NCBI RefSeq assembly: GCF_020745735.1
Contig: NC_083410.1
Coordinates: 3,198,117 to 3,262,116 of the forward strand
DNA from: Hemiscyllium ocellatum
Taxonomy: Eukaryota
Direction: 5' to 3'
DNA length: 64,000 nt
The translations under genes were made by a program, and so were the position numbers. Of this stretch, positions 1-64,000 are shown piece after piece; the stretch's first letter is position 1, and each line of letters opens with the position of its first letter. The notes beneath the pieces were generated by a model that had not been told where the DNA came from, made no database searches, and saw only the letters and a program-made list of their open reading frames with translations.

Positions 1-609
1 ATGATTCAGGCCATATCAGAATAGCAGGAACACGTCACAGTTATACTCCAAAAAATAACTATTTGAACAGAATTCAATCCACTCTTATGTGAGATAGCGG
101 TTTCCGTTAGCTACACTCCTTAAAACTCACCCTCCTACAACCCAATTTAACCCAATTAACAAAAAAGGTAACATTCAATGTCCACCAGGAACAGAGAGAA
201 CCCAGCTTCTATGCCCTCACCCCCATCTCCTACCCATACTACTCACCAGGAGCAGTGTGAGGGTTATAAAGATGCAGGGAAGGAAGTGAGGGAATTGAAT
301 ATTGCATTCATTAATAGTTTCCCCACTATTATAGAACTGAATCACACAATGTTAACCTTCATTAATATGTCTTGACAGGTCTCAGGCATTCCCTCAGATG
401 ACAGATAGTTATTAACAAATAGTTCAGATAACTCATACGGCTCGTGGGGCAGGTGCAGTGTCGTTACCTCCGGACGAGGAAGCTAAGGTTCAAGTGCCAC
501 CTACTCCAGAAGTGTGTAATAATATGTCTGTCGATATTTTCTATTTGGCCTGTTCAGAGATATCTATTATACACCTTTGGAGAAGTGCGATTTCAGGAGG
601 CAGAGAAAT

Positions 610-1490
610 GTGAAGGTCTGTAGCTCAGGTTGAGGTTCTGGATCTACACTTGCTTGCTGAACTGTTTTCTGATATTTCGTCACTGTATTAGGTAACATCA
701 TCAGTCAGCCTCCAGTAAAGTGCTGGTAGTATGTGCCTCTTTCTATTTATGTGCCATGCCTTCTTAAGGTGGGTGATATTATTTCCTGTTCTTTTTCTCA
801 GTGAATGGCAGATGGGGTCCAAATCGATGTGTTTATTGATGGAGTTCCGGTTAGAATGCCAGGCCTCTCGGACGTGTCCTGCATGTCTCTGTTTAACTTG
901 TCGAGGGTCAAGTCAAAGTGGTGTCCTTCTTCGTTTGTAAGCAATGATACTAGTGGCAGTGGGTCATGTCTTTTTGTGGCTAGTTGGTGTTCATGTATCC
1001 TGGTGGCTAGTCGTCTGCCTGTTTGTCTGATGTAGTGTTTGCTACTGTCCTTGCATGGCATTTTGTAGATGACATGCATTTTGCTGGTTGCTTTATTGGT
1101 TCCTTTAGGTTCATTAGTTCTATTTAAGTGTGTTGGTAGGTTTGGGGGGGCTACCATGCCAAGGGGGTCTGAGTAGTCTGGAAATCATTTCAGAGATAGC
1201 TTCGATGTATGGTAATGTGGCTACTGCTTCCAGGCATGCTGTGTCTGCTTGTTTGGGTTTGTTGTTGAGAAATCAGCGGACTGGGTTTATTGGGTACCCG
1301 TTCTTCTTGATTATGCTGCATCTGCATTTTTCTTCTGCTGTTCATAGTTCTTGGATGCTGTGGCTCATTGAAATAATGTACTGATGCAGCTCCACTTGTG
1401 GGGGTTAGGATGATTGCTTCTGTAGCTAAGTATTTCGGCAGTCTGTGATGTTTTCCTGTAGACTGGTTTGAAGTTCTCCAGTAATCTATA
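610..1490 (-). mobile_element. Penelope-like retroelement 3' fragment (GIY-YIG endonuclease plus terminal region with hammerhead motif)
   Basis: VIYKMPCKDSSKHYIRQTGRRLATRIHEH; CTGATGA-GTTAC/GTGAC-GAAA on minus strand at 669-708. Confidence 0.8.
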
Positions 1491-1539
1491 CAGTTTATTC
1501 AGAAAGAACTGTTATCTAATAAAAAAGTACACCGATAAT

Positions 1540-1800
1540 ATCTCAGTGGTTAGCACTGTAGTCTCATAACACCAGAGATTCCAGCCTTGGGTGACTGTCC
1601 GTGATACATTCTCCCCATGTTTATGTGGGTTTCTGCTGGGAGCTCCCATTTCCTCCCACAGTCTAAAGATGTACAGTTAGGTGGATTGGCCTTGGTAAAT
1701 GCACAGTTACAGAAGAGCACAGAAGTGAGAGAGATGCCCTTTGGATAGTCAGTGCAAACTCGATGGGCCGAATGGCCTCTTTCCACACTCTAGGCATTCC
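1540..1800 (+). mobile_element. tRNA-derived HE1-like SINE, degenerate
   Basis: cagtggttagcactg head; tail similar to CR1 3' end. Confidence 0.7.
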
Positions 1801-4800
1801 ATGAACACTGTTCCCAAGACCCGGTATTACATGACAATATCTACGAGACATTTCAGAATTTGTAATACCACTGAAAGACCTCAGTTACGTTACCCAGTTC
1901 CAGGAAATGTCTCAGTTGCATCACAGTTGCTGCAGGCTTGCTCCATCACATGATCACAAACCACGAAGGCCTAAGGCATCCTGAATCACTCAATGCGGGA
2001 GCACAGGAACACCGCGCTCAGACCATCAATAATTACACTGATCGGATTCTTCACGAGAACTATGGAGTTTGATCCCACATCCCCCACTCTTCAAGCTATT
2101 ATCTAAACCACCATGAACCCACAACACAACAGACCGTTTCATGAATCTCTAAGTGCTGTGATTCCAATGTTCTCCTCAAATGTTATCTTTTAAAGTGCAA
2201 GCATTCCTTTCATGACAAATGAAGCAGCTAATCTGTGCACAGAGAGGTCCCGTGAGTTGCAATGAGACAAATGCAGAGTTTAGTACTTATTACAGGCATT
2301 GGTCAGGGGTGAAAATTGACCAGGTTATCATCAGCACTGAGACCTCTTACCCCAACCCTCTCAGCACTACCCAGGAAGTGTCAACACGTGTTCCGTGTTC
2401 AAGTAAGGTTAGAATCCATGAATTTCTGACTTATTGGGAATAGAGATACTTGAGAAATTATTTTCACTGTAGGTGGTTAAGGATTGCTCTGTGATATCTT
2501 CATGGTTATCAAGGCTTAAAATGGAACATCACTGCCTTTGGCTGGTCTGAAAACAGCAAAGACCCAAATTTATCATAGGCGTTATCATAAACATTTCTGC
2601 ACATCGTGTGGTTTCATCACAACCCATCACTGAAAGAATTAAATAAATTTCCCCTTAAAGGCAAATCAGTTTCAGCTAAGTAGGTCCTCACAGACACCTG
2701 ATGCGCTGATTGCTGTCGCTGTTCTGTAATTTTCTATGATTCTGGACTTTCATTACAGTCATCGAGTCAGGGTTCACCTGAAGTGATGCATTTCATTAAC
2801 ACTGCCCTGACACACAGTGGGAACTCAATTCAAATGGAATGAAAGTTCCCTTCCCGAGAGAGAGAGATTAGAGGGCTTCAGATTTGCTCTTGACAGAGTT
2901 CTAGGTCAACGCCAACTCATTCTTGTGTTGCCTCAGATGTCTCGTCCGTGTCGCTTTATTGATGGGAGAGAACCTGCACTGTATTTAAAGCGAAACTATA
3001 TTTAAAGACATGGGACACTGGTCCTGCAACGTCCACTTGGTGCTGGATACAGGAGTTTTAAAAGAGGAAAATTGTAACTTTCCAGTGAAACTGCAGATAT
3101 TTCACTGGATAGGGAATAAATAGGATCTACCAGAACCCTGTTGTGACACCACCTCAATATTATTCTTCTTTAGCTTCAGTTGAAGTGCAGGTATCCAAGC
3201 CAGTTTGTGTCTCACTCCATGATAGTGATGAACTAACCCTATTTGGGTCAAACACAGAAATGTCTGAATCTCTTCATTGGTTCATTGAACAGTCAACTCC
3301 TTTTCTGCACTAAAGCACCACAGATAGAAATCTGGTTTCACAAGAAGCTGGGGCATCATACAGACAACTGTGTAGTCTGTAACCAGTCTTTCCACAAGAA
3401 ACATTTTGTCGTCTGCGGTAATGAACAGACATTTCAGAAAGTATAAAAGCTGACCTACATCAGGGGCTCAAGAAAGCAGTCGGAGCCCATGATGAGTAAA
3501 ACAAAATCTTCCACGATTCCATTACCTTGGGTCCTAGTTTCTATTTGCCACTCCTACTCCTGAGAAGAGAAAGTTTTCCATCCTTGGGCTTACACATGAG
3601 GTCACGCCCAGGGCAAAACCAATCACCATTCTATAACACCCACTCAATCTGACTTCAAGACTTTCCAATGCCAAACTCTTTCACTGTGACACTATCATTC
3701 CCAAACAAGAATATCCCACCACTGTCTTGGCCACCTATTCTATATTCTACCCATCCAGAATGCCACTGTTCTGGTGGTATCATACAGCACCACCCTGAGC
3801 AATCACTGTATTGGTCACTAACTCGTGTAATCTCCAGCCTCCCCAATTTCTCAAATGCAATATTCTCATGTTGGCGTTAGCCCTCCCAGATTCACTGAAT
3901 TGACACAATGGCTATTTGATCCTTCATTCCATTATTTATGGTCATGTCTCAACTGGAACCTTCTTTCGGTATTCCTTGCACACCATTTTTTTCAATCCCG
4001 GCCTCTTTAAACAATTCGTGAGCCCAATCTCTCTCATTGACATTGCTACTGTTTGTTTGATTTTACCTCCGCCAAGTTCTTTGGTGCATTTTAGGGAACA
4101 CAAGCTGTGAAGCTGCTCTATAATTCACAATACAAAGCCAATTTCCCAGCAAGGCAAGGCTGGGTGAGGGTAAGAAAACCCAAGAAGTGGGTCTGATACA
4201 GGAATCTATTCTCAGACACCACAGCTGCCTTTACTGTACTACTCTTTACCCAGCACCTTGCAACTACATAATCTTCATGTCCACAAAGTCCTTAATTAGT
4301 ACTTTTCAATTTACAGGGTCAATTGTAACTCCTTGTCATTATAAGCTAAGCCAGTTCTGTGCTCTTTAAATACAGTATCTGAAAGCAGGGAGTGTACAAA
4401 TCACTTCACCTCACTATTAGCCAGAGAGCCCATGCAAAAGAGTTTTCTCAAAAGTTGTGGTGGATCAGAACTACAGAGGTCTTTTATGTGGTTTCATTAG
4501 AGAGAATCACTTTTCATTAATAGAGGCACAACAGGATATTCTCAGAACTCACGTAAGTTCGGCTGAACCGTACATTTTGTGATTACACAACATGATGAAA
4601 CAGGAACATTTGTGAGCTCATGCATTTTCCTCAAACACAGAAACCAGTGTGTACAATTCTAGAAAGTCACTTCTTGGTAAATAGATTTAACAAGTTTGGT
4701 CATTACCATAAGTAGTTAGCACTGGTGTCTCATAATACTAGAGATTCTAGATGATTGTTTCAATTTCCAAACTAATGCGACAAAATACATCAAAATCATG

Positions 4801-6245
4801 GAAGAGCTGAGGCCACTCAAACCACCAAGTCCATGATTTTCAGACTGTACACAACCTGCACGGTGGAAATCCCATCAATTCAATTATATTGCAAGGATGA
4901 ATTTGCATAAATCTTGTCCTGTGCCTATTTGGAAATGAACCAAAGCAGCAAAGACCCAATGTACTCCATATTCTTGAGAAAGGAAAGGCAATCACCTCTC
5001 CACTCACCATTACAGCTCGGAATTCCATTTTCCCTACACAATATTACCCCAGCTCCTTTTGTTGACGTGTTATTCAAAACATCTTCAATTGCTTACATTT
5101 GGGTAAGGAATAATTTGCAGTCTCTGATCAAATTTCCTCTCGAATGTACCAAATAAAGCTCAGTTCTCAATGACATCTCAATGCAAGAACCTCTGCAGTG
5201 CCTCAACAGCTTAAAATCTTCAAAACGTCACTTGGCTAAATCGCTCTCGCTATTCCAAGGACAGTCTTACCATGTGAAAAGACCAGAATTAATTCTGGTG
5301 AATCCTGAAATCCCTTCAGATACAAGTTGATATTCGAACACTTTGATAACTTCCATACATCTTCAAATTTCACAAAACCATCTTGTTGGTTCAGAAACCT
5401 GTCATTACAAACAGCATTCTCCCTCCGCTGCAATCCCCAAATTAAATTTTAGATCATAAAAATGTGGAAGTAGGCCATTCAGCCCATTGAGTCTGCTTTG
5501 ATTAGTTCCTTGTTGGAAAAAAAGGCTTCCTTAGATCAGTGTTCATGAGAACATATGAATGAGGAGCAGGAGTAGACCATCTGGGCCCTCCAGTTCCTGC
5601 CATCACTCAAGATCATAGTTGATCTGATTACTCGCTTCCCTTGACCTTTCATGTTGCACTTAGCGATGATCTACCTATGGTAAGGAAATTCAAAAAACTC
5701 TGTCCTTGAGGAACACAGTTCCAAACACACACAATCTTCAAAAAAAAAGCTCATCTTTCGCAGGTAACTCTCTTGTTCCAGCTTCCCCAACAAGAGGACG
5801 CAGCCCTTCCACAAGACTGCTCTGGATTTTATATGTTTCAAGTAAATCCTCCCAACAAAATTCAGATTTTCAAGAGTTTTTGTCCATCCATCTCTACTCG
5901 TTGGGCACACAGAGCTGAACAGTCAAGAGGATGTCCAAGAAGATTGCACATATCGACACAGATATCAAGTTTTTACAGGAATGCAGGAAGCAGGATGGAG
6001 AGGATCTCCAAGACGAATGCACATATTGATTAAGTTACACGACATTACTCTCCAGTATATACCAAATCGACTGTAAACATCAATTCTGCCATCTTGTGGC
6101 ACGTCAGAAAATGCCAACAGTCTATACATCTGGAACTGTTTGCACCTCTCTTCTATAATTGGATGGTGTGGGCTGTTAGCTGGGAAGCTTTTTAAACTGC
6201 CTGCTTACATGACACTCTCTGCTGATAATCTCCACAGGAACTTAC

Positions 6246-6372
6246 CTGTGTCTCCTGGCTCCATGTAAAAGGTTGTCGTGTTTTTCATAAATCTGGAGCT
6301 CCTGCTCCTCTTCGTGAATGGCATCAGGATCCTCTGTTGCCAGAATATCAACTGCACTGCCCAGGGGTAAGG
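6246..6372 (-). CDS. MCM3: MCM3 exon 11 ([41 protein letters not shown]); later exons lie outside the window
   Basis: 127 nt; tttAG acceptor, GTAAGT donor; no exon-12-like sequence recognised in 1-6245. Confidence 0.93.
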
Positions 6373-7116
6373 CTAAATAAAAAAAATGGCAAACATCAGA
6401 TTTGGGATCAGCAGTGTTGAATTAAGAGATTGAAGTCATTAACCCACCAATTCCATTTCTCCAGCAAAAATGATAGGACCACTGTCAGCTACTGATGGCT
6501 GGACAAGTAATAAATAGCAATGAAACTCTCTTTGAAAGTTGCAGTACGGGGGACAGGGATGTGGTGGCAATCTCACTGATCTGTAATCCAGAGGTCCTGG
6601 ACAATTTTTGGAGGATAGAGGTTTAAATCCCATCTTGACACCTTTATTTAAACGAGATTAATAAATCTGGAATGTGAAGCTACACTCAGCGATGGTGACC
6701 ATAAAGCCCATTGGTGATTGTTGTAAGGTTCACTAATTGCAGCTGTCCTTAGTCAGTCTAGCCCATGTGTAACTCCAAACCCAGAGCACATATGGTTGAC
6801 ACTCGCTTCAAGGGAAATTAAGGATGGGTAACCAATGCTGCTCTTGCCAGTGATATCCACATTCCTTGAAAAACGTGCCAGCAATAAAGGCAGACATGGA
6901 ATTTAATTTTCTAAATGTATGCAGTACCTGTTTATTAACTGTAGTTCATGTACAGGGTCCATAAAACCCCTCTCAACATCAACATTAAATATTTTGCAAC
7001 CTAAAAAAATAGTTTTTATTCCTCTTAGTAAAATAAAGTCTCAGATTCCCCCACATTATACTCCATCAGCTACTGTCTTTCCTCCTCGTTTCTCCACATC
7101 ACTTTCCCACCTAGCT

Positions 7117-7343
7117 CTGGGAGGAGTTAGCCTAGTTGGCTGGTTTGCAATGCAGAATGATGCCAACAGTATGGTTTCAATTCCCGCACCAGTCGAGGTT
7201 ACCATGAAGGACTGTCCTTCTCAAACTCTCCCTTCAACTGAAGCATGGTGGCCCTCAGGTTAAACCCCAACCAGTTGCCTCTGTCTCTAACAAAAGCAGC
7301 TGCCCTGCTCTGGTAGGACTATGGTAACTTTAACTTTACCTTG
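7117..7343 (+). mobile_element. tRNA-derived SINE with 11-bp TSD
   Basis: CCCACCTAGCT at 7106-7116 and 7344-7354; tagcctagttggc / gtttcaattcc boxes. Confidence 0.65.
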
Positions 7344-7710
7344 CCCACCTAGCTTTCTATTGATGGAAAAACATGCATGTATTACCCTCAATCCCCTCAG
7401 TTATTTCATAAATTACAAATAGCCCACATTAAAATGCTGCCAAGTTGAAAATGACAACTTTCTTTAAGCCTTTAACCAATTCCTCAGTCACGCACATCAT
7501 CAACTACCCGAACCCTTAGATTCTGCAATGTTTTGCTCGACGGTTAATTAAATGCCTCCTGAAAATACAAATATATTAAATCCAGTGGGTTCCCCTTAGT
7601 CTTACACAGTCAACTTTAACATTAAAAAAAACCTGTGGGTCAAACCTAACTCTCTTTTAAAAAAAAATGTCACATTAATGGTATTTTTTTGTTTAAATGG
7701 CTTATTACTA

Positions 7711-7899
<189 letters not shown>

Positions 7900-9013
7900 C
7901 TAGCAGGGAAAGGGGAGGCAAAGAAACAGACAGCAAATCAACCGAGAGAAACAAACAAGAATCCCTGTCTGTGATATCCACCACAAGACAAGAGACTTGG
8001 CGGAACAGGACTAGCCCCATTCCAGAAGAGACTCAGCCAAAGTATGGCTCCCTGCATTGACTTCTTATTAGAGCTGAAGTTACAGAAGGGATTACTGCCC
8101 CAAGCAACCACTGTCTGCCCTTTACAGTGGAATTAATGAATGGCAGCAATCCAGTTTGAGTTGGCTGGCTCTGGAACGGATTTATAATTTGAAGATTTTA
8201 GCACTGCCATTTCAAAACACAATTAACAAAGATCGTTTAGAAACTGCAAACTGCAACAAAACATTTCACTCAGCATAACTCCGAGGAGTTCACAAAAGAA
8301 CATTCAGTTCTGGTGAAAGGTCGTCAACCTGAAACGTTATCTCAGCTTCTCCCTCCACATAATCTGCCAGACTCGCTGAATACTTCCTTTATTCACACCC
8401 AGGGTGTAGGAGTCAACGGCTGGGCCAGCATTATTTTCCCACCCCTAGTTGCCCTGTGAGCAGTTAGTAGCCCACATATAGGCGAGACATCAAGATTTCC
8501 TTCCTTACAGGGAATTAATAAACCAGATGGTTTTTACAGTGATCAATAATGGTGATGTGGTTGCCATCAGACTGGTTTTCATTAATTTCCAGTTTTAAAA
8601 TTTACCAGCTGCCATGGTAAGACGTGAACCCATGTCCTTGGAGTATGAGCCAGGACTCTGGAGTACCAGCCCAGTAACATCCCCACTTTCCTCCTGCCTT
8701 CACTCAGTAGTTCCTGGCTTTATTATAGATCTCCAGCATCCACATTATGCTAGACTCATATGTTACAGATGGGGTTCTTTGGGAATAGAGTTAAAGCACT
8801 GTCTCAGAGGTCTGATCCATTGGGAGCACAGCACCCCTAATTTCCACTGCATGCCTTCAGAGGTCCAATGTGTAGAACGGATTTCCAGATGCAGAGATCC
8901 ACACAACAATGAGCCCATCGGGGGAGTGGAACCTCTCAGCAGCTCTGGGGCCACACAGCTCAAAGGAAATGTTGGTAAAGCAGAGTACAGAAACATGATT
9001 TAGAACATAATCA

Positions 9014-9451
<438 letters not shown>

Positions 9452-11080
9452 TTACCAGCAGTCACCAGTGAAAACCTTCACATCTCGGCTGTAGTACAAC
9501 TGATTAATCCTGTGCATGCAGTGGTTTCCTTATTTTTGCTAAATATTCTATGGAGTTCTTATCGAATCAGAAGCCAGTTAAGACTGATTCACCACTTCCC
9601 CACAGAGCACTGTTTCAGTACTGGACGGAAGCACCCGTCACCACAGACACAACTGTGTGAGCCATGGGAAAGACACACAGCCGACCACTGTTTCTCTACG
9701 GCATGTGACTTCTCCAATTCCTACGCCACAGAAATCCAAATGGAAAGCAACTGCATCCAGAACCACTCTTAGACAAGATGAAAACAACATGCACGGCTAG
9801 TCTCCATTGGGACATAGACTTGTCCCAGAGATGTACAGGTTAAATCAACACAGAAGGGCTCTTGTGATGCAGTGGCACTGTTCCTTTCTCTGGACCCCAA
9901 GGCCAGAGTTCAAGTCACACTTGGCAGAAATTTGAGGTAACATCTCTAAACAGGGACAAATTTTCCTCCGTGAGGGTGGTTTGTGTGTGGAATGAACTTC
10001 CTGAGCAAGTGGTGGTTGAACAACTTCTTAAAAGACATTTGGATTGATACATGAATAGGAAAGGGTTGGAGGCATGTGGGCCACATGCAACCAACTAGTT
10101 TAGTTTGGGATTCTGTTTGGCTTGGACTGGTTGGACCAAAAGGTCTGTTTCCTTGCTGTATGAGTCTTGACTCTATAACAGACTGATGAGAAAATAACTT
10201 TAAAAACCAACATGTTTGGAATAGTGAACACATGGTGCTGAGATATTGTAGCCCATTACCCCTCCGTGTGGCAGCAACAAGTACTGCAAGCAGTATTATA
10301 GAGCATGCCTATGAATATCTAAAGCCCTAGCTCAATACTCTCACTATTTACCAGACATCAGACCAAAACCAGACTCCAATCTTAAATATGAAGTCCTGTG
10401 GGAGAAATGTAAAATCTTTACAAATACAGACAATCCCCAAGTTGCAAATGGGTTCTGTTCTGGAGTCCATTCACAAGTTGATTTGTGCACAAATTAGAGC
10501 ACATGCAGGATAATGTAAAGCTGCTGTTCATAAATTCTGGATTTTTAAAGGATAAATTGAAAGCGCACATGGGACTGCATTTGTAAATGCGAGCATTCAT
10601 AAATTTGGGCCCCTGCATTGAGAATTGGTCTTGAAAAACACAAACATATTTCTTTGTCAAGAGGAAGCTGTGGTGCCATTACAACAATACCTCATGACAT
10701 TTCACATTTGTCCTAGTCCGGGATCATACGAGCAAGTAACATCACTGGGTCACTCAGTCCTTCAAGCTGTTCCACCATTCAATAAGATCGCGGCTGATGT
10801 GCCTTTGACCTCTACATTCCTGCATATCCCTGATAACCTTTGACCCTGGGTAATCAGGGATATACCTTCCTCTGCCATGGAAATATTTAGAGATTCTGCA
10901 CCCAAGGTCTTTTGAGAAAGGGAATTTCAAAGACACTTAACTGTGAGGAAAAAAAACATTTCCTCATCTCAACCATGCTCCCTCCATGTGACTGGCTTCA
11001 GCCCACTTTATAAGTGGGTTAATTCAACAATCCCTCCCTCCCTCACGATTGCCTCCAAGGTCAGCACCACAGGCTGATCA

Positions 11081-11269
<189 letters not shown>

Positions 11270-12245
11270 TCACTCAATTCCGGAAAGCACACACTGAGAG
11301 CAAAGCCAGCCCCTTGCTGCCTTCGGGAAGGTGGCGATGAGCTGCCTTACTGAACTGCTGCTGTCATTCCTGTAGTTAGACGCACAATGCCCTTAGGGTT
11401 TTGACCCAGTGGCATTGAAGGAACAGCAATATATTTCCAAGTCAGGATGGTGAATGGCTTGGAGGGGAACTTGCAGGGGTAGTGTTCCCACGCATCTGCT
11501 ACCCATGTCCTTGGAGATGAAAGTGGTCATGGACTTGGAAGGTGCTGCCTGCCTTTGTGAATTGTCACAGTGCATCCTATAGATAGTGCACACTGCTGTT
11601 AAGGGAAGTAAATGTTAAAGATGTTGAATGAAGTATCAAGCAAGCAGGCCACTTTATCTGGATGCTTTTTGATAATCAATAGTGCCAGGATTGCCATTAA
11701 CCCAGCTCTTTATTCAAGATTTTAATGGAATTAAACGTTCAACATGCGCCATGGCAGGATTTGAACTGATGTCTTTAGAGAATTAGCCTAAGTTTCTGGA
11801 TTACTAACCCAGTCACATTTCTACTGCCTCCCCATGTCATTCATGCCCCGGAAAAGAGGTGACTGACCTACAATAACCACAACCATCATCCTTTGTGTCA
11901 GGTACAACTCCAGCCAGCAGTTTTCCTCATCATTCTCACTGAAGGACTCACTGTTCCAAAATATCCTTGACACCATAATCAATTGCTACCTTGATGCGAA
12001 GGGCAGCCATCTCCCCTCACCTTGGGAGTTCAGCTCTCTTGTTCATATTTGGACAAAGGCTGTGACATTACCACTACAGCACTGCCTCCTCCAGTACGGT
12101 GTTGGAGCTGCAGTCATTGAGGAAAGTGGACAGAGTGTTCCATCAGACTGTTGACCTGTACTGTCCAGGAGGATATTCAGATTTAGCCATGAAGGTTTTC
12201 ATCAGGAACCCATCCACAGCATACACACTGAAGAGCAGAACTTTA

Positions 12246-12434
<189 letters not shown>

Positions 12435-12779
12435 CTAGCAACAGAGCACAGGAGTGCAATATGAATCAACACGATCATTGCCACTGGGAGTAAATGATTA
12501 AGGAAATGCTGTAAACCAATGGAATATAACTAAACCCATAGTCACCCGTCAAAATACTCGACTAATTTGACTCAAGGAAAGAAGAGGACATACTTGATAT
12601 TTCCTTAGAAATGTTTCAAAAGAAGTTGAGATTTGCCTCCCTAAAGCAAAATTTTCAACCATAAAGGATAACAAGCTCAATATTCAAAAAGCATTAACTT
12701 TATTGAAGGTTCACTTTATTAGAGAGAATGTCTATTTTATGGTGCTACTTACTACAGGTAAAGTGATAAATTCACCAAC

Positions 12780-12888
12780 CTTGGACCGAGATTTACTAAA
12801 TTTCTTGATTTTGGCCACATCATCCGCAGAAAACATTGGCGAAACCTCCTTGCTCATCATCTTAACGTTACACGCGATCAGGATTGTC
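12780..12888 (-). CDS. MCM3: MCM3 exon 6 ([36 protein letters not shown])
   Basis: 109 nt; ttctgtAG acceptor, GTTGGT donor; phases fit both neighbours. Confidence 0.93.
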
Positions 12889-13429
12889 CTACAGAAAACA
12901 GCTTTGTTACACAGTTTCCAGCTCTTTGAAAAAAAGTGTATTGAGGTTTAATTGTTGCCCTCCTTCTTCCCCATTATTCACAGCACTAGTTGCGACTTGG
13001 CCAGACAATCCCATGAGGTGGAAGTCATCACATTTCTTTATCCCTGTGGCTCCCCACTCATTGAACCATTTAGGAGCTGAAACAATTGAATAATCGCCCT
13101 GTCATTTCACAGAGGTGATTGACACATTAGAAACTCTGAATTAGGTTGGTAGTCTGGAATTCCACAATCTCTGATGTTAACGTTAACTCTGGGACACAGA
13201 AAAGGATGTAGAGCAGAGAGCTAAGTAATTAGAAAAAGGAGCACAGTGATAAGCAAAAGCATTTTCTGAGTGGCTGGAAATCACAGCACAAGTGAGGTGG
13301 AGTCACCTTCAATCAGAGCATTCAAGAGGGAAAGAGTGTTTTAAAAAGAAATGATGTACTGGGTTTTGGGGGAACGGTGGAAGAATGCCAACAGATGATG
13401 ATGCTCATTTGGACAGTCAGCAGAAGATA

Positions 13430-15290
13430 CATAACACATATAGGAAGGATATGAAAGCTTTGGAAAGAGTTCAGAGGTGGTTTACTAGGGTGTTGCCTGG
13501 TATGGAAGGAAGGCCTTACAAAGAAAGGCTGTGGGAACTAAGGCTGTTTTCATTGGAGAGAAGATGATTGAGAGGTGGCTCATTCGAGACGTATAAGACA
13601 ATCAGACGGTTAGATAGGGTGGACATTTAGAGAATTTTTCCTTGGATGGTGATGGCTAACACAAGGGAACATAGCTTTGAATTGAAGAGAGACAGATTTA
13701 GTATAGATATCAGAGGTAGTTTCTTTACTCAGAGAGAAGTAGGGGTGTGGAATGGCCTGCCTGCAACAGTCGTAGACTTGCCGAGATTAAGGGCATTTAA
13801 ATGTACATTGGGAATGGAATAATAATAGAACCATCTAGGTTAGATGGGCATCAGAATAATTTCACAGGTAAGCACAACATCGAGGGCTGAAGGACCTGCA
13901 ATGTGCTGTAATGTTCTAAACAATTGAGAATCAGGAGGTGAAAGGGAAGGAGGAACATGAAATAATTAATCACCAGGGTAAGGATATTGAAAGAATATCT
14001 GAACTAAAATCTGTCACGTCCCTAGATCCTAACAGACCTCTTCACAGTCCCTTAAAAAAAAAAGAGGTTATTGAAATAGTAGATGCTTCAATTTTTCAAA
14101 ATTCTCTAGATTTTGGAAGGGTCCTATCAGATGGGAAAATTACATTTTGAATCTTCTATTCTAGAGGAGATAGAAAACAGGAAACTACAGGTCGGTATGC
14201 TTAACATTGTTACCTATAGATTCTTGCTCTATGGTCAAAGTTGTAGCAGGGAAACTGGCTTTGTAAAAGGGAAATCATGTTTTTGCTGATTTATTACAGT
14301 TCTTTAAGGAAGTAATAAACAATGCAGAGAAAAGGGAAACCTGTGAACGTGCTATACTTATGATGTCCAGTCAGTATCTGACAAAGTGCCCTGATGATTA
14401 TTCAAGGTGCAGGTGACAAATCAGCATGAACAGAGGATTATTTGGATAACAAACAAAAACAAAAGACGCAGAAATGAGCAATTCTCAAGTTGCATTGCCA
14501 AAAATAATGGAGTCACAAGGATCAGTGCTGGATTGTTCAAATACTTACAATTTTCTCAATAAAGGAACCAAAGTACAGTTGCTAAATCTGCTGATGACAC
14601 AAAGATAGAGGGAATAGGAAGTTGTAGACAGGACATAAGCTGACTATATCGTTTGCAGACTCCTAAAGTGAATGGCCAAAAGAATTGGTGTAGCATAGAT
14701 AAATGTGGACTGATCCACTTTGACAGGAAGGCACTCTGAGGTACAGGACAGTCTGAGTGTTCTTGTACACGAGCCCTTAAGTTAGTCTCCAGGTACAGCA
14801 GGTGATGAGAAAGACAAATGGAATGCTGTTCCTTTCATGCGAATAATCATGTTGAAAGGATTTACAGTAGCCTTACTGCTCATTGCGGAGACCATATCTG
14901 GAGTTCTGCCTACGGCGTTGGTCTTCTAAACTAATGGATGTAAATGCATTAGAAGCATCTCAAAGAAGGTTCACAAAACTGATACCTGAGATAGAGAAGA
15001 AATCTTGAAACGAAGATGATATCTTGAGAAGAAAGGTTGGGACTATAGCCATTGAAGTTAAAGAATGATCTTATTGAACATTCCAAGAGGACTTGATAGG
15101 CGGATGCTGAAGAGATGCTTATGAAAGCGACTAGAACAGAGGACTTAAAAATAAGGCTTGTCCAATTAACACAGGGGTGAGACAGATAATTGAACTAACA
15201 AGGTTATCAAGAATGATCAGAAATGTGGAGTTAATGTCGCCATCAGATCAATTGCGATCCTACTGACTGGCACCAGAGGGGCCTGCTCCA
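13430..15290 (+). mobile_element. Two CR1 LINE fragments, degenerate
   Basis: YRKDMKALERVQRWFTRVLPGMEG...LFSLERR. Confidence 0.8.
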
Positions 15291-15356
15291 AACATGTGTG
15301 TTTGTATGGTCTGTGTTCCCACCGTCAGTGATTAACGCTACGTGCACCTTGCCTCA

Positions 15357-15605
<249 letters not shown>

Positions 15606-16006
15606 CTATAGGACATGAATACACAGAGGCTTACACAACGCTCAAACAGAGAGGTTTAGTTAGCTTCCTGCTCAGATTCTTTCAAAACAAATACCACTAA
15701 CTTTAGACAGCATTTCCAGACTTCACCACAGCCCAAAGCGAACACCAACGCTCTCCACTGAACCAGGGTTGATCCCCTGGCTTAATGTAAATTGTAGAGC
15801 CGGGGATATGCCAGGCCATGAGGCTGCAGATTGGGTTGGAGTAGAATTGGCTGCTGCTGACAGCTCTCAGTGCCTCAGATCAAAATACGCAAAATCTGTC
15901 CCATGTAACACAGTGGCATTCCCACATGACATGATGGAGGAGAATTCTCAATGTGAAGGTGGTTTCAATCGTACTGATAGTCACAGGCAAATGCCTCTAT
16001 GATGGG

Positions 16007-16139
16007 ATGGTTTCCTGATGAAGGGCTTATGCCCGAAACGTCGAATTTCCTTTTCCTTGGATGCTGCCTGACCTGCTGTGCTTTAACCAGCAACACATTT
16101 TCAACTGTGATCTCCAGCATCTGCAGACCTCATTTTTCA
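16007..16139 (+). mobile_element. Short Penelope-derived element with 12-bp TSD
   Basis: CTCTATGATGGG at 15995-16006 and 16140-16151. Confidence 0.85.
16011..16046 (+). ncRNA. Minimal hammerhead ribozyme motif, family A, intact
   Basis: UUC-CUGAUGA-A-GGGC(UUAU)GCCC-GAAAC-GUC-GAA. Confidence 0.75.
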
Positions 16140-16174
16140 CTCTATGATGGGTGAAGCCAACTGAGGGCAATACG

Positions 16175-16475
16175 ATGTCTTAGTGGTTAGCACTGCTGTC
16201 TCACAGCACCAGCGACCTAGGTTCAATTCCACTGTTGGGCGAGTGTTTCTGTGAAGTTTGAATGCTCTCCCTACGCTTGCACGGGTTTCCTCCAGGTGCT
16301 CTGGTTTCTTCTCTCAGTCCAAGGATTTGCAGTTTAGATGGATTAGCCATGGTGAATGCAGGGTTACAGGGATAGGGTAGGAGGGTGGGTTGGGTGGGAT
16401 GCCATCTGGAGTGTTAGTGTGGACTTGATAGGCCAAATGACCTGCTTCCATGTTATAGAGTTTCTGTAATTCTAA
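16175..16475 (+). mobile_element. HE1-like SINE
   Basis: tagtggttagcactgctg...ggttcaattcc A/B boxes. Confidence 0.75.
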
Positions 16476-17538
16476 GGTCACATAATTTTTTTCTCTTATC
16501 GCCTTCCAGCTACTCAGCTCAGCAGCTAGGCCTTTTATGACTCAGACAGAATGGGTCAGTGGTGCTGCTGTCAAGCCATTCTTGCTGATGGACACTGAGG
16601 TCACCACATGAAGTACATTCTTGTGTCTTTGCCACCCTCAGGTACATCATTCAAGTTGTGGTGAACATACTGGGAGGACAACTGCATCTGATCTCCTGAC
16701 TGTGCACTAATTTAACACATATGGCCGTATCTGGGAAATTGGGACATAACGGCGTCGAGAGTAAGACCTTATCAGGCAGTTTCTCAATAAGCAAGACATA
16801 GCTCTCCTAATTTTGTAAAAGGTGTTGTCAAGGAGACCTTTGTGCGGGTTACTACTGTCGATTCCAATGTCACAGTCATTGCAAGGGAGTTTGTCCAATT
16901 TCATTCCTTTGTAGAGGCTTTGACATAAGTAAAATGTTTTACTCTTCTATTTCAGAGAAAGGTTGGGAATTAACCATATTGCTGAGAATCTAGAGGCACA
17001 TGTAGGTTAAACCAGGTAAGGATGAGATCTCTTTCTCTAAAATTACATTAGCCAAATTAGATATGCTAGTTCAATATTCATCAATGGTTACATGGCCATC
17101 TTTAAGTTAGTTTTTAATTCTGGTTATATTGATTTCAAACTTCAGCAGCTGCTATAGTGGGATTCATCCTCACAGTGGCAGAACATAATCCCAGGTCTCA
17201 GAATTATTAATCCAGTGGCATTATCACTATGCACCATCTCCACTCCCTTTATAATCTTGTAGCTTTGTGATTAAACTGGAAAAGACTCATTTGTTGGTTT
17301 TGTTTTAAGAACTTTACAAATATTCATGCCAACAGTATCATAAGTTGCTCTTCAGTCTAAATGACAGGTTCACTCTTGGCTACCCCACAGCCAGTAAGAT
17401 TGTCCCACCCTCACTGCTCAGCTCAGAACCTCCAGACTGAGAGTACTGAAAGTGACTGATTTCCAGGGGTCCAAGAGTGTATGTTATCAAACCCTGAAAC
17501 CAGGCCAGCCCCTTCACACTGTGCTGCAGATACCTCAC

Positions 17539-17669
17539 CTTTGTTGGGTAAATAGCACTGGAGGGGAAGGCTTCAAGCGATGTCATATCTGTGTACTTGC
17601 GTTCAATGGTTTTTTTTGTAGCTGGACAGTAATGAACACTACGGACCACTTTGGGACGCACTAGTGAAC
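17539..17669 (-). CDS. MCM3: MCM3 exon 4 ([43 protein letters not shown])
   Basis: 131 nt; ttgcAG acceptor, GTGAGG donor. Confidence 0.96.
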
Positions 17670-18191
17670 CTGCAATGAGAACCGACAGCATTAGTGATAA
17701 ATTCTGTTTAAGGACAATGACTGTTCACCTCGATGTGGTGTGCAGGAGACAAGAGTTTACAATGTCACATGAGGGGAAAAGGACACCTATGTTAACCACC
17801 CAGCTCATTATTCCTCATCCCAGCAAAAATATTCAAGTTACTTTAAAGCACAACTTATCCAGTCATCTAACACAAGCAAGATCTCAAACTGCATCCAACA
17901 ATCAACAAGTATCTGGCAGCACTGACTGAAGTCGAAGGTTGATTGCAAACCCAAGGAGACTCCTTGTTCTTCAAATGGAGATCTTTCAAAAACACAGGAA
18001 TCACTTGGAAAAGCAGTCTGTCTTTAACTTAACATTACCAGCAACGAATCATTCTCACAATGCAGCATTAAGCTATGAACTGATTACTACATGTTCATTT
18101 TCCTCACTCGCTGTGAACCAACTGCCAGCAGTCACGAACAAAACAAAACGCAAATTGAGCAGAACCTAGTCTCACCCAATCAGATACTCAC

Positions 18192-18400
18192 ATTTGATCA
18201 CAATTCCCTCCACACACACAACATTGCTGAGAAACCTAGAGGTCAAGGTTCGTGGGCTGACGTGGTTAGATCCGAAGCTGCCTTCCAGTCCGACGTAAAA
18301 ATCCTCAAACTGTTTGGCATAGGTGGCATCAATTGAGGCAACAAAGTCCTTCAGCGCTCGCTGGAAGGCCAAGAGTTCTTCAAAGGAATTGCTCAGCAGT
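18192..18400 (-). CDS. MCM3: MCM3 exon 3 ([20 protein letters not shown]...[24 protein letters not shown])
   Basis: 209 nt; tctctcAG acceptor, GTGAGT donor; overlaps ORF 18172..18372. Confidence 0.96.
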
Positions 18401-18964
18401 CTGAGAGAAAATTAGACAAAGGTTAATTGCTCAGTGCATTAGCATCAGGCTTTCGAATGTTAAACCGAAGCCCCCAAACCAGCCCCAGTTCCGAGAGCAG
18501 TAAGGGTCAGGAACCAGAGATGACAGATTTTACTGGAAAATGAACCAAAGTCATGAGGTTTGTTTTAACAAAAAGGTGAGCTTTGATCTGGAATGCACTG
18601 AAGGTAGTGGCTACAAATTCAATGATAACTCTGAAAAGAAATCAGTTCAATGCTTGAAACTTTGCAGGCTAGCAGTGACGGAGCTAACTATTGAGGCTTA
18701 ACTGGACAGACTCTTTAAACAGCCAGTATGAGCATGATGGGCTGAGTTGACTCGTGGGATGCTGTACATCTCTTGGAACAAGAAAATGGAACAGAATATC
18801 AATGCAGAAACAGATACTACATGATTATTCCACCAGATCCAGCACATTTAAAAATTGCTTTTCAAATAAATAAGAAATTTCCTTAGATCGAGGATTGAGA
18901 ATCTCTGGAATTTGTTTTCTTTTCTTACCTATCCGCAAGGTGTGGATATGGCTGTCATTTTGAT

Positions 18965-19275
18965 TAGGTTCCCTACAGTGTGGAAACAGGCCCTTTGGCC
19001 CAACCAGTCCGCACCGACCCTTGGAAGAGTAACCCACCCAGTCCCATTTCCCTCTGACTAATGCACCTCGCACCACGGGCAATTTAGCATGGCCAATTCA
19101 CCTGACCTACACATCTTTGGACTGTGGGAGGAAGCGCACACAGAAACGGGGAGAATGTGCAAACTCCACACAGACAGTCGCCCGAGGCTGGGACTGAACC
19201 TGGGTCCCTGGTGCTGTGAGGCAGCAGTGCTGATCACTAAGCCACCCTGCCACCCCATGAGCCACTGTGCCACCT
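18965..19275 (-). mobile_element. HE1-like SINE
   Basis: same family as 40425, 41760, 61780. Confidence 0.8.
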
Positions 19276-19579
19276 TGGTGCTTAGCCAGCATTTATCATC
19301 CATTTCTAATTGGCCTGGAGAAAGTGTCAGAAGGCTGCCGAAGGAGCAGAGGATGTTCATTGTGGACTGAGATCGATAATAGAATATAAAACTGATCGGA
19401 AAAAGTGACAGCTGACACTGAAGATCAATTATTATCTTACTGAACAGCTGAGCATGTTCAAGCAGAATGAAGCCTGACCCAGCTCCTAAAGGGTAAGATT
19501 TTTAATTTAAGACAAGAACAGTATACAATAATGAGGAAGCAAAATAGATACAGGTAAGGGAACCTAGAAAGGTACTTAC

Positions 19580-19692
19580 TCTGCTGCTCTTTTTTCATTC
19601 TTTCTACGTAGGTCATTGATGTTGACAATCAGTCGGTACAAGTTGTCATTGATCATGTCCCTCACCTTACTTTGGTAAATCCCCTGGTCTTG
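19580..19692 (-). CDS. MCM3: MCM3 exon 2 ([37 protein letters not shown])
   Basis: 113 nt; cacAG acceptor, GTAAGT donor; translated by hand; missed by the ORF track. Confidence 0.95.
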
Positions 19693-20230
19693 CTGTGGAC
19701 ATGAATACAAAAACTTCGTCTGAAATTCCTTCAGCGGCTTCTTTACCATTCAAAAACTCGCGAAAGCAACTGATTAAATCATCATTAGGGACATAACCAT
19801 CTTTGGTGACAGGTGAAAAACATTGCTGGAATCAGAGCAGTAGCCATGGAGACAAAACAAGCAAGAGTTTTGAGTCTTGGTGGCTCTTCATCAAGTGACT
19901 GCTATCAAATTGTACTGACTTGGTTATGTGGAAGGCAGTTTCACCCATGAAAGGGAACGAAATAAAAACAAAATGCTGCATAAACGTGACATGTCTGTCA
20001 GCATCTTCAGAACCACTACTGTTTTTTAAAAATTCATTCATGGGACATGGGCATTACTGGCTGGGCCAGTATTTATGATCCGTCCCTGGTCACCCTTGAG
20101 AAGGTCATGGTGAGCTGCCTTCTTAAACCACTGCAGTCCATGTACTGTAGGTTCTTTTGAATAAGATCAAGTCAGACCCAATGTGTTAACTCATTCTCTG
20201 TACACCCCAGTCCAACGTTGTCCGCATATA

Positions 20231-20465
20231 AAGTTAAAAATCACACAACACCAGGTTATAGTCCAACAGGTTTAATTGTAAGGACACTAGCTTTCGGAGC
20301 GCCGCTCCTTCATCAGGTGGTTGTGGAGGACACAACTGTAAGGCACAGAATTTATAGCAAATATTCTGTGTCTTACAATTGTGTCTTCCACGACCTGGTG
20401 AAGGAGCGGCGCTCCGAAAGCTAATGTCCTTACAATTAAACCTGTTGGGCTATAACTTTTTAACT
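20231..20465. mobile_element. Hairpin Penelope-derived element, family B
   Basis: inverted arms about 20255-20351 and 20363-20456. Confidence 0.8.
20285..20319 (-). ncRNA. Minimal hammerhead ribozyme motif, family B, intact, on the MCM3 sense strand
   Basis: CAC-CUGAUGA-A-GGAGC(GGC)GCUCC-GAAAG-CUA-GUG. Confidence 0.72.
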
Positions 20466-20835
20466 CTACGGAGGCTGAGGGGTGACCTTATAGAGGTTTA
20501 CAAAATTATGAGGGGCATGGACAGGATAAACAGACAAAGTCTTTTCCCTGGGGTCGGGGAGTCCAGCACTATAGGGCATAGGTTTAGGGTGAGAGGGGAA
20601 AGATATAAAAGAGACCTAAGGGGCAATTTTTTCAAGCAGAGGGTGGTACGTGTATGGAATTAGCTGCCAGAGGATGTGGTGGAGGCTGGTACAATTGCAA
20701 CATTTAAGAGGCATTCGGATGGGTATATGAATAGGAAGGGTTTGGAGGGATATTGGCCGGGTGCTGGCAGGTGGGACTAGATTGGGTTGGGATATCTGGT
20801 CAGCATGGACGAGTTGGACCGAAGGGTCTGACTCT
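20466..20835 (+). mobile_element. CR1 LINE 3' end
   Basis: RRLRGDLIEVYKIMRGMDR...FFKQRVVRVWN. Confidence 0.9.
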
Positions 20836-21520
20836 ATATGTGGATGCTGCCAGCCTGCTGACTTCTCCAGCATCCCTGGTTTATATTTCACATCTCTTTG
20901 TACTTTGGTTTCAGCATGATGAGTGAGTAACTGTGAAGGTTTTTAGGAAGCGATAGATACTTGATAAGTAAGAGAGAAGAACTGTTTAAGGGAGTAACTG
21001 AAGAACCAGAGTAATTGGATCAGCTTTGATCTTGCTAAAAGGTAAAGCAGGACTGAGAGACAGAGTGGTCTCTCACTTCTTGTCTGTGAGCTCCATGTAT
21101 AATAATTCATTTCAAACATTCATCTTGAGACAAAGTATGAACAATGAGGACATGAGTCAGGCAAATACCATTGGATGTTGCTTGGCAACAGGGAGGCGGT
21201 ACAGGGACAGAGATCAGAGGCCAAAAGACTGGAGGAAGAGTCACTGGAAGTGAAATGTCAACTCTACTTTCTGCCCACAGATGCTACCAAATGTTTTGAG
21301 TTTCATTAGGAAGTCCTGCAGTAGTTTGTTTCAAATGTCCAGCATCTGCAGTTCTTTGTTTTACCTTATGCCAGGAGACATTCAGATTTCAGGACAAGAG
21401 GGTACTTGAAGTACAAGACAAGTGAGCGGACGGTTGCGGGAGATGGGCAAGGGATGGGGCATGGTAGAGAGCCATGGTTTGGAGTGGGAGAATGAAAGGG
21501 GAGGGGCATGGCTTGTTGTG

Positions 21521-22603
21521 GGGTGCTATGGGGAGGGGATGGTTTGGAGTCTGGGGGGACTATAGGGAGGGATGGTGTGGAATCAGGGGGGCCTATGGGG
21601 AGGGGACAGTGTCGGGGGGGGCTATGGGGAGGGGATGGTGTGGAGTCAGGGGGCTATGGGGAGGGGATGGTGTGGAGTCGGGGGGGCTGTGGGGAGGGGA
21701 TGGTGTGGAGTCAGGGGGCTATGGGGAGGGGATGGTGTGGAGTCAGGGGGCTATGGGGAGGGGATGGTGTGGAGTCGGGGGGGCTGTGGGGAGGGGATGG
21801 TGTGGAGTCAGGGGGCTATGGGGAGGGGATGGTGTGGAGTCGGGGGGCTGTGGGGAGGGGATGGTGTGGAGTCAGGGGGGGCTGTGGGGAGGGGATGGTG
21901 TGGAGTCGGGGGGGCTATGGGGAGGGGATGGTGTGGAGTCACGGGGCTATGGGGAGGGGATGGTGTGGAGTCAGGGGGCTATGGGGAGGGGATGGTGTGG
22001 AGTCACGGGGCTATGGGGAGGGGATGGTGTGGAGTCAGGGGGGCTATGGGGAGGGGATGGTGTGGAGTCGGGGGGCTGTGGGGAGGGGATGGTGTGGAGT
22101 CGGGGGGCTGTGGGGAGGGGATGGTGTGGAGTCGGGGGGCTATGGGGAGGGGATGGTGTGGAGTCGGGGGGCTGTGGGGAGGGGATGGTGTGGAGTCGGG
22201 GGGCTGTGGGGAGGGGATGGTGTGGAGTCGGGGGGCTATGGGGAGGGGATGGTGTGGAGTCGGGGGGCTGTGGGGAGGGGATGGTGTGGAGTCGGGGGGC
22301 TGTGGGGAGGGGATGGTGTGGAGTCGGGGGGCTGTGGGGAGGGGATGGTGTGGAGTCGGGGGGCTGTGGGGAGGGGATGGTGTGGAGTCGGGGGGCTATG
22401 GGGAGGGGATGGTGTGGAGTCGGGGGGGCTATGGGGAGGGGATGGTGTGGAGTCAGGGGGGGCTGTGGGGAGGGGATGGTGTGGAGTCAGGGGGGGCTGT
22501 GGGGAGGGGATGGTGTGGAGTCAGGGGGGGCTGTGGGGAGGGGATGGTGTGGAGTCGGGGGGGCTGTGGGGAGGGGATGGTGTGGAGTCGGGGGGCTGTG
22601 GGG
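21521..22603 (+). repeat. G-rich 32-bp minisatellite in MCM3 intron 1, about 33 copies
   Basis: unit CTRTGGGGAGGGGATGGTGTGGAGTCRGGGGG. Confidence 0.95.
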
Positions 22604-22733
22604 CAAGGGGAGTGCGGGGAGGTCACCTCCCGGGGACAGAGCAGACCCAAGCCCCGGGGTTGGCGGGGGGGGGGGGACTCAGGCCGATCTCTCCCATTAC
22701 CCCGCCCCGCCAGCGGTGCCCCCTATCGCCCAC

Positions 22734-22802
22734 CTCATCATCCAGGAAGTCCAGGTATTGTCTCTGAGCTTCTCTCAGGCTCGGATCCTCCGCCGCCGCC
22801 AT
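22734..22802 (-). CDS. MCM3: MCM3 coding exon 1 (MAAAEDPSLREAQRQYLDFLDDE)
   Basis: ATG at 22802; 23 codons matching the MCM3 N-terminus (LREAQRxYLDFLDDE); GT donor at 22733, phase 0. Confidence 0.95.
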
Positions 22803-22814
22803 TTCCACCGCTGC

Positions 22815-22880
22815 AGCTTTCCCGCCAAAGCCAGTCACGTGGGATCGACTTACGCGCGAAAAACCCACGACCAATCAGAG
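22815..22880 (-). promoter_or_regulatory. MCM3 core promoter/5'UTR: E2F sites, E-box, CCAAT box
   Basis: TTTCCCGCCAAA 22818-22829 and GCGCGAAA 22854-22861 (E2F), GTCACGTG 22834-22841, CCAATCAG 22871-22878; MCM genes are classic E2F/NF-Y targets. Confidence 0.8.
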
Positions 22881-22902
22881 AACTCGGCCTCTGTCACATA
22901 GA

Positions 22903-23540
22903 CGCCCCCTGAACACCGTCCCCGCCCCCTGAACACGTCTCCGCCCACTGGACATGTCTCCGCCCACTGGACATGTCTCCGCCCACTGGACATGTCTCCG
23001 CCCACTGGACGTGTCTCCGCCCACTGGAACGTCTCCGCCCACTGGACATGTCTCCGCCCACTGGACATGTCTCCGCCCACTGGACATGTCTCCGCCCACT
23101 GGACACGTCTCTGCCCCTGACCATGGTCCCCGCCCCATGGAGACAGGCTCTTTCTCCGGGAGACTGGCCCCGCCCCCTGGACTCTGCCTCGCCCCCGGAC
23201 TCGTCTCCGCCCCTGACCATAGTCCCTGCCACCTGGAGAGAGGCCCTTTCTCCGGGAGACCGGCCCCGCCCCCTGAACACTGTCCCCGCCCCCTGAACAT
23301 TGTCCCCGCCCCCTGGACTCTGCCTCGCCCCCGGACTCGTCTCCGCCCTGACCATGGTCCCCGCCCCCTGAACACCGTCCCCGCCCCTGGACACGTCTCC
23401 GCCCCTGCCCATGGTCCCCGCCCCCTAGAGACAACTCCTTTCTCCGGGAGTCCGGCCCCGCCCCTGAAGGGCTCGCTCTGCCCTATCGTCACTGACCCCA
23501 CCCCCTTGGCACTGGCCCCGCCCTGAGATCAGGCCACGCC
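22903..23540. repeat. GC-box minisatellite in the MCM3 promoter (19-20 bp period)
   Basis: 9 copies of GTCTCCGCCCACTGGACAT followed by diverged and higher-order units; about 23 CCGCCC cores. Confidence 0.9.
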
Positions 23541-23994
23541 CATTTAAAGGGACCAACCCAGGGATGGAGGAGGGCTCTCTTTAATATAATGAATGGACAC
23601 TAGAAATCTGAAATAAAAACAGAACAAAAGGGTTGTAAAAGTCAGGGATTTTAATTTTTTGAACATAGACTGGTTCTACCATAGTGTGTAAGGGCTTGGA
23701 TGGTGAGGAATTTGTTAAGAGCTTCCAGCCAAATTAGTGACCGAGGACCAATGTTCCTGAGCCCAGGGGTCTGGAGATACAGACACTTTTCCTTTTTGTT
23801 CTTCTTTATTTGCTTTTCCCAAGGAAATTGACTTTTCCCCAGGGTAGGGATGTTGAGAAGTGGAGGGCACAGTGAGGGGCAACTTTTTCACGCAGTACGT
23901 GTATGGAATGAGCTGCCAGAGGAATTGGTGGAGGCTGGTACAATTACAACATTTAAGAGGCATTTGGATGGGTATATGGTTTCGTGAGATTTGG

Positions 23995-24630
23995 GCCAAA
24001 TGCAGGAAAGAGATTGAGTGCTTAGTGGCATGGTGTAAAGACACCAATCTCTGCATCAACATCAGCAAAATAAAGAAGCTGGTCATTGACTTCAGAAAGC
24101 AGAGTGGAGGATACGTTTCTGTCTGCATCAATAGTACTGAGGTGGAGATGGCCGAGACCATGATGTTTCTGGGAGTAATAATCACCAACAATCTGTCCTG
24201 GTCCACCCACGTGGATGCTACTGTCAAAGAAATTTGGCATGACCACAAAGCTCTGACTAATTTTTATAGATGCACCATAGAAAGCATTCTATCCAGATGC
24301 TTCACAGCTTGGTATGTCAATTGCTCTGCCTAAGACCACCAGAAATTACAGAGAGCTCAGTCTATCGTGCAAACCAGCCTCCCCATCCATTGCCTCCATC
24401 TCCACTTCCCATTGCCGCAAGAAAGCAACAAACATTATCAAAGATCCCTCCCACCACAGTTCTACTCTCTTCCAATCTCTTCCATCAGGTAGAAGACATA
24501 AACATGTACAAACAGATTCAAGAACAGCCTTTTCTCCCCTGTTATTAAATGTTTGAATGGTCATTTCAAACGTCAATGTTGATCTCTCCCTGTGTAGCTG
24601 TAACACTGCAGTCTGAACCCTGTTCTGCTC
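23995..24630 (+). mobile_element. Rex1/Babar-type LINE 3' fragment; antisense copy at about 26160-26660
   Basis: LVAWCKDTNLCINISKIKKLVIDFRK...FLGVIITNNLSWSTH. Confidence 0.7.
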
Positions 24631-27189
24631 CTGAAGAATTGCTAGAAGTACTCGGCAGCTCTGCCAGCATCTATGGAGAGAAAAAACAGTGATAATGTTT
24701 CATGTCCTGTATGACCCATCTTAAATTCTGATTCAATGGACTCAAAATGCTAACCCTGTTTCTCTCAGCTCATTCCATACACAACCCTCTATGTGAAAAA
24801 GTTGCCCCTCAGGTTCTTTTCAAATCTTTTCCCTCTCACCTTAAACCTGTGCCCTCTACTTCTGAACTCCCCTAAACTGGGGAAAAGACCTTGTCTATTT
24901 ACCTAGACTGATGATTTTATAAACCTCTGTAAGGTCACCCCTGAGCCTTCGAAGGCTGTGAGGGTCAGTGTGCTATGAATTAATTGTGCTGTTCATGACA
25001 AGCTGAGTGTGACCTCACCCAGGTGTATAATTTCCAGCACACATGTTCAACGGTTGAGTGTTGAGAATAGGCAGCAGGCTGATTAGTTTTCCCACTTTTC
25101 CCTCTTTTGGGGGCTTTCTGTCCTTTACAATGTCCTCTGTGATTGAACCTTGCTGTTCACTTGCACACTGTACACCATCATTGAGAATGCTTAGCATCCC
25201 AAGGGCTTTCATACAGACCAGGCCCTGGCAAAGCTGCTGTCAAGTCACAAGGCTGTGTTTAATTATTCTCTGTTTGTGTAAAGCTTTCAACTAAAGCCCA
25301 CATGATTGTAAACTGTTTTCAGAGGGTTTGTTTTGCAGGAGGTACCAGCTGATGTTCCTTTGTGATGTGAAGCAGCCTCTGTGAGGTCAGGCAGTGGAAA
25401 TGTGCTATTTTGCAGCATTCATCAGCTGGCTCTGTGGTTCTCCCTGATACCCTGGTTATCAATGTACATCACTCTGCCTTCTGCTGGAACCTGCAGTCTG
25501 GTCCCACGTGGATCAAGCCTTGATTTCTCTAACTTTCGGTGAGAGCCCACCGTGTTGGACAAGTGAGTTTTCACCTCTCTGCAGTCAGTGCTGTCAACTC
25601 CAGATTGGGCTTGGCCAAGGGATAGCTTCTTCAGTGACCTGGGGATTTTAAAAAAGAACAACTTGTACTTTTTAATTGTCTGAGATCATGCGAGTCAGAT
25701 TGTGCCTGTCAGCAATTGTACTTGAGAGAGCACTAACAAACAAATGAACATGTGTTAGAATGGTTTACTATGTGTACAAAACAGCTATTTGAATTCCAAT
25801 GTATATCTGTGTGTATGTGTGTGTGAGAGAGAGAGAATGTGAGTGTGTTTGTGTGAGAGTATCTGTGAGTGTGAGTGCCTGTGCGTGTATGTGAGTCTGA
25901 GAATGAATGTATGTTTGGGTGTCTGTCTGTTTCTGTGTGTAGAGGGGAGAGATGTGGGAATGTGTGGGATTTTTAATTGTCTGTCCGCTCTAACAGAATG
26001 ATAGGGCAGCTTTGATGGGCTGAATGGCCTTCTATGTCCAACAAACACTCCTCAGTCACATGGTCAGTTGTAGTTATTCACCAAACACAGTGTTCAATCT
26101 CCTCCAGTAAACCAGGAACACAGACAGTGTGGAGGGCTTACCAGAGTGGGAGGACTTTTAATTCAATTTGATTTATTGTCACATGTACATAGGTACAGTG
26201 AAAAGGTTTGTTTTGTGTGCAGTACAGGCAGATCATACCATACAGAACTCATAGGGTGATAGAACAGAGCAAGGAATACAATGTTATGGCTGCAAAGAAG
26301 GTGCACATAAAGCAAAATCAGCATTAGATTAAAAATCTGAGAGGTCCAGTCAGCAATCTAATAACAGCGGGGATGAAACTGTCCTTGAACCTCCTAGTGC
26401 ATATGTTTCAGTTTTTCTACCTTCTACTTGATGGAGGAGGTTGGAAGAGATTATAACTGGGATGGCAGGGGTCTTTGATGATGTTGGCTGCCTTTCTGAG
26501 GCAGTGAGAGGTGTAGCCAGGGTCAATGGATGGGCGGCTGGTTTGTGTGATGGACTGGCCTGTCTTCACAAGTCTCTGTAGTTTCTTACAGTCCTGGACG
26601 CAGCAGTTGCTGCTAAACTGTGATGCATCTAGACATAGGCGGTCCCTCAGCATGCACTGATATCTCCCAAGTTATTCAGGGCTTGTCTCAAAACATTGTT
26701 TTTGAAAAATATCTAATTTGAACTGGATCAGTGCTGACAACTCTGACTGCCTTCCCCAAGCCTGTTCCTTGGCTTGGCCACTCTCTATTGATTATTTTCA
26801 AAGTCCCTGTTGCTCTTGCCCGCCTGTTCCAATTCCTGACCGTGAGCCATGGTTCTCAGTCCCGGACACATTGAGAAAGACTGGGCAGCACCAGCACCAG
26901 CTCATGATAATAAAAATAACTGATTCACACTGTCAGATAAAGTTGCTGTATTTCAGAAACAAAAGCAGAAATTGCTGGAGAAACCCAGCAAGTCTGGCAG
27001 CATTTGTCCAGAACAGGTTTGCTCTGAAGAAGGGTCATTCAACTCAAAATGTTAACTCTGTTTCTCTCTCCACAGATGCTGACAGACCTGCTGAGTTTCT
27101 CCAGCAACTTCTGCTATTGTTTCTGATTTCCAGCATCCACACTTTATTGGCTGTTTGTTAGCTGTGTGTCAGCCTGTGTGGACCATTAG

Positions 27190-27929
27190 CAGAGAGAGGG
27201 CAAGGGAGACAGGGAGAGAGAGAGAGAGATGGAGAGAGATGGGGGGGTGGGGGTGGGGAAGAGAGAGAGAGAGAGACGGAGAGAGAGAGAGAGAGACGGA
27301 GAGAGATGGGGGGGAAGAGAGAGAGAGACAGAGAGAGATGGAAAGAGGGGGAGAGAGAGAGGNNNNNNNNNNNNNNNNNNNNNNNNNNNNNNNNNNNNNN
27401 NNNNNNNNNNNNNNNNNNNNNNNNNNNNNNNNNNNNNNNNNNNNNNNNNNNNNNNNNNNNNNNNNNNNNNNNNNNNNNNNNNNNNNNNNNNNNNNNNNNN
27501 NAGAGACAGAGGGCAAGGGAGACGGGGGAGAGAGAGATGGAGAGAGATGGGGGGTGAAGAGAGAGAGGTGGAGAGAGATGGGGGGGTGGGGGTGGGGAAG
27601 AGAGAGAGAGAGAGAGACGGAGAGAGAGAGAGAGAGACGGAGAGAGATGGGGGGGAAGAGAGAGAGAGACAGAGAGAGATGGAAAGAGGGGGAGAGAGAG
27701 AGGGGGGAGAGANNNNNNNNNNNNNNNNNNNNNNNNNNNNNNNNNNNNNNNNNNNNNNNNNNNNNNNNNNNNNNNNNNNNNNNNNNNNNNNNNNNNNNNN
27801 NNNNNNNNNNNNNNNNNNNNNNNNNNNNNNNNNNNNNNNNAGAGACAGAGGGCAAGGGAGACGGGGGAGAGAGAGATGGAGAGAGATGGGGGGTGAAGAG
27901 AGAGAGGTGGAGAGAGATGGGGGGGGTGG

Positions 27930-27960
<31 letters not shown>

Positions 27961-28285
27961 CAAGGGAGACAGGGAGAGAGATGGAGAGAGGGGGTGAGGG
28001 GAGAGAGAGAGAGCAAGGGAGACAGGGAGAGAGATGGAGAGAGGGGGTGGGGGGAGAGAGAGAAAGAGAGAGAGCAAGGGAGACAGGGAGAGAGATGGAG
28101 AGAGATGGGGGGAGAGAGAGAGAGAGAGAAAAGAGAGAGGCAGATAGACAGACAGACAGAGACACAGAAAGGGGAGACAGTGAGGGAGTGAGGAGGAGAG
28201 AGGGAGTGGGGAGGAGAGAGAGAAGGAGGAAGGGAGAGAGAGGCAGAGAGAGAGGGAGGTAGGGAGAGGGAGTGAGGGAGAGGGA
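27190..28285. repeat. GA-rich low-complexity tandem array with two assembly gaps (27363-27501, 27713-27840)
   Basis: purine-rich strand; identical sequence follows both N runs. Confidence 0.9.
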
Positions 28286-28289
28286 GTTT

Positions 28290-29125
28290 AGAACAGTTTT
28301 AGACAGTTCAGCAGAGTGGTCCAGGAAATGGCTCATGAAATTCAATATGAGCAAATGCGAAATCTTGCAATTTGGAAAATAAAAATACAGGCATGGACTA
28401 TTTTCTAAACAGTGAGAAAATTCATAAAGCTAAAGTACAAAGGGATCTTGGGAGTGCTAGTCCAGGATTCTCTAAAGGTTGACTTGCAGCTTAAGTCTGT
28501 GGCTAAGAAAGCAAATGTAATGTTGTCATTTATCTCAAGAGGGTTGGAATGTAAAGGCAGTGATGTGCTACTGAGACTTTAAAACTCTAGTTAGGCCCCA
28601 TTTAGAATACTATGTCCAAGTTTTGGTCCCCACACCTCAGGAAGGACATACTGGCACTAGAGCGTGTCCAGCGAAGATTCACACGGATGATCCCTGGAAT
28701 GGTAGGTCTAACATACGAAGAATGGCTGAGGATCCTGGGATTGTATTCGTTAGAGTTTAGAAGGTTGAGGGGAGATCCAATAGAAGCTTACAAGATAATG
28801 CATGGCTTAGAAAGTGTGGATGCTGGGAATTTGTTTCCATTTTGAACCCATGGGCACAGCCTTAGAATTAGAGGCGGTCAATTTAGAACGGAAATCAGGA
28901 AATATTTCTTCAGCCAGACAGCAGTATTCCTGTGGAGCGTAGTGGAGGCTAGGATGTAAAATGTGTTCAAGGCAGAGATTGATAAATTCTTGATCTCATA
29001 AGGAATTAAGGGACATGGGGAGAGTGCAGGTAAGTGGAGTTGAATCATCAGCCATCATTGAATGGTAGAGTGGACTTGATGGGCCGAATGGCCTTATTTC
29101 CACTCCTATGCCTTATGGTCTTATG
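28290..29125 (+). mobile_element. CR1 LINE 3' portion
   Basis: WSPHLRKDILALERVQRRFTRMIPG...RRLRGD. Confidence 0.9.
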
Positions 29126-30003
29126 GGACAGAAGGAGAGAGGGCGCGGAGAGAGAGACAGAGAGGGACGGGGGGGGGGGGGGGGGGGGGGAGTGAGAGAG
29201 AGGGAGGGAGAGAGAGGAAGGGAGGGAGAGAGTGGGGAGGAAGGGAGAGAGGGGGACTGAGAGAAGGAGGGAGAGGGAGGGAAGGAAGGAGAGAGAAGGG
29301 GGAAGGAGGGAGAGACAGAAGAACGGAAGGAGGGAGAGAGACAGGGAAGGGGAGAGAGAGAGAGGAGGGAAGGGGAGAGTGAGGGAGAGGGAGACAGAGA
29401 GGGACAGGGTGAGAGTGAGAGAGAGAAAGAAAGATGGGAAAGGAAGGGAGAGAGAAAAAGAGAGATGGGCAGGGAGAGAGAGTCAGAGGCACAGAGAGAA
29501 AGGGTGAGGGAAGGGGAGAGAGGAAGAGAGAGAGATGGGGAGTAGAGGGGGGGAGAGCACGAGAGTGACAGAGAAACAGGGAGGGGAATAGATTTTGTGT
29601 GGAGGGAAGAGAAGGGAAGTGGGGAAGAAAAAGATGGAGAAGACAGAAAGAGCAGGGAGAGGGAAGGAGGTTGGAAGGGAGGGGCAGATGAGACAAATGG
29701 GTGGATAGAGAAAGGGGGGAACAGAAAGACAGCAGGTAGGTGGGGGAAGGGGACAGGAAGAGAGAGAGAAAGGGATGGAGTTGAGAGAGGGAGGGGGATG
29801 GTTGGAGAGAGAGCGAGGAGGAGGGGCAGGGTTGAGGAGAAAGAGAGGGAGAGGGTGGTAGGGAGAAAAGGAAGGAGGGAGAGAGGCAGGAGGAGAGAGG
29901 GGAGAAGAGAGAGTTTGGGAAGGAGAAAGAGAGAGAGGGAAAGAGGTTCAGTGCGAATAATGGGGGAGAGAGGGACAGAGAGAGGGAGAGAAGAGACGGA
30001 AAA
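29126..30003. repeat. Polypurine (GA-rich) tract
   Basis: about 880 bp, strongly G/A on plus strand, with a long poly-G run near 29170. Confidence 0.9.
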
Positions 30004-30605
30004 ATAATATGCTGTTTACTTTCAGATGAAATGGGGAGGGGTTAGTAAGAGTGAGTGGGAAGTGCCCAGGGCTGACACAAAGACATTCAGTGTGTTTGTT
30101 GTCACTGGGAGTTTGTCTGAGGCTGGGCTGTCATCTGCGCAATCGCAGTGCAGTTAGCAGGGCAGTGATCACACATTACAGCACTCCAGGGAGATCAGCA
30201 CTTCATCGCCAGCGTGGAAACCCTTTCCTCCAGAAAATGCCTGCTTCACAGAAAACCGCTTGGTCTCCAGCAGTTTGGTATTACATTTCACAATCTCTCC
30301 TCCACACGGAGTTATTTGACATTGACCTGTTTCCTGATTGCTTTCTGATCTGATCACTCCCAGTCTGCACAGGGTTTGGGAGTCTTGTTCAAAACCTCTT
30401 TTTGCTGTTGTTTATCTTTTCATTGTTGCCAGTACAGTTTTTTTTTACTTCACAGAGATTCCAGTTTCTCCGGGAGAGAAACTTGGATTGGAGATCCAGG
30501 GAGATATAGACAGAGCAGTGCACATTTCCTGAGTGCACCCTGGAAATGATAGGGTCAGTAACTCTGGGAGGAGTGGGGGTCAGTCCCTTTCACTCTGTTT
30601 GGTTC

Positions 30606-31730
30606 TGTGAGTCAGGGTCTGTCTGGGTCAGTGAGACAGGGTCTGTCAGTATATGTGAGACAGGGTCTGTCAGTGTGTGAGAGTCAGGGTCTGTCTGGGT
30701 TAGTGAGACAGGGTCTGTCAGTGTGTGTGAGTCAGGGTCTGTCAGTGTGTGAGAGACAGGGTCTATCTGGGTTAGTGAGACAGGGTCTGTCTGGGTCAGT
30801 GAGACAGGGTCTGTCAGGGTGTGTGAGTAACAGGGTCTGTCAGTGTTTGTGAGACAGGGTCTGTCAGTGTGTGTGAGTCAGGGTCTGTCAGTGCATGTGA
30901 GACAGGGTCTATCTGGGTCAGTGAGACAGGGTCTATCTGGGTTAGTGAGACAGGGTCTGTCAGTGTGTATGTGTCAGGGTCTGTCAGTGTATGTGAGACA
31001 GGGTCTATCTGGGTTAGTGAGACAGGGTCTCTCTGGGTCAGTGAGACAGGGTCTGTCAGTGTGTGTGAGACAGGGTCTGTCTGGGTCAGTGAGACAGGAT
31101 CTGTCAGTGTGTGTGAGACACGGTCTATCTGGGTTAGTGAGACAGAATATGTCTGGGTCAGTGAGGCAGGTTCTTTCTGAGTCAGTGAGACAGGATCTGT
31201 CAGTGTGTGTGAGACAGGGTCTGTCTGGGTCAGTGAGACAGGGTCTGTCAGCATGTGTGAGACAGGGTTTATCTGGGTTAATGAGACAGGGTCTGTCTTG
31301 GTCAGTGAGACAGGGTCTGTCAGTGTGTGTGAGACAGGGACTGTCTGTGTATATGAGACAGGGTCTGTCAGTGTATGTGAGACAGGTTCCGTCAGTGTGT
31401 GTGAGACAGGATCTCTCTGGGTAAGTGAGACAGGGTCTGGCTGGGTCAGTGAGACAGGGACTGTCCGTGTATATGAGATAGGGTCTGTCAGTGTGTGTGA
31501 GACAGGATCTGTCTGGGTTAGTGAGACAGTCTGTGGGTTACTGAGACCGGGTCTGTCAGTGTATGTGAGACAGGATCTATCTGTGTTAGTGAGACTGTCT
31601 GGGTCAGTGAGACAGGGTCTGTCAGTGTATGTATAGTAGGGTCTGTCAGTGTATGTATGCCTGGGTCTGTCAGTGTATGTATAGTAGGGTCTGTCAGTGT
31701 ATGTGTGACAGGACCTGTCAGTGTATGTGA
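30606..31730. repeat. 24-bp minisatellite, about 46 copies, two interleaved variants
   Basis: GTGAGACAGGGTCTGTCAGTGTGT / GTGAGACAGGGTCTRTCTGGGTYA. Confidence 0.95.
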
Positions 31731-31947
31731 TTCCCAAAAAGCTTCTTATGGGAATGGATGTCGGAGTCATTTTGTTTGCTTTTTCCAAATGTTGCTCACT
31801 GGGAGATTTGTCATGGATGGGGTCTGTTACTATTTCTGTATCTGACTCCGTTTAATTATCACAAAGTGAACGTTTTCTCTTTTCTGTGCTGTGCCTAGCT
31901 TCTGGAGTTCGGGATGGAAGAAGATAATGTGAGATTCCAGCTCTGTG

Positions 31948-32463
31948 GGTCCTCGGGTGACTGTCTGTGTGGAGTTTGCACATTCTCCCTGTGTCTGTGT
32001 GGGTTTCCTCCAGGTGCTCTGGTTTCCTCCCACACTCCAAAGATGTGCATGTTAGGTGAATTGGTCATGCTAAATTCCCCATAATTGTTCAGGGATGTAT
32101 ACGTTAGGTGCATTAGTCAGGGGAAATGTAGAGTAATAGGAGAATGGGAATGGTTCTGAGTGGGGTACCCTTCAGAAGGTCAGTGTGGACTTGTTGAGCC
32201 AAATGTTAAGAGTGTAGTGCTGGAAAAGCACAGCAGGTCAGGCAGCATCCAAGGAGCAGGAGAGTCGACATTTCGGGCAAAAGTCCTTCTTAGTTTCCTG
32301 ATGAAGGGCTTTTGTCCGAAGTGGTGATTCTGCTGCTCCTTGGATCCGGTCTGACTTGCTGTGCTTTTCCTCTCTTGACTCTAATCTCCAGCGTCTGCAG
32401 TCCTCACTTTTGCTTTGTTGGGCCAAATGACCTATTTCCACACCATAGGGATTCTGTAAAGAA
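31948..32463 (+). mobile_element. 5'-truncated HE1-like SINE with 22-bp flanking duplication
   Basis: AATGTGRGATTCCAGCTCTGTG at 31926-31947 and 32464-32485. Confidence 0.75.
32206..32414. mobile_element. Hairpin Penelope-derived element nested in a SINE, 15-bp TSD (1 mismatch)
   Basis: TTGTTGRGCCAAATG at 32191-32205 and 32415-32429; inverted arms. Confidence 0.8.
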
Positions 32464-32979
32464 AATGTGGGATTCCAGCTCTGTGCCTGAAAACATGGAT
32501 CCAACATGTTCAAACCAAAACAACTGCAACAGATTGATGTTCTGTACAATGGTTGGTCAGTTAAAACTAGAACATCAGAGATTTCATACATTCTGCTTCA
32601 GAAATCTCCTGCGTGATCTGGTGTTCCAAATTTAAATCCACTGGATTTACTCTGGGAGCTGGTGTTCATAATTTCAGCTCACTGGATTAACTCTGAGAGA
32701 GGAGGACTCTGTTGAAGTATCTGGGAATTACTGAGTGTGTCAGGGAAGGAAGTAGTGATAAGGAGGACAGGCCGGATGTGCAAAGAGGAATAAGTATACA
32801 TTTGAATTTGCAGAAGTCAGTCCAGAAGGAGCTACATAAAATATTACTGCACTAGATAAGGTTCTTAGATAAGGTTCAGATTGGAGCTCACTGGGTCAGT
32901 CTCAAGCTGCAAAGAGTGGAAAGCTTCCTGTATGTATCAGTGCTAGGGGCCTTCACGATCTGCAATCTCCATCCAACAT

Positions 32980-33700
32980 GGCTAGGGATTATACAATTAA
33001 TGGCAGGGCCTTGGCTCGTGTTGAAGAACAGAAGGACCTAGGAATTCTTTGAAATTTGTGTCACATACAAACAGGGTGGTTAAAAAATTGTTTAGTATGC
33101 TTGCCTTCATTGCTCAGTCCTTTTAGTGTAGGTGTTGGAATGTCACGTTGAAGTTGTATTGCTGAGGCCTTTTCTGGAATACTGTGTCCAGTCCTGGTCT
33201 CCCAGTTATAGGAAGGATATTATTAAAGTGGAGAGGTTTCAGAAGAGATTTGCCAGGATGTTGCTGTTTATGGAAAGTTTGAGTTATAACGAAAGGCTGC
33301 AAAGGCTAGGACGTTTTTCACTGCAGTGTAGGAGGTTGGGGGGTTACTTTCTAGAGGTTTATAAAATAGTGAGGGGTATAGATAGAATTAATGGTACTTG
33401 TCTTTTCTCTCAGATGAGGGATTTCAAGAGAACAGGGCATATTTTTAAGGTGAGGGGAAAGGTTTAAAAAATAAATCAGGGGCCAGTTCATGTGTGGAAT
33501 GAACTTCCTGAGGAATTGGTGGATATGGATAGTTACAATGTTAAAAAGACATTTGGATAAGAACATGAATGGAAAATGTTTGGAGGAATATTGATCAGAA
33601 GCAGACAGGTAGGACTAGTTTAGTTTAGGATTATGTTCAGCATGGACTGCTTGGACCAAAAGGTCTGTTTCTGTGTTGTATGACTCTTATGACTTCAATG
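32980..33700 (+). mobile_element. CR1 LINE 3' portion
   Basis: LEYCVQSWSPSYRKDIIKVERFQKRF. Confidence 0.85.
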
Positions 33701-35021
33701 ATGGGCTCTAGGTATTGTAGTTGATGATATAAGAATGGGTTGCAAGATTAAGTGTGAGGAGGTCTCAAAGACACAAATTTGACACCGTAAGACTATAAGA
33801 TACAGGAGCAAATTAAGTTATTCAGCCCATTGAGTCTCCTCTGCCATTCGATTATGGCTGGTAAGTTTCTCTCCTCCATTCTCCTGTCTTTCCCTGTAAT
33901 CCTTGATCTTCTTACCAATCAAGAGCCTCTGTTTTAAATACAGGCAATGTCTTGGCCTCCACAGCCTTCTGCTGCAATGAGTTCCATGCATTCAACACCC
34001 TCCGGGTGAAGAAATTCCTCCTCATCTCAGTTATAGTTCTCAAGGGTCATCCCTTCACTGAGGTTGTGCCCTTGGGTCCGAGTATCTCCATAAGGGAAAC
34101 ATCTTCTCCATGTCCCCGCTATCCAGGCCTCTCTGCATTCTGTAAGTTTCAACCAGATCCCTCCCTTTCTAAATTCTATCAAGTGCAGATCCAGAGTCCT
34201 CAAACTGTTCCTTCATCCTTAGGATTGCTTTTGTAAACCTCTTTAAGGCCAGCAAATCCTTCCTTAGGTATGGAGCCCAAATGTCTGACCAGAGCCTTCT
34301 ATAGTCTCAGCAATGCATCTCTGCTCTTGGATTCTCGCCCTCTTGAAATGAATGCGAACATTGCATTTGCCTTCCCAACTGCCAACTGAACCTGCAGGTT
34401 AACCTGAAGAGAATTCTGAACAAGGACTCCTAAGTCTCTTTGTGCTTCCGATTTCTGAAGTCTTTCTACATTCAGAAAATAGTCTATGCCTCTATTCTTC
34501 CTGCCAGAGTGCATAATCTCTCACTTTCTTACATTGTGTTCCATCTGTCACTTCTTTGCCCACTCTCCCAGCCTGTCCAAGTCCTTCTACAGCCTCCCTG
34601 CTTCCTCAACACCTCCTGTCATTCCACTTATCTTTGTGTCATCTGCAAACTTAGTAATAATGCTTTCAGTTCTTTTGTCCAGATCTCTAATGTTGTGGTC
34701 CCAACATTGACCCCTGTGGAACTCCATGAGTCACCAGGTGTCATCCTGAAAAAGACCCCTGTATCCTCACTCTCCACTTTCTGCCAGTCAACCAATCCTC
34801 TATCCATGCCAGTACCTTGCCCCTAACACTATGGGGCTCTTACCTTATTTAACTGCCTGCTGTGCAGCACCTTGTAAAAGGTCTTCTGGAAATCTAAATA
34901 GATCACATCCACTGGCTCTCCTTTGTCTAACTTGCTCATTAACTCAGCAAAGAGCTCGAAGTGATTTGTCAGGCATGACCTCTCCTTGACAAAACCATAT
35001 TGACTATTTTACAGCCAAACG

Positions 35022-36055
35022 TATGGTGCTGGAAAAGCACAGCAAGTCAGGCAGCATCCGAGGAGCAGGAAAATCAACATTTTGGGCAAAAGCCCTTCAT
35101 CACAAATGAGGCTGGGAGCCTCAGGGGTGGAGAGATATGTGGGAGAGGGGTGGGTGGGGCTGGGGGGAAGGTAGCTGAGAGTGCAACAGGTGGACGGAGG
35201 TGGGGTAAAGGTGATATTATCCTCCCCCACCCCTATCCGCTTTCCTGCGAATACCTGGTCATGTCCACGCCCCCTAAGCCCACCGCCCCCCTCTGGTACC
35301 TTCCCCTGCCACCGCAGGAATTGCAAACACTGCGCCCACACCTCCCCCCTCATTTCCATCCAAGGCCTCAAAGGAGCCTTCCACATCCATCAGAGTTTCA
35401 CCTGCACTTTCACACACATTGTCTACTGTATCTGTTGCTCCCGATGCAGTATCGTCTACATTGGGGAGACAGGACACTTACTTGCAGAGTGCTTGAGAGA
35501 ACATCTCCGGGACACCCACACCAACCAACCCCACCCCGCCTTGGCTGAACACTTTAACTCCCCCTCCCAGTCCACCAACAACCTGCAGGTCCTGGGCCTC
35601 CTTCATCACCACATCTTAACCACCCAACGCCTGGAAGAAGGATGCCTCATCTTCCGCCTCGGGACCCTTCAATCCCAGGGCTTCAATGTGGACTTCACCA
35701 GTTTCCTCATTTCCCCTCTCCTGACCTTACCCCAGTTCCAACCTTCAGCTCAGCACCGCCCTCATGACCTGTCCCATCTGTTTATCTTCCTTCGCACCTA
35801 TCTGCACCGCCCTCCCCTCCGACTTATCACCTTTACCTCCACCTTCATCCACCTATTGTACTCTCAGCTACCTTTCCCCCAGCCCCACCCCCTTCCATTT
35901 ATCTCATCACCCCCGAGGCTCCCAGCCTCATTCCTGATGAAGGGCTTTTGCCCGAAATATCGATTCTCCTGCTCCTTGGATGCTGCCTGACACGCTGTGC
36001 TTTTCCAGCACCACACTCTTGGCTCTAATCTCTGGCATCTGCAGTCCTCCCTTTC
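35022..36055 (+). mobile_element. Penelope-like element: GIY-YIG C-terminus with inverted terminal (pLTR) copy, nested in a CR1
   Basis: CHRRNCKHC...IVYCICCSRCSIVYIGETG...REH...FRLGTLQSQGFNVDF; 35022-35216 is the inverted copy of 35825-36015. Confidence 0.9.
35931..35965 (+). ncRNA. Hammerhead motif in the Penelope terminal repeat
   Basis: UUC-CUGAUGA-A-GGGC(UUUU)GCCC-GAAAU-AUC-GAU. Confidence 0.65.
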
Positions 36056-37217
36056 TCCACCCTTTTTTGCCAGGCACTTCCAAGTACACCAATCTCAACA
36101 TTAGTAATAGATTCTAAAATCTTACCAATGACTGAGATTTAAAGGCATGTTAACGTGTCGTTAATTTCTAGTTTCCTGTTTTCTGCCTTCTTTCCTTTTT
36201 AAACTGAGTTATTACATTAGCTACTTTCCAGTCCGCTGGGATCTTCCCTGACTCTAATGTTTCCTGAAAGGTCACTACCAATACCTCCACAATGTCCTCC
36301 AAACCCTGAGGATAGTTCTTCTGGGGAGGGGGCGTGGTCTGAGTGATTTATCCTCCTTCAAATGTTTCAGCTCACCCAACCTCCTCCTTAGTGCTGGCCA
36401 TTACACTTGCCTCTGCACCCTGATTCTCTTTAAGTTCTGGTATGCTGTTGGGATCTTCCGCTGTGAAAACTGATGCAAAGTACCTATTTAGTTCCTCTGT
36501 CTTTTCTTAGTTTCCCCATTACTATTACTCCAGCCTCATTTTTCTGTGGTCCAATATCCACTCTTGCCTCTCTCTTACCTTTTAGATGTCTAAAATAAAA
36601 CGTTTTGCATTCTTATATCTCATGAGGTAGCTCAGTGTCATATTTCATCTTGTCTCCCCCCTTATTGCTACTTTAGTTGTCCTGTGCTGATTTTTAAAGG
36701 CTGCCCAATCCTCTGGCTATGCACTAATCTTCACCATACTGTATGCTTTCTCTTTTGCTTTTATGCTGATTTCCTGGCTTCCCTCATCAGCCATGGTTGT
36801 CTCATTCTCCCCTTAGTTTGTTTCTCCTTCCTTGGGATGAATCTCTGCTGTGCCTCCCAAATTACCCCCAGAAACCCCTGCCATTGCTAGCCTGCCATCT
36901 TCCCTGCCAGGGTCCCTCTTCCAAACAATTCTGGTCAGCTCCTCCCTCATGTCTTTGTAGTTATCTTTACTCAACTGTAATCCCGTGACATCTGATTCCA
37001 GCTTCTCCCTCTCAAACTGTAAGGGGAATGTGATCATACTATGGTCACTGACCCCTAGGGATTCCCTCCACTTTAGGCTCCCTAATCATGTCTGCCTCAT
37101 TACATATCACCAAATCCAGACCTGCCTGTTCCCTCGTGGGATCGACCTCAAGCTGCTCCAAAAACCATCTCGTGGACATTCCACAAATTTCTTTTCTTGA
37201 GATCTGCTACCAACCCT

Positions 37218-37578
37218 GGGGAGGCAATGACTTAGTGGTATTATTGTTGAACTGTTAATCCAGAGACCACGATATTGTTCCATGAACCTGGGTTCAAATC
37301 CCACTATGGTAGGTGACGAAGTTGAATTCAATAAAAATCTGGAATTAAGTGTCTACTGATGACCATGGATCCATTGTTGATTGTCAGAAAGACTAATCTG
37401 GGTCAGTAATGCCCTTTAGGGAAGAAAATGCCATCCTTACCTGGTCTGGCCTACATGTGACTCCAGACCCCCAGCAATGTGGGTGTCCCTTTAACTGCAG
37501 TCTGGGAAATTAGGGATGGGCAATAGATGCTGACCTAGATAGCAATGCTCTCAGTCCATGAAGGAATATTTTTAAAAA
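37218..37578 (+). mobile_element. Second tRNA-derived SINE family (Deu-domain/SacSINE-like); other copies at about 6550-6870, 8390-8700, 16950-17245, 54860-55185
   Basis: ggttcaaatccc B box; core ccatccttacctggtctggcctacatgtgactccagacc; tail shared with the LINE at 58800. Confidence 0.65.
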
Positions 37579-38189
37579 CTGATTTTCCCAGTCCCTGTGA
37601 CTCCTGTGATAGTAAATAAAAACTGAAAGAGCTGCGGACGCTGTAACTCAGAAACTAAAACAGAAGGTGCTGGAATAGCTCAGCAGGTCTGGCAATAGCT
37701 GTAGAGAACAATCTGAGGATGGGTCACCCGACTTGAAACATTAACTCTGATTTCTTTTCACAGAAGCTGTCAGACTTACTGAGCTTTTCCAGCAACCTCT
37801 GTTTTGATTACAGTAATAATGCCTTTCTTACCTACCCTTTATATCTTCTGATTTCGTTTCTTCCCCACATCCTGACTACTGCTGGGAGGCCTGTACGTAA
37901 CTCCCATCAGGGAGTATAGGCCTTTGCATAACTCCCTGTATCCTCAACTCCACCCACACAGATTCTACACCTTCTCACCCTATATTTCTTCTTGTTAATG
38001 ATTTAATTCCTTACGAACAGAGCAACCCACCTCCTCTTTCCTTTCGATGTGATGTGTATCCTTGGATATTCAGTTCCCAACTCTAATCCACTTGCAGCCA
38101 CGTCTCTGTGATATCCACAGAATTGTACCTGCCAATTTCAATCTGTGCTGCAAGCTCATTTCCCTTGTTTCGGATACCCTGTGAATTTA

Positions 38190-39660
38190 AGTATTGTGTG
38201 CAATTCTGGTCTCCTTCCTAGTGAACGGATTCAGAAAAGATTTACAAGGATGTACCAAGGTTGGAGCATTTGAGCTATAGGGAGAGGCTGAATAGGCTAG
38301 GCTGTTTTTCCTGGAGCATTCATGTTAAGGGGTGACCTTATAGAGGTTTATAAAATCATGAGGGGCATGGACAGTGTAAATAGACAAGGCTTTTTGGATG
38401 GGAAATTATGTCTCATTAACTTGATTGAATTTTTTTTGAAGAAGTAATTAAGAGGGTTGATGAGGGCAGAGCTGTGGACATGATCTATATGGATTTCATA
38501 AGGCGTTTGACAAGGTTCCTAAAGGTAGACTGGTTAGCAAGGTGAGATCGCATGAAATACAGGGAGAACTAGCTATTTGGATATAGAACTGGCTTGAAGG
38601 AAGAAGACAGAGGGTGGAGAGTTGGAGGGTTGCTTTTCAGACTGGGGACGCGTGACTAGTGGTGTGCCACAAAGATCAGTGCTGGGCCCACTGCTTTTTG
38701 TCATTTATGTAAATGATATCGATGTGGACAGAGGGGGTATAGTTATAGTTAGTAAATGACACCAAAATTGAAGGCATAGTGGACAGTAAAGAAGGTTACC
38801 TCACAATACAACAGGATCTGGATCAGATGGTCAATGAGCTGAGGAGTGACAGATAGAATTTCGATAAATCTGAAGTGCTGCGTTTTGGAAAGACAAATTA
38901 GGGCAGGACTTTACACTTAATGATAAAATCCTGGGGAGTGTTGCTGAACAAAGAAACTTTGGAGTGCAGGTTCATAGTTGCTTGAAAGTGAAGTCCCAGG
39001 TTGACAGGCTAGTGAAGAAGATATTGGGTGTGCTTGCCTTTATTGGTCAGTGCATTAAGTATAGGAGTTGAGAGGTCATGTTGTGGCTGTACAGGACAAT
39101 GATTAGGCCACTTTTGGAATACTTCATGCAATTTTGGTCTCCCTGCTATAGGATGTTGTGAAACTTGAAAGAGTTCAGGCAAGATTTATAAGGATGTTGC
39201 CAGCATTGGAGGGCCTGAGCTATACGGAGAGGTTGAATAGGCAGGGGCAATTTTCCCTGGAGTGGCGGAGGCTGAAGGGTGACCTTATAGACTTTTATAA
39301 AATCATAAGGGGCATGGATAGGGTAAGTAAGTAAACAAAGTCTATTCCCTGGGGTGGGGGAGTCCAAAACTAGAAGGCATACATTTAAGGTGAGAGGAGG
39401 AAGATTTGAAAGGGACGTGAGGATAATGTTTTAATACAGAGGGCCGTGCATGTATGGAATGAGCTGCCAGAGGAAGTGGTGGAGGCTGGTACAATTGCAA
39501 TATTTAAAAGGCATCTTGATGGCTATATGAATAAGAAGAGTTTAGAGGGATATGGGTCAATTGCTGGCAATGGGACTAAATTAATTTAGGATTTCTGGTC
39601 GGCATGGATGAGTTGGACCGAAAGTTCAGTTTCCATGCTGTACATCTCAATGACTCTATC
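38190..39660 (+). mobile_element. CR1 LINE fragments including RT core
   Basis: DMIYMDF.KAFDKVP, GVPQ.SVLGP remnants, CR1 3' UTR. Confidence 0.85.
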
Positions 39661-40424
39661 ATAGCTATTAGTAGCCAATAAATTTACAGTTTACCTGTGA
39701 GGTCACTGATTTGAACTTGGTCGCTCATCCTGGGTTTCCGTCTAACCTGTTGTTAAAACCTTACAAAATGACTCCCACTGAATGCTATTCATACCCCTTG
39801 GATCCCCTCCCCAGCCACCTCCCCTCCCCCAACCCCTTCCCCTTTGACCTCCCACTACCCTACAATACCTGCTGCCTTCCTCCCTCAATCTGGCCTAGGT
39901 GCCAGGGTGATCCTGGGCCTTGGGTGAGGGTAAGAGGCAGCAGCTCCTCAGAGGCTGTGCCCAATGAGGAGGTGCTGTCCTCTGGGTCCCCCCTCTCGAC
40001 AGGCGGGATCACCAAACATCCCCTACCCCACCATAAGGATACTTGGTTATAATTTTACAAGGCCTCCTTAGAGAAATCAGTCCTGCCAATGAGACCCCAC
40101 AACGTACACTCAAACCCACCTGAAATATCCCCAAACCAGATGTCTTGGGGTTACGTGAGCTAGCAAAATATTGGCAGGTGGAGTTTAATTTGGGAATAAA
40201 TGAGGTTGTGCACTTTGAGAGGTCAGAGTGAAAAGCAACCTATTATTTAAATGGAGACAGAATTCAAACCACTGCAGTACAAGGGGATCCTGTCATTGTA
40301 CAGCAATCATAAAAGGTTACCCTTAAAGGTACAGCAAATAATTAGGAAGGGAAATAGAATATTAACGCTTATTGCAAAATGTGTATGAAAGGAGGCAAAG
40401 CTGCAGCTGCACAGGGCATCTTAG

Positions 40425-40725
40425 ATTCCCTACAGCGTGGAAGCAGGCCCTTCGGCCCAACCAGTCTACACTGACTCTCCAAAGAGTAACCCACCCAGAC
40501 CCATTTTCCTCTGACTAATGCACCTAACACTATGGGCAATTTAACATGGCCAATTGACCTAGCCTGCACATCTTTGGACCATGGGAGGAAACCGGAGCAC
40601 CCAGAGGAAATCCACGCAGACACGGGGAGAATGTGCAAACTCCACACATACAGTCACCCGAGCTTGGAATCAAACCTGGGTCCCTGGTGCTGTGAGGCAG
40701 CAGTGCTAGCCATTGTGCCAACGCT
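40425..40725 (-). mobile_element. HE1-like SINE inserted in CR1
   Basis: family sequence. Confidence 0.8.
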
Positions 40726-40910
40726 ATGAGAGTGCCTCTGCGAGAGTGCACTTCAAGTATCTGAAGCAGCTTTGGCCGTCATCTTTAAAGAGGGATGTAC
40801 TTGTATTGGATCCAATTCAGTGAAAATTTGCCAGACTCATTCCAAAGAAGAAGGTCAGTTTTGCCTTATGAGGCTGGGCCGATGTTCATTGGAGTTTAGA
40901 AAAAAAGAGA

Positions 40911-41047
40911 AACATCACACAACGGCAGATTATAGTCCTACAGGTTTATTTAAAAGTACAAGCTTTCGAAGCACTAATCCTTCATCAGGTAACTAGTTAA
41001 CTTTTTAACTTTGTCCACCTCAATCCAACACCGGCACCTCCACTTCG
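40911..41047. mobile_element. Short family-B element in CR1 with about 13-14 bp TSD
   Basis: TAGAAAAAA(A)GAGA at 40897-40910 and 41048-41060; hammerhead core on minus strand at about 40957-40992. Confidence 0.75.
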
Positions 41048-41759
41048 TAGAAAAAAGAGACATGACTTTATTGAACTGCGTAAGATTCTGAGATGACTTT
41101 GCAGTGTGGATGTTGGGAGGATGTTTCCCCTCATTGGAGAATAGTCTAGAACTAGGGACACTGTTTAACCATAAAGAGGTGGAGATGAGGAGGACTCTCT
41201 TCTCTCAGAGAGTCATTAGTCTGTGGAATTCCCTTCAGAGAATGGTGGAGGCAGCATTGCTGAGTACTGTACACTTAAGGATGAGGTAAAGAGATTTTTG
41301 AATGAGTCAAGGTAAAAAGAGGGCTGACAGAAAGTGGAATTCAGCCGCAATTATATTGAATGGCGAAGCAGGGTCAATGGGCTGAATGGCTACACTTGCT
41401 TAATTTACACAATCATAAGAGCTGAAGATGTGCAGCGACATCAGGAGATGTCGTCTCAGGTGACCTATTGTTTTGGAGTTATGTACAGAGCCATAGGGGC
41501 TAGGATTCACCTTCATAAGACCTGTACCTGCCAGAGTCTCCTGGGAGATGGCTCTTAGTAATGCAGGAAGGGAGAGACCTCTGTCACCGAGTGATTGATC
41601 ACACTGTAAGCTGATGTGTGTAACTCTCCAATGATCTGGTGAGTCAGACCTTGTCAAAATTTATTTCTGAACTGGATGGAAGGATGATTATGTGAGTGAA
41701 CTGATACCACTGTGTCATGTGGGGGTTATAGGGGAATGTAGGCTGTTTAAATAAACCAG

Positions 41760-42105
41760 GGCAATACAGTGGCTCAATGGTTAGCACTGCTGCCTCACTG
41801 TGCCAGGGACCCGGGTTTGATCCCAGCCTCGGGTACCTGGCTGTGTGGAGTTTGCACATTCTGTGTGGGTTTCCTTTGCATACTCCAGTTTCCTCCCACA
41901 GTTGAAAGATGTGCAGGTTAGGTGGATTGGCCATGCTAAGTTGTCCGTAGTGTTCAGTAAAGTGTAGGTTCGGTGCATTCATCAGGGGAAATGTTAAGTA
42001 ATAGTGTAGGGGAATGGGTCTGGGTGGAATATCTTTGGTGGGTCGCTGTGGACTTGTTGGACCAAATGGCCTGTTTCCACACTGTAGGGATTTTATGATT
42101 CTAAA
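41760..42105 (+). mobile_element. HE1-like SINE
   Basis: gtggctcaatggttagcactgctgcctca...ggtttgatcc. Confidence 0.8.
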
Positions 42106-43279
42106 TGAGAAACATTTTGACCAATTGAATGTAACGTGGGAAGTGTGAGGCTATTTACTTTGAATCTGAGAAATAGAAACTGGAAACATTTCGTCAAAGT
42201 GACAGACTCGGAGCTGCAGACAATCACTAAGTTTCAAGTGATTGTTGATGCTCATATAGAACATAATCTAAATGGTTCATGACCTCAAGGGGAGCAAGTT
42301 ATTCATCAGTTATCTTATGCTTTGTCCACATTTGGAGTCACTTTTCAATTCTGGACACCACCCTAACAGAAAGGACAAATTACAGACTCACCGAAATGCT
42401 ACAGTGGGCTGAAGGTTTGTTGTACCAATGGGCTGCAGAGATGATTCTTGTATTGGCTTGAAGACTCAATCTTGAATAGTGATCCCATGCAGGACTTTTA
42501 AATAAAAACTGAAATTGTTGGAGAAACTCAGGAGGCCCTCAGTGCCTGACCTGCTGCGCTTTTCCAGCAACACATTTTCAACACTTCTCATTAGCACTTA
42601 CTCAGCACTTAGCTCTCTTTCTTGGCTTATCATTAGCCATCTGTTCGTTTGCCTCACCCTTTGTTTCAGTATCTCTCCAGCCACCATCTCCATGTCCCCT
42701 ATTTATTTCCCCTCACCATCTCTGTTACCAGTAGAAATATCACCTCCTCCAGTGCTCTTTGTTCTGAAGAGAGGTCAGTGGATTCAAAATGTTGATTGTG
42801 CTTCTTTCTCCAGACTTACTGAGTTTCTTCAACAATTTCTGTTTCGGTTTCAGATTTCCAGCATTGACAGTTCTTTGTTTTTAGATTAAGGTGCTTTAAA
42901 TAATCAGGATAGGCAGGGAGACAATTTCCTCTGTTTGGGTAGTCCATATTGGATAGAACTTCACCCCACACAGAGTGACGTGGAAATCTGGGACCTTCTC
43001 TCCCGTAGTGCTGGTGATGACGCTTGCAGGAAGTGCTTAAGACCAGGGTAGGTTCTCATTGTGAAGGCACACAGAACAAAAGCTGGATGGGGGTGATGCT
43101 AAGACCAGGTCCTCCCTGATGGAGCAGGCTGTGGGAAAGAATGGCCTCTCTCTGATGCTGTTAGCATACTGGCACAAAATGGCTTTTATTGAGGGAATGG
43201 GTTTGGCGTTTTAAATAAATGGAAGAAGATGTGGAATTTGGCAGGAAAGTGGGATTGACATCAGCAATGCTGGTTAAAC

Positions 43280-44250
43280 ACTTTATTAAACATTAACGAT
43301 CTAGATGAAAGAATTGAAGGCATTCAGGCTAAGTTTGTAGATGATACAAAGATATGTAGAGGGACAGGTAGCATTGAGGAGGCAAGGAGATTGCAGAAGG
43401 ATTTGGACAGGTTAGGGGAGTGGGCAAAGAAGTGGCAGGTAGAGTGGGAACGTGTGAGGTCATGCACTTTGGTAGGAAAAATAGAGACATGGACTATTTT
43501 GTAAATATGGAGAAATATCAGAAGTCTGAGGTGCAAAGAGACTTGGGAGTTCTAGTCCAGGATTCTCTCATGTAAACGTGCAGGGTGAGTCAGTAGTTAG
43601 GAAGGCAAATGCATTGATGGCATTTATTTTGAGAGGACTTGAATATAAAAGCAGGGAGTACTTCTGAGGCTCAATAAGGCTCTGGTCAGATCACATTTGG
43701 AGTATTGTGTGCAGTTTTGCGCCCCACAACTCAGGAAGGATGTATTGGCCTTGGAGCATGTTCAGAGGATGTTCATGAGAATGGTCCCTGGACTGAAAAG
43801 CTTAATACATAAGGAATGTTTGAGGGCTCTGGGTTTATACTCGATCGAGTTTAGAAGGATGAGGGGGGATGTTATTGAAACATGCGGAATACTGAATGGC
43901 CTGGACAGAGCGGATGTTGGGAAGATGTTTCCATTGGTAGGAGAGGCTAGGACCTGAGGGCACAGCCTTAGTGTAAAGGGAAGACCTTTTAGAATGGAGA
44001 TAAGGAGAAACGTCTTCAGCTAGAGAGTGGGGAATCTGTGGAATTCACTGCCACAGAAGGATGTGGAGGCCAGGTAATTGAGTATATTTAAGACAGAAAT
44101 AGATAGGTTATTGAGTATCAGGGGGATCAAGGGTTATGGGGAGAAAGTGGGAGAATGGGGTTGAGAAACCTAACAGCCACGATTGAATGGTAGAGCAGAC
44201 TCGATGGGCTGACTGGCCTAATTTCTGTTCCTATGTCTCATGGTCTTAAA
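43280..44250 (+). mobile_element. CR1 LINE 3' portion just upstream of the PAQR8 coding exon
   Basis: EYCVQFCAPQLRKDVLALEHVQR. Confidence 0.9.
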
Positions 44251-44434
44251 CAGTCAGAATGAGCAATGGAATGATGAACCCAAATAGTAATGAATTCAAT
44301 GAACCTTTGTGGAATGGGTTGGGGGATCTGGGGGGGGGGGGGGTGTGGCACGTGGAGGTTTTCAAGGTAGGTCTGTGTCATCAGGTCATTTTAAACTTGT
44401 TTGTTTATCTCTTTCTCTCTGTCAGGTGGTCCAA

Positions 44435-45520
44435 ATGGTTTGTGAAATGAAACTGAAGAATTCCCTTAGCAGCCATGTGGTTGGTGGTATCCTAGAGAGA
44501 CTGAATGCCATCACCATCAACCCCCAGCACATCCTGGAGGAGATTCTACCAAGGGTGCCCAGCACCGTGACTGACAATGACGTGCCCATGCTTTTCCGGG
44601 AGCCCTACATCCACAGTGGCTATCGGCAGGTGGAGCAGGATTGGAAATACTACCTTCTCAGCCTCTTCCAGCAGCACAATGAGGCACTCAATGTCTGGAC
44701 TCACCTGCTGGCTGCTCTGGTGCTTGTGGTCCGTTTCCGAGCATTCCTGGAGACAACCTCGCCATTCCCCACCGTCTACAGCCTCCCACTTTGCTTCTTC
44801 GTGATTGCCTGTGTGACCTACCTGTCCTGCAGTGTGCTAGCCCATCTCTTCCAGTCCAAGTCAGAGCTGGCCCATTACTCTTTCTACTTCCTGGACTATG
44901 TAGGTGTGGGTGCTTACCAATATGGCAGTGCCCTGGCACATTACTATTATTGCATGGAGCCTGAGTGGCACCAGGTGATTCACCCGTTCTTCCTGCCCAT
45001 TGCTGCCATCCTGGGCTGGCTCTCCTGCTTGGGCTGTTGTTTCTCCAAAGTCCACTTCCAGCGACCTTACCCCATCACCCGGAAGGTGTGCCAGATGGTG
45101 CCCGCCTTTCTGGCCTACCTCCTGGACATCAGCCCCATTGTCCACCGGATTGCTACCTGCTGGGTACGGGACTGCACTGACCATGCTGTCTGGTACCACA
45201 CCTGGCAGATCATCCTGTTTGTCATCGCTTCCGGCTTCTTCTCTTACCCAGTGCCAGAGAAATATTTCCCGGGAAGATTCGACATCGTGGGACACGCCCA
45301 CCAGATCTTCCACGTGTTCCTGTCCCTCTGCACGCTAGCTCAGCTGGAGGCTGTGCTGTTGGACTACAGCAACCGGCGGGAGATGTTCTCCACCCGGGGA
45401 GATGAGCGCATGGTCTACATCTCGTGCATGAACTTCATCGTGCTGATCGCCTGCAGCGGCAGCTCAGCCATCTACATGAGGAGAATAGTCAAAAACAAGC
45501 TGCACAAGAAAGGGGACTGA
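44435..45520 (+). CDS. PAQR8: Membrane progestin receptor beta (PAQR family member 8), single coding exon; start is ATG 44435 or 44447
   Basis: ILERL...VPMLFREPYI, HNEALNVWTH, SVLAH, DYVGV, PEKYFPGRFDIVGHAHQIFH motifs, hydrophobic segments, KKGD C-terminus; pyrimidine tract and cAG acceptor at 44425; MCM3-PAQR8 synteny. Confidence 0.93.
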   Translation: MVCEMKLKNSLSSHVVGGILERLNAITINPQHILEEILPRVPSTVTDNDVPMLFREPYIHSGYRQVEQDWKYYLLSLFQQHNEALNVWTHLLAALVLVVRFRAFLETTSPFPTVYSLPLCFFVIACVTYLSCSVLAHLFQSKSELAHYSFYFLDYVGVGAYQYGSALAHYYYCMEPEWHQVIHPFFLPIAAILGWLSCLGCCFSKVHFQRPYPITRKVCQMVPAFLAYLLDISPIVHRIATCWVRDCTDHAVWYHTWQIILFVIASGFFSYPVPEKYFPGRFDIVGHAHQIFHVFLSLCTLAQLEAVLLDYSNRREMFSTRGDERMVYISCMNFIVLIACSGSSAIYMRRIVKNKLHKKGD

Positions 45521-45984
45521 GGGATGAGATGTGGGCCCCGGTCTCCTCTCTGGGTTTCCTGGAGGATTTGTCTGGATCTCGAACAGAAGCTCATGATTTT
45601 GATTTGAATATAAGCAGATCTCAAGGCTCCAGGCCCACCCCTGGGTCTTGTTTGTATTCATTTGTTAGTGGAGTCTTGTCCGGGAGGGAACTGCGGTCCC
45701 TACGACTGAGGGGACATGTGTGAGGGATGGGGTGGGGGGGAGTCTGTCTGACCTGCAGAGGTGAGGGTCTCCTGTCTCATACTGTGGGGCCACACAAAGC
45801 TGGTGATGATACTGCCAGGTGGTCTCTCAGTTTGTTCAGCATCAGATGCCCCATCCCTTGGAAAAACTCCTCTGTGCTAGTTGAACATCACAAATGGATT
45901 GAGAGGGTACCGGGACAGACTGGCAGCAATAGGGTACACCAACAAAGCTAGAACTGAATAGGTGACTCTCATCCAGCAGTATCA

Positions 45985-46265
45985 TAGAATCCCTATTGGC
46001 AGTGTGGAAACAAGCCATTCAGCCCAACAAGTTCACACTGACCCTCCAAAGAGCATCTCACCCAGACTCACATACCTACCCTCATCATCCTGCATTTCCC
46101 ATGGCCAATCTACCTACCCTACATATCCCAGGAAATTATGGGCAATTTAGCATGGCCATTCCACTCATCCGGCACATCTTTGGACTGTGGGAGGAAACCG
46201 GAGCACCAGGAGGAAACCCACGCAGACACAGGGAGGATGTGCAAACTCTGCACAGACGTCACCTG
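45985..46265 (-). mobile_element. HE1-like SINE downstream of the PAQR8 stop
   Basis: family sequence. Confidence 0.75.
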
Positions 46266-46310
46266 AAAAGTTCAGGTATCCCAAAGGGGGTAAATGGCTA
46301 ACTTTATATC

Positions 46311-47140
46311 AGTGTAGAGTGTAGAGACAGCTTCACTCTGTATCTAACCCCGTACCGCCTCTGTGTTTGATGGGGACAGCGTAGAGGTAGCTTTACTCTG
46401 TATCTAATCCTGTGCTGTATCGGTCCTCAGTGTGTTTAATGCTGACAGTGTAGAGAAAGCTTTACTCTGTATCTAACTCTATGCTATCCCTGTCCTGGGA
46501 GTGTCTGAAGGGGAATGTGCAGAGGTAGCTTTACCTTTAGTTTAAAAGAGTATATGGAGCTTTACTTTATATCTAACCTCATGCTGTACTTGTTTTGGAA
46601 ACATTTGATGTGGACAATGTAGAGGGGGTTTTACTCTGTATCCAGCTCTGTGCTGTCCCTGTCCTGGGAGTGTTTGATAGTGACAGTGTAGAGGTAGCTT
46701 TACTCTGTATCTAACTCCATACTGTTGCTGTCCCGTTAGTGTCTGGTGGGGACAATGTAGAGATCTTTACTCTGTATCTAAATCCTGTACTGTCCCTGTC
46801 CTGGGAGTGTTTGATGAAGACATTGTAGAGGAAACTTTACTCTGTATCTCACTTCGTGCTGACCCTGTCCTGGGAGTGTTTAATGGTGACAATGCAGAGG
46901 GAGCTTTACTCTGTATCTAACCCCATGTTGTCCCTGTCCTGGGAGTGTTTGATCTGTACAGTATAGAGAGAGATTCACTTTATATCTAACCCCTTGCTTT
47001 ACCTGCCCTGGGACTATTTGATAGAAGGGACATTTTAGAAAGAGCTTTATTCTGTACCTAACCCTGTGCTGTCCCAGTCCTGGGAGTGTTTAATCGAAAA
47101 AGAGTGAAGGAAGCTTTACTTTCAGTTTAAAAGGGTAGAA
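46311..47140. repeat. About 69-bp tandem satellite, about 12 copies
   Basis: GTAGAGGGAGCTTTACTCTGTATCTAACCCCGTGCTGTCCCTGTCCTGGGAGTGTTTGATGGGGACAGT-like units. Confidence 0.9.
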
Positions 47141-47159
47141 GGAGCATCACTCACTCTGT

Positions 47160-47256
47160 GTAGAAAATGAGGTCTGCAGATGCTGGAGATCACAGCTATC
47201 CTATTCCTTGGATGCTGCCTAACCTGCTGTGCTCTAACCAGCAACACATTTTCAGC
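47160..47256 (-). mobile_element. Internally deleted short Penelope-derived element with 15-bp TSD
   Basis: CATCACTCACTCTGT at 47145-47159 and 47257-47271. Confidence 0.85.
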
Positions 47257-49700
47257 CATCACTCACTCTGTCCCTGTCCTGGAGAGATGCCTGGCTGAAA
47301 TCTGAGTTGACGAGTTATATGAAATGTATGACTGTCTGTATATTTCTTTGTGTAATTTAAAAATACTCAGCAAGTGAAGTGAATTGCAGGGGACATTAAT
47401 GTCAGAGTCCCATTTCTCCTTTTCAGTCTTAAGTATATCTTAAGTAAGTCTTTAATTTATGATCTGTATTAACAATGTAGTACAAGTATCTATTGAAATG
47501 TTGAACCAGCAGGGGAAGGGAAAGTTCATGGAGCATGTTGCACTGTCAAAGGGAATCAGATTCTGAAATCATTTTCATTTCCTTGCTGAGCCTCACTGTT
47601 GGTGGTGATGAAGGGGTATGGTGCCTCATTGAGTGTTGGCAGAGTATAATGATGATTGGTTCATGATGCTGGGAGCTGTGAGGAGCCGATCAGGGTAGAA
47701 TAGATCAGAGAATGGGTTAAAATTGCTGACTGGTGCCTCATTCTTTTTGGCAAGCATGCAGTGATCTGAATCTACTCTCAGTTCATTAGCTACTGACCTT
47801 TCACCAGATCACACCTGATCTATCACCATAATTCCATCAGGAAATTGGGGACACCATGAGGAGAGTATTCAACAAAGATTGGTACCAGTCTCCCCCATTT
47901 CTCTGAGATGTCCCGTTGATCTCTCAGTAAAGTGACAGGAGAATAGCTGTGTAATTCAATAATGCATTTGATGACAATGAATTTATACAGGAGTTACACA
48001 GTCAGGACCCAGAATTAGTAATTCAGTTACAAGCAAACAAGCTGTGTTCAGACACAGATAGGCATAGATGAGATCAGAAAGAATCTTGGAATAACATTAT
48101 ACAGTCATTTTAGGAATAACCCATTTTAGAATTAGCCCACAGATTGCCAGGTTTTTAAAATTAACATCACAGTTTGTAATCACAGGTGTGAGCCTGACAT
48201 CTGGAGTATTATACAATGACCCTTTGTCCATCAGCGTTAATTCAACTGTTTCTGAGCAATTAGTCAGCTTAAAAAAATGCTCATTTATTTTTTAACTCAA
48301 GCATCCCTAGGCACCATACAAATTAATAACATTGAAGGAACTGTACAAGTTAATATTATTGCATCTGCTGCAAATTTTAACAGGTCTATCCATTACACGG
48401 ACCACAGTAGATAAGAGGGGAGAGTGTACACAGGGCTGTGGGAGGGGGTTAAATGGGTGTGCAGAGTCAGTGACAGGGGGAGAATGTCCATGTAATGTGG
48501 GAGGAGGATTAATAGTCTTCCTTATGTTGCAAACAACTCATTAATATGGCATTCAATAAGGTCCCACATGAGAAATTAGCATGTAAATTTAAAGCGCATG
48601 GGATTAGGGGAGGACTTTTGCCCGAAACTTTGATTTTCCTGCTCCTCGGATGCTGCCTGACCTGCTGTGCTTTTCCAGCAACACTCTGATCTAAATTCTG
48701 GTTTCTAGCATCTGCAGTCCTTACTTTGGCCAAACATTTGGGGTACTGTGCTGAAATGGATTGAGGACTGGAAGGAAGAAAGAAAGAGTACAAATACATG
48801 ATCTTCTTCTGAGTGGCAGGCCGTGATTAGTGGGGTGCCATAGAGATCAGTGCTGGAACCCATCTATTCACAATAGAAATGCTTTGGATGAGAAAGCTAA
48901 ATGTATTATCTACAACTTTGCAGGTGACACAAAGCTGGGTGGGAGGGTAAGCTGTGAGGAGGATGCAGAGATGCTTCAATTTGAATTGGACAGGCTGAAT
49001 GTGTGGGCAAATGCATAAAGAGGTAAACAAGTTACTCAAAGATTGGTGTGGGAGAAACGGATTTGAATTCATGGGACATTGGAAGGAGGGAGCTGTTCCA
49101 ATGGGGCAGGCTCCATCTGAATCATGCTGTGATCAGAATCCTTAGAAGTGCAGAGTAAAATAGGTCTGAGTCGGCACATTGTTATCTAGGGGAGACCATG
49201 CCTGACAAATCTGTTCAAATTCTTTGGAGGTAATGAGCAAGTTAGACAAGGGAGAGCTGCAGACATGATCTACTTGGATTTCCAAAAGGCCTTTGACAAG
49301 ATGCTGCAAAGGAGGCTGTTAAATAAGATAAGAGCCGTTGGTATTAGGGACAAGGTACTGGCATGGATAGAGAATTGGCTGACTGGCAGAAGGCAGAGAG
49401 TGGAAATAAAGGAGGCTTTTTCAGGGTGGCTGCCAATGACTAGTGGAATTCCACAGGGGTCAGTGTTGGGACCACAACTATTCACATTATACATTAATAA
49501 TCAAGACAAAGGAACTGAAGGCATTGTTGCTAAGTTTACGAATGACACAAAGATACGTGGAGGGACAGGTAGTGTTGAGGAAGCAGGGAGGCTACAGAAC
49601 AACTTGGACAGGCTGGGAGAGTGGGCAAAGAAGTGGCAGATGGAATACAATATTGCAAAGTGTGAGATTATGCGCTTTGGTAGGTAGAATAGACGTGTAG

Positions 49701-49919
49701 CTGAAAATGTGTTGCTGGTTAAAGCACAGCAGGTTTGGCAGCATCTCAGGAATAGAGAATTTGACGTTTCGAGCATAAGCCCTTCATCAGGAATGAAGGC
49801 CTTAAGCTCGAAACGTCGAATTCTCTATTCCTGAGATGCTGCCAAACCTGCTGTGCTTTAACCAGCAACACATTTTCAGCTGTGATCTCCAGCACCTGCA
49901 GACCTCATTTTTTACTCGA
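49701..49919. mobile_element. Short hairpin Penelope-derived element with 15-bp TSD, inserted in CR1
   Basis: 89-bp inverted arms; AGAATAGACGTGTAG at 49686-49700 and 49920-49934. Confidence 0.9.
49759..49793 (-). ncRNA. Minimal hammerhead ribozyme motif, family A
   Basis: UUC-CUGAUGA-A-GGGC(UUAU)GCUC-GAAAC-GUC-AAAU. Confidence 0.7.
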
Positions 49920-52099
49920 AGAATAGACGTGTAGACCATTTTCTAAATGGGGAAAAGCTTTGGAAATCTAAGGCACAAAGAGACTTGGGAGTTTTAGTTC
50001 AGGATTCTCTTAAAATCAGGTTCAGATGGCATCTAGGAAGGTAAATGCAATGTCAACATTTGTTTCAAGAGGGTTAGAATACAAGAGCAGGGATGTCCTG
50101 CTGAGACTGTGTAAGGCTCTGGTCAGACCACATTTGGAATATTGTGAGCAGTTTTGGGTCCCGTATCTATGGAAGGATGTGCTAGCATTGTTCAGAGGAG
50201 GTTTACAAGAATGATCCTAGAGATAAAGGACTTGTCATATAAGGAGAGTTGAGGATTTGAGGGCTGTACCCGATGGAGTTTAGAAGGATGAGGAAGGAAC
50301 TGATTGAAACTTACAGAATACTGAGTGGGTATGCAAAAGATGATTCCAATGGAGGGGGAGCCAAGGGCACAGTCTCAGGGAAAAGGGATGACCGTTTACA
50401 ACTGAGATGAGGAGGAATTTCTTCAGGAAGTGGGCGGTGAATCTGTGGAACTTAGTGCTGCAGAAGTATGTGGAAGCCAAATCATTGCATGTATTTAATA
50501 TGGATTTAGATAAGTTAAGATCTTAATGGGTTCAAGGGTTATGGGAAGAAGGCAGGAGAACAGATTGAGAAACATATCGGTTGGGAGCAGAAGCAGGAAG
50601 GCATTCTATTTTCTGAATGGTGATAGATTGAGAAAGGGAGAGGTACAAAGAGACTTGAGTGTCCTCATACACCAGTCACTGAAGGTGCAACAGAGGGGGA
50701 AGAAGGTAACTGGCATGTTGTCCATTGTAGGATTTGAGCACAAGAGCAGGGATGTGTTGCTGCAACTCTACAGGAAGGGCAGGACTGATCCATGAAGATA
50801 AACAAGTTCAGCTAGGACTATATTCTCAGGATTTTAGAAGGATGAGGAGGGATCTCATAGAGACCTGTAAAATTCTAACAGGATGACAGGGTAATTGCAG
50901 GAAGGATGTTGCTGATGACTGGGGAGTCCAGAATCAAGGGTCACAGTCTAGGGATACAGGGTAAGCCATTCAGGACTGAGATGAAGAGAAACATCTTTAC
51001 CCAGAGAGTGGTGAGTCTGTGGAATTTGCTGCCATACAAAGCCATTGAGGCCAAAACATTGAATGTTTTCAAAGAGATGCAGGTAAGGGGAGAAAGAAGG
51101 AAAAGGGGACTGGATTGGATGATCAGCCAGGATCATATTGAATGGTAAAGCAAGGTCGAAGGGCTGAATGGCCTTTACATGTCCCTATTTTTAAAATTTC
51201 TACAAAAACCCATTTTCTGAGTTACATTCCTCCAACTACATGATGCCTAGTAACACCAACAGTTCATTCAGCTCTGCAGTCCTTTACAACAACCAGCACT
51301 GACTAGCCCACTTCAAAGAGTCTATAACCACTTGGAGCTGTCAATCAAACTGTTAAATTGGGAGGCAACATGCTGTAATAATGGGAGGATGTGAAATTAG
51401 TCAAGACTCTCTTAGCCAGTTCCCTATGTCAAAAGGAGTTCAAAGGGCAAATATTTTTCAAACTCCAGTTTTCTTTTCAAATAGTTAAATGACAAGACTT
51501 GACTGAACTGCCCTGAGAACTTGACAGTTTCCTTTGACAGTTCTTCTTCACAGCTGTAATGAACGTCACAGTTCCAGTGCATTTACATACCTTTTACACA
51601 CATTGATGCTTTTTTTAACAATCACAAAGAGTAGCGTAGCTATTTTAAAGGAATCTGACCATTGTAAAGAGGTATGTTATCCCCCAGAAAGGGTACCCTG
51701 GCTTTTTAGGCAAATCTGGAATGATCAGAGCTGCTTCTCCTAGGTTTAACTGTGCGTGGCATATTACACACACTGGGTCACACAAGGCTATGGCCTGCTG
51801 CTGCTGCTGCTGATTTCTATCTTTGTCAGCTGTTTCAACTCTCCTTTGATGTAAAGGTGACACCAACCGTAGCTGGATTATTGCTGTGCGACTGGTTTAT
51901 CTGACCAGCAGCCTCTGTGAAATGCATGTGCATGAAATGTGATCTGACCCCTATCCAGATCATGTCTACTCCCACTCATCCACCACATCCCAGTAAAAAC
52001 ATCTGGCAGTGCCACTCCCAGATTATTTAGCCATGTCTGCCATTTTTGCGGCCTATTGCAGTGAAAACACAAGCCCCAAAGTCAGTTTTGTGACATTAT

Positions 52100-54450
52100 T
52101 AGGAATTGGATTCATTCTGGTGAGATCACCCCTCATTATTCTAAACACCAGAGGCTATCATCCAATTCTACTTTGAAGCAGACTCTTTGGGCTGAATGGC
52201 CTACAGTTCCCAAGTCTGCTGCCCACTCAATCTCCCTTCACAAAAAAAAGTCCCCATGTCCCAGAAATCATTCTAGTGAACCTGCCTTGTCTATTTGTTA
52301 AACAGGTAGGATCAAAACTACACTGAGCACTTCAGGTGTAACCTCCGTATCATTGCAAGAAAATGTTCTCATTGTATTTCAGCCAGCTTCTATTTGTCCC
52401 TAGGGATTAACTTTCCAATTTTTGTACAAGAACATCTAAATCTCTCTGAATGCCAACATTTAGTGGGTTCTGAATTTTACAAACATTCTGCTTTTCCAGT
52501 CTTTCTATCAAAATGAATAAATTAATGCTGCCCAACATTAAATGGCACCTGTTATCATCATGTCCAATCACCTAACCTATCCCTTGACAGACTTTATACA
52601 TTGTCCTCAGAGCTTACTTTTCCATCTGCATTTGTATAATCCCAAACCTCCATTATATATTATGCTCTGTCCCCTCATCTCACTCATTGTTAGATATTAT
52701 TAAGTAACTTGAGTTCCAAGAATTCACCTTCGCACCACTTCACAAGAGAGACCCTATCATCCTGAAAAACATACTGATAAGGAACAAGACCAGGCCACTC
52801 AGCCCCTTTGAGTGTGCTCTCGCATTTAGAGTTGACTTTAACCTCAACTCTACAGTCCTGCACATCCCCGGCCATCTTATGTGCCCTCGCTAATCAATGC
52901 CCAATCTCAGTTTTTTAACCAAGCCTTAACCCCATTGATACATTCCTCCCCCCTCAATCTCCTGAACCCTAACCCTACTTAACAGCCAATTATGTAACAT
53001 CTTATTGGATAACTTCTGAAAATCTAAATACAAAACCTTCATTATTTCCCACTAATCAACCCGTTAATTATATGCCACCCCAAAAAAACTCTAATTATTG
53101 GTGTTACAAGGCATCATGTAGTTGGAGGAATGTGACTTCAGAAAATGGGATTCTATAGAAACATAGAGAACAGGAGTAGGATTAGGTCATTCAGCCCTTC
53201 GATCTTACCCTGCCTGTCAATATGATCATGGCTGGTCATCCAATCAGTCCCTTGTTCCTGCTTTCTCCCTATACCCTTTGATTCATTTAGCACTAAGAAT
53301 TAGACTGAACTCTTTCCCGAAAACATTCAATGTTTTGACCTCACCTGCTCTCTATGGTAGCAAATTCCAAAGTCCCACACTTTTTGTCAAGTATGAATTC
53401 CCTTTCATAAAGCTCTGAAGGTCTGGTCTACAACTTTACAAGTGTACTGTTATCACATCCTCAATAACAGATTCCAGCATTAACCTGTTACTGCCATTAG
53501 GATCAGTGGTTCATCTGTCCCCGTTATTGCTCTCTGTCTTCTCTTGAATAGAAGGTTCCATTTACTGCTGATCAATCCACAGGGATCACTTCATAATCTG
53601 TGGAAGTTTGAACTCTAAACAGGCATTAATTCTGCTGCTACCTCTTTTACAACTTTGGCTGTAGGCCACCAGGGTCAAGAGATCTGTTGCTACTCATTCC
53701 TAATAATTTTCTAGTACTTTTTGTTTTGGTAACTTTACATATTTTACATTCCTGATTCTGGTTAAACTCATGGTTCCCCTGACTTCCTCATATACTTTGT
53801 GTCTTCTGCTTTGTAGATAGACCAAGCAGATTGTGACATCTGTACCATTTCCTTTTTCTCTTTTCCAATCCCTCCTGTCTCTGCTTTGAAGATTTGTTTT
53901 CTTTTGCAAGCAAGTAATTTCCTCTTTATAGGTTTCTAAATGCTTGTGCAATTCTTGTGATATTTATTGCAAGTTTAATGCCACGTACTATTTTCTCTTT
54001 TTTCTGTTAACTCTTGGGTATTCTTTATAAGAATCTCCAAATTCTCAGACGTACTCTTTTGATAATATTTTAATTTTCTTGTTTCAATCTCATGCAATCC
54101 TCAATTTTCATAATTTGTCATAGATATGCCACTTTCTTATAGGAAATTTTATCCCACAAGGGTATGTATACTTATGAAGACTTGTTTCTTTAAATGTTTG
54201 TCCTTGCTTATCCACTAATAACTTTAAATCTATTTTCCAATCTATGCCATCCAAATTGACCCTGCTAACTCCTAAATTGGCTTTATTTAAATTTAACCAC
54301 ATAACTCTAAAACTTAAGATGAAATTCCATCATGTTATGATCATCTTCCCCCCAGAGTGTCCTTTTTACAAGGTTACTGAGTAACTCTTCCTCATTATAC
54401 AGTGTACAACCTAACTTAATCTCTATTTGCTGTTGGATCCTCAACATATT
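52100..54450 (-). mobile_element. Highly degenerate CR1 relics
   Basis: patchy similarity to the other CR1 copies. Confidence 0.55.
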
Positions 54451-55399
54451 GTTCAAGAAGAACAATTAAATGCCACATAATCTGCAAGGACAAAGTTTCC
54501 AAACAGATGTATGAGAGTCAGTACAACTATCATCCCTTAGTTGTACTGATGGACACTATTGTAAGCCCGATGTTCTAAGTTACCTCCAAGGAGTAACCCA
54601 TTTAAGATGGAGATGACAGCATTTTATTTCCCACAGTGGACTGTGAGTATTTTCATCCCACTCCCAGAAAAGGTGATGAATGCACAGTCTGAATATTTTT
54701 AAGACAGAGGGGGATGGATTCTTGGTAATTGAAGGGGGGTTGTGATAGTTTATCGGAGTAGGCAGGAAAGTGCAGTAATCATATCTGCCATGATCTCATT
54801 GAATGATGGAGCAGGTTTGAGTGGCTACTCCTGCATCTAATTTTGACCTTAGAATCATCATCATTATTCTATTATTCCAGAAACCCAGGTAATGTTCTGG
54901 GCACACAGGTATGAATCCTGCCAGGCCAGATGGTGACAGTTCAACCCAATTAGGAGAAGTTAAGAGTCTAATGCTTATTGCAAAACCATGGTCGATTGTC
55001 GGAAAAACCATCTGGCTCTTTAATGTTCTTTATGGAAAGAAACTGCCCTCCTTACCTGGGGTTTGGCCTACATGTGACTCCAGCAATGTGGTGGACACTT
55101 AACTTCTTGTAGGCAATTAGGGTTGGATGATAAATGCTGGCCTAGCCAGCGACACTCTCATCTTGTGAATGATTTATTTTAAAAATTGGCTTGTTTGGGT
55201 GCTCTGCCAATATCTGCAGTTGTTAGATATTAATTGGCCCTGTCTTCCTGTCTGTATTCAGTGTCCAACTTGCCTATCGAGTGGTCAGTCCCCTTGCTTG
55301 ATGTCTGTAGTTTAATGTCCAGGTGCTCATTATACTTTGGAAGATTCAGACCTTCCTGATATCCCAGTGGTAGCCCTCACAATGTTCCCGTGTAACCCC

Positions 55400-55985
55400 A
55401 CTAGATGCTGATGAGACCACATCGGGAGTACTGTGAGCAGTTTTGGTCTCATTATTGAAGCAAATATATCATTTCATTGGAGGCAATTCAGAGAAGGTTC
55501 ACTCAGATGATCTCAGGTATGGGGGAGGGATTGTCTTATGAGCAAAAGCTAAACAGGTTAGCACTCAACTCGTTTGAGTTTAGCAGAACAGGAGGTGATC
55601 TCATTGAAACATACAGAATTCTTTAGAGACCTGACAGGGTAAATGCTGAGAGGATGTTTCCCTTCATGGGAGAGTCTCAGACCAGAGGGTACAGTCTCAG
55701 AATAAAGGGGCACCAATTTAAGATAAAGATGAGGAGGAAATTCTTCTCTCAGAGTGTTGTGAGTCTTTGGAACGCCTTACTACAAAGACCTTTGGAGGCA
55801 AAATCCTTGTGTGTATTTAAGGCTGAGACAGAGAGATCTTTGACCAGTCAGGGAATCACAGGTTATGGGAAAAGGGCAGGAAAATGAACATGAGGAATAT
55901 CGGATCAGCCATGATCCTGTTAAATGGGGGAGCAAGGTCAAGGAACCAAATGGCCTCATCATGTTCCCACTTTTGTGGTCTTATC
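55400..55985 (+). mobile_element. CR1 LINE 3' portion
   Basis: MFPFMGESQTRGYSLRIKG...FFSQSVVSLWNAL. Confidence 0.85.
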
Positions 55986-56879
55986 GTCTAAGTTGATGTG
56001 ACTGCCTCAGTTCAAGGTATAAAGAAATATTAGCCTCCCTTTTCGCAGATTAGTTCATGTAGAATGGAAACAAGGAGAAAGTGGTCAGTACTGTAATGTT
56101 GGTGGGTCATGACCTCTACTCTAGACTAATCCACCATTGACAAGTATTGGTCTGAATCTCCCTGAATCAGATTCAACCCCATTCCAGCCCAGAAACTGCT
56201 TTTGAGTTTACATTTAAATTCTTTCTGCAGTGAATTATTCAGTTGGATGATTGAGGAATGAGTATGCGAACTGGTGGTTTTAAATTATAAAAAAACAAAC
56301 TTTCCAAGTTAGGTTTCTCTGAGATATGATGGAGGAGGAGACAGTGACAGATTGGATGTGACAATTCTTTGAGGATGTGTTGTAACTCAGGAAGTTAGCT
56401 GTCTGCTGGGAAGAGAACTGACATCGCAGTGAAGCTGACAGCTAACTGGTTGGATGGGACTGCCTTTCAATTAATGGAAAACTAACAAACTGTCACTAAC
56501 TAACAACACCAAGATAAAGAACTTCAGCTTTCCAGCAATATGGTCTCTTCTTTATTTGATGTTTGAACTTTGGCAGACATTACATCGATGGTGCAACTGG
56601 GAGCAATAGCAACCAAACCACTCTGACCACTCACCAAACCACCACCACCCCACCCCACCCCCCCATGAGGGTTGGGTGGCGGGATGGAGGGGACACTGAG
56701 GGAGACTGACCAACACATTCTGACCCCTGCAGGGGAGAGACATTGAGAGTGCGGCACACACCGACCTTAGAGGAGGGGACACTGAACAACACACTCTTAC
56801 CCCTGTACAGGGAGAAACACTGAGGGAGACTGACCAACACAGACCAAGAAAAGTGGACAAAGGGATAATGTCATTGAAA

Positions 56880-57955
56880 CATGTCCAGATTGCACAACAG
56901 CAAACACGAAAAGATTTGATTTCCAGAGGTGAGGTGAGACTGGTGGCCCTTGACACCAAGATCACATTCAGCAATTGTGGCATCAAAGAGCTCAGGCAAA
57001 ACAGGAATCACTGGGAGTCAGGGGCAAATTCGCAGTGTTTGGAGTCATAGATGACTCATATGAAGATGGTTGTGGTTGTTGGAGATCAGTCATCTCAGCT
57101 TCAGGACATCTCTGAAGGAGTTCCTTAGGGGAGTGTCCCAGGCCCAACCATCTTCAACTGCTTCAACAATGACCTTCCTTCCATCATAAGGTCAGAAGCT
57201 GATTGTACAATGTTCAGCACCATTCACGACTCCTCAGATACTGAAGCAGTCTGTGTTCAAATGCAACAAAATCTGGACAATATCCAAATTTGGTTTCATA
57301 AGTAACAAATAACATTTTCTCCACATGAGTGTAGGCATTGACTATCTCCAACAAGAGAGAATCTGACCATCACCTCTTGACATTCAATTACTCCTATCAC
57401 TAAATCCTCCACTACCAACATCTGGGGGTTACCATTGACCAGTAACTGAACTGGACACACCACATAAAAACAGTGACTACAAAAGTAGGTCAGAGGTTAG
57501 GAAACCTGCATTGAGTAACGCATCTCCTGACTCCCCAAAACTCTCACAAGTCAGTAATACTCCCTATTTGCCTGGATGGGTGCAGCTTCAACTACACTCA
57601 AGCTTGATGCCATCCAAGACAAAGCAACCCACTTGAATGAACGACATTCACAAACATCTGCTCCCACCATCACTGATCTACAGTAGCAGCCGTGTGTACT
57701 GTCTACTAGATGTACTGCATAACTTGCCAAGTCTCTTCCAACAGCACTTTCCAAACTCACATCCACTTCCATCCAGAAGGGCAAGGGCAGCAGATGGGAA
57801 CACCACATCCTTTAAGTTCCTCTCTAAGCCACTCGCCATCATGACTTGGAAATATATCACTAATCCTTCACCGTCACTGGGTCAGAATCCCGGAATTCCC
57901 TTCCTCAGGGCACTGTGGATCTACCTACAGCATGTGGATTGCAACAGTTCAAGAA
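56880..57955 (+). mobile_element. Non-LTR retrotransposon RT/3' region (L2/Crack-like group)
   Basis: VRLVALD..., GVP*GSVPGPTIFNCFNNDLPS, QQNLDNIQ remnants. Confidence 0.75.
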
Positions 57956-58030
57956 GTCTGGAGTGTAGACATGATTATGTACTCTGTTGGGGATTTGGAG
58001 CTACAGTCTTCAGGCTGAGAGGTACCAGTG

Positions 58031-58162
58031 AGGTACATTCCTGATGAAGGGCTTACACCCGAAACGTCAATTCTCCTGCTCCTCAGATGCTGCCTGCCCT
58101 GCTATGCTTTTCCAGCACCACACTCTTGACTGACTCTTCAGCATCTGCAGTCCTCACTTTCT
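58031..58162 (+). mobile_element. Short Penelope-derived element with 16-bp TSD
   Basis: CTGAGAGGTACCAGTG at 58015-58030 and 58163-58178. Confidence 0.85.
58037..58072 (+). ncRNA. Minimal hammerhead ribozyme motif, family A, near intact
   Basis: AUUC-CUGAUGA-A-GGGC(UUAC)ACCC-GAAAC-GUC. Confidence 0.65.
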
Positions 58163-58668
58163 CTGAGAGGTACCAGTGTTGGCTAAAGTAATTGAAATGC
58201 ATGATATTAACTCATGCCACCTCAGTCAGTTTCTTGCATGTTATGCAGAAGTTTGCTACTTGGGGATGAATTTGTTATATCCTGGACATAAAAATGGATC
58301 CATTCAACAGTAACAAGCAATGGAATTAAGGCAACAGTGAAGTGTAGTCACATAGATTAAACATTTATCAAATTTTCCAGACAGATACACTAATCAAAGC
58401 CAAGCATAGCGAGCAATAGCAGCACGATGGATAACAGGAAACAATAATGGGAAGTGCAGGAGGGTAAAGCCAGGTGAGGGTTAAATAAGAGACTGTTACA
58501 AAGTGGGTGCTGTCAGGAAACATTTACAGTGAGGGTTCTGGGCTCCATCAAGTTTTATAAATTGGGAAATAAAAATTGAAAGAACTGCAGATGCTGGGAA
58601 TCAGAAACAAAAACTGAAATTGCAGGAAAGGCTCAGCTGGTCTAGCAACACGTGAGGAGAGAAAGCAG

Positions 58669-58704
58669 AATTAATGTTTCGGGTCCAGTGACCCTTCCTC
58701 AGAA
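58669..58704 (-). ncRNA. Minimal hammerhead ribozyme motif, family D
   Basis: CUGAGGA-A-GGGUC(ACUG)GACCC-GAAAC-AUU. Confidence 0.55.
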
Positions 58705-58794
58705 ATTGGGAGTGAAGCCTGAGAGTAGCAGTACTTGTGGATGCTTATAACCATGAAACAATTGACAGTAAGAACGAGGTAAAGCAAATGATTA

Positions 58795-59630
58795 ATTTCT
58801 TTCATTCGTTTTCAGGGATATAGGTGTCACTGGCTGAGTCCAGCATTTATTGCCTGTCCCTAGTTGCCCCTTGAGAAGGTGGGGGTGAGCTGCCTTCTTG
58901 AACCACTGCAGTCCATGTGCTGTGGGTTGACCCACAATGCCCTTTGGGAGGGAATTCCAGGATTTGGAACCAGTTACACTGACAAGATGGCGATATATAT
59001 CCAAGTCAGGATGGTGACTGACTTGGAGGGGAACTTGCAGGGGCTGGTGCTCTGATGTATTCTGCTGCCCTTGTCCTTCTAGATGAAATCGGTCGTAGGT
59101 TTGGAAGGTATTGTCTGAGGATCTTTGGTGAATTTCTGCAGCGCATCATGTAGAGAGTACACACTGCAGCTCCTGAGCATCGGTGCTGGAGGGAGTGGAT
59201 GCTTGTGGATGCAGTGCCAAACAAGTGGATGATTTGTCCTGGATGGTGTCAAGCTTCTTGAATGTTGTTGGAGCTGCACCCATCCAGTCATGTGGGGAGT
59301 GTTCCATCACACTCCTGACTTGTGCCTTGTAGACGATGGGTGGGCACTGGGGAGTCAGGAGGTGAGTTATTCATCACAGTATTCCCATTCCCTGCCCTGC
59401 TCTTGTAGCCATCATGTTTATATGGTGAGTTCAGTTGAGTTTCTGGTCAATGGTAATCCCCAGGATGTTGATAGTGAGGGAGATTCAGTGATAGTAAACC
59501 ACTGAATGTCAAGGGGTGGTGTTAGATTGTTTCTTATTAGGGATTTATGGGGCACAAATGTTACTTACCACTTATCAGCCCAAGCTGGAAAGTCACCCAG
59601 GTCTAGCTGCATTTAGAGATGGGCTGTTTC
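58795..59630 (-). mobile_element. Same LINE family, 3' end, inverted orientation
   Basis: reverse complement matches about 57270-57955. Confidence 0.75.
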
Positions 59631-61189
59631 AGACCATCTTAGACAATATCATTCTTTCAATCAATATCAGAAACAGAGACTGAAACACACTATCTCAGTG
59701 CAATGTGTTCCATTCTTGCATTTGATTACAGCAGTAATCATTCAGGCAGCTGACCCACTGAAAATGGATCCCCATTCTGGGGAGGCTGCTGCCCCTTCAG
59801 GGGAATGGTGAGGGGAGGGTGGCCAACAGCAGCCTCTCTGGGTAACAGTGGGTCTGCCAGAGCAGTGCCCACAGTGCGGTCTTGTTTCTTGTTGTCAGCA
59901 CAGTGCTCAAGCAGAAATGCAACGTTTCAATTGGATGAAGAGCAATTGTTCGAAAGAGAAGATTGATTTCCTGAGCTTGACTAAGACCAATCTCCCTGGT
60001 GTGATCTCACCTCTATAACACCTGGATTGATGACTCTGCAGCTGAATATTGCAATTGTGCTCGATTTGTGTGGATTTCACGCATGCTGCACGGTCTGGCT
60101 CTGAAGCTGATTTGAGCCTCGGACCCACCTGTAAATAAAATCCATCACAATCTCTGCCTCGTTATCTCCTATTTCAGGTACTGTGCTGACTTGCAGTTAT
60201 ATCACTGCTCTTTCACGATCATCGGGTCAAATTCCTGGAATTCCATCTGACTGGGAATACTCTAGGTGTCGCTACAGGCCATGGACTACAGTGGTTAGAG
60301 GGGCAGCTCACCACCTCTTCTCCAGGGCAACTAGGGACAGATAATAAACACTGGCCCAGTCACTGACACCCACCTCCCATCTAACAGATTCCTCCTTTGC
60401 AATTACTACTGGCCTTAAAAATACTTTGTTAACTGTTCCTGCTTTGGAATGTCCTGTGGCCATGAAAAATGTTACATTACATCATGTCCTTTTGACTTGT
60501 TTAGTCCCAAATGTTCGTTTGACACAAGATTCTGCTTTCAGTGAAGGCACACTCTCCATCAGGATCCTCCCTCTCTCTCTCTCTCTCTCCCCCCCTCCCT
60601 CTTCCTCACTTTGCCTTTCTCTCTCCCTCTCTCTCTGTCATGTGATGGTTATCAGCCCATGCCCAGAAAGAAGGAATGTTATTGGAACTTTATCAGTTGA
60701 GTGAATAGTGATTGTTTGAGCAAACTCCCTCCCTTGTTCCATGTGCTACATGAGCTTGTTACATTACAGCAGGCAGCTGGTATCTCAAGGACAGGCCCTG
60801 GATTGCACAGAGGACATGGCCACCTTTCACATTCCAAACCTCTTGCGCAGACTTTCCTGTAGTTTCTGTACTTTAGCCTGCATGTGTGTCTATCCACTGC
60901 TCAGGGCTGATGTGGATAGTGCGATACTGCCTGGCTAGAGATATTTTCGCATCAACCCATTCAGAGTTGCTATTACACACCTCCAAACTTTAACCTGGTG
61001 CTCCTAACTCAGAGATAGGGACCATGCCACAGTGCAACAAGGGCCCACTCTGATTCCAGACAGGCAAACCTACAGCTGGATGACAGAGTGAACTTCGAGA
61101 CAGTGAGAGGGTGTGAAATTAGTCCCTCACAACAAACTGATACAGTGCAGGAGCAAAGGGATTGAAAGGCTTTGGGGGTGGGGGGGTGG

Positions 61190-61590
61190 GGGAGAGTGTA
61201 TATGGGGCTGTGGGAGGGGGGTATATGGGTGGGTACAGTCAGTGATGGGGGAGAGTGTACACCGTGCTGTGGGAGGGGGGTAAATGGGGGGTAGGGCCAG
61301 TGAGAGAGGAGAGAGTGTACACGAGGCTGTGGGAGGGGTTAAATGGGGGGTAAGGTCAGTGATGGGGGAGAGTGTACACGAGGCTGTGGGAGGGGGTATA
61401 TGGGTGGGTAGGGTCAGTGAGAGGGGAGAGAGTGTACACGAGGCTGTGGGAGGGGGTATATGGGTGGGTAGGGTCAGTGAGAGGGGAGAGAGTGTACATG
61501 AGGCTGTGGGAGAGGGGTAAATGGGGAGTAGTGTCAGTGATGGGGGAGAGTGTACAAAGGGATGTGGGAGGGGGTATATGGGTGGGTAGA
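61190..61590. repeat. About 60-bp G-rich tandem repeat, about 7 copies; related short copy at about 48415-48510
   Basis: GAGAGTGTACACGAGGCTGTGGGAGGGGGTATATGGGTGGGTAGGGTCAGTGA. Confidence 0.9.
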
Positions 61591-61779
61591 ATCTGTTATG
61601 GGATTCATCTGATGGACAATCAGTACTTAATAGTAAACCCAGAAAAAAGGTTTAAAAATTGTTGTTTACCCCCCTCAAGCCCCCTGTCTCCTGAGCCCTC
61701 CAAAACCCCTGCTCTGTAGTTGAACATCCCAGAGCTCTTTGTGTTTTGTTCCTTTACAGGATTAGATATTAGATAAATT

Positions 61780-62062
61780 ACAGTGTGGAAATAGGCCCTT
61801 TGGCCCAACAAGTCCACACTGACCCGCCGAAGCGCCCACCCAGACCCATTCTCCTACACCTAACACTGCAGACAATTTAGCATGGCCAATTCACCTAACC
61901 TGCACATTTTTGGATTGTGGGAGGAAACCAGAGCACCCAGAGGAAACCCACACAGACACGGGGAGAATGTGCAAACTCCACACAGACAGTCACCTGAGGC
62001 AAGAATAGAACCCGGGTCTCTGGTGCTGTGAGGCAGCAGTGCTAACCACCGTGCCGCCCACA
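61780..62062 (-). mobile_element. HE1-like SINE
   Basis: family sequence. Confidence 0.8.
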
Positions 62063-62339
62063 GATGAGGGGCTGTAGTTACCCCTTGTGTCACACTGCCC
62101 TGCCTTGGGGGTGAGCTGTGTGTCTCTCAGCACGCTCCCTGTACCTCACCCTCATGTGGGATCCTGCTCAGTCTGGACTCCTAAGTTCAGTCAGTCCCTG
62201 CTGCCTGGGAGAGGATCCCAGTCTGGGAGCTCCGGGAGCAGGCAATCCTGGGACAGGGAGCAGCAACTCTTCCTGAGTCTGGAGGGAATAGGATACTGCC
62301 TGTGGGGAAGGCAGTGAAGGGCAGGACAGGAACATGGCA

Positions 62340-62762
62340 GTGAGTGAGAGTGAGTGAATGAGTGAGTGTGAGAGCGCATGTAAGTGAGAGAGAATGAGTT
62401 AGTGTGAGAGCAAGTGTGAGTACGAGTGAGAGAATGTGTCGGTGAGTGTGAAAATGAGTGCGTGAATGTGATTTTGAGAGAACATGTGAGTGAGGAAAAA
62501 TGTGTGAGTGAATGACAGTGACAGTGAGTGTGTATGTATGAGGCTTTATGAGAGAGTATGAGAAAGTGAGTGTGTGAGTCCTTGTGAGCTGGTGAGTGTG
62601 AGTAGTGAGTAAGTGAGAGTGTGTGAAAGTGTGACAGTGAGTGATTGTGAGCGTGAGTGGGTGAATGTGAGAGTTAGTCAGTGTGTGTGGGTGAGTGAGA
62701 GTGAGTGACAGAGTGAGTGAGTGTGTGAGTGAGTGAGTGTGTGTGTGAGTGTGAGTGTGTGA
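62340..62762. repeat. Degenerate (TGAG/TG)n simple repeat
   Basis: direct reading. Confidence 0.9.
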
Positions 62763-64000
62763 GGAGGCCGGTTGTGAAACAGTTAAGGCAGCCGGAATGA
62801 TGAGCCGCTGGGTGTCAGGGTCAGGGACACCCACTCTGCTTTAGCTGCCTGCTTCCAGCTGCTCAGAGCTGCTCCCTGAGGGAGCCTCGGCTGCTGGCTT
62901 CGGAGGAGAAGACAGAAGGTCAGATAGGAGCACTGTGCAGCGGGCACTGTGTGGCCTGAATCCCTCACAGCAGCGCCTGGTTCTGGCTGTGGGCACAGTG
63001 ATGGGGAGAGAATCCCTCCACTCAGAATCTCGCCTACCCTTATGGAGGGACTCCTACCCCTGAGGGCTGCACTGCCGGCGAGAACTGGACTTTCACCGCA
63101 GCCACTGCTTGTGAGGATAGATTGGCTTCCGCACTCAGGATCACTTGCTTACAGAGGGGAGATTACAGAAACCACAGTCGGGATGGGACTGTACTGAGAA
63201 GCTGGGGAAAGTGACAATGAAGACAAGGATTGAATAAAATTCAGGTCAGTGCCACTATCCAAACTGCAGGATAGCAAGTTTTTAGTTAGAGCGGGGTGAG
63301 GTGTGACCGTGTGAAATGGGTGAATTTAATGTAAACAGGTCTTGGTCCGGAGCCTCACCAGTGCAGCATTAGTGAATGAAACAGTGTCCCAAAGACTTAA
63401 ATCGACAAATTCAACCAGAGAAAACTTCAGACACATCAGGAAAGACTGGAGTTGAATTGGAAAGATGATGATGGGACCCTCCACTTCCTCCTTGACAGTT
63501 GGCTTCCTGTTTTAGATATTTTTTAGTCAACCTGTTTCAGGCTTACTGTTACACAGCCCTGGAGTAGGTGAGACTTGAACCCACGCCTCCAGCTCACAGG
63601 TAGGGATACTAACATTGTGTCACAACAGCCCTTTTGCACAGAGCTATTTTCAAATTTAGTCAGTTTTCATAATAAACCCTTTTAGAGAAATTTTATGACA
63701 CAGCCCTGAGGTAAGTAGATCTTGAACCTTGGACTTCTGGTCTGTACCACAAGAGGGACCCCTTAATTCCCATCTTAATGAAAAAAAATCCACACAAGGG
63801 ACCACCAGATTGTTGCAGAGATCCAGGAGATTTCATGAGTGTTCTCTAGGAAGTGTCCTGAGTTCCTTGCCTGAACTGACTGTACATTCAGTGTCTGAGC
63901 AGCTCCTAAAATGTAATCAAACTGCCACAGCGTTGTTTGTGAGTCAGGCCCAGCAGCATCCGCTCTGAGCATGGCAATAAATGCAAGCCTTGCCATTGAT

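Follow-up and report, generated by a model that had tools for sequence, protein, structure and literature searches.

The 64-kb window analysed here, a single stretch of the genome of the shark Hemiscyllium ocellatum, contains about 20 hammerhead-bearing repeat arms, with 29 unit fragments amounting together to 2490 bp. A strict descriptor of the hammerhead ribozyme (HHR), namely CUGANGA, 0–2 nt, stem II of at least 4 bp, GAAA, N N', U and H, retrieves five intact copies (704-, 16015+, 20316-, 35934+ and 49790-), against a chance level with a mean of 0.01 and a maximum of 1 in 200 first-order Markov simulations based on the dinucleotide frequencies of the window. All 14 positions given in an earlier sequence-only reading do carry a hammerhead motif, although some details had to be corrected; the sites listed there at 669, 20285, 40957, 49759 and 58669 lie on the minus strand, with C3 at 704, 20316, 40988, 49790 and 58702, respectively. 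Additional copies were found at 35103-, 32289-, 48611+, 49793+ (truncated), 21229+ and 24724-/24727+. Decayed copies are 1–5 changes away from an intact motif, and many of these changes are CpG transitions (e.g. ACGU to AUGU or ACAU). An Rfam search of the window reported no hammerhead either at the gathering score or at E<=10, which is expected, because the motifs have no helix III hairpin. Two assembly gaps (27363-27501 and 27713-27840) fall within an array of GA-rich simple repeats (27191-28286); near-identical blocks flank them and the sequence may not be continuous across them, but they touch none of the motifs. The copies are as follows (TSD, target-site duplication; PLE, Penelope-like element).

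16007-16139, plus strand: single family-A unit (A1) with an intact HHR at 16015-16042 and a tail; 12-bp TSD CTCTATGATGGG at 15995-16006 and 16140-16151.
32207-32412, fold-back (A2): the minus arm, from 32292 down to 32207, is tail-less, and the plus arm (32293-32412) has a ~34-nt tail; sits inside another repeat; TSD of ~15 bp (TTGTTGRGCCAAATG).
35012-35216, minus strand: inverted 5'-truncated arm (A3b) with a decayed HHR (C3 to G, G12 to A) and a tail-less end.
35217-36057, plus strand: long 5'-truncated PLE copy (A3) with, in this order, a GIY-YIG reading frame (35268-35720), a spacer of ~210 nt, a descriptor-positive HHR at 35934-35961, the body of the unit and its tail.
47160-47256, inverted family-A tail (47160-47197) joined to a unit body (47199-47256) that starts at about +4 past the cleavage site and has no HHR (A7).
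48604-48730, plus strand: tailed family-A unit (A6) whose core has decayed.
49701-49917, fold-back (A4): tail-less minus arm from 49792 down to 49701 with an intact HHR, and plus arm 49793-49917, cut within the CUGAUGA box, with a 38-nt tail; arms 94% identical; 15-bp TSD AGAATAGACGTGTAG at 49686-49700 and 49920-49934, with an empty paralogous site near 34491-34500.
58031-58162, plus strand: single family-A unit (A5) with a tail and one broken stem II pair; 16-bp TSD CTGAGAGGTACCAGTG at 58015-58030 and 58163-58178.
8310-8379, plus strand: decayed family-D unit (D1) with a CUGGUGA core (A6 to G).
21229-21365, plus strand: decayed family-D unit (D7) with a tail, missing from the earlier list.
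24635-24770, decayed family-D fold-back (D6), missing from the earlier list; its minus arm runs from 24724 back to 24635 and its plus arm from 24727 to 24770.
26944-27152, fold-back (D2), 40 bp away from a GA-rich microsatellite: HHR-less minus arm 26944-27018, starting just past the position of the cleavage site, and plus arm 27020-27152 with a decayed HHR.
37615-37805, fold-back (D3): HHR-less minus arm 37615-37707 and tail-less plus arm 37712-37805 with a decayed HHR.
42760-42876, plus strand: decayed family-D unit (D4) with a tail.
58568-58702, minus strand: single family-D unit (D5) whose first base is C3 of the HHR, the latter being one CpG transition short of intact (ACGU to ACAU); 9-bp TSD AAATTGGGA.
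20230-20355, minus strand: left arm of a family-B fold-back (B1); its intact HHR reads CUGAUGA-A-GGAGC-GGC-GCUCC-GAAAGCUA from 20316 down to 20288.
20356-20470, plus strand: right arm of the same fold-back (B2), 87% identical to B1, with an HHR at 20395-20423 in which A6 is changed to G.
40904-40990, minus strand: decayed family-B unit (B3) that starts at the HHR edge and is followed by a short plus-oriented unit end with a tail (~41003-41030).
671-704, minus strand: single minimal-HHR match of family C, CUGAUGA-U-GUUAC/GUGAC-GAAAUAUC.

The sequence-only reading had sorted the motifs into at least four families. Distinct families indeed exist, but A and D are homologous along the entire unit, and C consists of one copy, without relatives elsewhere in the window. 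For families B and C, no link to an open reading frame was found within the window.

The catalytic boxes CUGANGA and GAAA are exact in five copies, and H17 is C, A or U, never G. The compensatory changes in stem II that had been noted before are confirmed by an alignment of 15 copies, in which 91.9% of all scored cells are paired, compared with 75.3% in shuffles (none of 500 shuffles reaches the observed value) and at most 48.6% in a control with slid partners. Both sides are changed in five of the seven pairs, and pair 10.4-11.4 is represented by four Watson-Crick types; for helix II taken separately, 92.8% of the cells are paired and four of the five pairs are altered on both sides. Twelve of the 15 copies have G-C at pair 10.1-11.1, and all 15 have an unpaired nucleotide, mostly A, between A9 and G10.1. 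Helix III is replaced by a palindrome, A15.1-N-N'-U16.1, which is ACGU in families A and D, AGCU in family B, and AUAU in family C and at locus A3; pair 15.2/16.2 is C-G, G-C or U-A, with 90% of the cells paired. Units start only 0–5 nt 5' of the hammerhead core, and inspection by eye suggests 2–5 possible pairs of helix I in families A, B and D, compared with about 4–5 bp in PLE-type hammerheads; family C has no adjacent helix I. Helix I is open, short and devoid of loop 1, so the canonical contacts between loop 1 and loop 2 are absent. MFE and cofold predictions for monomers and dimers returned stem II but mispaired the core with the cleavage-site strand and did not recover the active fold; such predictions are no test of a ribozyme fold. 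RNAalifold on whole A/D units yielded nothing beyond stem II and one small hairpin (GCUG/CAGC), and gave no support to a long-range helix between tail and body. Judging from these features, the motifs are minimal type I hammerheads of the PLE kind, in which a palindrome of 4 nt replaces helix III and whose activity is only predicted.

The HHR lies at the 5' edge of each unit of 90–130 nt, and the units occur singly or as head-to-head fold-backs (A2, A3, A4, B1/B2, D2, D3 and D6) with heads at the centre and 3' ends directed outward. In the fold-backs A2, A3 and A4 only one arm has a tail, and the minus arms stop ~30–38 nt short of the plus arms; this one-sided tail of 30–38 nt in the family-A fold-backs is an insertion signature of PLEs. 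Heavy 5' truncation accompanied by an adjacent inverted 5'-truncated copy, by which PLEs are also recognised, is likewise found in the window. TSDs measure 12, ~15, 15, 16 and 9 bp, two of them, both flanking fold-backs, having been confirmed against empty paralogous sites; an exact-match search returned none for A3, A6, B1/B2, D1, D2, D3 and D4. The TSD-bounded insertions bear out the earlier proposal that the motifs travel in short mobile units.

The proposed link to Penelope has also held, because directly upstream of a family-A unit, and contiguous with it, lies the endonuclease (EN) reading frame 35268-35720, with a CHRRNCKHC linker and a IVYCICCSRCSIVYIGETG motif. The EN was first recognised by reading the translation and then confirmed with homology searches. 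Its homologs (752–946 aa) align with it at their C-terminus; GIY-YIG was detected in all nine and RVT_1 in seven of the nine, with some of these domain matches below the Pfam cut-off. The best named relative, a bamboo-shark protein, is 58% identical, and a word-indexed protein search returned one relative only, owing to its length window. The Pfam GIY-YIG match of the window's own EN frame is below threshold (E 0.016–0.045), and a Pfam search of ORFs of at least 150 aa in the window detected neither reverse transcriptase (RT) nor EN at E<=0.01. An RT domain and a full-length element are absent from the 64 kb; the truncated copy and its homologs point to an autonomous partner element that would encode both RT and GIY-YIG.

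Searches of two sets of contigs from the same species returned ~128,000 and ~108,000 pieces related to the A locus, in agreement with the very high copy number suggested before. These pieces have a sharp common 5' end, 4–5 nt upstream of CUGAUGA, with ~750 loose contig ends at 35929 and ~750 at 35930, beyond which the flanks are dissimilar. Summed contig depth over the unit is ~10-fold that over the EN region, which is a rough guide, as depth does not equal copy number. The contigs also contain opposite-strand joints at the HHR edge, and family B repeats the pattern of family A. Head-to-tail back-joints of 90 bp are rare (3 and 10 contigs in family A, 1–3 in family B) next to the ~1500 boundary contigs that each run contains. 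Among the loose ends listed, no pile-up was seen at the cleavage site, hence cutting by the ribozyme does not visibly shape the copies. Some contigs join the EN end directly to 35929, and the HHR lies either 0 or ~210 nt downstream of the EN domain, depending on the copy.

We propose, with a probability of about 0.85, that the motifs belong to dead genomic copies, each derived from the terminal module of an EN-bearing PLE, and that at least two lineages are represented, one comprising the related families A and D and the other family B. The module would consist of a minimal type I hammerhead, ~55–60 nt, a first 3' end point, the tail of 30–38 nt and a second end point. Working on nicked target DNA, the PLE reverse transcriptase would begin inside its own RNA, at one of two sites that lie close together; internal starts of this kind have been demonstrated for a PLE of Anolis (PMC11167929), and the genomic ends suggest that the shark units may have been initiated in the same mode. 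A staggered cut would leave the duplications of 9–16 bp, and since both DNA strands could prime, two copies would often meet head to head and produce one-tailed fold-backs. Most cDNAs would end 4–5 nt upstream of CUGAUGA, which would explain why units are just 90–130 nt long and why their summed depth is about tenfold that of the coding part. The shared 5' end probably corresponds to a real terminus of the RNA or of the element, at which reverse transcription runs off. For the A-N-N'-U palindrome, another sense copy is expected to be the only possible partner. Activity, if any, would therefore be confined to the multimeric transcripts that master elements produce, and would not extend to the scattered copies, which would decay neutrally after insertion, mostly at CpG. 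Most copies look like by-products of PLE reverse transcription, either truncated or run off, and not like a separate non-autonomous family. The sharp common 5' end does leave room for such a family.

A tentative extension, which we consider possible but somewhat doubtful, holds that the PLE RNA or unit truly begins at the shared 5' end, with internal RT starts only 90–130 nt away: every transcript, even one from a solo copy, would then yield a run-off mini-insertion, and a full-length copy would need a transcript longer than one unit. If so, both the tenfold depth of the unit and the need of PLEs for tandem copies would be explained. The contigs that join the EN end to 35929 fit a unit-to-unit junction in this scheme.

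The sequence-only reading had likened the units to animal non-LTR retrozymes (Cervera and de la Pena 2020, PMC7229834; Li et al. 2026 preprint). On such an account they would form a separate non-autonomous family in which tandem transcripts cut themselves, the monomers are circularised and copied by PLE RT, and the genomic monomers are the offspring. There are likenesses: both are short, non-coding units with type I hammerheads, both are found together with PLEs, whose RT probably copies them, the shark units have discrete ends on both sides, the rare contigs that go back 90 bp join a unit end to a unit start as in retrozymes, and according to the 2026 preprint vertebrate retrozymes are derived from PLE pLTRs and their monomers are widespread. 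We nevertheless consider this origin improbable. No head-to-tail HHR array appears among the 36 tandem-repeat rows of the window, and the tandem joints make up a minute fraction of boundary contigs. In the retrozymes described so far, the HHRs are canonical type I motifs whose loops make contact, and the circles measure 170–400 nt (PMC7229834), whereas the shark HHR is minimal and lacks these contacts, its units span 90–130 nt (a monomer would be 90 nt), and its copies are monomers or inverted pairs. Since paired copies are inverted, a single transcript of such a pair cannot contain two sense ribozymes able to dimerise. Furthermore, cut-and-ligated monomers predict opening at the cleavage site or at random, while the units start 5' of the ribozyme, and the family-A unit is contiguous with the EN frame. 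As found here, the units are neither free-standing ribozyme genes nor retrozymes.

Inverted arms between direct repeats, together with the silence of Rfam, could also bring to mind MITE-like DNA transposons with a hammerhead-like string in their terminal inverted repeats, or chance matches in an ordinary SINE, but we find this very hard to credit. The TSDs are not of fixed length, the arms are unequal with a one-sided tail, lone arms (A1, A5 and D5) insert with TSDs of their own, the heads of fold-backs meet centrally with 3' ends facing out, and a unit adjoins a PLE endonuclease frame, none of which suits a MITE. Chance or a SINE would not account for the unrelated families B and C retaining the core while their stems covary, nor for five strict matches where 0.01 are expected per window. 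A tRNA-type SINE was ruled out by the absence of a tRNA-like Rfam match.

The dead PLE copies proposed here are of a kind already known, as they fit the minimal hammerheads of PLEs described in other animals by Cervera and de la Pena 2014 (PMC4209133). The likeness extends to the CUGANGA...GAAA core, the extra nucleotide before G10.1, the G10.1-C11.1 pair, the palindromic 15.2/16.2 pair without a helix III hairpin, the short helix I, the numerous consensus families within one genome, related by compensatory changes, the predominance of single motifs from truncated PLEs, and the opposite-strand pairs 100–700 bp apart. Work on PLEs by Craig et al. 2021 (PMC8557442) and Frangieh et al. 2024 (PMC11167929) describes the pLTR, the inverted 5'-truncated copy, the 30–40-bp tail and internal RT initiation. 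The shark units share with these elements the central-headed fold-backs, a 30–38-nt tail at one end, two alternative 3' end points, an HHR ~60–100 nt upstream of them, copies that span the uncut ribozyme and, in one case, an adjoining microsatellite; the linker CHRRNCKHC of the shark EN fits the CX2-5CxxC motif of the Neptune and Nematis clades. In Anolis Poseidon the ORF starts inside the HHR, whereas the shark HHR lies downstream of the EN domain and the frame through it stops after 17 codons; RT initiation sites were measured in Anolis and deduced from genomic ends in the shark.

Much of the apparent ribozyme system in this shark genome would then be debris of Penelope-like retrotransposition, and annotation should mask the units as PLE ends rather than list them as ribozyme genes. 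Clean TSD-bounded copies, with their 5' edge, two 3' ends and fold-backs, could serve as a record of where PLE RT starts and stops, so far measured in only one lizard element. A literature search found no dedicated description of shark PLE hammerheads, and the preprint of Li et al. 2026 includes one chondrichthyan among its sampled hosts. In sharks, PLE terminal modules seem to be unusually numerous and old: thousands of copies were reported in coelacanth and Xenopus (PMC4209133), and the shark apparently has many times that number, its contigs yielding over 100,000 pieces per family. The sharp 5' end at the ribozyme edge is a feature of the shark units for which we found no corresponding statement in published work on PLE hammerheads, and their stem II is shorter, 4–5 bp compared with 7–8 bp in Schistosoma (PMC4209133).

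The hammerhead motif was found at every place where the sequence-only reading had put one of its about 15 copies (families A to D), five of these places being on the minus strand (669, 20285, 40957, 49759, 58669). A strict descriptor of the minimal hammerhead ribozyme (HHR), namely CUGANGA, 0–2 nt, a stem II no shorter than 4 bp, GAAA, two complementary letters N N', U and H, retrieves five intact copies in the window (704-, 16015+, 20316-, 35934+, 49790-), against a mean of 0.01 expected by chance in 200 first-order Markov simulations with the dinucleotide frequencies of the window. The non-intact copies carry 1–5 changes each, many of which are CpG transitions, e.g. ACGU to AUGU or ACAU. In the third family-A copy (A3, hammerhead at 35934–35961) AUAU stands in place of the family's ACGU, and this copy still passes the descriptor because CpG deamination on both strands keeps the palindrome. 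Comparison of the window with itself revealed further copies (35103-, 32289-, 48611+, a truncated 49793+, 21229+, 24724-/24727+), which brings the totals to about 20 arms with a hammerhead and 29 unit fragments (2490 bp). An Rfam search of the window reported no hammerhead either at the gathering score or at E ≤ 10, which we ascribe to the reliance of its models on a hairpin in helix III.

In an alignment of 15 copies from C3 to H17 the conserved columns are the core letters. All copies have an extra nucleotide after A9, the pair 10.1–11.1 is G-C in 12 of the 15, and helix III is replaced by the four-letter palindrome following GAA: ACGU in families A and D, AGCU in B and AUAU in C. The same extra nucleotide, G10.1–C11.1 pair, palindrome and compensatory pairs characterize the minimal HHRs of Penelope-like elements (PLEs; Cervera and de la Pena 2014, PMC4209133), and by these features the window motifs are putative ribozymes of the known minimal PLE type. 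The proposed covariation of stem II around a preserved core is borne out: over stem II and the pairs 15.1/16.1 and 15.2/16.2, 91.9% of cells are paired vs 75.3% in shuffles (none of 500 reaching 91.9%) and at most 48.6% in a slid-partner control, and five of the seven pairs have changed on both sides (10.4–11.4 occurs as C-G, U-A, G-C and A-U), counts that overstate the number of independent events, since copies within one family are kin. The real covariation signal is in the changes between families. Helix I is weak (2–5 pairs, none in the single family-C copy), and thermodynamic folding recovers stem II alone.

A short unit carries the hammerhead at its 5' edge. Homology between families A and D extends along the entire unit of about 130 nt, and family B bears no relation to them outside the ribozyme. 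The suggestion that short mobile elements carry the motifs is supported: the units are insertions with target-site duplications (TSDs):

Target-site duplications of single units and of fold-backs (head-to-head pairs of a minus and a plus arm)
A1, single unit: 12 bp
A5, single unit: 16 bp
D5, single unit: 9 bp
A4, fold-back: 15 bp
A2, fold-back: about 15 bp

For the A2 and A4 fold-backs, a paralog of the host repeat that is free of the insertion displays the empty site. Head-to-head pairs are formed by A2, A3, A4, B1/B2, D2, D3 and D6; in A2, A3 and A4 the minus arm stops 30–38 nt short of the plus arm, and therefore only one end bears the tail. By published accounts the hallmarks of PLE insertion are strong truncation at the 5' end, a truncated copy lying inverted alongside, and a tail of 30–40 bp on one side (PMC8557442), explained by reverse transcription from two nearby internal sites with both DNA strands priming (PMC11167929). 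At two places, A7 (47160–47256) and the left end of the family-B fold-back (20200–20229), a tailless arm is adjoined by an inverted tail. Two stretches of the family-B unit body, GTTGGACT and CTGGTGTTG, are complementary to the family-B tail as given by a consensus of loose contig ends; for the family-A tail the complementarity amounts to 7 nt (CAGCATC with GATGCTG) and could be due to chance.

The right arm of A3 extends further upstream and encodes, at 35268–35720, a zinc-finger-like linker (CHRRNCKHC) and a GIY-YIG-type motif (IVYCICCSRCSIVYIGETG...REHL), with the family-A hammerhead about 210 nt downstream of this endonuclease (EN) frame. The Pfam GIY-YIG match is below threshold (E 0.016–0.045); the frame shares 58% identity with a bamboo-shark protein. 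An exhaustive search identified 2510 relatives, of which those of 752–946 aa match at their C-terminus; among the long relatives tested, Pfam detects GIY-YIG in 9/9 and RVT_1 in 7/9, some of these matches being below the cut-off. Judged by these predicted domains, the layout is that of EN+ PLEs, and the linker fits the CX2-5CxxC motif of the Neptune and Nematis clades. The tie to Penelope drawn by the sequence-only reading is supported by an endonuclease frame contiguous with a family-A unit; the 64-kb window contains no reverse transcriptase, nor any ORF linked to families B and C.

PLEs with a CX2-5CxxC linker reportedly favour microsatellite targets. The D2 fold-back (26944–27152) is separated by 40 bp from a long GA-rich simple-repeat array (27191–28286) that contains both assembly gaps (27363–27501 and 27713–27840). 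The blocks flanking these gaps are near-identical to one another, and the gaps are touched by no motif or unit, D2 being the closest.

From two sequencing runs of the species, both presumed to be DNA, contigs were matched to 35150–36150 at a likeness of at least 80%, which yielded about 128,000 and 108,000 pieces for the family-A locus. Summed depth over the unit is about 10-fold that over the EN region and about 100-fold that over the spacer, a rough guide, as depth is not copy number. Similarity is lost at each of 35929 and 35930 in about 750 contigs per run, with unlike flanking letters, which marks a sharp 5' end 4–5 nt before CUGAUGA. The listed loose ends show no comparable pile at the cleavage site (35961/35962; 3453 further ends lie beyond the list), and opposite-strand joints connect the unit start to points 11–34 nt beyond that site. 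Some contigs join 35717 or 35718 straight to 35924–35929 (a few 35717 to 35929), omitting the 205–211-nt spacer between EN and hammerhead; these joints are either unit-to-unit junctions of tandem elements or a sign that the spacer is confined to some subfamilies. In a few contigs the unit end is joined back to its own start, going back 90. Family B (about 110,000 and 96,000 pieces) presents the same picture, with a 3' end at 20230, fold-back joints at the ribozyme edge, rare 90-bp back-joints, and ribozyme variants at 10% or more that are confined to CpG transitions and changes in loop II.

The units are insertions that carry PLE hallmarks and span an uncut ribozyme, and in one of them a PLE endonuclease frame adjoins the unit without a break. 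We suggest that the PLE reverse transcriptase would start internally, about 60 or 95 nt beyond the cleavage site, copy back through the hammerhead and usually halt at a fixed point just upstream, with fold-backs arising from priming on both strands. We propose that this fixed stop is the true terminus of the RNA or unit, in which case the short units would be run-off products. Action of the ribozyme would require an encounter of two sense copies, in multimeric transcripts of master elements; in the window, paired copies are inverted and there is no direct tandem, and the window copies are therefore relics decaying at CpG. The likeness to non-LTR retrozymes, as originally claimed, is not supported here, as the window lacks two of their defining features, tandem arrays and a canonical ribozyme, although the rare 90-bp tandem joints leave a small door open to that reading for units elsewhere in the genome. 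The same phenomenon has been known from many animals since 2014 (PMC4209133); later studies of PLE structure and mechanism (PMC8557442, PMC11167929) carried it further, as did a 2026 preprint that derives vertebrate retrozymes from PLE pLTRs, with one chondrichthyan sampled. What deserves follow-up is the sharp 5' end alone.

The window also contains an interspersed repeat of about 270 bp (at least eight copies), unrelated to the hammerhead units, one copy of which is split by the A2 fold-back, as well as minisatellites and a probable intronless PAQR-family receptor gene or retrogene:

Other features of the window
44309–45520 (+): uninterrupted 403-aa frame, full Haemolysin-III/PAQR domain (Pfam HlyIII, E 1.6e-54)
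1538–1785, 16183–16458, 19077–19244, 31951–32205 + 32415–32459, 40430–40712, 41758–42079, 46016–46266, 61786–62049: copies of the ~270-bp repeat
21498–22603: minisatellite, 32-bp unit x34, G-rich
22903–23468: minisatellite, 19/94-bp unit, C-rich
30606–31730: minisatellite, 24/72-bp unit
46556–47091: minisatellite, 69-bp unit
61187–61590: minisatellite, 60/117-bp unit

The minisatellites account for the long ORFs open in all frames and for the peaks of GC skew.
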